Shown: positions 1-64,000 of the stretch, one piece after another | How positions within the stretch are numbered: position 1 is the stretch's first letter | How the letters are laid out: each line of letters opens with the position of its first letter | Origin: Amoebophrya sp. A120 | Lineage: Eukaryota > Protista > Dinoflagellata | Direction: 5' to 3' | Length of the DNA: 64,000 nucleotides | Assembly: GCA_905178155.1 (NCBI GenBank) | Contig: CAJINV010000008.1 | Coordinates: 2,232,001 to 2,296,000, forward strand | Notes under the pieces: model-generated | What the model was told of the DNA's origin: nothing | Seen by the model: only the letters and a program-made list of their open reading frames with translations | Database searches by the model: none | Made by a program: the position numbers and the translations under genes

Positions 1-1345
1 CCAAATCAATGGGCCCACCAATTCATTTAGTTGGTGGCGGCGCACGACGAGTCTCTATGCCTACGTAGATAAAGTAAGATCCAGTCTGTCACGCTGTTTG
101 AGTCGAAAACGAAAATCTGAAAGCCCCATGTTCGCCATGCTGTTGTTTAAGTTTAACATTCTTTCCCATGAGTCTGCACCTGTTTGCGATCGGCTTCATC
201 ATTTGCGTTCCCGCGATTTATAATAAGGACATTTTGTGCGTCGGGCATCTCATGCATGGTGTTGCACCATAATTGCTATTCCATTTTATTGCTTTCCCAC
301 CAGGTGAGGCATCCATATTTACCGGACTCGTGGCCTCGCTCCAGCTTCGCCCCCTTGGTGGCGCTGCGCAGGCGGAGAAGGTCGCAGGGCTTGCCTGTTT
401 GTCCGGATGCTGCACACTGGACTTCTGGGCGTACTGGTGCTGCTGCTGTTCCTTCTGCGTGCGCCCTTGCAGATCAACCCCACCGGCTGCGGGGCCCCCC
501 TCGGTGACCAAGATTGCGCCAAAAGGGGAGAGCCAGATATCAGACGTGTGAAAAGCAGCCATATGTTTTCTGTAGTTGGCTCTACAAAATGAAATTATAC
601 AACAAGAATTAATTTGCGATGTCGTTCTTGCACCATTTTCCTCATCGGAGCATCATCATGATCGAAACAAAAGTAAGCGTGGTCAGGTCGTTTTTCATGC
701 GTGGTGTGTGCTTGCTATTGCGACCGTTATATAGTCGTGATGTAGAATCAGAATGTTCATGTTGACGGCTCACACCTTTTTCTGTTCCTAGCAAGGCATC
801 AGCATCTGCAGCGTGCTGCAATCGGCGACGTGAGAAAGTGTCGCCGGCGCCGTCTGTTTAGCCTGACAAACAGATTTGAAATTGGCAGCTTCTACAATGC
901 AGGCTTTCGAGAAAGACAAGGCACGTCACAGCACTCCTACTTACAAGTATTCAGTTAGTATTTCCCCCCCTGCAACATGACAAGACCAAGACATATGCAC
1001 TTCAATCTACAGTGGATACTAGAAGGACAATATCGCACATGAAAGACTGTTTGAAGAATGGTGTAGTACTAGTTTGATTGTCTTGATGACCTGCTTCTCT
1101 CGCAGTAGCAGCACTGGATGCCTGATGCGGAAAAATGAGGATCAAGAAGGAAGTGTGGCTGCTGATAGTCATTGAGAATTTTACAGCGTAGCTAGCGGGC
1201 ATATTTTTTCGCCACTTGCGTTATTTCTCCTTTTTATTTCTACCCGTCACAGGAGCAGGACGAGCTGCACAGTCGCACTGTTTGCGGTTTCATTTCGTCG
1301 TTGGCATGTAGTTAAAGAAACCGTGTCAGCCGGTGACTGCGTTCG

Positions 1346-3607
1346 TTGGATAGATCAAGAATATTTCAGCATGCTTTGATTGCCTTTTTTTGTGCGATAT
1401 CAGAGGGGACACGACCATTGGAACCCACAGATCGTGACGTTGGAGTTGACCCACCAGCATCCCCGCACCCGCTGACCCTGCGCGGCGACTCGGCTCCCGG
1501 TCGCGGTGGGGCTAAAGAGCAGAAGCTTGGAGGCGTCCGCAGAGCCGGCGCGTTCGTCGGCAAGCAACTGAGCGCCGCACGGTATCAAAAGGAAAAATCC
1601 CCCCTCCCCATATCGAAAAGGTATGTTTCCGAAAATTTCTGTTGCTGATTTGAGGTCACAAATCATGTCTGTCTTGCAAGAAGACAAGGGCAGAAGCTTC
1701 CGCCCCAATATGGAAGCGATTTGCCATGCTGTTGGGCCTAAAAGTGACCCGCTTGCCGTGCTGAACAACTAGACCCATACGCCCCTACCCAGCCTGGGGA
1801 TCTGGCCGCAGTACCTCTCTGCAATACAAACCCGATTTCGGTACACAAATCCAGCATCAGAAATTCCGTTTTGATATGGGGAGGGGGGATTTTTCCTTTC
1901 GATACACGGGAAGCAGTCGCTTCTCGCTTTAGCGGGGGAGCTAGGAACAGGAGAAAATCCGACCTACCGGGGGAAGCCTGCACTTTGTATCACGTGGCCC
2001 GCGACGGCAAGCCGTTTTTCGATGCGAGTGAAGATTCCGGCGCAGACGGTGCGAAGTGTAGAAGCGGCATACACGATCATGATCGTGGTCGGGTCGCACC
2101 AAGTACCGCGTTGACGCCCCGGCTATCAAATGTAAAAATGTCTGGGTCTGGAAGATTGGAACTTGTGATGCTAACTTTGGAATGTAAAAAAATCTGTATT
2201 GCATGACCAGCAAGAGGAGCCACATTTGTGCTACGCGAGGAGGGCATTTGTCATGCGCAAATGGCATCAGGAAGCTTTCCAAAACTCTGTGATGCTGGGT
2301 CATGCATTACAAGCATCATGGGTCATGCCAGACAAGCATGACAAGCCTTCCATTCTTCCAGACCCAGACATTTTTACAGTTGATACCGGCGCCGCAGCAT
2401 CGAAGAAATCTTAAACGATTCGGATCGCGTATGGATGTGTCAGAGTTGAAATCGTCAAAGTTGAAATGATTTGTCATGCAAAAAATGCGACACAATATTG
2501 CAGAGGACGCACGGGAGGCAGATCATAGTCCTGGTAAGGGTCAAAAGTTGGACTGCTGACTAGCATGACAGAAGGCACCTCTTTTGCCCTGAACCGCATG
2601 ACAGACTCGCTTCCAGGACCGGGAAAATTTGTCATGCACCGACTACAAACTGTAGGCCTAATTGGTATCCGTTTTATGCATGACAAACTATCTCAACTTT
2701 GACGATTTCAAACCTGACACATCCATATCGCGTTCTATCGAAGTCCCCGCGCTATGCCTGGAGTATGTTTAACTCAAGTCAGGGCCATGGTCAGCGACAG
2801 CTGGTGGTACAGGCTAGCTGTGCGAAAATGCAAGAACTCTTGTTGTCTTGCCGATACTTATCAGTCCGTGTGGCTTGTTGTCGTGCACTTGTTTTTCCAA
2901 CATGGAAAAAATAGCAGTGCCTGGTCGGGCACCTTCTGCCTGACAAAGATACAAGCAGAAGCCGAAACTGGGTAGGAAGTCGAAACATAAAAAACCCACT
3001 ACAGAAGTAATAAGTGACGCGACACAACATTTTACGTAGCATGTTTTACTTCCTGTACTTTACTTACCTTAGGTATTCGATTTTTGTTTTGGAAGCCTGA
3101 CGCGGGTAAGATTTTTCCAGTCGAAACGCTCGGAAGCGCAACAAAATACTGCGAGACGAGCGGCAGTCGGTTTCCGTCCCCCAATAGCAGCGGAGCTGGG
3201 AAATATCCAAGAAGAAAACTCCTTTACTGTGGTCCTGCATTTGTAAAGGGTGCAGCACAGTTGGCTTGCATGGCTCATATATAAAGTGAGCGCTGAAATG
3301 AAATAAAACTCTTTTACGCTTCGGTTTTTTTTTTGGGATGTCCGCCTTTCGCTGCAGCTGCTTTGTGTTTATGCAAGAGAAGCCGCTTGGCAAACGTCCT
3401 CCAATCATGCATCATGTTTGTCACAGTGAAGCCTTTTTTTTGTGTGAAACGAAATCGTGCGGGAAGAACAAACTTCTTGCGGCCCCAGGAACGGGCCCGC
3501 ACACCGACTCCCGGCGTTCGCCGTCACCGAGGGGGTCACCAAGGGGATCACTCACTGTGCATGCAGCGACCTCGCCGAGAACTTCGATTGCATCCCTGAG
3601 AGGTTGA
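1346..3607 (+). CDS. Hypothetical protein, 6 exons (4 introners + 1 GT-AG intron); true start uncertain
   Basis: Removing 1583-1909, 2124-2390, 2430-2732, 2763-3072 and 3204-3454 gives one frame: SAAR|EAVA...TPR|RRSIEEILNDSDR|VLSKSPRYAW|SIRFLFWKP...GAGK|SCGKNK...SLRG*. Confidence 0.7.
1583..1904. mobile_element. Introner family B
   Basis: TIR TATCAAAAGGAAAAATCCCCCCTCCCCATATC; TSD CACGG. Confidence 0.9.
2124..2385. mobile_element. Introner family A
   Basis: TIR TATCAAATGTAAAAATGTCTGGGTCTGGAAG; TSD CCGGC. Confidence 0.9.
2430..2727. mobile_element. Introner family C
   Basis: TIR TATGGATGTGTCAG..TTGAAATCGTCAAAGTTG; TSD TCGCG. Confidence 0.9.
2763..3072 (+). other. Canonical GT-AG intron
   Basis: GTATGT...CCTTAG; removal joins frames. 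Confidence 0.65.
3204..3449. mobile_element. Introner family D, degenerate
   Basis: Decayed TIR; TSD GGAAA/CGAAA; frame restored. Confidence 0.65.
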
Positions 3608-4567
3608 AAAGAATATTCTGCAACAAGGGATAGATACCCTCTTGCGGTGATTACGCAGCGGAGCCAAGGGCGTTCTCTTCATTTTGAAGATTTTTTCGCA
3701 GCAACTGCATATGCGAAGAATCTTGTTATCGATGGTGGAGCGAACACAGAATAGCCGATCATCAGATTGTTTACCGATTCGATTTACCGACGGGATTTTT
3801 GTTTCTGCAATCTGCGTTGAAAAAAAGAAACTGAAGCTGCAAATTCTTCTTGTTATCTGATGATAGTTTTGAAGTCTGGAAATCGATTTCTTTCCTTGGG
3901 TTTTTGAAGAGACAGCAGCAAGATGTGAATTGCCGCCAGACGTATGCAGTCATGGCTGCAAAAGCCAAGGTGTATCTATCATATCAGTCGACTCCGCCCT
4001 GATTGTATCGATATCATAAACATAGAGCATACAACTTCTAATGGGAGCTCGGACGCACGAGCGTGTTTCCTTTCTTCGTCTCGAACTCGATTAAGTTCTG
4101 GGAAAAGCTTTCATTCTGATGTTCACTTTGCGCATACTTATGTACGGACTCACATTGTATTCGCAAGTATTGATCATCTTTGCGTGCAGTAAAGAAACCT
4201 AAGGCGATGACGGACGAGTGCAGCTGTCTTGCTGAGCGAGCAACTGCAGTGACATTGAGGTCTACTTAGTCACTAGGCTCGGCGATTTGTGTGGGCAGCT
4301 AGAAATTAGGAGCATGAAAGCAAAGAGCATGATCCAGCTGCAGGAGATACCTATTCTGAATGCTCGGGGTATCATGCCTGTGATGCACACGCACAGCGAG
4401 AATGACAACTGACGTGTGACTTTTATCCTGAAACTACCCAGTTGGTTCCGTTTACGCCAAAGGGCCCGTGTTCTTGCTGCGCCTTGGCTGCGGTACGTAC
4501 GTTGATAAGACTTGGTCAACAAGTAGAACTACCCTAAGTACTTACACACCGGGCCAAGAAGTAGAAC

Positions 4568-7440
4568 ATGCCGCCCCGTGGGTCCGCTGGTGGTTCCTCC
4601 GTGGCGTCCGTCATAGATGGAGTCAATACTTACATACAAGCCGGACCGGGAGGCCTCAGCGTGCTGTGCTTCTTCTACCCAGTGCAAATACTGACAGGGT
4701 GACTCAGAAGTCTGGATTAGAATGATCGCAGCAAAATTTTATCACGGAGGATTAGCACGAGCGGCTAGTATTCTTTTTATTACGGCAGGAAATCGTCAAA
4801 AGAGAGGTTATGATTTTATTTAGTTTTCGGGGTGGTTTTGTATGTAAAGGTACTCTCCAAGTAGTCTGCTGGAGGAAAATAATTGCCAACATGCTACAAA
4901 TCTAATAAATGCGTGGTGTTTCCTCGTGTGTGTGTGTGGAAACGCGGATACAACTTTGCGCAAAGCATGCTAAGTATGGAGTTTGAAGGGAATCAATTGA
5001 TGGTGATTGGATGTTTGTGCCAGCTAGACGGCAGCATTCGTTTGAACCCAGGGTGCTGCATACTGGTTAATATTTGCACATTGCATATCCGCATAGGAAT
5101 CGCCACGATGGTCGTGGGTGTAATGGGAGTGCTCGAGGAAGTTATGGACCTGTCTCTGTTCATATGCGACGCAACTATACAACCGCCTCTGCCCCTTCGA
5201 ATCTTCATGACAGCTGGTGAGCAGCAAAAAGATACCCGTGCGATACTCATGTCACATTTTAGACGTGTAGTGAAGATCCAGGACACGAGTGTCTATGCAA
5301 GCTAGGTGCAGGCGCATGAAAAGCGAGAAGCATGTAGTATCGACTTCATTTTCCCTCTTTATGCAGCGATGGAGGGCCCTCACCCTCCTCATGTGCGCGA
5401 GCTCTTCATACCATACATGTGTGGGTTTTCGGGCGTAGTTTCACTGCATAGGTCAGCGACCCGTTCGACTTCGTACAATCTCTTCAGCTGTCAAATGTCA
5501 ATCTTCTGTACCTCCATCCAAACTACAGACTGATTTATTTCGAAAAACCAGATGAAGAAGTCAGGCCTTTTGTTAAGGTCGTATGATGATCTCTGTTAGC
5601 TGGAGGACGGAAGGTCCTCGAGGGACCTCGTTTTGAATTTTTTAAGAAAAAATCTAACTCCCAATTGATGGCGCTTTCTGCAAAAACAAAAACACTTATC
5701 CATATAGACTCTGCACCTCTATCTGTGTTTCTTCGGGTTTACTGCGGTGCTGCTAGAGTCGGATGCGGAACATATTGAACTGAAAAGTTGTTGTGCCGCT
5801 GCGCCGCCATCACGGGGAAATGTTTGCATTACAGCGCTCTGTGGGGAAGGTCTTTTATGCACCACCGACACAATTACTTGTCATTGTCAACCACGAATTT
5901 AGCCGAAATAATGATGAATCTGTGTAGTTGCACACTAGAGACGATGTTGCACGAGTAAAGAGGCGCGCCACGCCGAGATGCGCCGTTCCTCCATGGAAGC
6001 ATAAGGCTTCTTTGGGCGTGGGCCCGAAAGGGAGTCTTTGCACGACACGAACGTGTGTGCCGTTTTGAAGCGGGGCACTTTTCATTCTGATAAAGCGAAT
6101 CAAGGACGTCCCCGTCGTCGGTCCCCTTTCCGTGCATTTACACGCCTATCAAAAATTCGTCAACGAGTACGCGCACTTCCTCACGCACATACGCGGACGG
6201 GGCGGTTATCCTGTGCAGAAACATCCCCGCCCCGGAGTCAGGTCGGGAATTCTGCAACACAAATGAAGAAGTTTTTCTCTGTATTGTAGTGCAGGTTACC
6301 TCGAGCTCCAAGAACAGCCGCATCACAAAGCCGCCAGCTAATCCTGTTTACAGCAGTACAAAGCGCCAGAAGACGAATGGAAATGCCTCCGAGGCGCATG
6401 CGCATTACAAGCGTTCCTGTAATTGCAGATCTACATGACGATTTTGGTTGACAGCTATTTGCGGCCATGGGCACAGGGGGAGGCAAAGAGTGTCGCGCTT
6501 CTGTTTAGCATGACGATGGTGCGGGGTTGGGGAAGTTTTTGCTCAGGATCGCGGTTTCTACATATTCATCGGCACCTTTTGTTACGTCGAGCGGAAAACA
6601 AGGCTGCTCTTGCACTAGTAGTGCAGTTGTCCTCGGAAGGCGACCTAAATCAATGCGTAAACTAGGTACTTGCAGCAGGAGTTCAGTCTTATGCCACTGG
6701 AGGGCTTCTGCAATGAGACAGGCTCCTGCGAGGACGTGGGGTAGATTGTATGATCCATGGTAGCACGTTACAGAATGACCACCTGTGCACCACAATTTCC
6801 CATCCTGATGCAGATTGAAATTGGCATTCCGTTCGTTATCCGAGACTACAGCTACTGCTTACATTGGCACCACACGTTTTCATTTCATATCTGCATCACT
6901 GAGTGCATACTCTGCCCGCTCTTCCTGGTAAAAGTAGTCTTTTTTGCCTACAAAAGCTTCTCTTCGTGCCGAATGAAATGTGATGATGAAAGAGATGCTG
7001 GCTCGCAGATTTCTCGTGCTTGCGCTTTACCATTCAGCTGCATATTCGCCATGCAAGCGCTGCTGCGTCGAGATCAGGATCGATTATGCTGGCAAAACTT
7101 TACACAAAAAGATTCGCCCCAGTGCCAGTGTATCATATCAGATATTCCGATATTGGCTTCTGCACGCGCAAAGAAATCCAGACTACAAGAAAATATTGAA
7201 ACCTGCAGGTCGGCGCTGCAAACGGAGCGGTTGGAGTATTGCTCATGTTGCTGTCGTTTGGATACAAACCAGATCTCAGCTCACAGAACGTACTGTCGAA
7301 AGTCTGAACAGAAGTTCCATAGTTGGGTGGTCGGCTGGTCATCTATACTTACATGTGCAGTTGTAAATAAAGCTTTCATCAGGTGCTGGATGATTAAAAT
7401 ATCAAGCCCTGTTCTACCTCCGGGGGCACGACAGAATTAG
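4568..7440 (+). CDS. COPI-associated / TVP15-18-like multi-pass membrane protein, multi-exon; 3' end and one internal junction unresolved
   Basis: Joined exons read YIQAGPGGLSVLCFF|IGIATMVVGVMG...HLYLCFFGFTAVLLESDAE|QIKDVP...YAHFLTHIRGRGG|FYIFIGTFC|ITECILCPLFLV. The FL...GRG.FYIF.G signature matches my recollection of the COPI-associated family. Not visible in the ORF track. Confidence 0.6.
4676..5087. mobile_element. Degenerate introner
   Basis: GTGCAAATA...TATTTGCAC inverted ends; TSD TCTTC/TCCGC; frame restored. Confidence 0.55.
5773..6092. mobile_element. Introner family F, degenerate
   Basis: TATTGAACTGAAAAGT...ACTTTTCATTCTGATA; TSD decayed; element+5 restores frame. Confidence 0.6.
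6207..6550. mobile_element. Introner family E
   Basis: Internal similarity to 12806-13084; TSD GCGGT. Confidence 0.8.
6583..6889. mobile_element. Degenerate introner
   Basis: TAC...CATA ends; TSD TTTGT/TCTGC; frame restored. Confidence 0.5.
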
Positions 7441-7587
7441 CTAGTTGATGCTCCTGCCCGAGGCGGTACAGCACTTCTAAGTGTGTAACTAGGCAGGCGC
7501 CCACACAATTGCTGTAGATTCATCTCTGACTGATCACAGCGTGTTCTGCTTTTGTTCGAAACGGAAGATAGGAATTGCGACCGTGAC

Positions 7588-7629
7588 TGTGCCCGACCGC
7601 TAGCTGTTGGTTGTGAGAGTGAGACTTCT
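7588..7629. repeat. 42-bp exact direct repeat, second copy at 8661-8702
   Basis: TGTGCCCGACCGCTAGCTGTTGGTTGTGAGAGTGAGACTTCT seen twice. Confidence 0.9.
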
Positions 7630-8105
7630 GGAGGTTGCACCTGGTGCGCCATTTATGGAGGTCGAGGTCGAACTGTTGTTTCCATTCAAAATCTCTGCCA
7701 ACAACTGTTCTTGCTTCTTTTTCAGCAAGGTGCCCTCAAAAAACGTGCATGATGAAGAACCGAGGTTCCTATCCGGCAGCTGCTTCGTCAAGCACCTTTG
7801 TAGGTACTGGAGGTCCTTTTCTGCCTCCACTTTCCCCCGCAGCCAGACGCAGGTGTCATTTTCCTTCAGCGTGAACCCCAGCTGGTGGAGCAGCGCTTCC
7901 AATTTTTTCGATCTCCCCGTCATGATATCGTCCGAAGGAGAAGCAGCAGGAGCAAGATCTCTCGTTGTTCTTTGGCGCTCCTGGTGGTCGTGCGACATGA
8001 TCTGCAACGCGCTAGAATCTTCATTTTTCTGCTCCTCGTAGTTCTCCTCCTGTAAAAACAACAGCGGCTCCAACTTCTGCTGCAGAGTGGCGTTGCCTGG
8101 CCGCA

Positions 8106-8371
8106 TATGAAATGCAACCATGTCTGGGTCTGCAAAAATTCTGAGACTTGTCATGCACGTTTTGCATGAGCCATGATGTCTGTGATGCATGCCCTAGCAT
8201 CACAGATTTTTTTGGGGCCTCCTGATGCCTATACCGCATGACAAATGCCCTCTCCGCGTAGCAGAAAACGCATTCCCTTTGCTGCTCACGCAAGGTAGAT
8301 TTTTTTGGAATCCAAATGCAGCATCACAGGTTGCATTCTTCCAGACCCAGACAACATATTTGCATTTGATA
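8106..8371. mobile_element. Introner family A
   Basis: TGTCTGGGTCTG/CAGACCCAGACA TIR; TSD CCGCA. Confidence 0.9.
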
Positions 8372-8405
8372 CCGCAGCCGGCGAAACTTGTCGTTGTTGG
8401 GGTCA

Positions 8406-8660
8406 TATCAAATGTAAAAGTGTCTGGGTCTGGAAGATTGCCAGGTTTGTCATGCACATTTTGCATGACTCCTGATGTCTGTGATGCATGCCCTAGCATC
8501 ACAGATTTTGTGAGGGCTTCCTGATGCCTGTACCGCATGACAAGTGCTCTTTCCGTGACTTGGACTCTCTTTGCTGCTCATGCAATACAGATTTTTTTAG
8601 AATCCAAAATCGGCATGACAAGTTGGATTCTTCCAGACCCAGACATTTTTACAGTTGATA
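8406..8660. mobile_element. Introner family A lacking a TSD
   Basis: Intact TIRs; flanks GGTCA / TGTGC do not match. Confidence 0.85.
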
Positions 8661-9207
8661 TGTGCCCGACCGCTAGCTGTTGGTTGTGAGAGTGAGACTT
8701 CTTGAGTACAAGAATACCGTCAGGCCCTACGGCTGAAGATCTTCCTCCATTTCTTCTCTGTCGGTACTACATGTGTGCTGTATGTTTTCAGATCCTAGCC
8801 CTAAAAGCTAGATCTGTGTCTTGATTTCTATTCTCTGACTATCTCTTCAATATCCGATAATTACTATCGGCATTATCCTCATCAACGAAAATTATTTTCC
8901 TTGTCACAGGACCCAGGTGATCGTGTTTTGGCACGCCCAACAAACGTGGACGACCAGGATTTCTTGAGTAGCAAAAGAAGTACTGGCCTTCGTTTTTTTT
9001 TTCTTTTTCTTCATCGGCTCGGACGCCTGAGCACTGCACTTTATCGCCCTTAGGCACTAGCATTTGAACTTGACAAAAATAAATATCATCCTCTTTGGTT
9101 GAGTGCAGAGTTGAATATTAGCACAGTATTGAATTCTTTCGAGAAGTGACAAGTAAGACCGACATCAATAGGGCCATCGACAGTGTCGTCTTTCGGAATC
9201 TTTAACA

Positions 9208-12200
9208 ATGGCGCCCCAAAGTAGAATCAGCGGAAGGATAGAGGATCCTTTGCTCTCGTTTGACAAAACGGAGTTACCAGAGGAAAAAACGAGCGGAGCG
9301 ACTTCTAACAAGACGAGTGCGGCAAGGACTCCGGATAACTTAGTGTCGGCGGACGTTTCGTCTGCGACCGCTGGTCCTACCCCCGCTCGGTCTTTGCTTT
9401 TCATGAAGCTGTTCTTCACCGCACCACCGTTGTTTCTCCTTGCTCTCGGCTTTTATCGCGGCGTCGCGCGGCATAATCCGTACGTCCAGTATGCTGTGCT
9501 GGTCGCCAGTGAAAGTGTTTTTGGCGGTAAAAAAAATCATGGTAGCTCGTCCTTAGCAGCCGACGTCGTTGTAACGCCACCAGGACGAGACGACGGGGAG
9601 ACCACCGTGTCCGTTGCTGTGGCGAGGAAGCCCCACGCTCAGCAAGTGTTAGACGCAGAAACAGTGCGTTCTCTTGTCGGAAAAACGAAGGAAAGAAGTA
9701 CTACTACAGCAAACGCTGGCGCTAGATCACCAGCCCCCGCAGGGCACCAGCAGCAAGAAGACGCAGCTAACCTCCAGGAGTTGTACGTGTGTCAGCTCTA
9801 TTCACCGCAAATTACATGCCTGGGTCTGGAAATAGTTTGTGATGTCCGCGCTCCCCGTGAGAAACTAATAAGACGACTTAATTTATTAGTTTGCATGAAA
9901 ATTTTTTGAAACCCAGGTCTCAGCACCGCACAACTCGCTTGAGAAAAAATCACGTCTTTGCATGACCAACTAAATAATTTACCCGGCGTTAACTCATCCG
10001 CTGCTCGTGCTTCATTCGAGACGCCCCAACAAGAGACGTGTGCTCCACATTCTCCCAAAGCAAGTCATATTTGCGGTGGATAAAGAGTTGGTCAACCACA
10101 CACTCGGCGTGCTGTCTGCGAGCAACACCGGGCAAATAAATCACGACTTCTTCAAAGGTTCCGACCTCAGGGAGCTGTACAACCTGCGGCTTGATAGTCA
10201 TGTCGACACGGGCAAAAAAATTCTCCTACAGGGTGACCACGTCACCAAGGTGTTTTCCACAAGGAGCAGCAAGTTCGATCCTGACGACAAGACGTCTGTT
10301 ATTACCCATGGCGAGACGTCAATCGAGGAAACTTCTGCAAGTGCAACACCGAGCGCGGCGGCTGCTGCGCAAAAACTGGCGTCGCGAAAAAATAACGCAA
10401 CAACCACCTACACGTCGCCGACGCCGTTTGTTCCTTTCGGGGACTGGATCTTTGATCTGCAGAAACTTCGCGAGGAAATTCAAGCAAACAAGGACCGTTT
10501 CGTATCAAAGTGAAAAAAGCCCCCACCCCATATCGGAAACGGAAGATACGCGAATTTGTGATGCTGTATTTGAGTACACAAATGGACTTGCATTGCTAGA
10601 GGGCCAAGAGACTAAGCTGCGGCCTAAATTGCAAGTAATCTGTCATGCTGTTTCCCACTTCCAGTTGCCTCCTGTCATCCTGGAGCTGCAAGGCTTTCCC
10701 ACGCTAGACAGCACTACAGTCCGCATCTTTTGCCTTCTAGCATCACAAAGCTGATTTGTGACCCCAAATCTGCATCACAGATTTCCGTCTTGATATGGGG
10801 AGGGGGGATTTTTCCTCTCAATATTTCGTCGTTGTCCACGATTTTTTGTCGCCGGAGTTTCTCGCCCGAGTATTCTATTTAAAAACGTCCCCACCCCATA
10901 GTTGTAATGCAAATCTGCATGCTGAAAATGTTTCTCATGCGGAGCCCCATGAGAAGCATTTTCCAATCGTGTTTTGCAATTTGTCGTGCTCCAATCAGCA
11001 TGGTATGCTAGATCTGTAATGCTGCTGAGCTACCTCAAACAGCACTACACTACGAGTCCAAATTTGTCATGCAAAACAGACAAGACTTGTGGACTTCTCT
11101 AGCCGATTGCCCATCTTGACTCTGGTGTGGGTACGTTTTTACTCAGGATACCGAGTGACTGCCGCGTATCCCGAGGTTGTAGTCAACGAAGTGTTGGACG
11201 GGGAAAAAATGAAAAATGACAAAAGCAGCCCCAAGCTCAAAAGCGAATCTGTGTCTGGTGCACAAAACATAGGAACGGAAATGAACAACACTACAACAGA
11301 AGAACTAGTGCCATCAGAAGCTGCTGAGTCCATATCCAGGAAAAAAACTGTGTCAGTGTAACTTTTTTCGGACGAACAGCATCACAAATGAATATCGGAC
11401 GAACAGCATCACAAATGAATTATGGTAAAAATATCGGCGCGGTTCTTTTAGAATCACAAATGAATAAATATACCTGGCATGATTGAGGACAGCAAAATAA
11501 AGTTGCCATACGAAGCAAGTACTGGGTGGAGAGTTGTACGTGATAACACGACACATCAGATACGAAACTTGCCTGCGACAACGCATGTCAAGCATGACAA
11601 CAAGGTTCACAACTGTTTTGCGGCGTCTGTACTTGTTCTGCAAAGTTACGCACAGAAGTTTTTGTCTTGCATAGTCTAACTGGTTCATGTACAGCAACCC
11701 GTTGGAGGTCAAGTACTTGAACGATCACTTCGAGCGGTACCAAGCCGACCTGAAACGGTATTTTCACCTTTTATCCCACCCGGTCGTTGCCCATGTGTTC
11801 ACGAAGCTCTTCGACTTTTCGGAAGCACTTCACTACGATCCAGTGATCCACGGTGGGGGATTGCACGCGATGCCACGGGTATCGCCAGAAAGAACTGTTT
11901 CACTGTAAACTTGTAATGCAGAAAATGTATTTCACAAGTGTTTGTCTTGCTAAACATGCAAGACAGTGGAGTTTTAGCTGTGTTTTCCCTTAGGAACCTT
12001 GCATGGCAAATTTTCTTTGTCATGTAGAGCAAACTTGTGATGCAAAACCTGCAAAATCCTTGCAGTGAGACACTTTTTTCGTACGATAACGGGGTGGCCG
12101 GCTGAACATGCACCTGGATTACGAAAAGCACCCCTTTCTGAAAAACAAGCAGCGGCGATTGAATGTGATTTTCTTCCTCAATGACGAGTGGCGGGTATCC

Positions 12201-14020
12201 GATTGCACATCAGAACCCGCATCCCCCATCATTTGTTGAGTATCTATGCATTAGAATAGCATGAAATTGTTCATGCGTAACGATCGAAGCTTAAGCTTTC
12301 ACTTTAATTATTACCAGAAATTTAGCGCATGTGGCAAGAAACACAAGAAAGGAATTTATTATCCACGTGCTTGTCCTCGTTAGAGACTCCGGCCCGTGGT
12401 TTTTACTAGGCTTCTGCACCTTGTCAAATGCAGTGTGCTGCAGTTAGAGAGCAATAAGGACAACGGGAGTCCGAATGATGGAGGGGAGGCAGAGTTGTGC
12501 ACTCTCATAGCGTGAGGAATGGAACGGAGACGTCCAATTGTGGTCGTCGAAGAGGACAGGAAGTGGCACCCCGGCAGGTGGAGGTGACGCGGCCGAAAAT
12601 AAAGTGGAAGACGGCACAACAACCATCGGCGTTGGTGTAGTCGAAGCGCATGGGAAAAATCAGGAAGCCGGAGAGGTTGCTGAGGGTACAAATAAAATGT
12701 TGTCCGAAGCAGGGCCGGATGAGGTAACCGGAACAAGAAGTCGAAGCGCTTCTTTATCATCGCGTACTACTAGTACTATCAAAAATATAAGTAACCCGAT
12801 GGACATATCCTGAGTAAAAACGTACCCACACCAGAGTCACCACGGGGATTTTGCAACACAAGCCTAGGAGTTTTGTGAGTCACGCATGACAAGTTGCACT
12901 CTGCAGTGTAGTGCAGGTTAGCAAGTGCAGCCGCATCACAGATTCATCTGCTCATCCTGTTCACAGCATCACAAATTCCAAAACACGATTGGAAATGGCT
13001 CTCATGCGGATGCGCATTACAAGTCTTCCTGTCTTTGCAAATCTGCATCACAACTCTGGCGTGGGTACGTTTTTACTCAGGATAGGACAAGATGCTGACC
13101 CGGCACTACCCGAAAAAAAACTCGGTCATCATCTTATCAACTGCAAAAGTGTCTGGGTCTGGAAGAATGCAAGTTTGTTATGCTTGTCTCACATGATTCT
13201 TAAATTTGTCATGCACATTACCCAAGAGCCCCATTTTGCTGTCATGCAGAAACGCAGTTTGTCATGCAGATTAGGCAACACCTCTAAGCTCAAAAGCTTG
13301 TCATGCTGAGCCAGCATTTGTGGCCTCTTCATGATACGCCACCCAGCATCACAAGTTTCCAGACCCAGACACTTTTACAATCCATACATCTTCAAGACGG
13401 ACGAGGAATCCTTCCACGGGGTGCCGGACGTGTTGCTCAATCCGGCAAACTATCAAGTGTAAAAATGTCTGGGTCTGGAAAGTTGGAACTTGTGATGCTA
13501 ACTTTGGAAACTAAAAAAATCTGTATTGCATGACCAGCAAGAGGAGCCACATTTGTGCTACGCGAGGAGGGCATTTGTCATGCGGAAATGGCATCAGGAA
13601 GCTTTCCAAAAATCTGTGATGCTGGGTCATGTATTACAAGCATCATGGGTCATGTCAGACAAGCATGACAAGCCTTCCATTCTTCCAGACCCAGACATTT
13701 TTACACTTGATACAAACACGACCAGAAACACCATCACCTACTACTACCTCTCCGACCTGCAGTCAACCTCGGATCTAAAGAAACAGGGCGCGCTCTCCGA
13801 CGGGTTTCGCGCGAAGGCCACGTACTTTCAGCGGCCGACCGAAAACGTGGACGAGAACTTGCAGAAACTGTTCCAGATCCGCAGCAAACGAAGAATCGAG
13901 CAGAGCGACTTGGACGAAATTTTGGGCAAAGATTGGCACTACAAGGATTCGCTGCCCGAGGGACGGGGGCGAGTATTCAGCGACGAGGCGAAAGTGGAAA
14001 AAGAGAAATCCGAACTATGA
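9208..14020 (+). CDS. Membrane-anchored 2OG-Fe(II) oxygenase (prolyl-hydroxylase-like), about 10 exons
   Basis: N-terminal hydrophobic stretch. Spliced motifs FVVVHDFL, WFMYSNPLEVK, HGGGLHAMPRGGRLNMHLD (HxD), RRLNVIFFLNDEWREEWNG, FKTDEESFHG (distal His), RNTITYYY. First intron (~9790-9995) boundaries unresolved. Confidence 0.85.
10503..10823. mobile_element. Introner family B
   Basis: TSD TTTCG. Confidence 0.9.
10871..11150. mobile_element. Introner family E
   Basis: TIR ...GGGTACGTTTTTACTCAGGATA; TSD CCGAG. Confidence 0.85.
11333..11673. mobile_element. Introner family D with internal 27-bp tandem duplication
   Basis: TSD GTCCA/GTCTA. Confidence 0.8.
11880..12088. mobile_element. Introner family D
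   Basis: TSD ACGGG; diverged reverse complement of 42028-42236 (both 209 bp). Confidence 0.9.
12196..12509. mobile_element. Degenerate introner
   Basis: TATCCGATTGCACA...TGTGCACTCTCATA; TSD GCGGG/GCGTG. Confidence 0.7.
12806..13084. mobile_element. Introner family E
   Basis: TIR TATCCTGAGTAAAAACGTACCCAC.CCAGAGT; TSD GGACA. Confidence 0.9.
13135..13386. mobile_element. Introner family A
   Basis: TSD CATCT. Confidence 0.9.
13451..13712. mobile_element. Introner family A, near-identical to 2124-2385
   Basis: TSD CAAAC; same 262-bp length. Confidence 0.92.
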
Positions 14021-15280
14021 CTTATAAGCGGCGAGTCGTAGTCATTTGTATTTCGGGTATAATTTGTTGTTGTGAACCACTAGTGCCAGCTCCGTCGTGA
14101 TGTACTTGTATTGTAGTGGATGCGCCGAACTAGAACTCCTATCCATTTTATTCAGAAAAACTACGTTTGTTCATGGAAGCCGCTACGATGGACCACTACG
14201 TGGACCATTCATTCTATCTCCTGAAGCTTTCCGATTTCTGATTCTCTTTCTCGCCTTATTTCAGAAACCCTCCCTGAAGTTCTTGACGTTCGCGCGGGAG
14301 CCCGATGCGCTTGACTATTTCAGCAACCAACTGGAAAAGATCGCGATTCTAAGTTTCCGTGAGTGGACGAAGCAAAATGCATGCGCATGAAAGGAGTAGG
14401 AATTTTTTGTGTTAGGAGCATCACGTTTGAGTTTTTACATTTAGCTAGTCGCGGCACTGAAAGATCGCAATTGAGTTCTTCAGATCAACATGAGAAACGA
14501 ATTCTCTGATGAAGTTTCTTCCGACTACCGCCTTCTTCGTACGTATTGCTTGTGCAGACGATTTCTCTAGGTCCAGTGTTCGATATCTCGATATCATCAT
14601 GGATGATGCTTTCTTGGCCCACTACTTACGGTGCCTAAGTGAGTAGCTGAATTTCGTCGACTACCGGAGCCATGCGGCGGTCACTTCTGGTCGTTCTTGA
14701 ATAAAAATTCGTTGCTTTGTTTTCTATGCTTTTTGGTTTTGGAGGATGAAGTGATCGTCATGATAACAGTACACAAACACACTAGTAGGATCTATTGGTC
14801 CACTTTTCAACATCGTCGCGAACGGAAAATTGGTCGTGAGCAGATGAAGATCCTTCATCTACTTTTTCCCTATCGATTTAAGCGTGATCGTCATCGTCAG
14901 CATTTCGTTTCGAAATCAATCGCTCATTCGTGTTGTCGCTTCTCTATTCCCATTTTGGTCGTTCCAAAATGACATGATCGTTGTGTAAGAGGGAGAGAGC
15001 CCTCCTTGGATACCTCCTTGAAGCGTCCAGACCAGTAAGCCAACATCGGATATCCGGTTCGCCAAAAATTATTTCGTGGTGTCCACCTAGCCGTCGTGTG
15101 TATGATCCCCGGCAAAGCATGCATCGTATTCTTCCAAAGAAGCATACTGTATAGGACAACTAGAAAGTCGTGCTAGACTAAGTTCGTCATGATCATTTTT
15201 GCTAAAGTGCACATGGATATGGGAAATTGTATTAATGGGTCGTCCTCACATCACAGCATCGCGGGCGGTGATTGTTCACA

Positions 15281-18200
15281 ATGACGATGACATTCGGACA
15301 TCACACGCCTGATGCCGAATTGCTAAAGAATGACCCCGACCGTATTGCGGCGAGCGAGAGTTCCTGCGACGAGCCTTCATACCTTCTATCCACGATGTTC
15401 CTCGATACCGTGGTAGCGTTTGCGCTGTTTCTCATTTTCCAGGCCCACCAACAGGGAACGGCAACTCTCACTTTTGCGTTCCTTTTCGGTAGCTTGGTGC
15501 TCTCGAGAGTCATTCGCCCAAAACGGCGGGGAAAGGTACTACCTAAGCGTGGTTCTGACTGATCTTATTTCCTTTTTTTGATTATGAATGTAAAAAATGT
15601 TGAGAAATGTGCGCAGTCTTACACTTCGCCGCAGGAATGTTGCGCCATGTGTTTTCTCCCTATAATTGTGTCTGTGGGCAACTTGAGTAACATTATCCTA
15701 CTTCTTAAGTAACATTATCCTGTCTGCGAGGTAACGTCATCAAGCGCTTTCCTTCAAGACGACGAAAACAACAATGCGAACTTGGGAAAAGAAACGATCA
15801 AGCACGGTCGCGAGAATCATTTTTCCAGAGCTAGAGGTCAGCAGCAGGACATCACATCTTCAGGGAGGAAGAGCGATGACACCAACCCGCGTGTGTCTTG
15901 TGCTTCCCGGATAACGATTGCGCTCATCTTGTTTGCGATTTGTATCGCGCTTGCGATACCTCCGGAAGGACATACTACGAGTCTTTGGGCAACACTTTTC
16001 GAAGATCCTAAGCAGCTGCAGGATAGAACGACATGGTCGTCGTTCGTAACAAAAGAAGCAGAACGAGACGCTGGCTCGGAAGTAGTCGATAGCATAATAC
16101 CGCGCGTGATTCGCAAACTGGGTTCCGAAAGGGAAGAAAAGAGAAGATCACTTTCGGTAGGCGATGAGGAGAACAACGCTGAAAAACTACCCGATGGGAA
16201 CAACTTCGAAGACGGCCGCAGTTTTTACGCCCGCATGAAGCAAACGCTTCTACCTGATATTGGTACGTTCGTCGAAGATGACAAGAATAGAGCTGCGAAG
16301 CCTCCTGAAATCTCGAACCCGAGCGAAGTGAGGAACGGCGAGTCTGGCGACGCGACGGGGCCAGAGGATAGCGATCGAGCTGGTGGGGCAGACACCAATA
16401 CGAACAGAACCAAAGATGACAATACCAGCTTTCTTGCATCGACTTCAGTGGAACTGCCAGTGAAGTTACACGCTAATTACACGTACGTATCAAAATGGAA
16501 AATGCCCCGCCCGTAGAAGGAGGTGTAATTGCTTGTACATGCAAAGTTTATTCCAAAGGAGTAGGGAACTAAGTTTTCGGTTCGCATGGAGGGACTGTGA
16601 ATCTGTTTGATCCAACGCAAATCTCCAAGGAGAACAAACTAGCCTGCACATGCATCCGGCGTCCTCAGCATGTAGTTGCTGGGCCCTGACCCATGCATGG
16701 CCCGACCGTGGTCTATCCTCACATACAAGGCGGCGCTGTGCTTGTTGGGGCGTCGTCTGACTTTTGCATTCTGCAAGCATATATTTCAAACTTAGGGGTA
16801 GGGGCACCTGTTTTCATTTTGATACTACGAGGAGTTTCGCAATAAAACTGTGTCGATCGTAATTCCGACCAAGTTCGAGGAGGCGTACATCGTGAAAACT
16901 ATCAAGTACATCTACGAAACGACACCAATAGAGCTGCTGGAGGAGGTTATTATTGTGGACGACCTCTCCCCCCAACCAGTTTTGCCGCTCTTTGAGGACG
17001 CCTTTCGCGACAAAGACTACTGGATACTACACCCGGATGGACACGAAGTCGGCGGCGTGAACACAGGAGATGAAGGACATCAAGTCGTTGCCCGCCCTGA
17101 AGTAGAAGGAGAACACCAGATCCAGAGCTCGTCCAGCAGTGCTAGCGGCGCTGCAGCAACATTCAGCAGCTCGTCCTCCGTGACCGACGTGATTAATTCC
17201 GCGAGTTTCACGGGCCATGTGCACGGCGACCCTAACTCCACTTCGAGCAGAACCACAACGCTGGCAACCAGCATGGAAGCGCTACTGGTGAATGCAACGT
17301 GGGGACCTGTGACGGCGTCGACTACAACTAGCTTGTCGCGCGTCAAAACGAACTACACCGGTTTTTTGTCGTTTCTCACCTCGGAACAGCGGAGCACGTT
17401 GAAGATCCTGCGCAACGAGTATGAAGGCCTCAGAATGGAAATCCTCAAAGTGGAAATAATTTCTGACGCATGGAATGCGACGGAAAAAAGACTGTATTGC
17501 AGAAAACCCAATGGAGGCCGACTATTGTCCTGCTAGGGGTGAAGAATTGGAGTGCAGCTTAGCATGAGAGAAGGGCACCCCTTTGCCTTAACCTGCATGA
17601 CAGACATGCTTTAAGTGCCCGGGAAATTTGTCACGCGCCGACTACAAATGGCGCTTCAACTGGAGTTGTTTTTTTGCATTACAAATTATTTCCACTTTGA
17701 GGATTTCCAATCTGAGGCTTTCATAACGAGGTGCACCAGGGTTTGATCCGCTCGAAGATCCAGGGGGGACACATTAGCTATCAACTGTAGAAATGTCTGG
17801 GTCTGGGAGAATCCAACTTGTCATGCTGATTTTCGATTCTAAAAAAATCTGTATTGCATGAGGAGCAAAGAGATTCCAAGTTTTGCTACACGGAAAGAGC
17901 ATTTGTCATGCGGTATAGGCATCAGGAAGCCCTCACAAAATCTGTGATGCTAGGGCATGCATCACCAGACATCAGGAGCAGTCATGCAAAATGTGCATGA
18001 CAAACCTGGCAATCTTCCAGACCCAGACACTTTTACATTTGATATTAGCACGGGCAGCCACATCTTCTTTCTGGACGGCCACTGTCAACCCTACAAGTTC
18101 TGGCTGGAGCCGCTGCTGCGCCGCGCGTTGGAAAACGACCAACGCATCGTCCTGCCACTGGTCGGAGACATCAACGCCACGAATCTTGACAAGTGGGCCC

Positions 18201-20836
18201 CGATCGGAACCAGCGGCGGCGCGAAAATGATGTTCGAATGGAATTTCGAATTCGACTGGTTTGACGACGGCGGTGACGACGTGCCCATCATGAGCGGCGG
18301 GCTCCTGCTCATGAGCCGCAAGTGGTGGGACCTAGTTATGGCGTTCTCAACTGTTACATTCTAAACTGTTACATGGATTTGTCATGCAAAAACACCATTA
18401 TCATCCTCACGATCAAGCTGCTCCGCATGACAAATTTGCGGAGGGCTCACTAGCACTATAATCCGTCCCAAATCTGTAATGCAAAAGGCGCAATCTTCCT
18501 CCTTTCACTTTTGCCCTTCTTGCATTACAAATTCGTGTAACAGTTCAGAATGTAACATTTGAGAACGCCATACTAGTGGGAGGCTACGACGACGGCATGG
18601 CGGATTGGGGCGGGGAAAATATCGAACAGAGCATATCAAAATGAAAAATCCCCCCTCCCCATATCAAAAAAGAAATTTGTGATGCTGATTTGTGACCACA
18701 AATCAGCTTTGTATTGCAGAGAGGCACTGCGGCCAGCTCCCCAGGCTAGGTAGGGGCGTATGGGTCTAGTAGTTCAGCATGGCTAACGGCCCTCCTTTAG
18801 GCCCAACAGCATGACAAATCGCTTCCATAATGGGGCGGAAGCTTCTGCCCTTGTCTTCTTGCAAGACAGATGTGATTTGTGACCTCAAATCCGCAACACA
18901 AATTTTTGGAACATACCATTTCAATAGGGGGAGGGGGGATTTTTCCTCTCAATAAAGCATGCGCACCTGGATCTGCGGCGGCGAGGTGGTGGTGGAGCGG
19001 AACAGTTTAGTCGGCCACATTTTCACCCGGTAGTGCACTTTGTTTCTTCTTCATCAATGAAAAATTATCGAGTTGGTTGTACCATGCGCAAGTGCAGGCT
19101 TGGAAAGCAACATGAGTATTCTGGGTCTTTTTGTTCAGCTGCACAACTGAAATACTAAATGCGTCAGGGATTGGGATACATACTTTACTGTTTTTTTGTT
19201 TAATGCGGAAAAGTACGCGCAGCTCTGATGTCCTTGGAACTGAAAACATTACTTCGTTCTTTGCGTCCCAGGCCCGCGAACCCGAAGAAAGTTCGGCCAA
19301 AATCCGTGGAGCGGAACAAAGCGCGGGCTGCGTACGTATGGCTGGACGAGTCGTACGAGAAGCATTTTCTGCCGGAGCAGGATATCTTGCAGAAAAGTAT
19401 ACCCATACGAGTGTCATAGCGAATTTGTGTTTCTGTTTTCCTTTGACAGACCATAGGAGAGGCCGACGTTTTTTGTGATGTACAATACTTACAGTTTGTT
19501 CGTAATGATAATGTATCCTGCAGTTTGGTGAGTTGTAGTAGTAGAGAAAACTTTGTAGTCTGTTGTCATGCTGCACAGCCAAAAAGAGCCGCAGCACAAA
19601 TTTATTTGTCTTCTGGTATGCAGCTTCTAATACAGGACGAACGAAGCTTGCGCTAAATTGTTTTCTGGTATGGGTGTACTTTTCTGTGGAGTACAGGAGC
19701 ACGCTCGGAAAATGGACTTGGGGAACTTCTTGCTCACCCGCGTGCTCTTTCGCCACGAGTTCCCGACCTGCAACGAGCGGACCTTCGACTGGTGGTTTTC
19801 CGAGAAGTTCTACCACGTCTTCGAGACCCGCGGCCTGGTCCTGTCGGAAGCCCACCACATTCGCCACACGGTCTCCGCGCTCTGCCTGACCGGAAAAGAC
19901 AACGGCAAGGAGGAGCTTGCCACCGTGCACCTGCAGCCGTGCGACGCCTATAACCAACACCAAAAGTGGTCGCTGATCACCAACGCCACACGGCTCGTGA
20001 ACCACAAGCTGAAAAAGTGCCTGGACCGGGGGAACGACGAGAAGCGCAAGACTCCAATCCTGTACCAGTGTGACCACACCAACGCCAACGCGAACCAGAT
20101 GTGGACCTTCGGGAAGCAAAAGTGGGCGCCGAAGCAGGGTGTCCGCTTCAACAACCACGTCGATAACGAGCACGCGTTTGTGCACGAAAACAAGGTGCTC
20201 TACACCGGTGCCATCGTCTCGGATTTGAATAGCAAAGCCTTGGCTGTGTCGGTGTCCTCGTTTCGGCCGCTGAAATGCCTTACGTGGAGCGACTCGGCAG
20301 ATAAGCAGGACTACGATCTGGAGGAGCACACCATCGACGACGTCTTCAATGTGAACACGGACACGCTCGATTACTACGATAAGCTGGCGGCGAAAGTCAT
20401 GCGGCGCCGCACCGCGAGAATCGTGGCGTCGCAAAATAACAGGAGCCATCCCTTGAGTAAAGGGGACGGCGTTCTTGACAGTCCTGCAGACCATCTTCGT
20501 CAAGATGCAGCGAACAGCGGGGCTTCAGCTGCTGGTGGACAACTAGTGCAGCCGGATGGTCGTGGTGGTACAGCGGAGGATGGACTGATAGGAACGGCAG
20601 ACGAGGAACCAGGACCTCTCGGAGAGCACGAAGAAGATGAGCAGATGAGTGAAAGTGACAGAGAATACCGTAAACAGAACAAGAACTACGACGCAGTACT
20701 TCGGCGGAGCGATAGCGAGGAGGAGACAACGGAGCCACCACCCACTGACGAACCTGGAATGGTGGAGTGTGCCGGAGTAGGCATTGCAGACGTGTCTTGG
20801 TCTGGAACGTGTGGTGCGCGAAATTTGCATTGCTGA
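15281..20836 (+). CDS. Polypeptide N-acetylgalactosaminyltransferase (GT27) with C-terminal ricin-B lectin domain, copy 1
   Basis: SIVIP, EEVIIVDD, GLIRS, FLDGHC (DxH), WLEPLL, GGYDDGM.DWGGENIE.S.R.W.CGG, VGHIF, VWLD and QxW repeats. Six introners plus GT-AG introns 15536-15730 and 19030-19271. Confidence 0.9.
15536..15730 (+). other. Canonical GT-AG intron (phase 0)
   Basis: AAG|GTACTA...GCGAG|GTA; joins ORF 15272 to the 15782 frame. Confidence 0.6.
16488..16824. mobile_element. Introner family F
   Basis: TATCAAAATG.AAA.TGCCCC / GGGGCA...TTTTCATTTTGATA; TSD GTACG/CTACG. Confidence 0.8.
17420..17725. mobile_element. Introner family C-like
   Basis: TIR TATGAAGGCCTCAGAATGGAAATCCTCAAAGTGGAAA; TSD ACGAG. 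Confidence 0.9.
17779..18044. mobile_element. Introner family A
   Basis: TSD TTAGC. Confidence 0.9.
18337..18572. mobile_element. Introner family G
   Basis: TIR TATGGCGTTCTCAA.TGTTACATTCT; TSD CTAGT. Confidence 0.9.
18634..18954. mobile_element. Introner family B (reverse orientation to 1583)
   Basis: TSD GAGCA/AAGCA. Confidence 0.9.
19030..19271 (+). other. Canonical GT-AG intron
   Basis: GTAGTG...CCCAG; joins VGHIFTR to PANPKK, collinear with the paralogue. Confidence 0.8.
19383..19693. mobile_element. Introner family E-like
   Basis: CAGAAAAGTATACCCATAC / GTATGGGTGTACTTTTCTG; TSD CAGGA. Confidence 0.85.
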
Positions 20837-22731
20837 ACGAGCGTGGTGCTAGAAATATGCATGAAATTGGTATGACTATGATTCTTCTTGCTTCTTAATG
20901 CATTATGGTGCTTCACGCAGCTACGGTATATACAAGTTCAACTTCTTATTTCTAAAGCAAATTCACCTTTATATATATTGATATTCATATTCTCATCCGT
21001 GGCCGTGCCACACGCGAAGTAAAAACCGCTTAGAAATAAGGTCCACCAGGGCTGGCTGCCCACGGCAGTCAGTTTCTCATCGATGATGAATTTGCAGTAC
21101 TTATGACCACGAGAACTTTCCACCCCCAGGCAGGTTTGCAATGCATACGGAGAGAGCGATGCACAGTTTGCCGAATATTTGTTCGATATTATTTGGTAAA
21201 TGCCACTGCCAGCATGCCCATACCATTGCTGCGGAGGGCAGGGCTGCTGAATTTCCGGCTGAAGCATACGACTTTACCGAGTTTTTGTATGATGAGGAAC
21301 AAAGATGACGTCTGCGGATGCGGATCTCGTAGAGTTCAGACTCACTCGTAATGTACTTGCGCAGTAACTAATGTATGACATGCCGTGAAGACCGACGAAA
21401 GTGAGCCGTCTTACATTTACCCTCGTATCTGCTCGGATTCGGATGCCGCTATCTGTAACACTGTGCAAGGTTATCGTGTACCCTCAACCTGTATCTATCA
21501 ACGTAGAATGAACATCAAAATGTACTAAGTGTTATTCACGAAAACAGATTGCTTTGACCCTGAGTGAGGGTCTCTACCCTTGAAATGTTTCCTAACCATG
21601 TATGATTCTTTACTTACTGGAATTCGAGCCTGACTCTGCTGCGTTGCAGCTGTATGTTAGGCGTTTCACCACGCGAGTGAAGAAATAAACTAAGGCACAT
21701 CTGCTTCGGTGGAAAGCGCTCTTCATCAGGTGTGTCAACCGCGTGCGCCCGGTGGTCGTGTTTCTTTGGTTCCGTTCCTTTCCGTTCCGGGTGAACTTCG
21801 TGCTCTTCCAAAATCAACCGAGGGTCGTAGCGTACAAAGATATCGCCTGCAAATAAGTACTTACACGACCAGAAAAGTTCTATGAACCTAAGAACTGTAG
21901 TCATGATGGAGCGATGGCGTAACAAAGCGGGCACTAGAGATCGTTTCGTAGCACTTGCAGTGCGTCTTATCATGTGTATGTAGTGTGATGTGCGCGTTAT
22001 CTTCGCCGTTTCTTCATACGTATGCTATCTTGCATCCTGTGTGGATCGCATTCGTGGACATGAGCGTTCAGATGCGTATCCACGACGCAAGTTTCTATGG
22101 TGAGGACATGGCAGAGAGCCTTGCGCAAGTAGACATATAGAATACTACAGAGTCATCTTCCTTTTCCTATGGTGCTGCATAGTACACTAACCAGCTAAAA
22201 AGTTGTGCACAGAACCGTTCTCAGTTTCGTGTTTTTGTTGAAAGGGTACACACAGGCACGGTACTGGAATATCACCTGCATAAGGGAATTACAAGAACAG
22301 AGTTTTCAATTCTAGATGACAAAAGATGCTGCACCCTACTGTCGGTCGAACAGATGGGCAAGGAAAGCTGAAATCTATGCAAAATTATCATTCCAGCGCA
22401 TTCGAGGAGCACGAGCCACAGCCTCTTCGTTCATTTCCAACACCGTGTCCCCGAAGACCTAACGGTAACGCTACAAGTGGATGGGATAGTTTTTTGTGAC
22501 AGTATTCCTGACCCTGCTGCACGTCTACCAGCGCTGCACGCTTGAGCATGTTCGAAGTCGAGGAGGAACTAGCACCAGCCTTTGCCGGAAAATAAGTCGA
22601 CTCTTCTTTTGTATGCAAGAACTAAGTAAGTGCAAGCACTGACTTGCTCGACTACTTCGACCACGGCCGACATCTGAACGTCGATTCGCTGTTGTTCTGT
22701 CACTCCACGGTGGAGCAAGGGCACAAGGAAA

Positions 22732-25700
22732 ATGGAGGACATTGAATATTCTGCGTAAAGACGTACCGACCCCATATTTGTCATGCAGCTCTGCATGCGC
22801 AGAACCTGAACCAGAAAAATGTCATGCGAAGCTCCATCACCGGAAGCATCTTCCAATCGTGCTTGGGCGTTTGTCATGATCCAGTCGTGGGAACTGCTGG
22901 TCACACAGCTGCACTAGCCACTCACGACAACACTGCGGACTGAAAACTTTTTAATGGCAACAGCCAAGAAGAAGAAAATGAAAACTTCTATGACTTTTCT
23001 TTCCAGCGAAAGTCCGAATTGGACTATGGGGCGGGGACGTACGTTTTCACACGGTATATCGAGTCCGGGCGTGTCTCCGACGAGGACACCACAACCTCTC
23101 CGCGCACATCCGCTCGGAACATATGAAACTGAAAAGTGCGCCTACCCCAACGTGCTGCGGGAGTGCTTGTGGTGCGAGAACAGTTCCCAATGGAAGCGCT
23201 TGCCACGACCTTGCATGTATCTATGTGCATGACAAGTTTGCAAGCCTAAGTGGCGAAAGTCTGTGGTGCGCAGCGCCTCAGCATTGGCGAGAGCTGTCAC
23301 TTACATGATTGCGTTAGGCTCGCCGACAAGAAGCGTTGCACCCTTTTTACGCTATACGAAAAGTTTCCGTGTGGAAAGAAAGTTTCCAACACAGACTCCT
23401 CGCCGTTTTGGCGGTGGGGCACCACTTCGCTTTTGGATAAAACACTCACCTTTACCACCAGAACGAGTTCTACTTCACTCGCGAGCCGACGATTGCCACG
23501 TATGCAAGAAAAAAGGACACACTGTCATTACAACTTTTTGCTGCATACGTATGTATGCAAAAAAGTTATCTTCAGTTGTGTTACTGGGTGTGGGTGTGCA
23601 CCATCATAGCAAGCCAGTTGCCAGCATACGTATGTTGTCACCTCCTATGTATCTGTGCAGGGGAAGCTTTTCTTGGCGTCATGCCAGACAGATTTCCACT
23701 GCTGTTCTTCTTGCCAATAGGTTCGACTTGCCGTCTTTTTTTCTTGGATACCACGCTGGCCGCGACTATCATGCTGCTCTACTTCAACCACTACCGCGTC
23801 GACCAGTTGGCGACGTGGTTTTTTCTCAGCTCCAGCACGTTTCTGTTTTACGTCTTCACGAAAGTTTCGGAGGGGACGCAGATTTTCAAGATACCTACGT
23901 CCCCCAGCCCCCCCAGCAACGTAGGCGGGGCCCAAGTAGGTGGTGGGGCCCACGTCCACGCTGCGAACCCGGCGAGAACCACGTCCGGCGGCTCAACCTC
24001 GCTCCATACGCCCCCGCCCGGTGCCGTCCCGAGCGGCGTAGTAATCAACTCGGCCTCAAAAAACCGACAGAGATCAATATCGAAAGGAAAAATCCCCCCT
24101 CCCCATTATCAAAACGGAACTTCTGATGCTGGATTTGTGTACACAAATCAGCTTTGTATTGCAGGAGGGCACTGCGGCCAGATCCCTAGCCTAGATAGGG
24201 GCGCTGGGTCTAGTTGCTTAGCATTACTTACAAACGGCTGCTCCCTACGCGCAACAGCATGCCAAATCGCTTCCATAATGGCGCGGAAGCCTCTGCGCTT
24301 GTCTTCTTGCAAGACAGACGGGATTCGTGGTCTCAAATCAGCATCGCAAATTTTCGGAGACATACCTTTTCGATATGGGGAGGGGGGATTTTTCCGCACA
24401 ATAATCAAAAACCTTCGTGGGGTTCGTCCTCCTCTTTCTGCTTCTGGTCGCGGGCGTGGCCAACAGCCGCTTTTCCCTAATTGGCCTACACGTCGCGGAC
24501 ATCGGCAGTCTAGGTGGACCTGGGGGCCCCGCGGATAGCAGGACCTGGCTCTCCAACGCGGCCCATACACTTTTACTTGGCGAACAAGCTGCTCTTCCAG
24601 GCGCGGATCATGCAGCGTCGAGTACGTCCTTCGGCTCCGGTGCGGTAGTTGCCCACCATCTTCTATCCTACAGGGAAAAAATTGGCAAGGCATATTTGCG
24701 AATGCAAAAACGAGATCAAAGAAGCAGGAAATTGATGAAAATCCGTCATGGGCGGTGATCCCATAGCATGCCGTGTGAGTTGTAGACATGCACGAGTGAG
24801 AATGAGATCTTTTCCTCGTGTATTCGTTTATTTCGCATTACTGCCAGCTTTCTTCTGGGTGATATCTTCCAACGGTGAAGGCGCTCGCGTCTTCCGGCGC
24901 GACCAACGACCAGAGATTCCGCAGAAAAAAGCAGACCGCGAGCGTGCAGCAGCAGGTCAGTGACGAATTCCGGGGGTTGTCGGTGTCTATCATCATTCCC
25001 GCAAAGTACGAGAAAGAGTACATCGTTCGCACGCTCATGTACGTGTATCAGATCACGCCGTTTGCGCTGCTAGAGGAGGTAATCGTGGTGGACGACCAAA
25101 GCGACGACTCCCTTGTCGACGATCTGGTCGAGAAGGCCGTGGTATCGCCGACTGGGGAGCTCAACTTCCTGGTGAGAGGATGGTGTTTTTTTCCTAGAGC
25201 TAGATTTACTTGCACATCTACATCAGATAATGTGGGTAGTGTAAGAAAAATATACGAAATTTTGACAAAAATCTACAGACCGACGAACAGCTATGCAAGT
25301 GCTGCACAACACCACCTTCCCCACAATTCAAGGGCGTGAGCAGCAACAGGCGCCATGCTGGAAATGTACTAGCTTTCGCATGACAAACTAACGCACGGAC
25401 TGTAGTAGTACTGTTTCGGGCTCTAAAACTTGTTTATGCGAATGCCAAATAGTGCCTACTCGTACAATGTGTATGCAAGTTAAGATTTCGACGTGTCATT
25501 TTCCGTCACGAATACGAATGAGGAAGCCGGGGGAGTTGTGCGCTCTCACAACAGCGAAGGAGCATCAAGGTGATGCGGAACGATCTACCAAACTCAAAAG
25601 TGCCCCGCCGCCCCCAGAAGACAGAGCTTGGAAGTAATTTGCTTACCCTGGAACCGAACCCTTCCATGCGTTGGAACTTCTTCATCTCATGCATGTGCAG

Positions 25701-28517
25701 TTGCTTGAGAATGCAACGCATTCTGAAAACAATCCCCGAGGCGGAGTTTACATAGCTTTGTGGAAATAATTTCGCAGAACTGGCGTTGCGCAGCTTCTCG
25801 CTGTCCTAATTCAGTGCCCATACGAAAGTTCTTTTTCGATTTCTATATATGCAATTGTCGAAGCTGAAACTTCATCTTCGTCTTTCTGGGGTACTAGCAT
25901 GGGTAGTTCTCACTTTGATACGACCACCGGCAGGGCTTAATCCGTGCGAAGATCATGGGTGCCAACGCCGCGGTCGGAAGCCACATTTTTTTTCTGGACG
26001 GTCATTGCCGACCCTTTGAGGGGTGGCTCGAGCCCTTGCTCCGAAGGTCGCTCGGGAACTACAAAAGAATTGTGGTGCCAACGATTCCCGACGTAGAGGC
26101 GAAGGACTATGGAATTCTCAAACGTTGCATGGACCTCGGTTGCATATATTTTTGCTTGATCTATTGTTATTTGCAGATGATAAAAAATTCTGCGTATCAG
26201 GTGGCATAGTTCAGGTAGGCGGTTTCTTTCCATGAGGAAATTACGACGCGCTTCTCACTAGTCATTGAAATCCGTAAGTCCCAGTATTGCATGCTTATGC
26301 AAGAAGCGCAAGCTGGTCCTCTCTTCTATTGCTCTTCCTCATATGCTATTCTTGTAGCAGCACAGAGAGATGATGTTGATCTACCTCTCCAGCAAAAGAT
26401 CACGTAAACAGCGATCCAAACAGCGTGTGGGAATGCCATAAGGACTGGTCCAAGAAGTCGAATGTCGGAATCAAGATGATGTTCGAGTGGAACTTCCATT
26501 TCGACTGGTTTGACGACCCGGGAGACGAAGTGCCAATACTGAGTGGGGGGCTACTGCTGATGACAAAAAAATGGTGGAACGAGATGGGCGGGTAAGTTAG
26601 TAGAAAATCGGAAGAACTTCTTGTTTGTTCACAGTGCATACGCATTTGTTATTCTTGTTGTTCGCAAAGGTACACTGTGTCTGTGGGTAATATGGCCACT
26701 TTCCTGTTGCAGTTCTCTTTTCATCATCTTGGCGGTCCGCGGCACCGGTACTTTGAATACCTCTTCTGTATTGTCTTGCCTGGCTTGCGTGGACAAAGAG
26801 GCGATTTTCGTCGCTTGCTTTCTTCTGTTTCTTCATTCATCTCTTTGCGAGATTTAATATGGCCAGGACAACTGAATCTGAACCTGAAGAGATACCAAGG
26901 CGCTGTCAGGTCTGAATAGAGAGTGGGTTTTCAGCGAGGTTTTCTTGCTTTGGTGATTGAGTACGCACTGTGCCAGGACGAGAAACGTAAGGAGGTCGTC
27001 CTCGGACCTGCCTATTACCACAAGGTGCAACCCCTACATACAAATTTCAGTGTTTTTTCCTTGCATCTTGACGCTGCTTTTGAATAATCTTGATTCGGCG
27101 CAAATAGGTATGACGACGGCATGCTGGAGTGGGGCGGCGAAAATATTGAGCAGTCCCTTCGCTGCTGGATGTGCGGCGGGGAGATCGTCGTAGAACGTCA
27201 CAGCCAAGTATCCAGTGCAAATCTCCTCGATTTATTGGGTCTGGAAAGTTGTGATGCTGCGTTGTCATCAATGCTTGCAGCACTCGCAGTAAGAAAACGC
27301 TACCAGTGCCAGGCATGTGACAATGCAGGTGCTAGTCCCGCTCCTGTTCGTCATGTACATATTACAGGATTTAGGAGGACGAGGATGTAAGCCAAGCTAG
27401 GTTATTTACGTGAAATTGCACTTTGGTTTTCATCCGATCGAGATCGATATTTGCAATGCATCCAAAGTGGGACACATCTTTTTTCGCCCGCAGCCCCCAA
27501 ACAAGGTGAAACCGCTGACCGTCCCGCGGAATAAGGCACGAGGGGCCTACGTTGTATCGCGAAAAAAAAGACCACGACAATTTTGACATGAGAAATATTT
27601 CGCCTGTCTGCACAGACAGTTTCTTTGGGTCCACTCACACAGTTTTTATTCTGCAGACTAGCTGCATTCCTCGTGCGTACTATTATGATGGTCCGCGTAC
27701 GGCAAGGCGACACACATGCAGAACAAGTCACGTCGCGATATTAAACATACATGAATATGATCTTACCGTATGATTTTCGTGGTGCTTTTTTCTTGGATGT
27801 GGGTGGCTCGACAACTACTACCAGGTGTTCGCAGACCGAATGCCGGACGTGAAAAACAAACTAGATCTGGGTTCCAACCTGCTGGAGCGGATGCTCTTCC
27901 GCTTCAATTACGGGTGCGAGAAGTTCCAGTGGTGGCTTCGCCGGTTTGAGAGCGTGTTCGAAACCCAGGGGCTCATCGTGGACAAGCAGCACCACCTACG
28001 CCACACCGCCACTGGCTACTGCATGGAGGGGACGGACAAGGGCAAAATCGTCTTCGACGTGTGCTCGCCCGAAAAGGACACGCAGAAGTGGGGCTTCATC
28101 AACCAGCGCAAGCGGCTCGTCAATGCCAAGTTTAAGCGGTGCGTGGACCGCGGCAATAACCCCGGCGCCGTGACCCCCATCCTGTACAACTGCGACCGTG
28201 TATTGTCCAACCGAAACCAAATATGGCAGTTCACCAATCACCACGACCCGCCCTCGCAAAAGGACCGGAACTTTCACGACGATAAAGCCTTCGCGGGCCG
28301 CCTGTACAGCAACAACGATTTGGACTCAGCAACATTTAACTACGGAAAGTGTCTCGGCGTGGGTATGAACAGTATGGTGGAGAAAAAGGTAGACGATGTT
28401 GACTCCTCGAAAAGTAATAAAGCCGGCGCAGGTTCTCCCCCAATCCTGAATATGTTCAACTGCGGCCAAAGTCTGGACGACGACCTGAAGAAATTCCAGT
28501 TTGACGTTATCTGGTGA
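22732..28517 (+). CDS. Polypeptide N-acetylgalactosaminyltransferase (GT27) with ricin-B domain, copy 2
   Basis: Same motif set (SIIIP, EEVIVVDD, GLIRA, FLDGHC, WGGENIE, VGHIF, QKW/QIW). About 9 introners plus GT-AG intron 26592-27107. Junction ~25172-25545 unresolved. Confidence 0.88.
22747..23058. mobile_element. Introner family E, degenerate
   Basis: TSD TTGAA/TCGAG; frame restored from ATG 22732. Confidence 0.6.
23122..23439. mobile_element. Introner family F
   Basis: TSD GAACA/AAACA. Confidence 0.75.
23501..23750. mobile_element. Introner family D-like
   Basis: TATGCAAGAAAAAA...TTTTTTTCTTGGATA; TSD CCACG. Confidence 0.8.
24078..24403. mobile_element. Introner family B (reverse)
   Basis: TSD ATCAA. 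Confidence 0.9.
24664..24864. mobile_element. Introner, weak TIR
   Basis: TATC...GATA; TSD TCTTC; frame restored. Confidence 0.75.
25586..25920. mobile_element. Introner family F, degenerate
   Basis: TSD CGATC/CGACC; restores RNDHRQGLIRA. Confidence 0.75.
26108..26440. mobile_element. Introner family G, degenerate
   Basis: TATGGAATTC...GAATGCCATA; TSD AGGAC. Confidence 0.8.
26592..27107 (+). other. Canonical GT-AG intron
   Basis: GTAAGT...AATAG; restores GGYDDGM. Confidence 0.85.
27209..27462. mobile_element. Degenerate introner
   Basis: TSD CCAAG/CAAAG; restores SQVGHIF. Confidence 0.7.
27555..27799. mobile_element. Introner family D-like, highly degenerate; boundaries approximate
   Basis: AAAAAAAGACCACGA / TCGTGGTGCTTTTTT; interrupts AYV|WLD. 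Confidence 0.55.
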
Positions 28518-29982
28518 GGACCACATAATCCACAGTACAGCACCTACGGAAGACGCGTCAACTACATGAAGAGCCTGCGAACAATAAATCAAATTGGGTC
28601 TCAACATCTTCTCCCCTGTCGCGGCGCGCATGTCTACGAGCATGGTCGTGGATCCGCGGAGCATCTCGTACTGATAAGGCGCCTGATGTTGCACAGCATA
28701 TGATGGAAGATTTGTGAAGAAGCACAGCACCGGGAGCTGCTATAAAATGCAGAGGAATTTTTACAGTCCGGAAGTCCCTCATGATCGTGCGCCACATACT
28801 TAAAATCATCGATCCGCATAAATATACAATTCAATCACAATCCTCGCGCAACTACTAAACCTTACCAAAGCTGCTTCTAGGGCAGCCCGTTCAAACAAGC
28901 TTTTTTTGCGCCCCGCACTTGTTTAACTCATGATCTAGGGCTGTGGTGTTCGACAAGTTCTTCGTTGTGATGCCGATCTATCAAAATCAAGAAATGGGCC
29001 ATAATCTTCGAAGGAAGAAAAAGAATTCTTCGAAGTAATCCGTACAAGGCCTCGATGAACCTCGGTCACGCGCACGGGAGCTGACTGCATTTTTGAAGAT
29101 GGCGTCGGTGAAATACGATCGATAACGAAGTACTGTGTAGTAAAGGTAAACGTATAGAAGATGAAAAGTGTATCGCGCAGGTGCTGTGTCTTGGATCCAC
29201 CACGGAGAAAACAAAGTAGAAGCCACACAACTCGCGGAAATAGCGTCTCGAAGATCATTTGTGGTCTTGTTTGTATAGTGAGATAGAAGTTCTTCTACTT
29301 CTTGCAGCTGTCGCTACTATTTGCCGACGAAATGCAGAATGATCAAGAATAAATAAATGTCTGAGGCGTGGCCCGCCAACCTTCGGTATGATCCTCACGC
29401 AGAAAGGGTTTGGATCTTTTCGACATCATGTGAAGTTGATGGCTCGGTCGGTATGAAAGTGTTTTCGATGATTTGCGATCAGTCCGTGAAAAATGTGGCT
29501 CAGAGAAAAATTATGCACAGATCCTGGTAAAAATTCGTATCGCGATCATCTTGTCAGTAGATGGCCCGAGAACAAAGGAAGCATATGATCGGGTGAGAGT
29601 AAATGTCAATCTCGAAGTAGAGTTTAAAGTGCCGTGCCAATAACTGATAGATACTGAATCACAGACACAGGTGGAAAGTAACTTTCATAGCGTTCTTTTC
29701 TTCTTCTCCGGGCACGGGCGTTATAGTCTTTTCGTGTTGGGAAAGCATAACTCATTGCCATGGGTGCACCTGGCAAACAAGAACAACGCTGAAGTAGCGC
29801 TATAAACATGTTATCGAACTACATGTACTTTACTTATATTGAAGTTGTACCATGATTGTTGATTGCTAAGAAAATCCCGCGTGCTACCCCCGCTTTCATC
29901 ATTCATTGTGACGAACAAAGATGATTATTTTTGGTAAGATACTCTTAGACTATTTTCCTTTTTCATCCCGAGTCTGAATCTG

Positions 29983-32900
29983 ATGAACAAGAGGAACAGG
30001 AGAAGCAGATTCTCTCTCTCCCTTATGGGTTGTTTTTCCGGAGGACGTTTGTGTGCGACGTTGCTACATGTCTACTTTGCAGGGGCCTCAAGCGTTGTCA
30101 GTGGTTCCTTGGCAGGGCCTCGTTTTGACGAAGCAGCACTTGAGGCCACATCGCGCGTCTGCGGGTCGTCCGACCCTGAGCCACCGGAGAAACGAGACAC
30201 GGAAGAAGTTTTGGTACTGCCTCCGAGCTCCAATAGCACCGGAGTCCGCACTACGAGCACTGGCGATCGGGAGCAGCTTGTGGAAAAACCGGAGCCGCAT
30301 TGTTCGGATGCTGATGTTACTGACGAAACACTGGAAACCGAAACAAGCAGCGCACAAAGAGCAAACTGCCGCGGGAACAATTATGAGGATCAACAAAACG
30401 ACGGCAGGACGGCAGCGGATGCAGCTTCGTCTCAGAAGGTGCAGCTTCGTCCCCACATTGCTTCCACCGCAGACAGTGCCACTGGTAGTTGCTCAAGAAG
30501 CCGAGACGGCGTGGAAGATGTCGGTGGGGCAAAAGGTTGTGCGCCTGTTGAAGGAGATCGAGATGAATGTGCAGAACAGCAAAATTTGTCGCGACCTTCG
30601 CCGCGAAGAAATGTTCCTCTACTCCTCGGAACAGACAGGACAACGGAGCGCAAAAACGACACCCAGGGGAGCGGGAGCGCCAGTATGACTTTGACACCAC
30701 TTGCTGACAAAAGAAGAACGGGAATTGCTTTGGGTGTCGCGGGGTTGATACGGCCGACGTCTTCGCATGATCATCCTGGAAGCGGAAAGAAGTGGCTGCA
30801 GGTCCGCGACGAAACGACCGGCCAGTGGTTATTGCAGGAGTTCGTCGCCGTGGACGACCGTGAAAGTGTGCTGCGTCTCCTGCCGGGTTATACTACCGGC
30901 GAAATTGGGTATCAGCTTCGGGAGGTACAGGCCGACTCTGACGTCGGGGCAACTAATACGGCACCCGGGTCGTGGACTTACCAAGCCACAGCGTTCGAAG
31001 CGCCGTGGCACCTCCTGCAACAGTATCAGCTGCAAATATTGATCTGGGTCTGGACACTTGGCATGCCACTTCCTTAATAGTATGCATAGTACTGTAAATA
31101 AAGATGTTGACGAACATCAGGAACAGCAACAGTAGCAGAACAGGGTGGGATGTATGAGCCTTCGGAGCGGTGTTAACCTCATATTTAGAAGAGACACATA
31201 CTAGTGCATACGCGCCTCCAAAAGATGACAAGAATAAAAACGACTTTTACATAATTTGCCACCGTCGACCGAAGTAGCGGCTGCGTCCTGGTACTACGCA
31301 ATGTTCCGCTTCAGATATACGTATACGCACTTTCGCAACTGGAAGTGAAAACGTAATCTGCTCCTTCGAAGTGTGCATCGCAGAGAATACAGCTACGCCC
31401 GACAAGCATGTGGAGTTCTTGCAAGCTTCCAGATGGCCCAAGCATATTTGCAATGCATAAACAAGACCGGTTTGAGGCCAGGACTGTATTTGGAGCAGGT
31501 CCTGCGGTTCCTCCTCCAGGCCTTCTCGCCCGCATGAGGGGTTCGTCCTGGTGCGGCCTAATGACTTCTTCTCCGACGTCGCCGGTGCCGGTCTCCCGCC
31601 CGGGCAGTCCGAGCCCTTTCTTCGGTATGGAGAGCAGCACACCTGAAGTGCCCGGCGCGACTCATGGGGAGGACGACCCAGCACAGATGAACTGCGGGGG
31701 CGAGCTCGAGCCAATAAGCCCAACAACTCCGTTGTCAACGAATACTTTATTTCGGGAACAGCATCAATTCAGAGGGGCTGAGTCGCTGAGTGCTTTCGAG
31801 ACAACCCTGCGGATGTACCTGACCAATTGGCAAAGCGTGGTGTTGGACTGGAATCACACTGCGTACCGCAAGCGAACGCACGCACGACACGAGGATGATT
31901 CGGACCCTGACTCATCCCACGTGAGTATACGTCTGGATGATAGATACACCCACGCGAACCGGAAGCTTCGGACTCTGGAGAAACGGCACTTTTGCTCCCC
32001 TCTGATCCTGCGCTTACAGCGCATCATAGGCGCCACTTCCTCACATTTGGCTGCCTGCGACGACGAGGAGGAGCCGCCAGTGCCTCCACCATTCGCGTTT
32101 GGCCATGGTGTTTTTCCTTCGTTTGCGGAGCAGTTGGGAGCTGACGTGTGGACCGTATCCGTAGGGCCCCTGCCTCGACAAAAACCGAAGCTGCTGTTCC
32201 ACCTCGACAAACACGACTTGACACCCCAAGGTCGCATTGAGCGAGAGCTTCGTCTCGTCGAGGAATACTGGACCCGATACTCCCCGCCTACCAAACTTGC
32301 GAGGATCGAAATCCATTTTCGCTCGCCCCGCAGGGTCGTGGTAGACGGTCGTGTTGGTGCACCCCCCGGAGGACGATCCGAGACGCGTGACGTTGGGGTG
32401 GAGCAAACCATGGCCACAGAGAGGGGTTTACTTTCTGATTCTGCCGTGGACGAAAAGAACGAGAACGAGTCCAACAACGAGGGACGTCGAGACCCAATAA
32501 TGCCCACTCCAGCTAGAGTTGTCGAAGAAGATCCAGAAAATTACAACCTTAATAACTCCGCGGTGGATGTTGATACAGAGCGGGAGCGAGGCGGCCCTCA
32601 TGCTGAAAAAAATCTTCATCCTGAAAAAGAAAATCTTCATCGTCATGCTGCACAACGACCAGGAACTACTACTACACGAAGCCGCGAACAAAGCCCAAAC
32701 ATGTACAATTCTTGCAAGCTCGATATTCATTTTTACTCAAGAAACTTGCTTTTGCATCCGGAGATTCTTCCTTCGGCTAAGCTTCGTCTTGTAGGCGCCT
32801 TCTCCTTTGACTATGTTGCCCCCGCAGATGAAAACGAATCGGATGCACTCCGGTCTCCGACGAATATCAAGCATGTCAATGACCTCGCCGCTGGTGCAGC

Positions 32901-35900
32901 AGGAGCTTCGAATACAAGCATCTCAAGCACGCCATCCCCGGTAGGAGCGTCCACAAGCCCACCATCTTTGTCGTTTCTGCGTCTTGACCTGTTCTGGGCA
33001 GGCACGGGAAACTCGGCCAAGCTGAGCGATAACTCCATGTTTGTTCGCAGGAATAACTGGTTGGTAGAAGAAGATTATCGCAAGAAAAAAGTGTTGTAGT
33101 TAGAGCCACACAGTTGTTGTACCTTCAGCAACACAGCCCATGACAGAGAAAACTTGTGATGCAGGGATCATAATGTAAAAAAATAAATAAAAAAACTTCT
33201 AACTGGGCTCGTGTGCATATTCGGCATGAAAGAACTTGTCAGTCTTGCTTGGGCTGCAACACAATCAATGCACAACTGTCACACTACTTCTTTCTCGCGA
33301 TAAAGATGTCTCTGCTGCCCCCGATGGGGAGAACAGCATAGCAGTCGTGTCAGCGGGGCCGCAAGTTGAGCACGAGATAAAGTCTACTCTGGTTGAAGAA
33401 CAAGAACCTCAAAAAGGAGATGATCTAAAAATGACATCAGATTCAAAGACGCCAACATTGGCACGGCTCACCGCCGCTGCAGAGATATTAGTGACGCCCG
33501 GGAAGAACGAACCAGCAGACACATGGATGCCAAAACTGGCTACAACTGTTGAAGCAGGAGAAGGAGGTTTTTCCACCATGCTGCCGTATGCGCCTCAAGA
33601 AAGCGAGTACAAGAGTTCGAAAGGCTACAGATGTCGACAGAGGCTGACCGACCCCAATAATTGGTTGGCGTACCGGAGTCGAACCTTTATTCCTGGAATA
33701 GACCTAGGAGCACGAGGACCAGATTTTTCGGCCGTGTCCTCAGCCGAGTATGTTGCACCTGGTGAGGAGGATACTTCCTGCTTGAATATTCACGGGAAGA
33801 CACCAGGTTCGCAGGGGACCACACGTGCAGCCACGTCTTCACGCCGCGCAGCGCGCAGCGGCCGCGTGCGTCGCGCAGGGCGCCGCCGCGCGCCGCGCAT
33901 TAGTGCTGAAAGTGCGGCGGGACTTGTAGTTTCGGACGATGCAGCTGTGTTCCACGAAGATCCCGAGGCCGCCGCTGTGCCATATTCATCTGGGACGAGC
34001 TGCACGGGTGACGCACCACAAATACAGCGACAACAAGTTTTTATTTCGGAGCCAAGCAACGCCGCCGTCGCAGCTCCATTTCCCCTGCCAGGAGGGCCTG
34101 GTCCCCGGGACGAGAACAATTTTGCTCAAGCGGACCAACAGAATTTGGTAGTAAAGGGTCCACCTCGGGGACGGGGCGACGATCGAGGACGGCGTGGGAA
34201 GGGCGCGAACAAGGACCCCTGGCAGAACGTGAAGATACAGATCGTCCCACGAACCAGCACGAGCGACCCCGTTGACAAAGATAATGCCTCCCCCGCCCCT
34301 GCGCCTGCACCCCCTCCCCCAGCCCCACCCGCCCCCCAGCCGGGGCCGGGGGGCGGTAAGGGTGCAGCTGCAGACAGAACTTCTCCAGCTCGGCCACCTT
34401 CTTCACAACGAGGCCCTGCTGGAGCAGGAGGAAATCGAAATCATGGTGAACATCCGCCAACTAGTAATGTTCCTGCTCCACGTTCTGCTGTCCAACTCCA
34501 AAATACCAATTTTCCCGCCGCGGGCCAGGAGGCGTTGTGCGTCGAAAGGAAATATGGATTGCAAAAGTGTTTGGGTCTGGAAGATTCTAAAGTTGTAATG
34601 CTGTCTCTGGATTCTAAAAAAAATTGTATTGCATGACCAGCAAGAGGACTCCAGTTTGTGCAACGCGGAAAGGGCATTTCTGATGCGGTAGAGGCATCAC
34701 AAAGTCCTGTAAAAATCTGTGATGCTAGGGCATGCATCACAGACATCATGGATCATTCTAAATATGCATGACAAATCTCAGAATCTTCCAGACCCAGACA
34801 TTTTTGCATTTGATAGGAAAGAACTGGACGGGATCCGGTCTCTCTACGTGGAGCTGCTGCGCCGGGATGGCCTCTTGCTGCGGACGCTTCCCGGCGGTGC
34901 GCGGGACGATGCCGTGATCGTGATGGCCGCGATCCGAAACAATCCCGAAGCCCTCCGGTACGCCAGCGCCAACTGCCGCGACCGGCTGGAGCTGGTTCGG
35001 GCCGCGGTCGCGGCGGAAAGAAGGCACTGCGACGAGGCGGGTCGTGATTCTATTTTGCACGAGCGTCCATCTAGATCTACTTCTCGGCAACCCTCGTCGC
35101 CAAAGGCGGACACCTCCCGGACGGCGGGGACGAGGGAGGATGTTGATGCGCAACAAGAGGCACAAAGAACCGCGGGTAGATATCTGCGGTTCGCGTCGGC
35201 TCGGCTGCGCCAAAATTACGCGCTGGTGAGGTATGCGATCGAGAAGAACGCCTGCAACCTGGAGTTCGCAGACGCGGAGAATCTGCGGGACAACGAGGAG
35301 CTAGTCGCTTTCGCAGTGCAGCTGTCCGGGGTCGCGCTGCAATACGCCTCGGCGCGGTTGCGGAACCGGGAACACATCGTGCGGCGCGCGATCGACCAGG
35401 GTGCGGCTGCCGAACAGCAACGTGGACGAGAGAGTGTTTCTTTGGGAGACCACCACAAGCACCACAGTCGGAATTATACTAAAAGCCCGGATTGCAGACC
35501 GATTTCGTTCAGCGATTTGCGGTACCGCGACTACGCACTCGCGCTGTACGCGGTGCAGCAGTGCGGCGGGGCGCTGGAGTACTTGGGCGAGGACTTTCGG
35601 GATGACGACGGTATCTGTTGGGCCGCCGTGCGCGCGGATCCCAGTGCGTTGCAGTACGCGTCTGCGCGGTTTCGCGACACCTACGAGGCGACCCAGGCGG
35701 CTCAGCTGCGCGCGTTCTGGGCTATGGTGGGCGTCTCCATTGCTTGCGGCCTCGCCTTTTTCGCTGTACTCACGGCAATCCTGTGCCTGCGGCTCCGCGC
35801 CGAGGCCGCCGCACGCGATCTCCCAGGACCTCAGGACGAGGAGGAGGACGTTGTGCCATCTGCTCCTGCTGGTCTTGCCAGGACGAAAGGGACGAGACAA

Positions 35901-36317
35901 GGACACCGCCTAAACTCGGAACAAGTCTTCTTCAACAAGAAGACGAATGCCTTTGTCAGGGCTGCGGACCACCCGTTGATGTTCTCCGCAGTCGCTACAA
36001 GTTCGAGCAACCTCTACCCTACGACAGCCCCTGGACCTTCGCGCCCAGGGCCAGTAAGTAGAAGTGGAGCTGCTACCGGAGTCGCTTCGCGTTCGGCGGA
36101 GCAGCGCACAAAAAAGGGCACGGAAGATGAAGCACTGCAGCTTGCCGGTGATCAACAAATAAAACGCGAATCAGCCACAACAGCGTCCTCGTCAAATCAC
36201 GAGAATGTCGTGCCCGTTCCGCAATTTATCATGACTTCACCTACTCATCCCTCATCGAGTGCACGGAAGGACATAGGCACGCCGCCGCGTCCGCGTGGTT
36301 GCTCGCTATCCGGCTGA
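29983..36317 (+). CDS. Large protein with C-terminal DUF4116-like repeats and a transmembrane helix; 4 exons
   Basis: Four ORFs join in frame on removing 31024-31464, 33076-33307 and 34553-34820. Repeats of the type IVMAAIRNNPEALRYASANCRD / LVAFAVQLSGVALQYASARLRN. TM segment FWAMVGVSIACGLAFFAVLTAILCL. Confidence 0.75.
31024..31459. mobile_element. Introner family A-related, long
   Basis: TATCAGCTGCAAATATTGATCTGGGTCTGG; TSD AACAG/AACAA. Confidence 0.8.
33076..33302. mobile_element. Introner family D-like
   Basis: TATCGCAAGAAA...TTTCTCGCGATA; TSD AAGAT. Confidence 0.85.
34553..34815. mobile_element. Introner family A
   Basis: TSD GGAAA. Confidence 0.9.
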
Positions 36318-36705
36318 AAACAAGTGCAGCCCCCGATAGCCCCACCTACACGAAAGACCAAAGAGTTTTGTGTTGCATGTGAACAAGCTCATCTATGTTC
36401 GATTTCCGATTGGAGGGCACAGTGATAGTGGCTGATGCTTTTTGCATGGACAAGCAGAGTCGTGAAGAAGCTTATCGCAGCGAACAAATATTTATATATA
36501 GATACATCCACAAGAAAACCTTCTCAACTTCTTGCGGCCATTCGAGACACCTTTTGATTTTCAATGACTTCAGGTCAAAAATTTATCACACATTATTGCA
36601 GCAGCAGCACATGATGCACATTCTTTAGACATTCGGCGGCGCTGCCATCTCGTCGAGTGGGGGGCTAAGGCGAGGGGGCTCTTTTCATTTCCATACCCAC
36701 CGAAT

Positions 36706-38391
36706 GTGTTGCAAGCCAGAATCGAAGCCGATATCAGGAGGCATGAGAATGCGAGCCGCAACGGCGAAAAGCAGAGCGAGCATCCTAATTCTCCTCGAGG
36801 CGCCACTTTGACCACGCCTTTCCCAGCACGAAATGCTCTCGGGGGTGCGACATCGCCTGTTGGGAATGGTGGCGCAGTTGTTGGAGGGGCTAATACAACT
36901 AAGGCGACGAGCGTGGTACTATCATCCAGATACGACATGAAGAGCCATGTGTTGGTTCTCCAGGAAAGTGCCACCCCGGCGAACGAAGTGTCCACGTCGC
37001 AGCAGATGCAAATGAATCCGCAGCCGCACATTACCGCAGATTTCGCAGTGGCTCACCAGTTGAAGTCAGTCCGGGTGCAGCACGACCATAATTTGCATCC
37101 CGAGCAGCAGCTGCGCCCGACCGAGGCGCAACTGCAACACTTGGAGCAGGGATCCGCCATTGCCTTGGAGAACGGGCGAATCGTCCTAGACCTGGACTAC
37201 CTCTCTGTTTTATGCAATGCAACCAACTTCTAAAGCATCCGGTTCCGGTCGTCGAACGTAATTGCCTGACAAAGAACTTTTTCAGTATTGTATTCTATTA
37301 CAGAAGTTATTACCTTCAGAATCAGAAATAACAGAATTTGTCATGCAGGCAACGGTTCTACTTCTAATCTATGCACAGGGACAGCCAATATCTCCTTGAC
37401 GATTGCAAGTAGTTGTTCTACGAGTTGTCTACCACGCCGGCGATGCTTTTGTACAACGGCATATCCTCCGGGACAGAGCGATTACCCCTCCTACTACGCA
37501 CCAGACGGGGTGGAAGTGTCGCAGTTCATCGACACGGCCAGCCGGAACTTCGAGTTCACCTTCTCGGCCAGAACGACCGACGAGTTATCCTACAGAAAGC
37601 ACGTGCACCCATCTCAGAAGAAAGTATGCATTTGTGTTGGTTTTGTTGTGCCATGTACTAGGAATTTCAAGCGCTTTTGGCTGTTGAGCATGAAAATTTT
37701 TTGTTTGCCTGCTAAGAAAGCAATCGCAGGAACGCGTTGCAAACTGATCCCGTATGATGACAGGTAGAATACTCTGTCTCTCTTTTGGTCTCCGCATTGC
37801 AGAGTACTTACGCGAGAAAAACAGCAACCACGCAAATAAATTTTCTTTCTCTTATGGGTGGAGTCTTTTTTAGGATGCGAGTCGCCCCACGAAAGTTGTA
37901 GTCGGGCCGCAGCGTCGGGCGTCGAGGACAAGGACCACCTCTCAGCGAGGGGACAAGAATCGAATAGAAGCAGGAGGGCGTTTTCTTTGCCCAGTGCACA
38001 CGACGAGCAGCAGCACAAGTTGGACTTGTTTCCCGGCACGTTTTCGGCAGCCGCCGCGACTTGCGGCACGAGCCTGCCGCCCATAGTAGAAGCAGATGAT
38101 CAAGAAGTAGGTCCTTCGATGCGGACAACCCAAGAAGAACTGCGGGGTCCTCGTAGAAGATCTTCGCCCGCCTCGTCGTCCACGACTGCCGACCACCTGC
38201 ATCAATTTTTCCTGTTACCCCAGCCCTCTTGTGGCTCCGACGCGAGCGTTTCGCCGTTCATTCTAGAAGCGACCGGCTCGGAGGTGGTCGACGCGTTGGC
38301 GGCCGAAGATGGCGAAGTGGAGGCCGTGCAGGAGGAGGCGAGCAACGGAGCCGGGACAGAAAAACGAACGGTGGAAGATGCGCAACTGTAA
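36706..38391 (+). CDS. Hypothetical protein, at least 3 exons, start uncertain
   Basis: ORFs 36706, 37288 and 37858 join in frame after removing 37211-37468 and 37586-37882. Confidence 0.55.
37586..37877. mobile_element. Introner, degenerate TIR
   Basis: TATCCTA...TAGGATG; TSD CGAGT. Confidence 0.75.
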
Positions 38392-40781
38392 GAGCAGCAA
38401 AAAGTAGTTGTACAGTACAATGAAGTCGCGTGTTGTTTTACTAGGGTGAGTGGTACATTGTTCCCAGACATCGAGAAAATGAACATGTAGTGTTTAGTGA
38501 TGGCCTTTACTTCTGCAACTTGAAGAATCTTGTGGTTGTCCTCACCTTTCCTGAGGAAAATTTTTGTACAAAAAGTCAAGGTATTAAGCCACGAGGTTGT
38601 ACTTGTAGCTTTTAGTTTTGACAATTGAGACGAACCAACTTTTGGCGACGTGCAAGATGAAGCGCAGTTAACACACATAGTAAGTACATAGTACGTAGTC
38701 GACCGTATGATCCCGCTTTGCGGGCAGCGGGCTTATTCGCATTTTTTTTTCTGGCTGTACTCAAACACAGCTACCATAGCGACAGAGGCTGCCATACTCT
38801 CTTGCTCAACAGTTGAAAGACAGGTAGAGCCAACAGCTTTACTCACAACTTGACAAGAACACGCAGCGAAGTAAAGTAGTAAGTGCTGACGCACTCTACC
38901 CAACCAAGTCAAAATTATCGTGGTTTCGATTTGGAAGAACAGTCGGACCAAAAGTATACGTAAACCGAAGGAATGTCTACAAGATTTAGTTGAGTACATC
39001 GAGAAAGTACCCCTCTCAGGACTGTTGGATTCAGTCAGTACGAGCGAACAGCGCCCAACACGATGATAAACATGATCAGGAGGTAGAGTAAACATAGATA
39101 CGTATAGGAAGATACCAAGAAAATTGTTTCCTAGTCGTGTGCACGCAAGCGTGAAGATAGCTCGCATTTTCTATGGTTTGTTTGATGTGTTCGAATCTGT
39201 TCATGACAAATTGCGGTGTAGTATTGTGCGACGTTGGGTCTACTGACGAGATGTAGAAGTCTAGAATCGACGATCTACACTGTCGAGTGTGAAGATCATG
39301 CAGCCCTGGGCTGCATTGTCTGAAATTTCGATTTGCACGTGCACCAGCGTCATATCAAGCGGCGAATGCTCACGCTCGAAACTCTAACATTGTAGATGAA
39401 GATGTGCGTGGTCTCAGTACTCACTGTATGAAAAGCAAGGACAAGAAGGACCGTGCATCTGAAACTCACGGGTGCCATGTTTTTACATGGAGCGCGCAGC
39501 TGGTTTTACGAAGAATGTGACGCGGCTCTAGTTATTAATGCAGTGATGATCAACATGTTGTACTTGATCGAGGTCGATTGTTGGCGAGAATTTTTGCGTG
39601 CTGTTTTGTCCCAGTCAACGAACCAAATACGACAAGTGCAATAATGTATAGAGAGGCGAAGTAAAGTACACATGTATAAACATGCGGCGGGTTTGATGTG
39701 GTATGTCAATAGACATGCACTTCTTCGCGTAGAGCCCAGATAGAAGCAGAAGCGAAGCCGCCTTCGTTCTTGAAAGGAGTCTGTGGTGAGTCACACTCCC
39801 ACAGAAGGATCACAACTATATTACCAGGCGCACCATCACTCATGCTGAAAGACAGGTGGATCTTCGAGACAACAAGGAGACCGTGCGTTTCGTAAGCTCT
39901 CTCTGAAGAGGAGCAAAAACACCATAATTGTGGAGAAGTAGATGCTTTAGAAAAAGTAGAACGACCTGAGATGGACGCAATGGATTGATGGGAGTTTTAC
40001 GATCACTACGGTGTTGAAGTCTGTAGTTTGCCTATCGCCAAGAATCTGCACAGCAGCAGCTTACAGAAGAATATGAAGTGCAAGAGCACAGGGTCGCGAG
40101 ATGTTTATCGTACGGCTTCAGCGTCGGACTCGGAGGTTTCGAATGTGGTATAAAATGGCAGAGGCCCCGAAGAAGATGCACCGGGCCAGTTAGCTTTTTT
40201 TGCTTTTTATTTTCCACGACTTTCTGCATTTGCGATTCAACACCATCAACAGTTTGACTTGGATCTGATCATCGTCTAACCTCGCTCGTGATCCATCCTC
40301 TGCCTCACTGCCTGGTGAAAGTATCTATTTACAACCTGGTCCGTGGTGTTGTGTTTCCTCTCCGCTTGGCTGTCCGGTGCGGTGCACGAAAGAAATCCTG
40401 TTTGCGCACGACGAAATCGTACTTGTCGCAGACGACAGCTGGATTGGTGTCAGGCTACAGTCGCAGACGACAGCTAACACGAGGAGCTGGCAAAAATGGC
40501 CGGTCCAACGGAAGCAAACGATCAGGCTTCCGAGTTGAAAATTGACGCAACCACTTCCGCAACAAGTCGCCCGCAATCTCAGCAACCTGCTGCCACAATG
40601 CAGGGCTCTGAACAGCAAGTATAGAAAAACGGGCTTTTTCATCGCGTTTCATTTTTCAGGATTTTTGGAGGACACTCGTGCTGCTTTTAATTCAGGACTT
40701 TTTATACGTTGTTGACATGAAGATGCTGATGGTGTACACACAAAAACAAATAATAAATGATCTTCTCCTCATTTCACAACA

Positions 40782-41118
40782 GAGTAAGGCTCCCGCAGTG
40801 AGCGTGATAAACTACTCGAAGTGGGACAACATTTATGCAACCAAACAACTGCATCGCAGTCGCTCACATTTTTGCCAGTTTTGCATCAGAAATTTTTCCT
40901 GCATAACAATTGTTTCGTGTATTGCAAAAACATCAGGGATAAAATCCAAACCGCGTATGAACTTTGACTGTGATGCATTTTTGCGCATGGGCATGTCAGA
41001 TTCCTCTTGTATCGCAGAAATGCGTGGTAAATGTAAAAGTGATTGTGATCATGGTGTTTCTTTCTTGGATATCGTTGACGACAGCGACAGCGACGAGGAA
41101 GATCGCGAGTACCGCTAG
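40782..41118 (+). CDS. Possible 3' exons of a small protein ending in NYSKWDNIDDSDSDEE
   Basis: Removing degenerate element 40834-41076 joins NYSKWDNI to DDSDSDEEDREYR*. Upstream exons not found. Confidence 0.35.
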
Positions 41119-41459
41119 TATGGCCTGCTCTGATTGAGCAAGCTCAACCGGAACTACAAGATGTGATGCAAAATGCGGTTGACGATAGCATAGACATAGA
41201 TGTAGATCGGCCTACGCCTTGGTCTAGCTACCAGAATTCGAGCCACCTAGCATGACACGACTCTGACACAAATCCGAACCGCATGACTTGAAATTCGCCG
41301 CAGGAAGCAGAATAGTATCCCTTCTGCCATTTGTTTTTGTAGTGCGAAGCACATTTTTTCTTCCAGGGCTTTATATTAGGCCTGATTTTATACATAGATC
41401 CAGTCTCAATTGAGTTTGTTCCAGCTGAGCAGGGCATAGGTGCCGGCGGTGGCAGTGGT

Positions 41460-44400
41460 ATCGCGCGGCTGTGACGGGGGAGAAAAAAAAGGTTCAGATT
41501 ACGGACATTAACTCCGTGGATACCCTGCAGCAGTACATGAACGAACGGTGTCTGATATCGTCCTGTGTAACAACGTCCCCACCCCATAGTCAAGATGGGC
41601 ATGGGCTGTCGCGCATGACGCATTTGGCTGTTGCTCACCGTACTTATTGAGGGATGGTTAGTAGCTACTGAGGACCGCATCAGTGTTTGATCTATCATTT
41701 TATGCTGATCATAGAAAAAAAACAACTCTTCATAACACCAACACAAAATGCTCCTTATTTTGGGGCTGCGCATGAGACGCCGAGATATATAAATATAATC
41801 CCGAGCATGCAAATTTGCAAAGCAAAAAAAGCTGGTGGGGTGAGGGCTTTATTTTTACTCAGGATATCTGAAGCCCGACGACTTTCCCCCGGGGGTGCTG
41901 GAGCAGGGCAGTCTGGCGCTGGTCCGCAGGTTCTTGCAAAATCACGGAGACGTTTTGTTCCGCGCTCTGTCGGGGCTTCGCGACGAAGACTTCCCGAAAA
42001 TGCAGAGACTACACAAGGAGAGCATCGTATCCCACGAAAAAACTGTTTCACTGTGATGATTTTGCAAGATCTGCATCACAAGTTTGCTACACATGACACT
42101 GAAAATTTGTCATGTGCGCTTCCCAAGGGAAAACACGCTTGAAAATCCAATGCCTTGCAGGTGCAGCAAGACAAAGAGTTCTGTGTTTCATTTTCTGCAT
42201 CACAAGTTCACAGTGAAACAGTTTTTTCTTGCGATACATTGCCTACAAAGGCGATCATGCTGCGGACGAGGAGCCGAGCAAGTACTTCGTGAGTTCCAAG
42301 GCCTGGAAGGAGAGGCAGAAAAAGACCCGCGCGGTCTGGGACACCGCTCTGGGCGAATTGCTGAAGCCGAGCTCATCTTCTGCCACTAGTGGAGTGAACC
42401 CCGCTTCCCAGTCCAAGGAGGCCAAGAAAAGCATAAAAGATGAACTGTCGATGAAAAGCAGTGCAAGCAACAGAACCTCCCCTTCTGCCGCTACTTCTGC
42501 ACGACCACTGGGGAGCTGCACTACTAGTGGTCCACTCTCGACGTTGCTGGAATCGGATGAAAACGAAAAGAGCGCATCTTCTTCAAGTTCCCGGAACAGT
42601 AACAAAGCGTCGAAAATGAAGATCATTTTTTGTCCCGTTGACGCTGAGGAAAACGCGGATAAATCATGTTCTTTGACCACGCAGGCGGGTGGTTCCTGCG
42701 ACAAGGAAATTATAACGTTAAAAGAGCAACAACTGCATCAAAGTAGAAAGAACGCGCAGAGTGTTCACCTTGGTACTGGTGCAGCGAGCAGCAATCAAGA
42801 GAGCGCCACATTTTCGAAATCGAAATGCACTACCGGACCGGGTCGTCGTCGTGCTCGTGGCGCCGCCGCACCAGCTGCTGGCTCTACAGTTGTAGCAGCA
42901 ACAGGACGAGCTCCACCTGCCGCCCACAGCAACTCGAGCAGCTGCCGGGCGACGGACGAGATTTTTAGCAATGTTTCATCTCCGAACACGACCGACGCAC
43001 CGGAGCAAGTACAACAAGCAGAAAGCGATGTCGGAGCAGACAATGTTGTCCATACAGATCACGACGAAGCTGATGCTCTGCTCTCTGACGTCGACGATGA
43101 GGAAGTAGAAGATGAGGATGTTCTACTTGAGGCCCTCGGCTCCGAACAGGCACAAGATGACAAAAACACTTCCGCCGACGAGGAGGAGATTGAAGATGCG
43201 CAAAGTTGTGCTTCAAGTTGCTGTTCTGACGCAATAGACTTGGGGGAGCGACGCAGCTCCTGCAGTGCCCCGTCGGTGGAGGAGGGCGAACAATCAGTGG
43301 ACGGCGAGGAGGAAGACGTTGCGCTTGACACCGACGACGAAGCAGTGGAAGAAGAGAAAGACGGCCTCGAGGTCGAGGACCAGTCCGACTGCTCGCATGA
43401 GGAAGTAGTAGATGACTGCTCCGGAGAGGAGCAGGAAGCGGACGAAGAGGTGGAAGGAGATTCGTCCTGTTGCGAGGAGGACCCGCAGATGTCAAGCGAC
43501 GAAGAGGAAGCCGAGGAGGGAGAGCTTTTGACTAGTTCCTCTGAGGTAGATGAGGACGTAGAAGCAGAAGATGTTGAGGAGGACGAGGAAGCAAAAAAAT
43601 CAGATAACGTGACCGCATCAAGCAGTTGTAACTCTTGTGCAAAAAGAACATGTGAAGAACAGGCGAAGCATGAAGAAGTAGATCAACAACAAGGTATTAT
43701 TGACAAAGCGGCACCGAAGAAGAGGAAGATTAAACAGGTTTGCGACATCAAGGCGCCAGCGCAGGCGGCATTCGAAGCAGGTGCGGATCAGACACGCAGA
43801 GAAGATGCTGTTGAGTTGGTTGGTATCACGCGTTGCGACGCAGAGACCGCGAGGAAAATCCTGGACGCGCAGGCCGACGGCAATGGTGGAAAGAACAGGA
43901 GTCTTACTATGATGGGCGACTTCGTTATGGTGCCGGTAATGATGTCCTCCGGGAGCAGTGGGACCACGCTGCCTGATCAGCTTCATATTGCGCCGCAAGG
44001 CGGCGATGTTCCAGCGGCTTCGGTTTGCCGCGCCGGTCGTGGAGCAGCTGTTGCCGAGGAGAAGGGGAAGAATCACAAGACCGCTGGAAAGAAAAAGCCT
44101 TCTACCTCCGCCACCAAGAATACCCGTAGTGGTCTTGCAACCGCGAAGATGCAGAAGGACGCAGAAGGTGATGTGGTGGAACCACAAACACACGGCCGAT
44201 TACAGCAGGAGCAAGTCATGCATCAAGGACCGCCTTCCACACACCAGAAAAGGAAGCAAGCAATCAAATGCATCAGGGAGATGATGCTGATGCGCAAAGT
44301 AATTTCCCACATCGAACCCATCGATGCGCCGTCGTCCCCGAAGAAAACACGGGTTGAAGAGCTGTTGATCCGCCGCATCGAAGCCGATTCAGACCAAGAT

Positions 44401-47400
44401 GCTGAGAGCGAAGCAGGGAGAGAGGTGGCTGGGAGCATTGGCGGACCCTCCTTCTCTAGCAGCACCGCGAGAAAATCAACTCAAGAAAATAAACCTGAAG
44501 AAAGTCGCAACGACCTACAAAGCTCGCCAGCTGCAGTGCCGTCCTCGTGCCAACAGCTATCATCTTCCGGTAAGGAACCCAATGAATGCCAGATTTTTCA
44601 TCCCGCAAGTCAACCAAAAGCGGCCAAGAAAGCTGCGAAACGATCAAGGAAGAAGCGGAAGGGACGACGAGCACCAGTTGATCCAGACGATTTTTCCCGC
44701 CGTGCAGATGAAATTGGAAGCTCTAGTAGAAGCTCCTCGGACCACCGGACACCCCCGAAAGCGAGGCGCATCATGCTGCTTTTGCGCGCGGCCGCGGTGC
44801 GGCAGGGCGAGGAACTTGTGACTTGCATTAATCCCAAGAGGCCACAGGTGCTGCGCTCGCTTTGTTCCATTCCTTTCTTGAAAAAGGGACGCTTGTTGAC
44901 AGCAGAAGGGAAGACGAAACTCAGAATCGATTTCCCACATCAACAGGGGGGAAAAGTGAAGCACTCCCAGCGACCCGTCTACGTGCAGTGCAGCAAAAGT
45001 AGATCTGCTATCTCGTTTACTAGCGCGATTCGTCCCGCTGCGGGACGTCGACGTGGCTCTGCTGCGCAGCCGGGCTGCCGTAGAGCCGTGATCAAAACGA
45101 TGCCCTCCGTCTGGCCCCAGAGTTGCGCGTATGAGAGTTGTGCATAAATCTCCACGCGTAGGGCGCCCTCATTTCTTGTTTATTCGAAGGGTACTTTTAT
45201 GTATGACTAGATAGAAGAACTCTAGCGCTGGTGGGCTTGAGTAGAGTTTTTAGAGATGCAGCAGGATGATCCTGTTGTTGTGTGTGGAAACAAACAAACT
45301 CGCTCGCAGGATTGCAATGCTCGTCTTGGCAGGTGTGCGATTGCTTGCCAACATAGAAGGCACAACTCAACTGACAATAAAGGCTTCTAAGGCATAAATC
45401 TAAAATATGAATTTTGAACATACAGTAGACACAACAATAAACGAGGGAGAGGACCACGCGTGGACGAGTTGTCAACTCGGATAGCACAAATCGGCTGTAC
45501 GTGAACGGCATGGTGGTGCGCTGCAAGAACGACCGCATGAAGGATCTGCTGCACACCGCCAAGTACGACTGTGCGCGGTTGGATGCCCCCGCATTGTTGG
45601 CTGATTTGCAAAGGGAACGGCAACAGGCCCACGAGATGAAGAAGGCGGAAGTACTAGACAAACCACACGAAGACGAGCAGGAGGGCCATGGAGTTGTCCA
45701 CAGGAGCGCGGAAGATGAAGTTCTGGATTCATCTGGACATGAACATCAAGAAGTTTCCTCTCACGCGGAGCCGCAAAGATGGGGGAGGTCGCAAAAAGTG
45801 CCCTCCTGGGTGCTGGAGTCCTCTGAAGATGAAGGTAGTTCGGACCTCGATTCATCTGCCTGTTCATCCGAACAAAACTTTTCGCCACCGTCAGAGGAGG
45901 ACGAGGACAATTCCAGTGGACAACAAGATGAGGACGCGACCGCGGAGCTCATGAACTACCCAGAGCGTCCCAGACACGCACGGGCGGTGGGCAAAATAGA
46001 CCCGCGCACAGGTGCTGATGAGAACCATAACGTCTTCGTGCGGCGTGAGTCTCTGGACACCTACCCGGACGAGGAATCCCGCGCAGCGGCTGAGCTGCTG
46101 GAGCAGGAGGAGAACCTCCTTCGCGGCGCTGAGCTGCTCGAGCAGACTTCCACCCCGTCGTCCGACGATGAAGAAACGTGCACGGTGGCGGACCTGCCCG
46201 AAGCCGGTGATGACCAAGAAGAAGATGAGTGTGCCTGTCGCGAGTCGCGAAACTGCAGGGGGACGTCGACCGAGGAGGAACAGCAACATTTTCCCACCGA
46301 TGAAGATACAACTTGTGCCGTAGTTTGTTCGCGAGACCTCCCAAGCTCCGTCGTGGGTCGCAGAAGCCGCAAACAATCTCTGGAAAATGACGAGAAGCGT
46401 GAAGATGTAGCTGGAGCAGTGGCTCAAGAGAATAGTAAAGATGAAAACTCTAGTACTACTTCTCCCGTGAAGATGAAGATGGAGGTTCTCGTCCCAGGCT
46501 GCGCGACGAGCAAAGGAGGTTCTTTCGTCACCAGAACGCGAGGACACCGGACCGGTAGTGGGTACAGCATTCACACGAGGAGCTCCTCCGAAACAAGCTA
46601 CCCGGGAGGTGATTCCGCTGACGCAGATGAACAACGGCAGCACTACAGTGGAAGCAGCGACTCCGTTACGAGTGAGCAGGAGCGCGAGGCAAGACGGGAG
46701 GCGGAAGCCGCCGGGGCGGCGTTTTTCTCCCTTCGCAAGCAGCAGCAAAACCGGCGGCGGGAGAAATTCAGGCTGCGGATGAGGTGCGACGACAGGAAGA
46801 AGAAGTGGAAGAGGTATGAGGCCAGGAAGCGGCAGGCGGAAGCGGACGCGGCGTCGGCAGCAGCAGCAGCAGCAGCGGGTGTCGAAGCAAATCAGCAACG
46901 GGAGGCCCCGGCGGGTGCGGGATCTGGAAGTGGAGTTCCTGTCCCTGCGTTGGAAAATGATAAAGACACTGTTAACAACATCAAAGAACCAGCAGAAACA
47001 CAACATCTTCGAAGGAGACCACAGTTACCACCCTGTGTGGCCTCTTCCTTGATTCCCACACACCTGGTTCATCCCGAGGTGGTGTTTCAGCCCCCGGCGC
47101 GGTCCACTCGGATGGCCGCAACTGCTACGGTCCAGGACGCAGCAGTTCTTGATGCCTGTTGGACCACCGGCGTGCTGGATGCGGGAGTGCTTGACGCAAA
47201 CTGGACGGGCGTTGCGCCGGTGCCGAAGAAGCGAACCAGTATTCCCGTGACCGCTGCCGCACTCGGGATGGTCAAAGCCACGCCCCCGAGCGGCCGGAAG
47301 GGCGCAAAGCAAGCGAGCCGATTGGCATCGCAGGGTGGCAAGGTACTAAAGGGTGTTGGGACGCAGCAGCAGCAGCAGCAGCGGCAAGAAAGGTCCTCTC

Positions 47401-48578
47401 CAGTACAACTACAAGCCGGGGCGGGAAGCAAGTCAGCCGTGACCACCTCCGTGACCGTGCACAGCTCGTCGACGGCGGCTGGTCAGCACAATAGCAGGAG
47501 CGGGGCTGCTCCAGCTCCTCCAGTCCTTTCGGCCGACGGAGCTGCTGGAACGTTGCAGACCTGCAACGTCGCTGATGGAGTGGTGACACAGGAAAATCTT
47601 GCCACCACAACTCGCGAAGATCAAGCTGCCAGTGTTTCCACTGCTCAGCCGCATAGTTGTAGAAGTACTTCAAGAACTTCTACTCATCTCAACCCGACCC
47701 CGACACGCAAAACTGTAGGGTCCTCTGGTGGTGCAGGAGTTGTGAATACTGGTGGTAGTACAACAACAAAGAACGGCGCAAGAACCACAGCAGGTGCTGG
47801 AGGTACAACAGCAACTGCAGCCCCTCCCTCAATGTCAACGACGAAGAAGAACCACACACCCCCTGCGCAAAAGTCCTCGTCGGGTACTGGTCAAAATAAG
47901 AAGCTAAGCACGACAGCGACGCAGCAGGATTCTTGGTACAACTCGATTCAGTCGCAGGCACTGGCCCTAACTTCCAGCGCTTCGCAGCTGTCGACCGCTG
48001 GAATCGACCCCATGACGCGGAACCAGGTGCTGCGGAAAGTGATGGACTACTTTGACGAAAAGAACTTCGAAGACCTTCGCGTACTCATCTCCACACTCGT
48101 GGAGTTGCTGCAGTACCAGATGGATGACAAATTCATCTCCTCGAACGAAAGCAGCTGCAGCAGCGCCACCACGTCACAAGGCCGTGTTCTTGACGAGGTT
48201 GGCTGCGCCACTACGTCAACAACCACTGGAGGTGTAGCTCAGGAGAGAACTTGTACCCAACAACAAGTAGTACTCTCAACTGCCTCTACTTCTATTTCAG
48301 GGTTCCTCGCACCAGCTCCACCTATCGTTAAGCCTGGTGTAGTTGATCAGCATTTTTACGTGCACCGATCCGCATCAGCGCCCGGTGGGCGCCACCACAT
48401 CAAGCAACGCACGACCCGGGACGAAGGCGGGCCCTCGAAGAAGGTCAACATGATTTCCCTCGCGACGGAAGAGAATGCCAATGCGCCGACAAATATTGTT
48501 CTTGACAACTCGAAAAGTATAAACGGTGCGCCAGTTGTAGGACGAGAGGACGACTGCACGTTGGCAACTAGTATGTAG
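41460..48578 (+). CDS. Very large acidic/Ser-Thr-rich low-complexity hypothetical protein; start uncertain
   Basis: Short exons (...YMNERCL|KPDDFPPG...HKESI|AYKG) join ORF 42229. Removing 45130-45488 joins that ORF in frame to ORF 45501. Confidence 0.65.
41556..41866. mobile_element. Introner family E
   Basis: TSD TCTGA. Confidence 0.8.
42028..42236. mobile_element. Introner family D
   Basis: TIR TATC.CA.GAAAAAACTGTTTCACTGTGA; TSD CATCG/CATTG. Confidence 0.9.
45130..45483. mobile_element. Degenerate introner
   Basis: TATGAGAGTTG...CAACTCGGATA; TSD GCGCG/GCACA; frame restored. Confidence 0.6.
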
Positions 48579-48589
48579 TGAGGTCACCG

Positions 48590-49290
48590 AACGGTTCTAA
48601 CCGGGGAGTTTTTTTGACACCCAGCCAGCAAAACGGCCGGCAGTTTTCAAGCGGCCGAAGGCGTTTTTTGACATAAAAAATTTTCAATTATCAAGCGGGC
48701 GGGGCTTTGATATCAAACAAGCCCGGTCGAAAACTATCGATTCGCACTTGATAAAACGACGCAGGGGAGCCGGCAAAAGGGGCGCCCTTCTGAGGAGCCC
48801 ACCGCCTTAGTTTGTGGCGGTTTGGGGCGCCCAAAAAGAGGCGCGCAGAAAACGCGCCCAAAATCAGAACAGCGGAACAGCATGGCACGGCCGCGATTTC
48901 GAAGCATTTTGGGCGGCCGCGAAAGCGGCCGCCTTTTCGCCGGTTTCAGAGCCTGGGGAGCTTTGCAAAAAGCGCCGGCGTGAAAAATAAAAACGCAAAA
49001 GAGAAAAAGCGCGCTAGACGCGCAAAGCCAACCCGCATGCTACGGGCCCGATTTGTCTTCGCTTTTTGGGCGCCCCCCGTGGCGCCCGGATCGGCCCCAT
49101 AGCATGGGGGCTCGCTTTCGGAAAGGAATTTTGGAAATGTGCCAAAATTTGTGACGTTTCTCAAGTGACCGCCATACCGTGCGGCATGACGTTACTCGCG
49201 GCGGTATGGCGAGCCCAGAAAAAGCAAAGCCGCGGCCAAGGCGGCTGTCGGAAAAAAAACGCCCACGACCTCACTACCCCCGCCCCGGCG
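48590..49290. other. Compositionally distinct, hairpin-rich intergenic segment
   Basis: Alternating A/T tracts and GC palindromes; GGCGGCCGC-GAAA-GCGGCCGCC at 48912-48933. Confidence 0.5.
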
Positions 49291-49320
49291 GCTATATTTG
49301 GTATCGTTGCGGAGGAGAAA

Positions 49321-52300
49321 ATGAAAAGCAATAACAAGCCCGCCAAAGATATTTGTGCCACTACGACCGGGAATAAAAATCAAAGCCAAAGCACCGTCGC
49401 CAAAGCAAAGGCAAATCCCAAGGCAGCCAGCGCGACTTCAGCGAAAATGAATAGTACTCCACCATTGAAGACCAAGGATCAACAAGGTTCTGGGAACACT
49501 GCTGCGAGTGCGACCACCTATTCCGCGACGTCGCTGTCCTCGTCCTCCGTGCCGTCCCCAGGCTCCACCACGGCGACTTCTGGAAGCAAACAAGATGTAG
49601 ACACGACCCCATTAGTGTGGAAGGACAAGATCGGCTGGAGCGGCCGAAACAACCAGTCGCACCGGAACGGCATGTATCGACTGCAGCTAATCCGTCTGGT
49701 ACAACTGGAAATTCGCACAGGATTTGCGTCCTGCTTAGTAGTTCCTTGCCCTCAGAAGTCCTTGCCTTTTTTTCTATGCGACCGCATAGATACTCACTTG
49801 CACGGCAGATGCAGAATTAGTACGTAGCATGATCACAAGCTTTTGGATTCTTCTCGGCAAAACGAATTTACTATCCGAAAGTTTTGCGTGGTACAACTAC
49901 AACCCACATGAAACTTGGTTGAAATCCTGTCTCATGCTATAGAGGACCTTTGATGCCGCATGCAAATCTAGTCGCGACCACACAAGTCCAGACCCAGATC
50001 GATATTTGCAACGCATAGCGACTGTGCGGTTGCGCGGGAGGTTTTGCAGGACCTGGCGCCCTACGCGTTACTGGCTTTGAACGAGATGGCGGCGCGCGGC
50101 TTGCGGCACGCGCTGAAGCTGAAACCCGCCGAGTTGCGGCCTGGCGAAAAGGAAGACCCGCGGCCCTGCCCCTGGGAGTACCTGCGGCAAACACTGCGGC
50201 TGCCGCAGAAGTACTTGACGGAGTTGCGAACGCTGTTGAACGTGGAATTGATCGAGCAGCTGCTTTCGTGTCGCGTGCGCCGCGGCGGCCTGCGGGTGTT
50301 CTTCACCGAGGAAGAAATCCGCCGTACGTGGCGCGAGGCGCGGGGGAGCAAGCAGCGGCTGCAGGACTTGCTGTGCGACCGGGACCTGGCACCCAAGATC
50401 AAGGAGTACATGGTCATGTTTCTCAATGGCAACGGCCGGGACCCCGAGCAGCTGCACAACCAGCAGGCGCACGAGCACCTGAAAAAGAATCTGTTTTCCC
50501 TGAACCTCGTGGAGGGCACGCAGGCGAACTACCGTAAAGCGATGATGAACAATCCGAACTTGACGTACCAGTCCACCCCCGGTGGCGGCGCGATTATTTC
50601 CGGGGACTACAGTGGGTGTCTGGATCCGGGTAGTAGAAATAGCAGCACGACCACCACAAGAACTCGGGGAGTGCGAGACGATATCGGAAGCAGTATCCTG
50701 GTGCCGAGCGCGGTGCCGAGACTGGTGGAGCAACGGCTGAAAGAGTGCGACGCGGAACTGGCAGCGGCGAGCAACGACCCTTCCTGTGGTACAGCCACGA
50801 CCCCGCCGGGCGGCCGCGGAGGTGCTGGCACAGCATCTAGAAGAACCACCTACCGGGAAGATGATGAGAAGAACAAGAACACATCATGCGAAGACCACGA
50901 CCGTGACGAGGCAGTAGATCCCTCGACAGCAGGTGGTGGATCACTCGCCGGGACAACTTCTATAACTCGTAGTTCATCCGCGACCACGCACGTTCCGAAC
51001 CTCGGCCCGCAGCAGATTACCGATATGGTGGAGGTCACGCGCAAAGTAGGCCTCAGCCGAGCGTACCAGTCCTGCAAGTCCCGGGGCGCGGACTTCCTGT
51101 TGGACGCGTATATTCAGCAGGTATTCAACTTTCGGAACGTACTTCTTAAGCGGTCCAAGGTACCTTTGATTAACCGTCCCGCACGTTATCTCGACGAGGA
51201 TTACTGGGAACGCGACTCCACTATGCACTGAAAATATAGAAGTTGTTGTGTGATCTGGTGGCTCGAGGAAGGAGTTGGTCGTTCCAACAGCTGGTGGCCC
51301 ATCTATGCAAATCTATCCCGGTGCACAGGGCTAAGCAAGATCGATAACAAGCTCTTCATTTTGTGTCAACTGCAGAAGTAGAAGGGTCGAGGACGTGAAC
51401 TTGTGGTCATACGGGGTAACTAGGCAGGCTTTTGAAAAGCCACACCCTCGTCCCGCCAAAGGGGTCGCATGGCCCATGCCGTGGCTTTCGTTTTTACAAA
51501 AGACGACCCCTTTCTCTTCGTATTTTGAAGGAAATATTTTGATCTCCACCAGTACGGAGGATGACCTCGATTTGGCTATAATAAGTATGCAAAAGCTGCG
51601 TTTTCTAAATATTGTCACGCATAATCTATTGCATTGCCTCTGCTCCAAACGACCCAGATCGACAACGCGATTTTTTATTTTTCGGGTGATATGCAAGTGT
51701 AGGTGCTGCGAGACGGAAGATGTGAAGAACAAAAGATTTCCCACCGACATGCCGGAGGGCTTCACTGAGGGCATGCGAATTTCGCTGCTTGAGTTGCCCC
51801 GGCAGGGCTTCCTGGACCTACTCCGGGTGTTTTTGAAACACACGGAAGAGCCGAGCAGCTTGGTGTCGCAGGTCTTGTGCTACGGGGGAGCCGTCGCGGA
51901 GTACTGTGCTTTGAACCCGAACGCCGAGGGAAAGGCCGCGCGGGCGATCGTGGAGTTTTTTGTCCGGCGGTGCGAAAAGTCCTATCCGCACTACCAAGAT
52001 CTGCTCAAGTGTCGGCGGGAGGTGGGTGTGGAGGTTTTCCAACGAGCGAGGGTCGAGCTGGAAAAGGACTACACCTTGCGGGAAGAAGCGAAATTCATCT
52101 CCTCGCTGTTTTGCAACAAGTACAGACTTTTCACGTAGATTGATATTAAGCATCTATAGGGAGCAGTACTTTTTGTTTTTTCGATCAAAAACGGTGTTGT
52201 TGAAAAAGTTTTGTAGAAATATATTTTGTACGCCAGCACCTGATGTTCAACGGGGCGAGAAGCGCCAGTTGTTGAGTTATTTCTGAAGACAAGTGCAGCG

Positions 52301-55130
52301 CGCCAGCAGGAGGAGGACATTGCGTTGAACACGAAAGGAAATAAACGTTCGATAAACATATGTAAAAATCGAAACCAGGTTGACCGACTACGTGATCTTT
52401 CATCCTCGCGACACCGGGGAAAACCTGGCCGGCGTCTTCCGCAAAGACCCGAACAGATGGCAGCCGAAGCGGCGGCTGAGCAGTGTGCCCGGGGTCTATG
52501 TGCCCTTGGAGAATTGGGGGCTGTTCGACCTAGAGCCGGAGGTCTCACAGCTGTCCTTGACCATGCGGGGCGTCGACACGCAGACGTGGTACCCGCCCAC
52601 GTACGGCGACGGCCCGCCGAAACCGGAAATTCAGTTCGTCGATATTTTGATGAGCCGGAAAATTCAGGAGTTTGCGACGTACAGCAAGCGCTACAGCGAG
52701 ACTTTTCTGAAACGAGACCTCACGCTGCTGATCACCCTGCTCGACACGGCCGGGGGGAAGGTACCTCTACTTCCCGGTGGTGGAGCGGCAAACATTACGA
52801 CTACCGGGGCGAAGAAGATGAACAACCCGAAGACCTCGGTTGCCGCGTCCTTATCCACGACAGGAACTGCCTCCTCGTCTTCATCTGCCGGTGCTGCTGA
52901 CCCTCCTGGGGCCGCGAAGGTCGTCGTGGACCACAATACTATTAAAGAGGCGTACTCAACAACAGCTTCGTGTCCGATATGGCATTCTCAAACGTTACAT
53001 TCTCAACTGTTACATGAATTTGTAATGCAAGACTAGCACAGGTGAGAGGGAGAACCTTGCGCGTCTTGCATTACAGGTTTGGTGCGGATTACAGTGCTAT
53101 TTAGCCCTCCGGGAATTTGTCATGCGAAGCAGCTTGATCGTCTGGCGGGTCATGGTCATTTTGCATGACAAATCATGTAACAGTTGAGAATGTAACGTTT
53201 GAGAGCCCCATATCCGAATTTGACGCACAGCCAGCGCTTTGTCAACCGCGGCCTCGTGGCCCGCACCGAGTATCGTAAGGAAAAATCCCCCCTCCCCATA
53301 TCGAAAGCGTATCCGTCTGAAAATTTGCGATGTGCATTTGCGACCTCAAATCCTGTCTGTGTTGCAGGAAGGCAAGTCCAGAAAGCGTTCCGCATTTTGC
53401 AGGCGGTTTGTCATGCTGTTTGGCTTAGAGCATACACGTTTGTCATGCTAGGCGCCTACGTCAAAACCTCTCGACTGAGGCTTGACATATGCCTGCACTC
53501 CTCTACTGCAAGACAAATCTGATTTGTGTACGCAAATCCAGCATCACAAACTTCGTTTTGATATGGGGTGGGGAGATTTTTCCTTTTGATACCGAGAGCC
53601 CCGGCTTCATGCGCATAACGCGGACCGTAAGGGTCCCGAGCACCATGGACATGCAGGAGTTTCAGGAGAAAATTTTGCAGCCCGCGATGGGGTGGCAGAA
53701 GTCGGAAAGCAACTACGTTTTCTACGACGGCTCGGACGGCGGTGCGATCGGAATCGAGCAGAACAACGAACTATCAAATGCAAAAGTGTCTGGGTCTGGG
53801 AGATTCCGAGATTCGTCATGCTGTTTTTTCAAGCTCCCCCACGTCTGGAATGCAGGGCGCAGCATCACAGGTTCTGCAGCTCGTTGGTGATGCGTATTCT
53901 GCATGAGAAATGCCCGCTCAGAATGGCCAGAAGTGGGCACCTTTTGCACGTTCTGCATCACAGATCACTGTAGGATCCGAAACACGCATCACAAGTTCGG
54001 ATCCTTCCAGGCCCAGACATATTTGCATTTGATACGAACACCACATGGCCGTGCTCGGGTTCCGCTTCATTCTATCAAAAGGAAAAATCCCCCTGCCTCA
54101 TATCAAAGCGAAATTTCTGATGCGGGATTTGGATACACACATCACATTTGTGTTGCAGTAGAGGACTGCACCCAGATCCTAAGCCTAGGCAAAGGCCTTT
54201 TGGTGTAGGCGCCTAGCATGGTAGACGGCTACCATGCAGGCCTCACAGCATTACAAATCGCCTGCGTAATGTGGCGGACAGCCTGAGCGTGCCACCTTGC
54301 AAGAGAAACCCGATTTGTGGTGACAAATCTGCATCACAAATTTTCAGAAGGATGCGCTTTCAATATGGCAAGGGGGGATTTTTCCATGCAATACATTCCA
54401 CCCAAGGAGTGCCTGGTCGGCCAGGTATTCCGCACCATCGAGGATAACGCCACCTACGTCTACGACCTGTCGAACGAGCGCTGGCGGCACCACATTTCCG
54501 TCTTGGAAATCCATGCAGTGGAAGATTCCACCGGGTTCCCCGACCTGCTCGCCGGCACGATGCGGTGCCCCCCGGAGCGGCTCAGCAGTGACAAAACCTT
54601 ATCCTGTGCAAATGCCTCGTACTCGTATAAATGCATTACAAATTTCCTCAGCATGAGAAATAAAATTTGTAATGCTGATCGACCTCAAGAACAAGATTTG
54701 TAATGCATGATTGCAATACGAGTACGATACTTTTGCACAGGATAAACCTCGAAAGACGAGCCGGGCGTGCGGAACGCCTACAACCGGTTCTTGAAAGATA
54801 TGCATTGCAAATATGTCTGGGTCTGGAAGGATGCGAACTTGTAATGCTGGCGCTGCATTCGAACCTGTGAATTCTGTGCTGCATGACCAACAAAAGTGGC
54901 AGCCTCTCATGCCATACAAAAACGCAGTTTCTCATGCAGAGTTCGTATGAGAAGGCGCTCTACGAGCTTGTCATGCTTTCCTGCATACGAAAGTGTCTTT
55001 ATCATGCACATTTTTGCATTACAAATTTCCAGACCCAGACATTTTTGCATTTCATAAAAGATCTAGAAGCGCAATTCGCCAAGGGCTGTTGGGGCTCGTT
55101 TGACAACGATTTTGCCGTGTCCTCGTATCA
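49321..55130 (+). CDS. Large multi-exon protein containing a pRiA4b ORF-3-like domain; may continue into the downstream CDS
   Basis: Spliced RITRTVRVPSTMDMQEFQEKILQPAMGW...YVF...YVYDLSNERWRHHISV...PDLLAGTMRCPPE matches the recalled pRiA4b ORF-3 pattern (RR..VP...Q.AMGW; Y.YD...W.H.I; G...CPPE). Junctions near 52140-52380 and 55130-55430 unresolved. Confidence 0.7.
49675..50017. mobile_element. Introner family A-related, degenerate
   Basis: Right end CCAGACCCAGATCGATATTTGCAACGCATA; TSD decayed; element+5 restores frame. Confidence 0.65.
51222..51544. mobile_element. Degenerate introner
   Basis: TSD TCCAC; frame restored. Confidence 0.6.
52978..53212. mobile_element. Introner family G
   Basis: About 40-bp TIR; TSD TCCGA. 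Confidence 0.9.
53271..53591. mobile_element. Introner family B
   Basis: TSD CCGAG. Confidence 0.9.
53772..54034. mobile_element. Introner family A
   Basis: TSD CGAAC. Confidence 0.9.
54073..54393. mobile_element. Introner family B (reverse)
   Basis: TSD CATTC. Confidence 0.9.
54600..54744. mobile_element. Introner family H (145 bp)
   Basis: TATCCTGTGCAAA...TTTGCACAGGATA; TSD AACCT. Confidence 0.9.
54799..55056. mobile_element. Introner family A
   Basis: TSD AAAGA. Confidence 0.9.
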
Positions 55131-55429
55131 GAGCGAAAACGATGCAATTAACAGTTCTCCAGAAGTAGTTCACGTGGCAAATAATTTCCAAATGCTGTCT
55201 GCGCTGCCGAATAAATAGTAATAGCATGATATGAAAATGAAATTGAACCAATAGGACTACGAGTCTCGTCCGTAAGTCGGAGCGAGTGTACTACGCGCGC
55301 CAAGCACATTTTACAACATGACAAGCCATGGTCTTATTAGGCTGTTTTGCATACACAGATTTTTGGTATTCTGGGCCAAAAAGCTCTGCGGCTAGCGCTA
55401 CGACATCCCCGAGGCCGGTTGTAATATCA

Positions 55430-58400
55430 AATTTGCAACGCAAGTGGTTCCAACTTCTGGGGTACTACTAGAAGCGGGACTTTTCACTATGATGCCTTCT
55501 CGTTCCCGCCCAAGTTGACCCGGTGGCAGAAGCGGCGGCTGGACGAAATCGCGGCTATCACGCCGGTATGAAATGCAAAAATGTCTGGGTCTGGAAGAGT
55601 CGGGACTTGTCATGCACATTTTGCATGACCCGTGAGGTCTGTGATGCTGGTGCTAGCATCACAGATTTTTTGAGAGCTTCTTGATGCTAATTACGCATGA
55701 GAAATTCCCTCTTAGCGTGCCAAGAACTGACTCCTCTTGCTGCTCATGCAACACAGATATTTTTAGAATCCGCAGACAGCATTACAAGTTGCATTCTTCC
55801 AGACCACCCAGACACTTTTACATTTGATAGCCGGGGCAAGTGTTGAATCCGGGGTTGCTGGCGCTTGCCGCAGGCGGCGCCTCCTCTTCATCTACTTCCC
55901 TTGCGTCACCCACGATCAACCCCTTCCGGTTTGACTTGGAATTTCACAAGAATCACATCGACCAACTTTTCGGCCGAGACAAGGCGAAGCTGAAAAAGCA
56001 AGCAGCCCGAGCGCGGAAGAAGCAGGCGGCGAAAGCGAAGAAGATACTAAACGCAAAGAATTTATGGATGTGTCAGGATCGAAATCGACAAAGTCGAAAA
56101 ATTTGTGATGCATAAAATCGATACCAGTTGGAGCCTCAGTTTGTAAGTGGCGCATGACAAATTTCGGGAGCACTCAAATCCAGTCTGTCATGCTGTTTGG
56201 GCAAAGAAGACTGCTCCTGTCATGCTACTCTGGCAGCACATTGCATACCGCCAAACAGGCTTGCAATCGGTCTCATTTGCCTGCTCCCCAATACAGGCCT
56301 CCAGTGCCCTACATTTTATGCATCACAAATTTTTCGATTTTGCCGATTTCGATCCTGACACATCCATAGAATTTGATGCAAGAAAAAGCAGGAGATGGAG
56401 AAGATGAACAAGAAGTAGAGAGGAAAGTAGATGAGCACCAACCTCAAAGTCACGACGAGGATTGGCAACGCGAGAGCACGACCATTGGATTCGCCGAAAG
56501 CGAAACAATAGCTTCGATTGTCGCGAATGCCCGCAAGCCCGAACTTGGCAGCAGCTGCGAAAAGGAGGTCGAAAACAGCACAAGAAATAAAATCGCAGAA
56601 TTAAATAAACCAAAGCAAGTCGGGGTTCTGCAGGAGCCTTCTAAAGATGCAGATGGAATAAATAAAGCCGGGAACAAACGAAATGAAATCAGAAGGCCTG
56701 CAATCTTGCACACCGAGCGGGGAACCGAGATTGACGTGGATGCGCTGACGCCAATATCCCGCGGCAAGATCGAAAAAATCCTCGAGCAGCTAACTCCAGT
56801 GGGGTCGTCGTCGACGGAGGTGGTACAACAGCCCCCGCGGCGAAGCTGCAGTGCATCTGAGGTACTGATGCCGGAGCCTCCTCCTGTCGTGAAGCCAACA
56901 GACTTGCAGCTCCGGGAAGCGGATGAGCGAAAAATTTTGAACACAAAGGAAGACAACACAAAATCCACGACGGCCGCGGAGGACGATGAAGACCACCACC
57001 AGCATCCTTGTGTAGTAGCGAGCCTGATGCAGGAGGAACCCGAGAATGGAAAATCCGAAAACGCCTCAAGGGATTGTTCCGACGATGAGCTGCACGATGG
57101 GGGAACAGTGGCGCAGCAACATCTTGTTCAAGGCAAACGAGCCCGCGCTGCATCCTCGCCTGCGAAATCTAGTGACTTTCTCGTTGCAGACCGTGAAGTT
57201 GTGCCAGAAGTAGGAAGTCTATCGGATTCAGCTGCATCTTCCCCCCGAGGAGGCGCAGCTCAGGATGAACTCGCGCACCTTTCGTCGCTCTTCGATGAAT
57301 GTGAGCACGCAAGTACGATGGGGATGGACGGCGATGGTGCGCAACAAGCAGATCTTCGGACGATCTTCGAAGAAGAGCTTGTGGTCCGACGTTCTTGTCC
57401 TTCGGAAGTAGAACTACAAGTAGACCAGTGCAGCTCGCCTGGAACTACAACAACATCGTCCAACCCCCCGAAGGACGACGAGCACGACCACTTCTACACT
57501 AGCTACCTGGCCCTCGGGAAAGTGAGTCGGTACGACCGGGTTACGGGGCACACACAGGACGTAGAAGAAATTCACGGGTTGCAGGGGCTCTGGAAAACGC
57601 TCTCCTCTTTTCCCGAACGGCAGCTTCTCCAGGTGATTTCCTGGGACGAGTCCAGCGTGAATCTGCTGCGCGACGACCTGATACTCGAAGACGACGCGTG
57701 GGGCACTCGTGATTCTCGTATGCTTTCAGCAGATCATGCGAACAATCCTGTAGTTCTGGAGGAAGAACTTTCAACATCGCGGCTACAAGTGCTGGACGAC
57801 GGCGGGGAGGAACATGATGAAGAACGCGAGCACGACGAAAATGTAGACCATGTCCGCAAGAATCCTGGCAATGTCAAGATACAGCACCAGGCACCTCCTT
57901 TATTTCGGCACACAGCTTTTCGGACGTCTCTCGAGCGTGCCGGCGGAGAAGAAGCTGCCCCAGCAGCCAAATCGAGGGATGGCAAAAAGAACGCCGCGGC
58001 GACGAGCGCTTCTACAGGGGGAGCTGGTGGGGCGGCCCAGCCGCAGGGGGCCGGTCAGAACCGAAACAATGGTCCTCGGGCCCCGCCGTCGACAGGCTCG
58101 GCAACCGCGAGCCAGCCAGAAACAACGGGCTCGGATTCTAGCCAGCTGCAAACCGCAGCGGACAAGAACAGCCCGCCCCCGACGAACAACAGGAGCAACT
58201 TGAGTGACCCGGTGCTGAAGAGGAAGCCTCGGGGTTGGCTCGACGTGGCGTTGCAACAGGTGGACTACTTGTACGACCCCGTCGCTGGTCGCCCCGCTGG
58301 GTTGCCGTTCCTCGAGCACCAGAAAACCTCCCTGCAGCTCCTCCCGCGTTTGTTTGAGTTCCTTTTGAAGATCATGTTCTTCATTTCCGAGGAAATGCCA

Positions 58401-61400
58401 CTCACGCGCGACGTCTTCGAGTTTTGCGTTATCTTGTGGAAAAACGTAGAAGTACCTATCTTCCCTGTCAATGTCATACATGCAAAGGAGCTGCTGGTAG
58501 GTGCATCCCTAACCCTAGACTAGCGCTAGTGCACCCACTTTATTCCGTCAACGGTGATTTCACTTTCGAGGCCTGTGTGTTCGGGAAAATCCGTCAGTCT
58601 CGTTGTCTGAGCCGGATAACACTGCTGGGGACTTCTGTTAGGCACAAGAACTACACAGCACATCCATTGTGGTCATGCGTCGTCAGGCCTAAGAATAAGA
58701 TTCTGATTTCCAGACTTGTCTACTAGCCAAGAATCTGGCATTTTGAAATAGGGACTCTGGGTACGTTTTTACTCCTGACTTCCGTGCATGCGGCCGCGAC
58801 CGACGGGCAGGGGAGATCCATGGGCCCGGTGGGGAACGCAAGATGCGGCTACGCACGCGTCGCGGCACAAACGGACTTCAGCACGCGGATATTTGCAGAA
58901 AACCTTTCATTTTGCGGCTATTTTCAGACCAGGGAGCAGAAGAAAAACTTTCAGTCCCAGTTTATTCTGCTGTGTCGGCAGCTGAAGACCGATTTGAAAG
59001 TGTTCGATTTCGTGCAAGACCGCGCGCCGGAATGCTATCAAACGGTGCTCATCTTCTGGAAAAATCTCAAGAACAGGTGGAACAAAGTACCAAAATGAAA
59101 AGCCGAAGGAAATGATCGTGTAGTTGTCTATCTGTGCACAAATAATGGAACTCAAGCAGAGTAAGTAGTCTACTTGCTGCAGCTCCTCTTCTCAAAGCTT
59201 TATAAAATTCTAGATATGAGTTTATGCAGTGTGCTTTTTCGCCGTTTCAGTTTCACTTTCGCTTCATGGGCGAAGTATCTGCCATTCTAAATAGACCGCG
59301 AATACATCAGTCCTACAACAACACATAGAGGTCGTTTGCATTTCGCCTGACCAATTGTAACTGACATTTCAGTTCTTGAGATCAGTTCAGCCGAGCAGGT
59401 CTTATTTCCATAGCTGCGTGCGGAAGTTTCTGCTGAGGTTTCTCCCGGTGCTGCTGAAAATATGAACTGCAAAAGTATCGTACTCGTATAAATGCATTAC
59501 AAATTTCCATAGCATGAGAAATAAAATTTGTAATGCTGATTCACCTCAAGAAAAAGATTTGTAATGCATGACTGCAATACGAGTACGATACTTTTGCACA
59601 GGATAGGAAAAACCTTCCAGCAACGACGCCTTCACGTACCAGTTGTGCTCCCGATTGCGGTATCAAGTGTAAAAGTGTCTGGGTCTGGAAGATTGCCAGG
59701 TTTGTCATGCACATTTTGCGTGACTCCTGATGTCTGTGATGCATGCCCTAGCGTCACAGATTTTGTGGGGGCTTCCTGATGCCTATAACGCATGACAAAT
59801 CCTCTTCCCATGTGGCAAAACTTGCACTCTCTTTGCTGCTCACGCAATACAGATATTTCAGAATCCAAAACCAGCATGACAAGTTGGAGTCTTCCAGACC
59901 CAGACATTTTTACATTTGATATGCGGTATGAGCTGCTGGGCAACGGGAAAGACGCGCTAGAACGGGAGCTTATCGTGAAAGCAAGTCCCCTCGACGAGGT
60001 AGGGATCGGGCGGGATGTTCCGGACCGCGTCGCAGACCGGTTTGTTGTGCTGCTCGAACTGAATGAAATGGCAAAGGTCTATTGCTTGCAAACCGAAGCT
60101 GAATTATATTTGGCGAAGATAGACAATTACAATGCTTGTTCTACTCAGGAGGCGCAATCTGGAGACGAGAACAGCAGGACCGCGCCGTTGCAAGATGAAA
60201 TGAATAGCAGTGCCTGTGGCCCCCGCGGGGGATCTGGATCTCCTGGACCGCCAGCAGCGTCCGCGAAAAATATTACAATACGCAGTAGTACAACTACTGC
60301 TGCTTGCTGCGACACGGAGTGCACCAGCCTGGTCAACCCGGCGCACCCGGACGGGAAAAACACGGTGTGCGTATCCCGTCTGCTCGCCGAGTTTGCGAGG
60401 AGTGTGGTAGACAAGCAGTGCGAGGAGCGGACGGCGTTTTTCAAGTCGGAAGGAACAAGCAAGTATCGGAAGTACTTTCCCACTTTTCTGGGGGATGCCG
60501 TGCGGATCATGGACCCGTTGCCCGTGCTGGCCATGAAGTTTGCGCCGAAGGGCCTGATAGAAGCTGCGAGCCGAAATAAAAAAGTCGAGGATCATCGCGC
60601 GAACGCGAGAATTATAGCGCACCGTAAGAAAGGAGGATCTTCTGTTGATGTGGAAAGTTCGTGTGCTGGCGGCGAAGCTGGTTCTTGTTATTCTGAGGAC
60701 GATAGAAGCTCAGAAGATGGCTTAGTGGACGAAGATTCTGACGACGAACACGCGCGGCGCGAGTTGGATCGCAATATCAACTTGGACCGACAGCGCCGGT
60801 GGCTGAACGATCGGCTCTACTCGCAGAAATACAGCGTCCGAAATAAAAGCGACGGGAAGGACGGCGAGTCGGATAATTGCGTTACCACGGTGGGCGACTT
60901 GAAAAAGCTTGTTCTGCACACCGTCGGAGCTCCCGAGCGGCTGCAGGCCGGTGCAACCGCAGATCCCCCGGTCTTGAAGAAGAGTCGCAAGGAACATCGA
61001 CCGCTGGGGCCGGAGGAGTCTTTTCTGAAGGGCCTGGACGATTTTGTCGCGTCTTTTCGATACCAGTATCAGCAAAGCATGAAAAAGGCGAGTCAAGAAG
61101 GAGGCGCTACAACTTATCAGGCCGTGGCTCCTGGTGACGTTGTTCGTGAGCAGCAACTACATCAAAGCCATTATACTGGTGCACAACAGTCCACCACCTC
61201 TGACGCTTCAACGAGGAAGCAAGGGGCCTCATCAACTTCTGGTATTCCGCTCGCGTGCAATTTCCAAACGGGTGCGGATTTAAAGAACACGAGCTCTCGT
61301 CCTGATGGTTGTACCTCAATATCCCGCTCGGAACATCTTCAACAGGAAAGCTGCACACAAGGACCAGCAGACAAACCAAGAACGCGTCTAACTTCAGACA

Positions 61401-63807
61401 CCAGAACGGCTTCGGCCGCTGCAACCTGCTCAGGAGTCTCTGTGGTAGGCGTGCCAAAGGGGACGGAACAGGAGCAGGAGCTGCAAGGAGCTTCATCCGC
61501 ACAACAAAAGGAGCCAGCTACGTCTTCTCCCAAGAAGGAATGTGGTCCACCGCCTGGCGAGGACGAGGTGGGATCACATAGTACTTTGGTCGACAAGGAC
61601 AATGGTTGTAGAGGCGCGACGAGTTCAACTTTTTGCACGACAACAACTTCTACCACGACTGTCGTTACATCAACGCAAAGAGGGACGAAGCAGCAGATCA
61701 CGATAAAAAGCAACAAGCTCGCACAGCAGATGGAAGTGGATCCAGTGGGCACCACGGCGCAGCTATTCTCACATCTGGGGACCAAGGTGATGAATAACCT
61801 CGTTCGCGCGGGGGCGGCGGGGGAACACACCACGGAGATTAATATTGGCAAGACCGGGGGGTCGTCGACGTCGACGCCTTCTACCTCTTCGTTGCCAACC
61901 TCAACGTCCAAGATCCCTCTGGAATGCTTTCCGAAAGACCTTGTGCCGGTGCTGCGCAAAAAGAAGTCGAAAACCACGGCAGGGGCAGCAGGTGCAGCGA
62001 CGAATGTGTCTCCTCTTGGTGCTGGCACTGCTTCCTCTGCACGCACGATGGCCCCCGCCGGAGGTTCCTCCGCCGAGGAGACTAGTACAGAGCAGCTGCA
62101 AGAACAAGAACTCCCGTCTACTTCGCTCGCTGCAGAAGACCGGGTGGAATATGTGGCGACCGGAAAAAAGGCGATTCTACCCCCGGAGACGGAGAAGCTT
62201 GTCAAAGAGAAGATGAAATTGCTTTCCGCTTCGCAACACGCCGGCATGGAAATTGTGATTGAGCCAGAGGACAGCAGTTGTACTTTCCCAAGCAGCACTA
62301 GCAGTTGCGACGTTACTACCAGTGAGTCAAGAAACAAAAACTGTAGTTCTGCAGTCGCTGCTGTTGAACAAAGCGTCACCAGGACGTCGTCTTTTGGAGC
62401 ATCAGCTCCAGGAGTTGCAGGCCCAAAATCGCCTGTGACCGCCGAAGAGAAGTTAGCGATACGAAAGTTTCAAGAAGACAAGCTCGAGGCGAAGCGGCAA
62501 CGGATTGAACGATTGCTGCTGGAAGAGGAGGAGCTGCAGAAAAACAAACCGAAAAAGAAGAAGAAGAAGAAAAAGACGCAGGATGAGCAGGGCGCGGAAC
62601 AAGAGGAAGCTGCTGGCGCAGGTGAGATAAAGGTGGAGCAGAGCATCGATCGGGAAAACAGCCAGGACACTGTCGCCGCAGAGATGCTGGCGCAGCACGA
62701 GGTTCTTGCACAAGAGCCTGATGACGAAAGAACTTCGGACGCCTCGGAAGATCCGCCCACGCCTATCGAGATGAAAAAACCTTTTTTTCCGCTCCCGAAG
62801 GCGAGCTCTTAATGCTCTTAATTTTGTACGTGAATAATGTCTACTGTACATCACTATGCTATCTATCAATCTATGAAGCCCGCAGTTGTTCTGGAGCTAA
62901 GACTGCCGAGCTTCTTGGTACGATCATCTTTCAAGTTCTCACAATTTCCGCCTTTATTCCAGCTATGTGCCACGCCTACGTCGACGCACGAGGTAGATGC
63001 CTCCCCATAAAAAGTCCCCCATGGACAAGTTTGGCACTGCGGAACAAGTCTGTCTCCGAGATGAAGAATGAACTAGCGTGAAATACTTGATAGCGAGCGT
63101 CTTTCTTCGGGAGCCCAGAGCATGCGCGACAAACATTTCCGTGCTGTGGGGGGTTTGTCGTCTAGGGCGCTTTTTGTTGTGATATCCACCTCTGAGCACG
63201 CTACCACGTCCCCAGCTTCGACAAATCCGCAACATCAAGCGACCTCCAGCAGCGCGACGAAAGTGACACCGAAGAATCCGGGTGAGAAAGATGCAGAAAA
63301 AAGAGCAGACGGCACTAAAAAAGTGAAGACCACTCTGCAGCAGAACAGTGTGCAGTTCGCGGAGGAGGCTCCTGCAGAGACGAAAATTATGTCAAATCGC
63401 GAGAAAAAGCGTCTAGCACGAATGCAGCAGCAGCTAGCAGGGACTAACTCCAAGAATGATGCAGGTGTGGGCAAACCTGGAGAACATACTGCTGCAGCAG
63501 CTGCGACGGGAACTACCTCTGTTAAATTGCGTCAACAGCAGATCACGAGCACGGTTGCAGCCTTTGGTGATGAAGAGCCACTACCAACATCATCTCAGCC
63601 ACAGGCAAAGAAAAGCAAGACGAAGATGAAGAACGCAGCAGACACGACATTGAGCAAAGACGCTACCTCGTCCGCAAGCAAGAAAACGTCGGGCACTGCT
63701 GGTGGGAGTGACCAGAAGCGCAGTGCGTCATGCGCCGCCGCTGAGAAGAAATCTCCGCCCAACTATGCCACGGTGCCGCAAGACACAAGAATGGAGATCG
63801 CTAACAG
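55430..63807 (+). CDS. Large multi-exon low-complexity hypothetical protein (own gene or 3' part of the previous one); probably runs off the window
   Basis: In-frame joins across 55567, 56063, 58430, 59461 and 59661 elements link ORFs 55840, 56373 and 58784 and restore the exons leading into ORF 59792. Junctions ~59090-59410 and ~62810-63125 unresolved. GTGAGA donor at ~63808. Confidence 0.6.
55567..55829. mobile_element. Introner family A (reverse)
   Basis: TSD GCCGG. Confidence 0.9.
56063..56368. mobile_element. Introner family C
   Basis: About 55-bp TIR; TSD GAATT. Confidence 0.92.
58430..58780. mobile_element. Introner family E, degenerate
   Basis: Right end GGGTACGTTTTTACTCCTGACT; TSD TGCGT/TCCGT. 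Confidence 0.65.
59461..59605. mobile_element. Introner family H (145 bp)
   Basis: Close copy of 54600-54744; TSD GAAAA/GGAAA. Confidence 0.9.
59661..59921. mobile_element. Introner family A (reverse)
   Basis: TSD TGCGG; close relative of 8406-8660 and, in reverse complement, of 17779-18044. Confidence 0.9.
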
Positions 63808-64000
63808 GTGAGATTGAGCAAGATTGTTTCAAACACAACCTTTTGATGGCTATGGGTATGAAGATCATACATGGTGTTTCCGTTTCTATCTCGCCTCCTG
63901 CTTGATACGAAGTGAAACCTTCGGTACTAATTGAATACGAGCGTGATGCTTATTACGAGCTAGTAATCATGTATGACGATAAGTACAGATGAAACAGATA

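Follow-up and report, generated by a model that had tools for sequence, protein, structure and literature searches.

The 64,000-nucleotide (nt) window analyzed here, from Amoebophrya sp. A120, contains genes interrupted by short inserted elements, among them a 2OG-Fe(II) oxygenase-like gene and a first GalNAc-transferase-like gene (Table 1). The final hand-curated list comprises 56 elements of 145-470 bp, close to the about 55 elements of 145-440 bp given in the initial annotation. That annotation described TAT...ATA ends and a 5-bp target site duplication (TSD) throughout. Such ends were present in 46 of the 56 elements and a perfect (5/5) duplication in 34, so the description holds for these and not for the remainder: 10 elements have one variant end (TAG or TAC on the left; ATC, ATG, GTA, or ACA on the right), and the duplication matches at 4/5 positions in 10 and at three or fewer in 12.

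Table 1. Elements and related features of the window
Feature	Position	Strand	Evidence and remarks
Three elements: 1583-1904, 2124-2385, 2430-2727	1583..2727	+	Perfect duplications; single plus-strand frame open through all three
Element, ATC right end	6207..6550	+	Perfect duplication; strand by eye; Pfam search blank
Two elements in minus-strand gene: 8106-8371, 8406-8660	8106..8660	-	8406-8660 without matching duplication
Nine elements in 753-aa 2OG-Fe(II) oxygenase-like gene	9799..13712	+	Frame test; product matches PF13640 at E=0.004, below cut-off
Oxygenase-like gene, elements 1-5	9799-10082, 10503-10823, 10871-11150, 11333-11673, 11880-12088	+	
Oxygenase-like gene, elements 6-9	12196-12509, 12806-13084, 13135-13386, 13451-13712	+	
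Element	16488..16824	+	RNA contig joins 16483 to 16826, 342 nt = element+5; intron 16487-16828 under fixed register; spanned by DNA contig 13688-17448
Five further elements, first GalNAc-transferase-like gene: 17420-17725, 17779-18044, 18337-18572, 18634-18954, 19383-19693	17420..19693	+	1059-aa frame; PF00535 and PF00652 matches; bridged by 3811-nt RNA contig
Element, TAG left end	20778..21147	+	RNA contig joins 20772 to 21148, element+5
Element, duplication TTGAA/TCGAG	22747..23058	+	Joint 22743-23061 in 4/4 runs; registers 2-4 allowed
Element, duplication GAACA/AAACA	23122..23439	+	Joint 23117-23441
Element, perfect duplication	23501..23750	+	Joint 23495-23751
Element, 321-bp family	24078..24403	+	Joint 24072-24404
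Element, perfect duplication	24664..24864	+	Joint 24657-24864
12-nt micro-exon	25279..25290	+	Joint 25171-25550, 7 letters between map here; frame kept; flanked by GT-AG intron 25172-25278 and element 25292..25550
Old element, ACA right end	25292..25550	+	Absent from RNA contigs carrying joint 25171-25550
Element, TAC left end, duplication CGATC/CGACC	25586..25920	+	Joint 25584-25925; registers 4-5 allowed
Element, perfect duplication	26108..26440	+	Joint 26101-26440
Element, ATC right end, duplication CCAAG/CAAAG	27209..27462	+	Joint 27205-27465
Key element, ATG right end, decayed duplication CGTTG/TGGGT	27555..27799	+	Joint 27553-27804 in 4/4 runs; intron 27554-27803, ends GT..GG
Five elements: 31024-31459, 33076-33302, 34553-34815, 36307-36695, 37586-37877	31024..37877	+	1842-aa frame over first four, DUF4116 match; 37586-37877 rests on perfect duplication only
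Four elements: 40834-41071, 41119-41438, 41556-41866, 42028-42236	40834..42236	+	1134-aa frame
Fifteen elements	49675..62764 (start of last)	+	2987-aa frame from 45441 through elements up to 56368
49675 group, part 1	49675-50017, 51222-51691, 52136-52404, 52978-53212, 53271-53591, 53772-54034	+	2987-aa frame
49675 group, part 2	54073-54393, 54600-54744, 54799-55056, 55126-55494, 55567-55829, 56063-56368	+	2987-aa frame
49675 group, last three	59461-59605, 59661-59921, 62764-63184	+	Sequence only

A strict scan (TAT...ATA, inverted match of at least 13/20) returned 68 pairs, 27 of them with a perfect 5-bp direct repeat; no such pair occurred in any of 10 shuffles. The end profile of 27 elements showed TAT at 0.97 and A-rich positions 11-15, and a profile scan (score of at least 24) gave 52 candidates versus 0-4 in four shuffles. 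The element borders conform to the 8-20-nt inverted and 3-5-nt direct repeats that characterize A120 introner elements. BLAST clustering of 54 elements, an input that had a wrong end for element 12196 and included the weak candidate 5773, yielded seven window families with more than one copy (11, 5, 4, 3, 2, 2, and 2 members) and 25 singletons. Since singleton 33076 has five copies in another assembly, it counts as an eighth family, in line with the at least eight families claimed earlier. Family copy number reached 151 in the loci of the other assembly, and the summed contig depth of elements rose to 2e5 versus 27.

Short and noncoding, with terminal inverted repeats (TIRs) and a fixed-length TSD, and lying in genes in either orientation, the elements have the properties of MITEs. 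No transposase or integrase family was detected in 26 window ORFs or in 98 of the 111 long ORFs of the loci (0.57 Mb), and no long TIR pair containing an ORF was found in these 0.57 Mb. An Rfam search of the window gave no match. Ginger transposons have TGT...ACA termini and an integrase-like transposase; membership in this group was rejected, as the window termini are TAT...ATA.

Transcript junctions had been proposed as the check for precise removal of the elements with one duplication's worth of sequence. In RNA contigs, 11/11 measured junctions remove the element plus 5 nt, and the duplication is exactly 5 bp long in 260 of 327 duplication-blind picks. Twelve window elements were absent from RNA-like contigs (run types, DNA-like or RNA-like, were guessed by the tool or unlabeled). 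The intron has the form N-TAT...ATA-NNNN, with 1 nt before and 4 nt after the element. This register 4 is the sole one fitting all junctions and is set by three diverged duplications; one junction is exact and two bracket it, all in one gene and in contigs of one sample. The exact one, 27553-27804, has no ambiguous letter in 4/4 runs. As this joint lacks microhomology, a direct repeat is unnecessary for removal. The earlier formula, loss of the element plus one TSD copy, was right in length and wrong in position: 1 nt comes from the left copy and 4 nt from the right. GT-AG sites, the alternative that would have spoken against such removal, were also examined. None of the 56 elements permits a GT/GC-AG placement in any of six registers, and U2-type intron signals were rejected on this count; GT-AG occurred in 7 of 255 element copies of the loci, which is chance level. 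The raw RNA runs X9 and X10 contributed 29 and 2 reads, at element ends only, and the genes at 29.9-42.4 kb were without RNA cover.

Removal of the element plus 5 nt kept the full frame for 30/30 elements in four genes; with the element retained, the frame was kept for 3/30. All five motifs quoted in the initial annotation (MPRG/GRLNMHLD, RNE/VHQGLIRS, HIS/, DLV/GGYDD, and EQS/MRTW; slash, insertion point) were rebuilt. Removal of the element plus 2 nt is frame-equivalent, so the frame test cannot tell the two apart, and the value 5 was taken from the RNA joints and the duplication length. Mismatches between duplication copies at first seemed strongly biased toward synonymous changes in the window; the loci count (23/51, expected 37-45%) led to rejection of this idea.

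Under the fixed register, position +2 is T in 56/56 and position -7 is A in 55/56 window elements, tallies that are skewed toward 5' T because TAT was the starting point when part of the elements were bounded by eye. The exception at -7 is element 19383, where a G occupies this position and the frame is still open. For the count of end asymmetry, a symmetric profile search of another assembly supplied 237 oriented copies. TIR position 1 (donor +2 T) showed no changes at the 5' end versus nine at the 3' mirror (p=0.004), and position 3 showed eight at the 5' end versus two at the 3' end (A at -7; p=0.11). The interaction of end and position was significant (p=0.0007). The direction was the same at 5/5 thresholds, with significance at four. 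Taken alone, the -7 A asymmetry was not significant (p=0.04-0.11 in larger sets), nor was any at TIR positions 4-20. The opposite directions at the two positions exclude a single strand-wide mutation bias and are not expected from a symmetric DNA or hairpin site. These counts support the view that the two TIR ends are probably under different selection. Among the 255 copies in the loci, neither G at +1 nor AG at the intron end was enriched, and first and last bases were G-G or A-C in 46, about the base-frequency expectation. A U12-type intron was considered and rejected: the RTATCCTT donor is not matched (+1 free, +5 C/G, +6 mixed), and U11/U12 snRNAs are reported absent.

In the best reading, to which we give a probability of roughly 0.55, the introns are removed by a U1-less spliceosome that relies on the +2 U and branches at the A in position -7. 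Such a modified spliceosome would read the inverted-repeat ends as splice signals. The left repeat would provide the donor N-U-A-U, with the +2 U as the single essential base, and the right repeat the branch adenosine at -7, from which the 3' cut would be measured rather than being set by AG. End pairing may help to join the sites, replacing the missing U1. The elements would be inverted-repeat transposons of the non-autonomous kind that duplicate 5 bp of their target, presumably mobilized by an integrase-like DDE transposase. Because 1+4 nt equals the duplication and the repeats are symmetric, insertion would be silent in either orientation, which would account for the spread of the elements. 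Counted for the spliceosome was the 12-nt micro-exon, flanked by a canonical and an element intron. Farhat et al. (PMC7789003) report 83/89 spliceosomal proteins in Amoebophrya and no U1. In the table of Gozashti et al. (PMC12130899), A120 families 26, 65, and 71 have 5' GT/AT in 30/32, 4/4, and 4/4 and non-canonical 3' ends throughout. Counted against the spliceosome were the absent +1 G, end AG, and G-G/A-C excess, the lack of significance of the -7 A asymmetry taken alone, and the G at -7 of element 19383; according to PMC13326754, splicing depends on the pair of first and last bases of the intron. Also against the reading, 7 nt would be a very short distance between branch and cut; in Physarum U12 introns the distance is 9-12 nt (10.1101/2020.10.12.336362).

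A wider generalization, to which we give somewhat less than even odds, is that a second splice code exists in Amoebophrya. Under this code, +2 U and A at -7 alone would set tens of thousands of introns, with the first and the last two bases free; they would be handled by a U1-less, AG-independent, ruler-type spliceosome. The 1+4 offsets would cancel the 5-bp duplication, so that insertions would be silent in either orientation and the code open to unrelated elements, e.g., the 730-nt element 48571-49300. One further copy of this 730-nt type has no open frame at the matching border and so gives the rule no support.

Unlikely, yet still to be reckoned with, is a non-spliceosomal nuclease that cuts the inverted-repeat hairpin (1-nt 5' and 4-nt 3' overhang), followed by a ligase that joins the exons, by a tRNA-splicing or RNase III-like route of the sort suggested for introns of euglenids and diplonemids. 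It would explain why the terminal intron bases are arbitrary, and it agrees with the strong end stems predicted for several introns and with the failure to find U1 (PMC7789003). Nuclease-ligase pathways are proposed in PMC12621601, where excised introns of Euglena are cited as circular, and a sequence-reading nuclease could likewise require one U. However, the cut is identical although end pairing in the exact register is predicted for only about 5/12 joined introns and is weak or slipped in about 7/12, and mirror stem positions are unequally conserved, in a pattern fitting +2 U plus branch A.

Considerably less probable is a spliceosome with another branch site, its 3' cut set by a protein on the repeat or on the internal repeated motifs, or a divergent minor-type spliceosome reading N-TATC. 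The -7 signal is weak, internal 8-mers are enriched 15-25 fold within elements, and N-TATC resembles the U12 donor in the Physarum preprint (10.1101/2020.10.12.336362). Against a minor-type machinery, Farhat et al. (PMC7789003) found no U11, U12, U4atac, or U6atac, and most of the 255 copies carry C (171) or G (74) at +5, with +6 mixed.

The joined form could also arise when a polymerase slips, or a reverse transcriptase switches template, between the direct repeats; a hairpin with a direct repeat is the classic setting for such jumps, and only cDNA-derived contigs were seen. This origin is nevertheless very improbable, because joint 27553-27804 removes element+5 with zero microhomology, the major contig has the joined form, which the frame requires, and element-holding RNA contigs exist.

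DNA-level excision, left open in the initial annotation, is disfavored. The TIR and TSD anatomy would suit ciliate IES-like removal in some nuclei or at some stage, contigs lose rare variants, and the DNA joints listed were mainly repeat-to-repeat, with 549 beyond those listed. However, contigs of the DNA-like run X1 crossed 11/12 RNA-joined elements without gaps, at a depth of 27-29 that equals that of the flanks. The key element 27555..27799 was retained in a 310-nt RNA contig at depth 7-18 versus 61-91 for the spliced form; RNA-like runs gave low-depth contigs within elements, likewise within a GT-AG intron, and none over 29.9-34.5 kb. Since the elements are kept in DNA contigs and retained in low-depth RNA contigs, removal occurs at the RNA level. 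End conservation depending on gene orientation and a 4+1 mixed junction, unlike the product of one staggered DNA cut, also leave DNA excision with hardly any probability.

More than 60% of Amoebophrya introns are removed without GT-AG and without U1, and how this happens is posed as an open question in PMC7789003 and a 2024 review (PMC11282704). The fixed register replaces "no signature" by a simple rule and makes the unsolved mechanism testable. It pinpoints where a lariat should be sought, permits re-annotation of tens of thousands of borders, and explains exon invasion by a transposon at zero coding cost. If the spliceosome is responsible, it works without the first-last base pair thought necessary for exon joining.

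Among known systems, the nonconventional introns described from euglenids and from hemistasiid diplonemids resemble those of the window in paired ends, direct repeats, and the lack of GT-AG; they differ in end motifs and in the circles seen in Euglena, and no +2 U rule is described in the portions consulted of PMC11282704 and PMC12621601. Transposon-like U12 introns of Physarum polycephalum (10.1101/2020.10.12.336362) share the RTAT start inside an inverted repeat, non-canonical ends, and a branch motif near the 3' end, as proposed here. Their duplication is TA, their ends are mostly RT-AG/AC, and Physarum has a minor spliceosome, reported absent in A120. MITE-derived introns of Fritillaria borealis also carry TIRs and TSDs and are removed by an adapted U2 spliceosome, as described in PMC11282704 and PMC13326754. 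There, AG-AC/AG-AT ends are preferred, U1 is kept, and U2AF is duplicated, whereas the window elements always have U at +2 and tolerate any base at +1, -1, and -2.

In A120 itself, family 38 of Gozashti et al. 2025 (PMC12130899) is listed as a TIR DNA element with a 5-bp TSD, TA/TA termini, and integrase-like homology, and is said to lack the termini and TSDs of Ginger. It is 808 bp long, with five copies and ORF remnants, whereas the window elements are 145-470 bp without ORFs. For the large A120 families, both the annotated splice sites and the TSD calls vary in the same paper's table. The elements fit the A120 introner elements of Farhat et al. 2021 (PMC7789003), matched by described features, and the system was, as the initial annotation stated, already known. 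The text of that paper defines the inverted repeat as TAT, seven variable bases, and at least three A, with direct repeats, a size of about 240 nt, non-canonical ends, many families, and RNA support, all as in the window. It puts the repeats at 3-5 nt, calls the splice sites "variable", and gives no inverted repeats specific to families; the window shows a strictly 5-bp duplication, one register, and asymmetric ends, part of which that paper's figures may show. In the open-access literature, we found no register or lariat data beyond the cited papers. New here are the element+5 joints, the single register, the independence from the direct repeat, and the asymmetric conservation of the ends.

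A strict scan of the window for TAT...ATA pairs flanked by a perfect 5-bp direct repeat returned 27 pairs (versus none in 10 shuffles), and a profile scan returned 52 candidates (versus 0 to 4 in 4 shuffles). Scans and hand curation, with some elements delimited by eye, gave 56 elements of 145 to 470 bp; both TAT and ATA ends are present in 46 and a perfect duplication in 34. Thus, the MITE-like elements within coding regions, about 55 in the initial annotation, are real. They include seven multi-copy families, and both orientations occur inside plus-strand genes. Internal 8-mer motifs, enriched 15- to 25-fold inside elements across the whole window, are common to all families on both strands and are possible transposase or RNA-binding sites.

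A metagenome scan added 154 loci from another assembly (505 kb merged), in which these families recur with identities of up to 95%. Among 327 elements picked blind to their flanks, 260 carry a direct repeat of exactly 5 bp; the flanks show an identity of 0.93 over the five duplication positions and of 0.19 to 0.25 beyond them. Joins of 300 nt were stop-free in some frame in 196 of 262 cases at +5, versus 143 to 149 for the other two frames. In the window genes, removal of the element plus 5 nt yielded frames of 753, 1059, 769, 1842, 1134, and 2987 aa and rebuilt all five motifs quoted in the initial annotation. When elements were removed one at a time, the frame was kept in 30/30 cases, versus 3/30 with the element left in. 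Two of the genes are GalNAc-transferase-like (PF00535, PF00652) and lie in tandem; element positions differ between these paralogs, indicating that the insertions postdate the gene duplication.

Contigs of several sequencing runs were matched to the window. Run X1 has an even depth of about 27 to 35 across genes, introns, and spacers and is therefore interpreted as DNA, perhaps from the very source of the window. Of the 12 elements joined in RNA, 11 are spanned by X1 contigs with zero gaps. Runs X3 to X6 come from one sample; they show a GT-AG intron joined and no depth at all from 29.9 to 34.5 kb, and are therefore interpreted as RNA. In one gene they show 11 joints, every one in all four runs: nine span a single element, one spans a canonical intron, and one is a composite of canonical intron, 12-nt exon, and element. 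Two further joints, from X3, lie in the paralog. Low-depth RNA contigs retain elements and, likewise, parts of one canonical intron, as expected for pre-mRNA.

All 11 measured joints remove the element plus 5 nt, as had been anticipated. Where the duplication copies differ, the cut can be placed, as for three elements in the table. Only four retained left-copy nucleotides agree with all three; thus, the intron is one base, TAT...ATA, and four bases. In element 27555, the copies agree at 1/5 positions and no letters are shared at the joint, showing that the direct repeat is a by-product of insertion and not a splice signal. The elements are inserted with a 5-bp duplication, transcribed, and removed in a fixed register. 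Across six registers, GT/GC-AG placement is possible in 0/56 window elements.

Features of the window and of loci L048 and L073 from the other assembly
Feature	Position	Observation
Young element 8406 with flank	8406-8706	no matching duplication; flank repeats 46 bp present 1.07 kb off (7588-7633), likely an element-end rearrangement; minus-strand frame open under the register rule
Extra A in A run	11203	one X3 contig (depth 19), absent from X1; would frameshift the oxygenase-like gene
GalNAc-transferase-like paralogs	15390-28520	in tandem; element positions differ
Element 22747	22747 (start)	left-copy nt kept in RNA joint: 2-4
Element 25586	25586 (start)	left-copy nt kept in RNA joint: 4-5
Element 27555	27555 (start)	left-copy nt kept in RNA joint: exactly 4
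12-nt micro-exon	25279-25290	GT-AG intron on one side, element intron on the other; RNA contigs of 4/4 runs
Element-retaining RNA contig	27524-27833	depth 7-18 vs 61-91 for spliced form
Second element type, 730 nt	48571-49300	offset inverted repeats, no 5-bp duplication; GTAT start, A at -7
Copy of 730-nt type	L073 1946-2707	80% over 289 bp; out of frame at matching border
GT-AG intron	58497-58927	appears to contain decayed element-end sequence; frame not extended by border tried
Main-family element, 972 bp	L073 6790-7761 (merged coordinates)	enlarged by internal insertion; outer repeats and duplication intact
Main-family element, 631 bp	L048 3862-4492 (merged coordinates)	enlarged by internal insertion; outer repeats and duplication intact
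RPB1 gene, 760-nt element	L073 1760-2900	flanked by two copies of ~200 bp exon-intron sequence, suggesting element-linked tandem duplication

Signals at the intron ends were sought in 255 loci elements oriented by a coding model. Duplication composition equals background, with 60 different end pairs. Among 237 unique copies (duplication match at least 4), the first TIR base, T, is changed 0 times at the 5' end versus 9 times at its 3' mirror A; the third base, which at the 3' end corresponds to the A at -7, is changed 8 times at the 5' end versus 2 times at the 3' end (interaction of end and position, p=0.0007). The direction is constant over five thresholds, with significance lost at the strictest (n=70). 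The window elements, partly delimited by eye, agree (0 versus 6 and 3 versus 1).

We favor spliceosome-type removal, at a probability of roughly 55%: the U at +2 would be recognized in the manner of a spliceosomal donor, and the A at -7 would act as the branch point, with the 3' cut placed at a set distance from it. However, the -7 signal is weak, one element carries G there, G-G or A-C end pairs show no excess (46/255), and no lariat was seen in the genes covered by contigs. Folding predicts end pairing in the exact register for about 5 of the 12 joined introns. A hairpin nuclease acting with a ligase appears unlikely. More doubtful still are a spliceosome that places its sites differently and a divergent minor system. 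The initial annotation had proposed removal from RNA or possibly DNA: the spliced joints bear out the former, and the uncut X1 contigs speak against the latter, although contigs lose rare forms, so that rare DNA excision or minor registers could go unseen. DNA excision is highly improbable, as is template switching as the source of the joints.

No transposase was found in 26 window ORFs or in 98 of the 111 long ORFs of the loci, nor did any long TIR pair contain an ORF. IS3EU transposons have TAY...RTA ends and 6-bp duplications, a lead that makes them a candidate pointer to the mobilizing enzyme. The 730-nt element keeps the frame when cut at the rule's position (chance 1 in 3); in the Gozashti table (PMC12130899), A120 families 26/71 agree with it in length and in their GT start. 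According to PMC7789003, A120 introner elements have a TAT start, 29,850 copies, 3- to 5-nt repeats, and variable splice sites, and U1 is missing; the window is assigned to this organism by fit to that description, not by sequence alignment. Part of the offset may already be foreshadowed in PMC7789003, by a remark on repeats "four nucleotides upstream" and by figures S19-S23. Among 50 of the 58 A120 rows in supplement 8 of PMC12130899, family 38 has a 5-bp TSD and TA/TA termini, and the large families have mixed annotated ends. A literature search found no published fixed register or lariats for these introns. Thus, the element system itself is already known; what appear to be new are the fixed register of removal and the asymmetry of the two ends, which open the mechanism to direct testing.

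Follow-up and report, generated by a model that had tools for sequence, protein, structure and literature searches.

The motif TGT[CGA]ATGC, repeated inside the gene-interrupting elements of Amoebophrya sp. A120, probably marks helically phased subterminal DNA binding sites, predicted from sequence, for a protein that mobilises these elements in trans, while their removal from RNA would be independent of the motif and proceed through the terminal TAT...ATA arms. The elements of the window (the whole stretch of 64,000 nucleotides analysed) belong to the A120-type introners of Amoebophrya, with TAT...ATA ends and a 5-bp target duplication (TSD). They are non-coding, MITE-like introns of 145-330 bp that interrupt genes and are excised as the element plus 5 nt. 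Long reading frames are restored once these are removed, in agreement with transcript-like contigs, which are only presumed to be RNA and come from a single sample; two junctions (9799..10082 and 27555..27799) fix the cut positions, which lie 1 nt ahead of TAT and 4 nt beyond ATA. Family letters are putatively those of an earlier sequence-only reading, the match being made through the TIR. The elements, to which no strand is assigned, are as follows, with the strand of each exact motif after its position.

1583..1904, intact, family C; TSD CACGG, TIR 19/20; variant PWM sites only; in a 222-aa restored frame
2124..2385, intact, family A; motifs 2164+, 2249+, 2288+, 2304-, 2336-
2430..2727, intact, family B; motifs 2472+, 2563-, 2596-, 2630+, 2678-; 33-bp pair
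5163..5450, old element candidate; no exact motif; gene model not restored
5773..6092, old element candidate; motif 5826-; gene model incompletely restored
6207..6550, old, D-like; motifs 6320-, 6402-
8106..8371, intact, family A; motifs 8149+, 8181+, 8197-, 8236-, 8321-
8406..8660, family A copy without flanking TSD; motifs 8448+, 8480+, 8496-, 8535-, 8613-
9799..10082, old, spliced; no exact motif; contig X5 joins 9797 to 10087; k=4 only
10503..10823, intact, family C; motifs 10557+, 10641+, 10740-, 10772- (32-bp pair); basis includes length arithmetic
10871..11150, intact, family D; motifs 10903+, 11015+, 11065+; single orientation
11333..11673, old; motifs 11379-, 11406-, 11592-; single-copy contig, DNA-type run X1
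11880..12088, intact, family G; motifs 11912+, 12036+
12196..12509, old; splicing deduced from length arithmetic; no exact or PWM site
12806..13084, intact, family D; motifs 12884-, 12933-, 12966-, 13014-, 13045-; 33- and 31-bp pairs
13135..13386, intact, family A subfamily; motifs 13207+, 13240+, 13260+, 13299+, 13346-
13451..13712, intact, family A, 96% to 2124; motifs 13491+, 13576+, 13615+, 13663-
16488..16824, old, spliced (joint 16483 to 16826 in contig X3); no exact or PWM site
17420..17725, intact, family B; motifs 17595-, 17676-
17779..18044, intact, family A; motifs 17819+, 17904+, 17943+, 17995-
18337..18572, intact, family E; motifs 18380+, 18425-, 18475+, 18522-
18634..18954, intact, family C; motifs 18678+, 18809-
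19383..19693, old; motif 19564+; basis includes length arithmetic
20778..21147, old, A-like, spliced (joint 20772 to 21148 in X3 and X5); no exact motif
22747..23058, old, D-like; motifs 22779+ (offset 32), 22820+; basis includes length arithmetic
23122..23439, old; motif 23227-
23501..23750, old, G-like; no exact motif; basis includes length arithmetic
24078..24403, intact, family C; variant sites only
24664..24864, old; no exact or PWM site
25586..25920, old; no exact or PWM site
26108..26440, old, E-like; no exact or PWM site
27209..27462, old, A-like; motif 27250+ (offset 41)
27555..27799, old, spliced; no exact motif; X3 and X5 join 27553 to 27804; k=4 only
31024..31459, old, A-like; no exact motif
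33076..33302, old, G-like; motif 33155+
34553..34815, intact, family A; motifs 34594+, 34694-, 34718+, 34734-, 34766-
36307..36695, old; no exact motif
37211..37463, old; motif 37339+
40834..41071, old; motif 40969+
41119..41438, old; motifs 41162+ (offset 43), 41250-
41556..41866, old, D-like; no exact motif
42028..42236, intact, family G; motifs 42073-, 42197-
49675..50017, old, A-like; no exact or PWM site
51222..51691, old; no exact or PWM site
52978..53212, intact, family E; motifs 53021+, 53068-, 53118+, 53163-
53271..53591, intact, family C; motifs 53409+, 53441+ (32-bp pair), 53541-
53772..54034, intact, family A; motifs 53862-, 53955-, 53986- (31-bp pair)
54073..54393, intact, family C; motifs 54248-, 54331-
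54600..54744, intact, family H, spliced; motifs 54633-, 54668+, 54699+ (31-bp pair); X6 joint skips 150 nt
54799..55056, intact, family A subfamily, spliced; motifs 54840+, 54969+, 55016-; X6 joint skips 263 nt
55126..55494, old; no exact motif
55567..55829, intact, family A; motifs 55608+, 55640+ (32-bp pair), 55656-, 55779-
56063..56368, intact, family B; motifs 56104+, 56152-, 56186+, 56218+ (32-bp pair), 56320-
58430..58780, old; no exact or PWM site
59036..59412, old, spliced; no exact or PWM site; X6 joint 59032 to 59415
59461..59605, intact, family H, spliced; motifs 59494-, 59529+, 59560+; X6 joint 59457 to 59608
59661..59921, intact, family A; motifs 59703+, 59735+ (32-bp pair), 59790-, 59874-
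62764..63184, old; no exact or PWM site

The recurrence of the motif, first pointed out by the sequence-only reading, is borne out, and each of the window's seven families (A, B, C, D, E, G and H) carries it. It has 115 matches, 58 on the + and 57 on the - strand, against only 2 for TGTTATGC, and the 28 intact elements hold 96 exact matches in 7.45 kb, well above background (dinucleotide shuffles: mean 1.9, maximum 6 of 100). Around these 96 sites, the consensus extends to A/G-rich positions -5 to -3, Y at -1 (69 T, 27 C) and W at +8; the family C copies at 1583 and 24078 have variant sites only. Matches amount to 16 in the 9.66 kb of 30 old elements (shuffles 1.8; 8 on each strand, no bias), 1 in 1.56 kb of GT-AG introns and 2 in 13.4 kb of intergenic DNA. 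The proposed scarcity in exons holds as a count (0 in 30.7 kb), but is no meaningful depletion, about 2.8 being expected at uniform base frequencies. In 660 kb of related contigs, 374 elements chosen on TIR and TSD without regard to the motif contain 1,136 exact matches with all 15 families positive, and 86 matches occur in the 542 kb outside the element masks.

With regard to the TIRs, described earlier as otherwise dissimilar, positions 16-28 do differ between families, but TAT starts all 56 ends of the intact elements and A occupies each of positions 11-14 in 22-28 of the 28. With motifs masked, no pair of window families aligns (maximum z 2.8, versus 16.4 within family A), and in the larger set 11 of 105 family pairs align weakly at z>4 (median inter-family z 0.6), so the families are perhaps not independent and the spacing of sites could be partly inherited. 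These weak alignments, and the TAT ends and 5-bp TSD common to all families, fit a motif without function, left over from common descent or from internal tandem duplication in an ancestral element, a very improbable reading given the low masked scores, the random-like 26% identity of spacers between head-to-tail paired sites, and a tree test that contradicts it. In this test (342 elements, 7 families), core bases changed 0.66 times per 100 on internal branches, 6-fold below other interior bases (4.24), the degenerate middle base changing freely (4.07); the 'strong' sites used are those that 80% or more of the members share, a filter that by construction lowers the change rate. Judging from these comparisons, common descent alone appears not enough to account for the shared motif.

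The geometry of the sites points to a protein bound to DNA. Same-orientation gaps measure 31-33 bp in 9 of 15 cases in the window (reached in 0 of 20,000 randomisations) and in 19 of 41 in the contigs, drawn from 13 of 15 families (mean under the null 1.68, 0 of 5,000), and the first inward-facing sites cluster at 32-33, 40-44 and 52-55 bp from the end, that is, 3–5 helical turns. The layout varies by family, an outward-facing site coming first at 12 of 30 family ends, which is not what a fixed end architecture would show; in elements of 631 and 697 bp the sites are confined to the ~200 bp nearest the ends. Opposite-facing sites recur at distances of 44-49 and 34-35 bp and, with a mean pairing of 0.81 in RNA folds, could form hairpins folding a single-stranded DNA or RNA mobilisation intermediate. 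This is hardly credible, as head-to-tail, the commonest arrangement, is incapable of pairing, families D and fam7 have sites of one orientation only, and variable 5-bp TSDs suit a staggered double-strand cut. Transposase binding, one of two roles offered in the sequence-only reading, is instead supported by the phasing, the 58/57 strand symmetry, the conservation on internal branches and the end confinement in longer elements.

The motif is kept along transposing lineages and lost at about the neutral rate once inserted. On terminal branches, core bases change 3.0 times per 100 versus 7.6 for other interior bases, and the terminal/internal ratio is 4.6 for the core, 4.8 for TIR 16-28 and 1.8 for the others. 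With the TSD as a post-insertion clock, 366 copies being perfect and 71 having a single mismatch (about 3.7% per site), neutral change would roughly account for what the core shows on terminal branches (own estimate, r about 0.7-1). In old elements, where TSD mismatch reaches 29%, exact motifs number 0.53 each and 63% have none, against 0.48 and 61% in a neutral simulation at 25% divergence. The persistence claimed for decayed elements is only partial: the cited sites exist (TGT at 22779, 33155 and 37339), but 19 of 30 old elements lack an exact copy and 10 of 30 a site with PWM>=8. TAT is intact at 87% of their ends (simulation 43%), a figure inflated by the location of old elements through a TIR profile; TIR 1-14 pairing is 9.9 versus 7.2, and pairing at TIR 17-28 drops from 82-96% to 23-47%.

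The other proposed role, a mark recruiting the excision machinery, finds no support if excision from RNA was meant. An exact motif is lacking in each of the five old elements whose splice joint was observed directly, and in 7 of the 11 that are RNA-supported; the 19 old elements without an exact copy, these five among them, keep TAT…ATA, and the 11 retain 95.5% of TAT bases. A signal acting at the RNA level, be it a splicing enhancer, a branch-like signal or a pairing element, that recruits the machinery removing these non-canonical introns might be suspected from the 9-fold excess of exact matches in old elements over shuffles, from predicted folds in which 43 of the 96 young sites pair with one another, and from the U1 snRNA, undetected in Amoebophrya according to the parts consulted of PMC7789003. 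It is largely refuted and very unlikely, given these joints, the fit of the decay to the neutral simulation, the lack of strand bias, the excision of family D elements despite sites all in one orientation, and a 10.5-bp phasing without reason in RNA. Neutral decay after insertion, which that reading had listed among its refuting outcomes, refutes a splicing role only. The splice signal most likely lies within the terminal ~14 bp and, since old copies lacking the motif are still cut from transcripts, the motif is likely the grip of the moving protein.

In the consulted parts of two papers (PMC7789003; PMC12130899), A120 introners resemble the window elements in their TAT-starting inverted repeats, where seven variable bases precede an A-run, in their direct repeats, given as 3-5 nt (and as 5 bp in the Fig. 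S19 legend), in non-canonical borders and in many families of 150-330 bp; the same parts, all of them text, describe no shared internal motif, phasing or split between mobility and splicing. The type of signal is already known, the present array not being found in the portions of the literature consulted. As excerpted, exact phasing of subterminal repeats is crucial in the hAT element Hermes (PMC10368747), and Lemi1 binds subterminal motifs of the Emigrant MITE cooperatively (PMC1636448), internal motifs that are transposase-bound there and only predicted binding sites here. Both share with our elements short words repeated inside the ends, in both orientations and asymmetrically between ends, and the importance of phasing relative to the TIR; unlike them, the present array consists of fixed 31-33 bp tandem pairs, lies in elements that are spliced as introns and recurs in 15 or more families that differ in TIR 16-28 (PMC10368747; PMC1636448). 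Hermes further differs in its 8-bp target (5 bp here) and 4-bp word (8-13 bp here), according to the same excerpts (PMC10368747). Coral CMITEs, as far as the consulted text goes, have a continuous, piggyBac-related internal region (PMC2872659), in contrast to dispersed phased words with unrelated spacers. Nonconventional introns of euglenids are likewise MITE-derived and excised through terminal pairing with an offset between arms, but their consensus is CAG/CTG at +4..6/-8..-6, whereas TAT lies here at +2 and ATA ends 4 nt before the 3' border (PMC11282704).

As to the enzyme, likeness to Ginger2/Tdd resides in the 5-bp TSD of TDD-4/5, in TIRs of 30-56 bp, near the Ginger range (PMC2836005), and in A120 fam38, which has LTR-integrase-related homology; Ginger termini are TGTNR versus TAT here (PMC2836005), and a coding element was not found here. 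Gozashti et al. report fam38, in the text consulted, without Ginger termini and homology (PMC12130899). Membership of hAT or Ginger fails on termini or target length. An integrase-like DDE transposase would be the likeliest type, because of the 5-bp stagger and of fam38, with its Copia-related homology, 5-bp TSD and TA/TA termini (listed in the consulted parts of PMC7789003 and PMC12130899). In ~0.7 Mb, none of 197 locus ORFs and none of 8 window ORFs matches a transposase, integrase or reverse transcriptase in Pfam, and Farhat et al., in the parts consulted, detected none of the first kind in A120 and spoke against transposases as the general means of mobilisation (PMC7789003). Instead of the transposase, a host protein that binds or bends DNA, be it a chromatin or a transcription factor, could occupy the motif, exploited as an accessory of mobilisation or insertion; it would also be expected to yield the phasing and lineage conservation, and agrees with the absence of an element-encoded protein from these ORFs; one motif across families with different TIR 16-28 suits a common factor with several enzymes. 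We consider it unlikely, the motif being nearly absent from host DNA, both intergenic and outside the masks, and the phase of the sites being tied to the element tip.

In the preferred reading of the motif as transposase binding sites, several protomers of one transposase, or of its DNA-binding helper, would occupy sites along the same face of the helix and build a paired-end complex, the cut falling at the TAT tips with a stagger of 5 bp. Once an element has inserted, selection would persist on the terminal arms alone, because the host splicing machinery would read them. One shared motif suggests that a single enzyme, or a clade of enzymes having one DNA-binding domain in common, may serve all families.

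The elements of the window were delimited by looking for inverted termini bordered by duplications, and have a TAT start, an ATA end and a 5-bp target duplication (TSD); their division into intact and old copies was made independently of the internal motif TGT[CGA]ATGC. This annotation yielded 28 intact elements in seven families (A, B, C, D, E, G and H), plus 30 old elements. Each of the 28 intact elements has 4 to 163 alignable relatives in related contigs, among the matches listed, and the 30 old elements have no relative there; these contigs hold the families of the window with identities of up to 95%. In the DNA-type sequencing run X1, the old elements in the 8-28 kb part of the window stand at single-copy depth (about 30), and the family bins at 10^3-10^5. 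The sequence-only reading had described the terminal inverted repeats (TIRs) as otherwise dissimilar, a view that has to be corrected, since TAT occupies 56 of 56 intact ends and A is found at positions 11-14 in 22-28 of the 28 copies, the A-run being absent from families B and E. The TSD of intact elements is perfect in 24 cases, carries one mismatch in three and is lacking in one; it is mildly GC-rich and displays otherwise no sequence preference. The elements are short and non-coding, with TIR and TSD, and form repeated families, which are features of MITEs. Farhat et al. described the introners of A120 as harbouring inverted repeats with a TAT start, seven variable bases and an A-run, together with short direct repeats (PMC7789003). 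The window elements share with them the TAT start, the A-run of at least three, direct repeats within the 3-5-nt range, and removal from transcripts at non-canonical borders, and belong to these known A120-type introners.

In the window, 115 copies of the motif were counted, 58 on the + strand and 57 on the − strand, while its fourth variant, TGTTATGC, occurs only twice. Intact elements carry 96 exact copies in 7.45 kb (1.9 in shuffles) and old elements 16 in 9.66 kb (1.8 in shuffles); elsewhere, the count is zero in 30.7 kb of exons, one in 1.56 kb of GT-AG introns and two in 13.4 kb of intergenic DNA. When the window and the related loci are taken together, 2,002 of 2,088 matches lie in sequence covered by the family-profile masks, which amounts to a quarter of the bases; the figure is partly circular because these profiles include the motif themselves. 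The extended consensus may resemble the animal Sox-Oct composite and an apicomplexan AP2 site, which we take to be a coincidence.

With regard to splicing, excision of an element plus 5 nt reopens the frames across 26 of the 28 intact and 27 of the 30 old elements, with frames of 753, 1020, 1876, 1145, 765 and 2449 codons, plus shorter ones. Eight joints that omit exactly the element and 5 nt were found in assembled contigs, which come from one sample and are presumed to be RNA, and three multi-intron gaps in the same contigs (917, 573 and 112 letters) equal, by arithmetic, the lengths of the spliced models. Run X1 keeps the old elements in place; only 26 reads of the raw RNA run X9 map to the window, of which 40.5-60.5 kb is mostly without transcript cover. 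At two old elements with diverged duplications (9799-10082 and 27555-27799), a single cut fits, the left copy keeping four bases and the right copy one, which places the left border of the intron 1 nt ahead of TAT and the right border 4 nt beyond ATA. Of the remaining six joints, three are compatible with this 1/4 offset and three are uninformative. The offset is fixed even where the target duplication has decayed, and TIR positions 1-3 and 9-14 are retained in old introns.

A role of the motif as a splicing cis-element, either enhancer or branch-like, was considered and rejected, given the lack of strand bias and its absence from every old element with a directly observed joint. Indeed, none of these five (9799, 16488, 20778, 27555 and 59036) contains an exact motif, and three lack any internal site scored with the position weight matrix (cut-off of at least 8). 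Among the 11 old elements with RNA support, 95.5% of the TAT bases are kept, and seven have no exact motif. Two other intervals deserve mention here. The first, 25172-25554, is a likely GT-AG intron that contains a single motif (25378) and, near 25514, a TIR-like right end, and is possibly an old introner turned to canonical borders; the second, 45130-45440, is a frame break between ORFs of 976 and 1045 residues, perhaps an intron or a gene boundary, with a TAT-like left end for which no matching right end was found.

The survey was extended to related contigs, with at least 131 loci picked in one assembly by a family-A TIR pattern, a choice by which family A is over-represented. The non-redundant set used, taken from the matches listed, comprised 122 loci and 659,725 bp. 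Selection by TIR and exact TSD, the motif not being used, gave 374 elements in 15 families and 12 singletons. The motif is present in all 15 families, at 1.0-4.0 exact copies per element and 1,136 in total among the matches listed. With the motif sites masked, no pair of window families aligns (maximum z of 2.8, versus 16.4 within family A), and among the 15 contig families z exceeds 4 in 11 of 105 pairs, with a median of 0.6. These weak alignments indicate that some descent is visible, yet it is insufficient to explain the motif.

The sites are, moreover, regularly spaced. The gaps between sites of the same orientation in the window, with one site map per family, measure 18, 31 (four times), 32 (twice), 33 (three times), 39, 48, 49, 52 and 54 bp. 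Nine of the 15 gaps are thus 31-33 bp long, a proportion reached in none of 20,000 random placements in which any 3-bp window was allowed. Since the spacers of 11 such pairs are only 26% identical, the pairs are not tandem duplications. The 15 contig families yield 41 gaps, 19 of which measure 31-33 bp (null mean of 1.68; none of 5,000 placements), and a pair at 30-33 bp is found in 13 families. The first inward-facing site lies at 32-33 at seven ends, 40-44 at eight and 52-55 at three, while at 12 ends the first site faces outward and mostly lies at 34-36 or 42-48. The steps between the end-offset clusters approximate one helical turn. The evidence for pair spacing is strong; that for end phasing is suggestive because there are only three clusters and the families are perhaps related. 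Members deviating in length by over 1 bp make up 0.14 of the total in the 31-33-bp intervals versus 0.20 elsewhere, a slight difference in indel constraint for intervals of 32 versus 43 bp. The sites of two longer elements, of 631 and 697 bp, are confined to the outer 200 bp or so at either end. The motif is therefore repeated, present in both orientations and placed relative to the termini, as are subterminal repeats.

Trees of seven families (342 elements) were used to follow base changes before and after insertion. On internal branches, the motif core changes at 0.66 per 100, compared with 4.24 for other interior bases and 4.07 for the degenerate middle base; on terminal branches, the values are 3.0, 7.6 and 7.7, respectively, the sites having been taken at a presence of at least 80%, which favours low rates. 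TIR positions 16-28 parallel the core (0.92 internal, 4.45 terminal). Among copies found by interior profiles, 366 TSDs are perfect and 71 carry one mismatch, i.e., about 3.7% per site over both copies, in a clock limited to the 437 of 588 rows with a TSD of at least 4, extrapolated ends being unreliable in copies with TIR indels; TAT bases are mismatched at 1.2-1.9% in the same copies. By our estimate, the core changes on terminal branches are explained by post-insertion divergence at 0.7-1 times the neutral rate. In family A, core mismatch rises only from 6.3% to 9.6% as TIR 16-28 decays, a comparison biased by a detection profile that contained the motif.

Old elements, in which TSD mismatch reaches 29%, hold 0.53 exact motifs each, and 63% have none, versus 0.48 and 61% in a neutral simulation at 25% divergence. 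They nevertheless retain the motif at ninefold the shuffle level, and RNA folding predicts pairing with a second site for 43 of the 96 sites in young elements; both observations count against a reading in which the motif acts on DNA only. In the same old elements, TAT is intact at 87% of ends versus 43% in the simulation, and arm pairing is 73-97% at TIR 1-3 and 9-14, down to 23-47% at 17-28, TAT and TIR retention being inflated because these copies were found with a TIR profile. The motif is hence selected in transposing lineages and released after insertion: the internal phased array is conserved during element movement and lost later, whereas the terminal arms are kept during splicing.

These features suggest that several protomers of the mobilising transposase, or of a helper, would bind the array on duplex DNA, and that TIR 16-28, which is family-specific and also released post-insertion, would provide a further contact with protein; the 5-bp stagger is suggestive of a DDE enzyme of the integrase-like type. 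Comparable cases are Hermes, whose BED domains bind subterminal repeats with crucial phasing (PMC10368747), and Lemi1, which binds motifs of Emigrant MITEs (PMC1636448). Gozashti et al. reported that one family of A120 (fam38) shows Copia/Gypsy-related homology in the region enclosed by its TIRs, and list it with a 5-bp TSD and TA/TA termini (PMC12130899). None of 197 locus ORFs and none of eight window ORFs matches a transposase, integrase or RT family, and no cognate autonomous element with a transposase was found in the window and loci, which cover about 0.7 Mb, clearly less than 1% of a genome whose size is about 115-125 Mb (PMC7789003). Seven TSD-flanked spans longer than 520 bp were inspected and none encodes a transposase, three being chance pairings of separate elements or non-elements, and one more being doubtful. 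Five TIR or architecture patterns gave 0, 1, 0, 0 and 0 matches in viral contigs, and one pattern gave one match in prokaryote genomes; the lone viral and prokaryote matches, without partner end or TSD, were dismissed as AT-rich chance.

Transib elements have a 5-bp TSD and termini unlike TAT; membership was rejected on the termini, in spite of the agreement in TSD length. Ginger elements (Ginger1, Ginger2/Tdd) carry TGTNR termini and a TSD of 4 bp, or 5 bp in TDD-4/5 (PMC2836005); the TSD fits the latter, but the TAT termini do not. As for the Gypsy-integrase-related transposase of this group, no coding element turned up in the window and loci. The hAT superfamily was likewise rejected, the TSD being 5 bp versus an 8-bp target (PMC10368747). 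Coral CMITEs (PMC2872659) and euglenid nonconventional introns (PMC11282704) are partial analogues. By analogy, the elements would work like MITEs with subterminal repeats. In the literature searched, we found neither the motif nor its spacing described, nor any division into signals for mobility and for splicing, and the available text of the preprint of Roy et al. (2023, Curr Biol) mentions neither Amoebophrya nor transposase nor TIR. The array is a real cis element of a known kind, and apparently an undescribed one.

Several other repeats and genes were noticed. A 697-bp element with family-A ends and a TSD (related contig L076, 765-1461) carries a stretch with 90% identity to a zinc-finger-like, unnamed protein of A120 (P0002), and is a putative Pack-type gene capture. 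Its C-x2-C...H-x3-C peptide was rejected as a BED finger, as it matched no Pfam family and no Atlas cluster and is a fragment of that unnamed protein. The 631-bp element (L031, 3862-4492) has family-A-like ends, an interior 70% identical to L005 13691-13934 and no ORF of 100 residues. At L043 10001-10972, a family-A element is split by an insert of roughly 700 bp with a poly-A end and a 15-19-bp duplication, resembling a non-LTR retroelement insertion. In the contig L035 (20.4 kb), two inverted copies of a repeat (3269-5407 and 14948-17086), at least 2.1 kb long and 100% identical, are placed symmetrically; their ORFs lack a transposase match, and the pair is possibly either a large TIR element or an artefact of assembly.

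Within the window, a 39-bp duplication (7589-7627 and 8661-8699) brackets a 1.07-kb block ending in a family-A copy (8406-8660) with no TSD of its own, possibly through aberrant or one-ended transposition, or local duplication. A second, motif-free repeat of 733 bp (48571-49303) is 87% identical to L042 3121-3853 and recurs at L043 5153-5435; it starts with GTATGT, has GTA on its flanks, and contains a subterminal inverted repeat of 11 bp as well as a small GC hairpin close to the right end, a layout reminiscent of Helentron-like elements. Its deletion (733 nt) joins two frames, and it resembles A120 fam26 (730 bp; table of PMC12130899) in length and 3-bp duplication. Every restored gene of the window lies on the + strand, including tandem paralogues (15713-21198 and 22734-28517) with different introner positions, which look like polypeptide GalNAc-transferases from a ricin-type lectin domain and catalytic motifs recognised by eye.

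Both the movement and the splicing of Amoebophrya introners are presented as open questions in PMC7789003 (section 16). Our results separate two codes within the same 250 bp, namely, a phased internal array selected only during movement, and a terminal TAT-N7-AAAA pair kept during splicing with a fixed cut offset. This separation provides a bait for the missing transposase, a sequence signature for locating autonomous elements in the genome, a rule for correcting thousands of mis-annotated intron borders, and a minimal minigene design for testing the non-canonical splicing machinery. It also speaks for a single mobilising system behind hundreds to thousands of 'families'. More tentatively, and against the odds as we judge them, the elements might form an undescribed integrase-like superfamily of DNA transposons, in which one enzyme would read only the TAT tip and the phased TGT[CGA]ATGC array, mobilising otherwise unrelated elements, including some that carry captured host gene fragments, the host having evolved to splice any TAT-N7-AAAA hairpin at the fixed 1/4 offset. 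If true, such splicing would render insertions nearly harmless and explain the ~30,000 introners of A120.

What the first reader, a model, noticed from the sequence alone, without database searches (positions are those of the whole stretch)
13130..13717. No GT-AG register is possible, and several TSDs contain no G at all
With TA-starting and TA-ending elements, a frame-restoring GT-AG excision needs a TSD of form GGTNN, AGGTN, NAGGT or NNAGG. None of the roughly 30 intact TSDs fits. CATCT (13135), CAAAC (13451), ATCAA (24078), TCTTC (24664), CATTC (54073) and AACCT (54600) lack G entirely, so neither a G-initial donor nor an AG acceptor exists in any register. Only a few TSDs (CAGGA, AGGAC, GGAAA, GGACA) permit GA-AG. 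TSD sequences look unconstrained. Inference: junctions are defined by the paired TIR stem and flanking repeat rather than splice dinucleotides, implying a second splicing route alongside the GT-AG introns in the same genes.
Basis: partly seen in the sequence, partly recalled or inferred. Interest (0 to 1): 0.85.

Follow-up and report, generated by a model that had tools for sequence, protein, structure and literature searches.

The report
Transposon introns spliced without GT-AG
These are already described small transposons of the marine parasite Amoebophrya that sit inside genes and are missing from transcript assemblies although they lack the usual GT-AG intron signals; decayed copies point to one fixed cut position, which likely means a relaxed spliceosome rather than a separate splicing machine.

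Summary
Observation confirmed; phenomenon already published. The window is Amoebophrya sp. A120 (annotated proteins match its exons). The elements are the non-canonical introners of Farhat et al. 2021 (ends TAT-N7-AAA, 5-bp direct repeats). 0 of 50 allow GT-AG or GC-AG in any register; chance predicts about 1.4 of 45, so TSDs are unconstrained. Transcript-like contigs and three annotated proteins lack exactly the element plus one TSD.

TSD identity is dispensable (copies with 2-4 of 5 mismatches are removed) and 13 of 50 lack a predicted end-to-end stem. Nine decayed TSDs agree on one register: cut after TSD base 4, intron N-TAT...ATA-NNNN. It keeps U+2 and A+3 of the GUA donor; the 5' TA is intact in 30 of 30 backed introns, the 3' TA in 25 of 30 (p 0.026-0.052, post hoc). 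Best reading: a relaxed major spliceosome (0.55); a non-spliceosomal cut-and-ligate route stays open (0.2). No junction-level RNA evidence was obtained for 13135 itself. The scan noted similar introns in two other dinoflagellate windows (unchecked).

The parts
13130..13134 (+). Left TSD copy (CATCT) of the first element
13135..13386 (.). Introner/MITE, 252 nt, TIRs TAT-N7-AAAA; inferred intron 13134-13390 (TT..TC) at register 4
   Evidence: hairpin z -4.0 with unpaired terminal bases; removal of 257 nt keeps the ORF; no junction-level RNA row shown
13387..13391 (+). Right TSD copy (CATCT)
13446..13450 (+). Left TSD copy (CAAAC) of the second element
13451..13712 (.). Introner/MITE, 262 nt, 30-bp perfect TIR; inferred intron 13450-13716 (CT..AA)
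   Evidence: hairpin z -8.8; X3 contig piece starts at 13713
13713..13717 (+). Right TSD copy (CAAAC)
9208..14020 (+). Host gene, 2OG-Fe(II) oxygenase family, with nine introners (9799, 10503, 10871, 11333, 11880, 12196, 12806, 13135, 13451)
   Evidence: one open frame after removal; P0007 identical over 614 aa at register 4 or 5; PF13640 E 1.8e-06, profile 3-55 of 98
13113..13120 (+). A8 run; likely site of the 1-nt excess in the X3 contig; the annotated partial protein stops just before it
   Evidence: inference
9799..10082 (.). Decayed element (TSD 1 of 5 identical) fixing register 4
   Evidence: X3 piece starts at 10087; P0007 residue 197 is L
4676..5087 (.). Decayed element, register 4 or 5
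   Evidence: X3 piece ends at 4674
6583..6889 (.). Decayed element, register 2-4
   Evidence: X3 joint 6579>6892, depth 0 in X1
5163..5450 (.). Decayed element, register 2-5
   Evidence: X3 loose end before 5453 equals 5150-5159
3204..3449 (.). Decayed element with broken 3' TA, register 1-5
   Evidence: X3 piece starts at 3451
16488..16824 (.). Decayed element, register 1-5
   Evidence: X3 pieces end 16483 and start 16826
27209..27462 (.). Decayed element with broken 3' TA, register 2-5
   Evidence: P0003 junction residue
27555..27799 (.). Decayed element with broken 3' TA, register 3-4
   Evidence: keeps the VW shared by P0001, P0002, P0003 only at 3 or 4
41119..41438 (.). Decayed element; register 5 would give an in-frame TAG in a 1,226-codon frame
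15536..15730 (+). Canonical GT-AG intron in the neighbouring GalNAc-transferase gene
   Evidence: X3 pieces 15533>15729
19030..19271 (+). Canonical GT-AG intron, same gene as seven introners

Best explanation
These are non-autonomous terminal-inverted-repeat transposons with random 5-bp target duplications; transcript-like contigs lack exactly the element plus five bases, decayed duplications point to a likely fixed cut after base 4 of each copy (intron N-TAT...ATA-NNNN), and the cutting is likely done by a relaxed major spliceosome that would read U+2/A+3 at the donor and would set the 3' site by distance from the element end instead of by AG. Shown: anatomy, free TSD sequence, exact removal in X3 contigs and annotated proteins, elements intact in DNA-like contigs. 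Inferred: the single register (nine elements); spliceosomal chemistry; the A at -7 as a possible branch point; the hairpin bringing the ends together in young copies, possibly standing in for the U1 snRNA that Farhat et al. did not find. Because the two ends are inverted copies, either orientation offers the same donor, which would explain why the element can insert at any exonic site.
For: Exact removal: X3 joints of 349, 312 and 342 nt equal L+5; predicted middle of X3 contig 12 is 573 nt, observed 573; 24 of 24 element junctions in P0001, P0003, P0007 match L+5 (21 by script, 3 read), although 20 of 24 have a frame-keeping GT-AG pair within 35 nt. Register: allowed sets 1-5, 4-5, 2-5, 2-4, 4, 1-5 from six X3-covered elements, 2-5 and 3-4 from P0003, not 5 at 41119; only 4 fits all nine. 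Published Table S4 agrees: the nine top A120 motifs all have T second, the nine top A25 motifs all start TT, and A25 repeats start TTA, so both strains give U+2 A+3. End asymmetry: 5' TA broken in 0 of 30 backed introns, 3' TA in 5 of 30 (Fisher p 0.026 one-sided, 0.052 two-sided); A-7 kept in 49 of 50. 83 of 89 spliceosomal proteins and U2, U4, U5, U6 reported in A120. Precedent: Fritillaria, 95% non-GT/AG introns, divergent U2AF.
Against: G+1 in only 18 of 50 and AG at the end in 4 of 50, whereas the yeast structure explains GU/AG conservation by G+1:G-1 and branch-A:A-2 pairs. U1 snRNA not found in A120. TA at both ends is also what a transposase needs, and most of the catalogue was picked by TA ends; the asymmetry test is post hoc and borderline. 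19383 lacks A-7. A branch point 7 nt from the 3' site inside a stem is unusual. Euglenid hairpin introns leave as circles, not lariats (as reviewed). Each RNA constraint rests on one or two contigs of one run whose RNA status is a guess, and the annotated proteins may derive from the same strain's RNA, so they are not independent. X3 contig 11 is 1 nt longer (918) than exact removal predicts (917).
Confidence: 0.55

Rival explanations
1. A spliceosome-independent route: an endonuclease cuts at fixed offsets from the element ends (1 nt outside the 5' end, 4 nt outside the 3' end) and an RtcB- or Trl1-type ligase joins the exons. This is the first reader's idea, with the ruler on the element ends rather than on the TSD.
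For: 36 different dinucleotide pairs among 50 at register 4; both orientations work; strong hairpins in young copies; U1 not found; euglenid circles.
Against: Seven backed introns have no predicted end-to-end stem; TIR positions 4-8 are the least paired, 23-32 of 45; the end that keeps TA is the donor end; the cut falls one base before UA in two strains with different repeats. No enzyme was searched for: no whole genome is held.
Confidence: 0.2
2. A dedicated second spliceosome (divergent U1-like RNA, U2AF or Prp8 paralogues) handles the introners, beside the ordinary one for GT-AG introns.
For: Two clearly separate intron classes share genes; the donor N-UAUC resembles the U12 donor, and 12806 reads ATATCCT with AT-AC ends; Fritillaria uses duplicated U2AF.
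Against: Farhat Table S6 lists one PRP8, one U2AF65 and one U2AF35 for A120; minor snRNAs reported absent; +6 is C in only 18 of 50.
Confidence: 0.15
3. The register is not fixed: both cuts slide together within the duplication, so both TSD copies reach mRNA.
For: 15 of 21 TSD mismatches in the first set are synonymous against 0.36-0.49 expected if one copy is free (p 0.001-0.03); Farhat calls the sites variable.
Against: With four more decayed elements the count is 17 of 29 (p 0.011-0.20); all nine informative elements fit register 4; register 5 gives a stop at 41119.
Confidence: 0.05
4. The joins are artefacts (reverse-transcriptase template switching across hairpin plus repeat), or the elements are removed from DNA, or nearby GT-AG sites are used.
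For: Hairpin plus direct repeat is the recalled signature of template switching; 13135 has a same-length GT-AG pair at 13149-13405 that keeps the frame.
Against: Joins occur where the repeat has decayed to 1 of 5; L+5 is a multiple of three in only 13 of 45, yet frames of 750-1,800 codons reopen; DNA-like contigs hold the elements and show depth 0 for two joints (some joints uncounted there); the shifted GT-AG pair for 13451 is excluded by the piece starting at 13713; 5 of 24 protein-backed elements have such a pair and do not use it.
Confidence: 0.05

Closest known systems
Amoebophrya sp. A120 non-canonical introns / introner elements (Farhat et al. 2021, PMC7789003)
   Same: Same organism; repeats start TAT, seven variable bases, then at least three A; 5-bp direct repeats; no splice dinucleotide signature; 65% of A120 introns non-canonical; editing at only 2-4% of boundaries; an alternate mechanism already proposed.
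   Different: The paper's text leaves the border unknown or variable (repeat 1-5 nt from the sites), though it notes four repeat bases upstream of the 5' end. Here decayed duplications give one register and a donor-side bias in TA conservation. Its figures were not visible.
Fritillaria borealis non-canonical introns (PMC13326754; Henriet 2019 as reviewed in PMC11282704)
   Same: MITE-derived, TIR and TSD, mostly non-GT/AG, coexisting with a GT-AG minority, removed by a modified U2 spliceosome.
   Different: They have preferred ends (AG-AC, AG-AT), U1 is present and U2AF is duplicated; here three of four terminal bases are free.
Euglenid nonconventional introns (PMC12501133; PMC11282704)
   Same: Free borders, TIR hairpin joining the ends, cut sites at fixed spacers outside a conserved paired motif, unknown machinery.
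   Different: Their code is N3-CDG...CH'G-N5-6|R; here N1-TAT...ATA-N4 with no purine rule at the exon start (G 18, A 14, C 11, T 7 in the TSD's fifth base). Circles shown there, nothing shown here.
Micromonas / Aureococcus / Polarella introners (PMC7789003 discussion; PMC11282704; PMC12130899)
   Same: Non-autonomous DNA transposons that create introns on insertion.
   Different: Those use GT/GC/GA-AG ends; these need no splice base from the target.

Membership tests
Amoebophrya A120 introner elements | Located in the A120 genome | tested here: met
   P0001 100% and P0007 99% to window exons, named Amoebophrya sp. A120; P0003 maps exon by exon
Amoebophrya A120 introner elements | Inverted repeat starts TAT, seven variable bases, then AAA | tested here: met
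   85 of 90 ends start TAT; 69 of 90 also have AAA within positions 10-16; definition
Amoebophrya A120 introner elements | Direct repeat of 3-5 nt over the exon/intron border | tested here: met
   32 of 50 perfect 5-bp repeats
Amoebophrya A120 introner elements | Repeated families | tested here: met
   blastn pairs up to 320 bits within the window; DNA-like depth over element bins thousands of times the flanks
Amoebophrya A120 introner elements | Removed from RNA at non-canonical sites | tested here: met
   X3 joints and length sum; X3 is only guessed to be RNA; 13135 itself has no junction row
Non-autonomous TIR DNA transposon (MITE) | TIRs, constant-length TSD, short, either orientation | tested here: met
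   145-436 nt, 5-bp TSD; both orientations
Non-autonomous TIR DNA transposon (MITE) | Cognate transposase sharing the ends | not testable with these tools
   no whole genome held; PMC12130899 reports TIR elements with integrase-like ORFs in A120
U2-type spliceosomal intron | GT/GC-AG ends | tested here: not met
   0 of 50
U2-type spliceosomal intron | U+2 and A/G+3 at the donor | tested here: met
   T 50 of 50, A 50 of 50 at register 4; partly by selection of the catalogue; 30 of 30 in the backed set
U2-type spliceosomal intron | Branch-point adenosine near the 3' end | tested here: inconclusive
   A-7 in 49 of 50, but it is part of the TIR
U2-type spliceosomal intron | Lariat intermediate, snRNP dependence | not testable with these tools
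   needs experiment
U12-type intron | Donor RTATCCTT (consensus recalled) and minor snRNAs | tested here: not met
   +5 C 30 of 50, +6 C 18 of 50, +7 mostly A; minor snRNAs reported absent
Euglenid nonconventional intron | N3-CDG / CH'G-N5-6|R code | tested here: not met
   donor +4 is T in 46 of 50; code
Euglenid nonconventional intron | End-to-end RNA stem | tested here: inconclusive
   core stem predicted in 37 of 50
tRNA-type / IRE1-type endonuclease-ligase intron | Bulge-helix-bulge or paired stem-loop cut sites | not tested
   no motif scan run; flanks are direct, not inverted, repeats
tRNA-type / IRE1-type endonuclease-ligase intron | 2',3'-cyclic phosphate and 5'-OH ends | not testable with these tools
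   needs experiment
DNA-level eliminated sequence (ciliate IES-like) | Joined form present in DNA | tested here: not met
   X1 contig 2702-7629 holds the elements with 0 differences; two X3 joints have depth 0 in X1 (some joints uncounted)

The most novel reading that the evidence does not exclude
Tens of thousands of nuclear mRNA introns in Amoebophrya A120 are removed without the spliceosome, by a ruler-type endonuclease and ligase that cut 1 nt outside the transposon's 5' end and 4 nt outside its 3' end, so that a transposon family has its own RNA excision pathway and can land at any exonic site.
Probability: 0.2. Interest if true: 0.9.

Novelty: already known. Interest (0 to 1): 0.42.

Why it matters
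The finding itself is published, but how these introns are removed is still open. A fixed register gives exact 5' and 3' ends and a candidate branch A, so lariat-versus-circle tests can be aimed at named bases. If the major spliceosome does it, it works without G+1 and without AG, the bases that structures explain as invariant. If it does not, there is a large-scale spliceosome-free mRNA splicing route in a eukaryotic nucleus. Either way a transposon that carries all its own splice information escapes the usual need for splice-like target sites.

Tried and rejected
Whole-genome searches for snRNA, PRP8, endonuclease or ligase genes: no genome held. Raw RNA runs X10 and X11 lie only on element copies (6 and 5 of 30 bins), so they hold no junction data for this stretch; no listed holder is on record as RNA. 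Junction-level rows for the gene 9900-14600 were not obtained, so 13135 rests on the open frame, the contig length (within 1 nt) and analogy. Homologue search with the last exon found nothing, explained by the partial annotation. Search of representatives with 40612-41112 gave 0 hits, so register 3 versus 4 at 41119 stays open. Pfam gave nothing on three short exon pieces; PDB search gave no useful relative; Rfam 0 matches in the window. Minus-strand GT-AG for AACCT rejected. CG enrichment in TSDs not significant (19 of 45, p 0.19). Sliding register: signal weakened on adding decayed elements. U12 membership rejected. The relaxed scan is mostly chance pairs; only 3204 and 25292, which have contig or protein support, were taken from it. 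Paper searches for a mechanism or register in Amoebophrya listed none; the library lacks most subscription journals, and Farhat's Fig. 3, Fig. 4 and S19-S25 images could not be seen and may already show the register.

Full report
Observation. The stretch 13130-13717 holds two elements, 13135-13386 and 13451-13712, each starting TAT, ending ATA, with terminal inverted repeats and an exact 5-bp duplication, CATCT and CAAAC. A strict scan finds 29 such elements in the window against a mean of 0.34 in 50 shuffles. Relaxed scans, contig ends and annotated proteins bring the plus-strand coding set to 50, 145-436 nt long, 32 with perfect duplications. I left out 1031, 8406 and 28979 (strand or TSD unclear) and scored 8106 apart (minus-strand gene).

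Writing the intron as the last 5-k bases of the left copy, the element, and the first k bases of the right copy, 0 of 50 give GT-AG or GC-AG for any k. AACCT would fit on the minus strand, but its gene is on the plus strand. Only 3.2% of flanking 5-mers fit GT-AG, so 1.4 of 45 are expected and zero is ordinary (P 0.23): the duplications are unconstrained, not depleted.

What it is. Window exons match annotated proteins of Amoebophrya sp. A120 (P0001 100%, P0007 99% to the queries). Farhat et al. 2021 (PMC7789003; passages, sections 10 and 11, supplement passages and part 3 of 5 read; figures not seen) report that 65% of A120 introns are non-canonical, that introner repeats start TAT, then seven variable bases, then at least three A, with 3-5 nt direct repeats, that editing touches 2-4% of borders, that U1 and the minor snRNAs were not found and 83 of 89 spliceosomal proteins were. 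Here 85 of 90 ends start TAT and 69 of 90 carry the A run. These are those elements.

Removal is exact. Taking out each element plus five bases reopens long frames: about 750 codons for the host gene of the finding, a 2OG-Fe(II) oxygenase with nine elements, and up to 1,800 elsewhere, although the removed length is a multiple of three in only 13 of 45. Contigs of run X3 (RNA by guess; they also skip a GT-AG intron) show skips of 349, 312 and 342 nt, each element plus five. The unseen middle of X3 contig 12 is 573 nt, exactly what five such removals plus one 242-nt GT-AG intron predict. All 24 element junctions in P0001, P0003 and P0007 match (21 by script; three read), including the G-less ATCAA and TCTTC, although 20 of the 24 have a frame-keeping GT-AG pair within 35 nt and 5 a same-length one. 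DNA-like contigs of X1 hold the elements and show depth 0 for two of the joints, with the caveat that some X1 joints were not counted. The annotation may rest on RNA of the same strain, so the two sources are not independent.

Results against. X3 contig 11 has 918 nt between 10497 and 13713 where exact removal predicts 917. P0007 is partial and stops at 13112, just before an A8 run, so a length variant of that run is the likely cause, but imprecise removal at one junction is not excluded. For 13451 the contig starts at 13713, which excludes the shifted GT-AG pair 13459-13725. For 13135 no junction row was shown, and a same-length GT-AG pair at 13149-13405 is not directly excluded; exact removal keeps residues that I recall as part of the family motif. 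Raw reads X10 and X11 lie only on element copies.

The register. Where the two copies of the duplication have diverged, the product shows which copy each base came from. Six elements covered by X3 allow k of 1-5 (3204), 4-5 (4676), 2-5 (5163), 2-4 (6583), 4 (9799) and 1-5 (16488); for 3204 and 9799 only the downstream piece and for 4676 only the upstream piece was shown, and P0007 confirms the 9799 join at k of 4 or 5. P0003 allows 2-5 at 27209 and 3-4 at 27555, where only those keep the VW shared by three homologues. At 41119, k=5 makes an in-frame stop. Only k=4 fits all nine. The intron then begins one base before the element (N-TAT) and ends four bases after it (ATA-NNNN). Farhat's Table S4 agrees: all nine top A120 motifs have T second, all nine top A25 motifs start TT, and A25 repeats start TTA. 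Their text calls the border unknown or variable but mentions four repeat bases upstream of the 5' end.

What defines the junction. Not the repeat: copies with 4 of 5 mismatches are removed. Not clearly the stem: young copies fold strongly (z -4.0 and -8.8), but the terminal three pairs form in the predicted fold of 27 of 50 and the core in 37 of 50, seven backed introns have no end-to-end stem, and TIR positions 4-8 are the least paired. Members of one family lie in both orientations in plus-strand genes, so the signal is in the symmetric ends. In the 30 introns backed by contigs or proteins the donor-side TA is intact in 30 and the acceptor-side TA in 25 (p 0.026 one-sided, 0.052 two-sided, post hoc), while the A at -7 is kept in 49 of 50.

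Mechanism. I favour a relaxed major spliceosome (0.55): the donor keeps U+2 and A+3 as in the canonical donors of the same genes (GTAC, GTAG, GTAA, GTGA), two strains with different repeats put the cut at the same place relative to UA, and the 3' site would be measured from the element end, perhaps from a branch at A-7. The yeast structure shows G+1 pairing with G-1 and the branch A with A-2, and that short branch-to-3' distances need no Slu7 (bioRxiv 10.1101/212811, passages); joint loss of G+1 and AG is therefore coherent but also the main objection. Fritillaria shows a spliceosome can adapt (PMC13326754, abstract and first part of the discussion; PMC11282704, passages and section 6). Rivals: endonuclease plus ligase (0.2; euglenid parallel, PMC12501133 abstract and introduction, and circles as reviewed); a dedicated second spliceosome (0.15; single PRP8 and U2AF listed for A120); a sliding register (0.05; synonymous excess 15 of 21 fell to 17 of 29); artefact, DNA excision or shifted GT-AG (0.05). 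None of the chemistry was tested here.

Novelty. Already known as a phenomenon. PMC12130899 (passages) treats A120 introners as diverse transposons; PMC9860276 cites the work only in its references. Searches listed no paper on the mechanism or a fixed register; subscription journals and the figures of PMC7789003 were out of reach. The added value here is the register and the end asymmetry, which make the open question testable at named bases. The scan's notes hold nothing for this genome and two unchecked reports of similar introns in other dinoflagellate DNA.

Verdict: observation confirmed, interpretation partly supported, already known, interest 0.42.

Noticed in passing
45 plus-strand elements, window-wide: Codon phase at register 4 is 26/3/16 for phases 0/1/2 (chi-square p 1.4e-4) although the TSD shows no base bias; a symmetric target-site preference acting on codon-structured DNA is my guess.
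   Followed up: partly
inside elements, window-wide: A shared 9-nt motif family TTGT(C/G)A(T/C)GC occurs 83 times in 12.9 kb of elements against 11 times in 51 kb outside, facing inward from both ends; candidate transposase or splicing-factor binding site.
   Followed up: partly
TIR positions 4-8, e.g. 13135 and 34553: End subtypes are mixed between the two ends of one copy and between copies of a family, while positions 1-3 and 9-14 are kept.
   Followed up: no
13113-13120: A8 run where the annotated protein stops and where a 1-nt excess in the X3 contig may lie; an extra A would cut off the end of the oxygenase domain.
   Followed up: partly
15281-21196 and 22732-28514: Two tandem polypeptide GalNAc-transferase-like paralogues (P0001, P0003) with 7 and 10 introners at different sites; 17420 and 25586 fall one base apart in the aligned codons, apparently independent insertions.
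   Followed up: partly
12805-13088: At register 4 this intron reads ATATCCT...AC, a U12-like look in a lineage reported to lack the minor spliceosome.
   Followed up: partly
7590-8700: Minus-strand ORF among plus-strand genes, with elements 8106 and 8406; a direct repeat of about 40 nt near 7590 and at 8661 accompanies the broken TSD of 8406.
   Followed up: no
X10 reads on 2124-2174 and 17428-17727: Raw RNA reads of another sample with the same species label hold retained or unspliced copies of two element families at other loci, and none of the window's exons.
   Followed up: no
34713-36314: Long exon with four DUF4116 repeats (PF13475, E 5e-28) in a frame of about 1,800 codons.
   Followed up: no

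Follow-up and report, generated by a model that had tools for sequence, protein, structure and literature searches.

Introner elements of Amoebophrya sp. A120 lie in both directions in coding exons and are likely spliced either way

Introner elements of Amoebophrya sp. A120 are found in both directions in coding exons of the window (the whole 64-kb stretch of DNA analysed here), and they are likely to be spliced in either direction. Removal either way seems likely, probably because both ends of an element carry the same TAT-starting inverted repeat. Neither the element class nor two-way introners are new: the former has been published for A120 (PMC7789003) and the latter for other algae (10.1101/2020.10.14.339549), so the surprise expressed in the earlier note on this DNA was overstated. 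What we infer here is the two-way property for one pair of opposed copies, at 53271 and 54073, and what we add are strand-symmetry tests, a likely cut register and a shared phased motif.

A pattern search of the 64-kb window returned 33 TAT…ATA elements with a 5-bp direct repeat, 31 of which were left after the removal of two nested ones; three shuffled controls gave 1, 0 and 0 matches. These 31 elements and three more from a relaxed search constitute the core set (n = 34). An element is built of a TAT start, an ATA end, inverted ends of ~25 nt and a flanking 5-bp direct repeat, the latter being perfect at 28 of the 31 elements, carrying one mismatch at 3 of the 31, and having no sequence consensus across the core set. 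The consensus of the 68 ends reads T68 A68 T67 and then C/G, where TA was part of the search pattern itself (hence T68 A68), and an A run occupies end positions 11–15 (54, 53, 63, 56 and 49 of 68 ends). The elements are 145–333 nt long, with stops in nearly every frame within them, and have the anatomy of MITEs or non-autonomous TIR transposons, being short and non-coding, with inverted ends and a target duplication. Rfam covariance models, run over the whole window at the gathering threshold, gave 0 matches to self-splicing or other RNA families.

Judged by their sequence, these elements are the published introner elements of A120, and nothing sets the copies in the window apart from that class. 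Passages of Farhat et al. 2021 (PMC7789003) describe TAT-starting inverted repeats with an A run, direct repeats of 3–5 nt and 29,850 copies. Exon 18050–18334 is 100% identical to the Amoebophrya sp. A120 protein CAD7957971.1, and the A120 public gene models P0002 and P0004 align exon by exon onto the window. Degenerate, older elements of the same build lie at 6207, 11333, 12196, 16488, 20778, 22747, 23122, 25586, 27209, 27555, 31024 and 40834, many of them with one or two direct-repeat mismatches. The idea that such mismatches favour synonymous positions was dropped, the tally with older elements included being about half. A high-copy repeat of another kind, ~730 nt long and with an inner inverted repeat, lies at 48569–49303 between two long frames; contigs holding other copies of it extend past both ends, and it may be a truncated larger transposon.

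Seven multi-copy families (A–G) are present in the window, and six of the seven occur in both orientations relative to transcription. The tallies of orientation 1 to orientation 2 are 8:3 for family A, which is thus skewed, 3:3 for B, 2:1 for C, 1:1 for each of D, E and F, and 2:0 for G; two family-A copies, 8106 and 8406, were scored relative to their minus-strand host frame. The copies discussed below are listed in Table 1.

Table 1. Host reading frame of the focal gene and the elements considered in the text; positions are those of the 64-kb window.
Feature	Orientation	Position	Strand	Remarks
Host reading frame		52356..55215	+	429 codons through six elements, belonging to a longer gene; includes a pRiA4b-ORF3-like domain (PF07929)
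Family B	1	1583..1904	+	host frame without found homologue
Family B	1	10503..10823	+	N-terminal edge of 2OG-Fe(II) oxygenase-like domain; weak local match
Family E	1	10871..11150	+	oxygenase-like gene
Family D	1	11880..12088	+	in oxygenase core
Family E	2	12806..13084	-	between two parts of oxygenase domain
Family A	1	17779..18044	+	in conserved GalNAc-transferase motif
Family B	2	18634..18954	-	in conserved GalNAc-transferase motif
Family B	2	24078..24403	-	removed in public model P0004
Family D	2	42028..42236	-	frame continuity
Family F		52978..53212	-	opposed to 18337; frame continuity only
Family B	1	53271..53591	+	321 nt, flanked on either side by direct repeat CCGAG; with it removed, the frame that starts at 52356 continues into PF07929
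Family A	2	53772..54034	-	within pRiA4b-ORF3-like domain
Family B	2	54073..54393	-	321 nt, direct repeat CATTC; splits pRiA4b-ORF3-like domain
Family G		54600..54744	+	skipped with 5 nt in run X1 contig, joint 54593>54744, skip 150
Family A, divergent subgroup	1	54799..55056	+	run X1 joint 54793>55057, skip 263
Family A	2	55567..55829	-	element search, interior alignment, frame
Family C		56063..56368	-	opposed to 2430 and 17420; frame and codon model
Degenerate element		59036..59412		mismatched direct repeat; run X1 joint 59032>59415; upstream first two repeat bases kept
Family G		59461..59605	+	mismatched direct repeat; run X1 joint 59457>59608
Family A	2	59661..59921	-	element search, interior alignment, frame

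The clearest case of opposed copies is found in the focal gene, where two full-length family-B elements lie in opposite directions in one plus-strand gene. The segments 53270–53591 and 54073–54394 form an inverted pair of 322 nt with 75% complementarity, and the interiors of the two elements, with terminal repeats trimmed, align with a reverse score of 235 versus a forward score of 97. All six family-B copies align end to end once 54073, 18634 and 24078 are reversed. The other oppositions named in the earlier note were likewise borne out by interior alignments (reverse/forward scores in brackets): 1583 is opposed to 18634 (382/92) and to 24078 (325/91), family-A copy 17779 is reversed with respect to 59661 (304/52) and 55567 (212/60), and family-D copy 11880 with respect to 42028 (159/43). 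Its placement of all these copies in plus-strand frames holds as well, the weakest host being that of 1583, a 226-codon plus frame with no homologue found, which is the best of six frames in the codon model with a score of about 0.

That 226-codon frame holds 1583, 2124 and 2430, each of which has a removed length divisible by three, and its scanned exon is without a homologue. An apparent strand switch lies at ~8800–9200, with minus-strand frames to the left (8766–7603 and 652–221) and a long plus block to the right; 1337–2911 reads best on the plus strand though it lies left of this switch. Two family-A copies that the earlier note does not cite, 8106 and 8406, are in a minus-strand frame, which is flanked by a 46-nt direct duplication (7588–7633 and 8661–8706), and 8406 is without a matching direct repeat.

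From domains, frames and gene models, we infer that elements of both orientations are removed. Family A is domain-supported both ways, and for families B, C, D, E and F the sequence evidence is strong in one orientation and weaker in the other. The reverse copies of family B are needed out of conserved domains; for its orientation-1 copies, the evidence consists of frame continuity and a weak match at the N-terminus. Two exons of the focal gene match PF07929 at profile positions 15–49 and 77–130 (Pfam). Across the junctions of 53772 and 54073, a profile made from five bacterial homologues gives 54 bits when each element is removed together with 5 nt, and ~8 bits when 53772 or 54073 is kept or cut with 4 or 6 extra bases; the profile seeds were found with the downstream exon, and the independent evidence is that of the upstream part only. 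The copy at 53271 lies just upstream of the PF07929 domain; once it is taken out, a 225-codon frame runs on into the domain, which amounts to continuity and falls short of proof. The length of 429 codons is reached by 42 of 729 cut combinations, so frame length alone is not decisive. Homologue searches with the focal gene gave none at E<=0.001 and none at E<=0.01, a further search gave three weak hits that were left unused, and comparison with the PDB gave nothing meaningful. The homologues found for the PF07929 domain of this dinoflagellate gene (53597–54598) are bacterial plasmid proteins, and the domain may be a transfer.

Two other genes extend this picture. In the GalNAc-transferase gene, elements 17420 (family C, orientation 1), 17779 (A, 1), 18337 (F, 1) and 18634 (B, 2) break motifs that are collinear in five homologues. 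With eight elements removed, the 2OG-Fe(II) oxygenase-like gene reads 582 codons and scores 124 bits with a three-seed profile; these elements include 11880 (D, 1), 12806 (E, 2), 13135 and 13451 (both A, 1), while 10503 (B, 1) and 10871 (E, 1) flank only a weakly matching N-terminal strand of the protein. The public models P0002 and P0004, which are themselves predictions, map 19 introns, namely 15 element-type, 3 GT-AG and 1 unclear; each of the nine core-set elements within them is removed with exactly 5 extra bases, and their element junctions are collinear with the five homologues. Over the core set, removals with 4, 5 and 6 extra bases were also compared by their stop-free spans, a test too coarse to carry weight, in which 5 was best or tied in 28 of 34 cases; the codon model agrees at 5 of 5 countable junctions and is uninformative for the other 29. 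As to the genes themselves, 15281–21196 and ~22700–28514 are adjacent GalNAc-transferase paralogues with ricin-type lectin domains, and their element positions differ, which allows empty-site comparisons. The homologues found for the oxygenase-like gene (9974–14017), split by eight elements, are phage proteins.

Skips of exactly one element plus 5 nt were seen at 54600, 54799, 59461 and 59036 in contigs of run X1, the RNA status of which was guessed, with one contig per joint and a depth of ~3. These contigs bridge 3 of the 12 core elements of the stretch compared, and four other joints fall within or between repeat copies; none of the joints is at 53271, 54073 or any orientation-2 copy of families A or B. 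Of the raw RNA runs, X9 yielded 6 reads and X10 yielded 0. Of the earlier claim that the same element works as an intron in both orientations, what stands is that both orientations appear to be tolerated, since family A has to be taken out of conserved domains both ways; the run X1 joints do not cover both orientations of any one family.

Hairpins with short direct repeats are a classic substrate of template-switch artefacts, and, with an RNA depth of ~3 here, one might read the skips as reverse-transcriptase switches at hairpin and direct repeat, the genes with wrong-orientation copies being dead. We find this hardly credible, since the exons flanking opposed elements keep conserved, collinear and stop-free domains, and stops occur in all except a few of the element frames. 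An orientation-blind excision of the elements from DNA in the transcribing stage is, in our opinion, extremely improbable too. Ciliate internal eliminated sequences are TA-bounded and excised from DNA, and the TA-bounded ends, the direct repeats and the full strand symmetry observed here would suit such a process, and so would the RNA status of run X1, which is no more than a guess. We know of no germline/soma split in the Amoebophrya parasite. What speaks against excision from DNA is that the elements persist at 8–17% of assemblies and are described, in passages of PMC7789003, as RNA-supported introns.

Strand-specific splice signals were sought in both directions. GT/GC-AG ends occur in 0 of 34 elements in any of the six direct-repeat registers. 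Register 1 yields 2 GA-AG and 3 AT-AC among the 34 elements, and it is excluded because of the informative joints. YTRAY shows no excess on the sense strand, being present in 5 sense versus 10 antisense 3' regions (n = 45), and there is no pyrimidine tract, the last 25 nt being 53% pyrimidine versus 51% on the antisense. The earlier note had allowed that each orientation might carry cryptic canonical signals of its own; by these measures, neither strand does.

The predicted fold is not partial to one strand, the sense strand being the more stable one in 18 of 34 elements, and the 53271/54073 pair has fold z values of -7.5 and -7.8. A G-U excess on the transcribed strand, which would be a sign of selection at the RNA level, was looked for and not found, with G-U 29 versus A-C 32 in terminal stems. 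In the predicted fold of 54073, the outermost ~8 bases are unpaired, so not every copy agrees with a strict ruler that starts at the foot of the stem.

Several observations narrow down where the cut falls within the direct repeat. Two run X1 joints at mismatched repeats keep upstream bases 1–2, and the junction of 27555 allows only cuts after base 3 or 4. In the published Table S4, all 9 predominant A120 boundary types carry T at position 2, to which aligner bias within the repeat may contribute; this T in second position fits a cut after base 4 and hence an intron that starts N-T-A-T.

The lack of canonical dinucleotides, tract and branch motif, together with strong stems on both strands, would also be expected of a non-spliceosomal endonuclease/ligase or of a dedicated stem-reading machinery, as proposed for the nonconventional introns of euglenids. 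U1 was not detected in A120 according to the text of PMC7789003, and work on Euglena favours, in passages of PMC12501133, a separate machinery with inverted repeats as cis elements. We nevertheless consider such a machinery unlikely in A120: in the likely register, a T is conserved at intron position 2; A120 is described as retaining nearly all spliceosomal proteins and U2, U4, U5 and U6; and the transposon-derived, non-canonical introns of Fritillaria are reported to be U2-spliced.

A mirrored motif, GCATNACA, is common to all families and seems to be phased at ~10.5 bp from the ends. In the form GCAT(G/C/T)ACA it has 99 matches within the 9,084 nt of element sequence, 48 on one strand and 51 on the other (Markov null mean 2.7); exons (18,575 nt) have 0, and the rest of the window (36,341 nt) has 18. 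At 18 of 52 family ends, the motif is no more than 70 nt away from the end, with distances clustering near 25, 35, 45 and 57 nt. The phasing has R 0.70 at a period of 10.5, a value reached by 5 of 20,000 uniform draws, the significance of which is overstated because the ends are not independent.

The consensus of the branch site is yUnAy, and a mirrored GCATNAC could give each strand a yUnAy-like branch point of its own, ~45 nt from the 3' end. Its enrichment in elements (99 matches against none in exons and a null of 2.7), the fixed distance from the end and the variable middle base would all agree with this. However, 19 of 45 elements, among them 11880, 10871 and 24078, do not have the motif in the 70 nt next to the transcript 3' end, and some of those that miss it must be removed; the motif has no sense bias (26 versus 23); distances of 25, 35, 45 and 57 nt form a helical-turn pattern; and the public models' three introns with GT-AG ends have no such motif. 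Its absence at these 3' ends and the lack of sense bias mean that it is not an obligatory branch point, a role for which we rejected it, and a branch point carried by each strand in this form is quite improbable. The symmetric signal suggested in the earlier note, a TIR hairpin and/or bidirectional internal motifs, thus survives in part: both strands fold end to end and bidirectional internal motifs do exist, but the motif is not supported as a splicing signal, being missing near the transcript 3' end in 19 of 45 cases. As far as its sequence and spacing go, GCATNACA is more likely a candidate DNA site of a transposase, i.e., of the mobilising protein, than a branch point.

Taken together, these data allow us to propose the following scenario. 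A transposase making a 5-bp staggered cut would insert elements regardless of the direction of transcription, and its binding sites would probably be the mirrored copies of GCATNACA. Either strand would fold, once transcribed into pre-mRNA, into the same end-to-end stem. The 5' cut would most likely precede the leading TAT by one base, so that the intron starts N-U-A-U, which is GUA-donor-like; this likeness is resemblance only, because U1 snRNA is reported as not detected in A120 (PMC7789003). The 3' cut would most likely fall four bases after the trailing ATA, and it would be set by the element end and the stem, with no part played by AG, by a pyrimidine tract or by a branch motif specific to one strand. 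The putative catalyst is most likely the host U2/U6 spliceosome with relaxed recognition of intron ends.

One may go a step further and suppose, with some doubt, that geometry alone removes tens of thousands of introns in A120, and that one transposase acting at phased GCATNACA sites makes any exon insertion an instant intron, either way and in any target. In this geometry, the cuts would lie one base ahead of the symmetric transposon end and four bases past it, no strand-specific signal would be involved, and the GCATNACA sites are common to otherwise unrelated families. If orientation turned out to be irrelevant genome-wide, all strand-specific signals (branch point, pyrimidine tract and acceptor) would be excluded at once, and the inverted ends, the stem and the duplicated target would remain as the only guides. 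The text of the original study describes the excision of non-canonical introns in A120 as an open question and did not identify the mobilising protein (PMC7789003); the shared phased motif offers a handle for finding it.

Within the published record on A120, the elements of Farhat et al. resemble ours in their ends, repeats and non-canonical boundaries, and a hairpin is proposed there to join the exons (passages of PMC7789003). Neither orientation relative to transcription nor a shared internal motif is mentioned in the searched text and supplement of that study. Element orientation in A120 did not come up in the review passages or in the passages of PMC12005148 that were searched, and literature searches for the two-way property and the internal motif returned nothing, among the titles listed and the passages retrieved, that ties either to A120. 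Gozashti et al. 2025 (PMC12130899) list 58 A120 families, and in the two rows examined the type is TIR DNA and most ends are non-canonical; TIRs are combined with homology to Copia/Gypsy LTR elements in family 38. According to passages of the paper, copies had to align 5'-to-5' in their pipeline, and a search of the supplements for 'orientation' gave no match in those searched. A 2022 survey admitted opposite-orientation copies, according to passages of PMC9860276, and the 2025 one did not.

Comparable introns are known from other lineages. In the nonconventional introns of euglenids, TIRs join non-canonical ends, the flanking repeats are like target duplications, and an origin from MITEs has been proposed (passages of PMC11282704 and PMC12501133); the passages searched yielded no repeated euglenid families lying both ways. 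The euglenid CAG at +4..+6, which pairs with CTG at -8..-6, is not what the end consensus of the window elements, TAT(C/G)(A/G), gives in the likely register. Fritillaria borealis also has transposon-derived introns with inverted ends, mostly non-GT-AG and handled by the U2 spliceosome, and its own features are preferred AG-AC/AG-AT boundaries and a duplicated U2AF (passages of PMC11282704 and 10.1101/2025.08.15.670264). A parallel in terms of orientation comes from the introner-like classes 2, 3, 6, 7, 8 and 10 of Polarella glacialis and from Aureococcus anophagefferens, whose elements serve as introns either way, some of them with a bias (passages of 10.1101/2020.10.14.339549). There, GT/GC/GA and AG are supplied either by the end of the element or by a target duplication that is constrained, whereas the window elements have a duplication without consensus and no GT/GC-AG register. 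What the introners of Polarella and Aureococcus share with six of the seven families in our window is that they are transposon-derived and lie in both directions.
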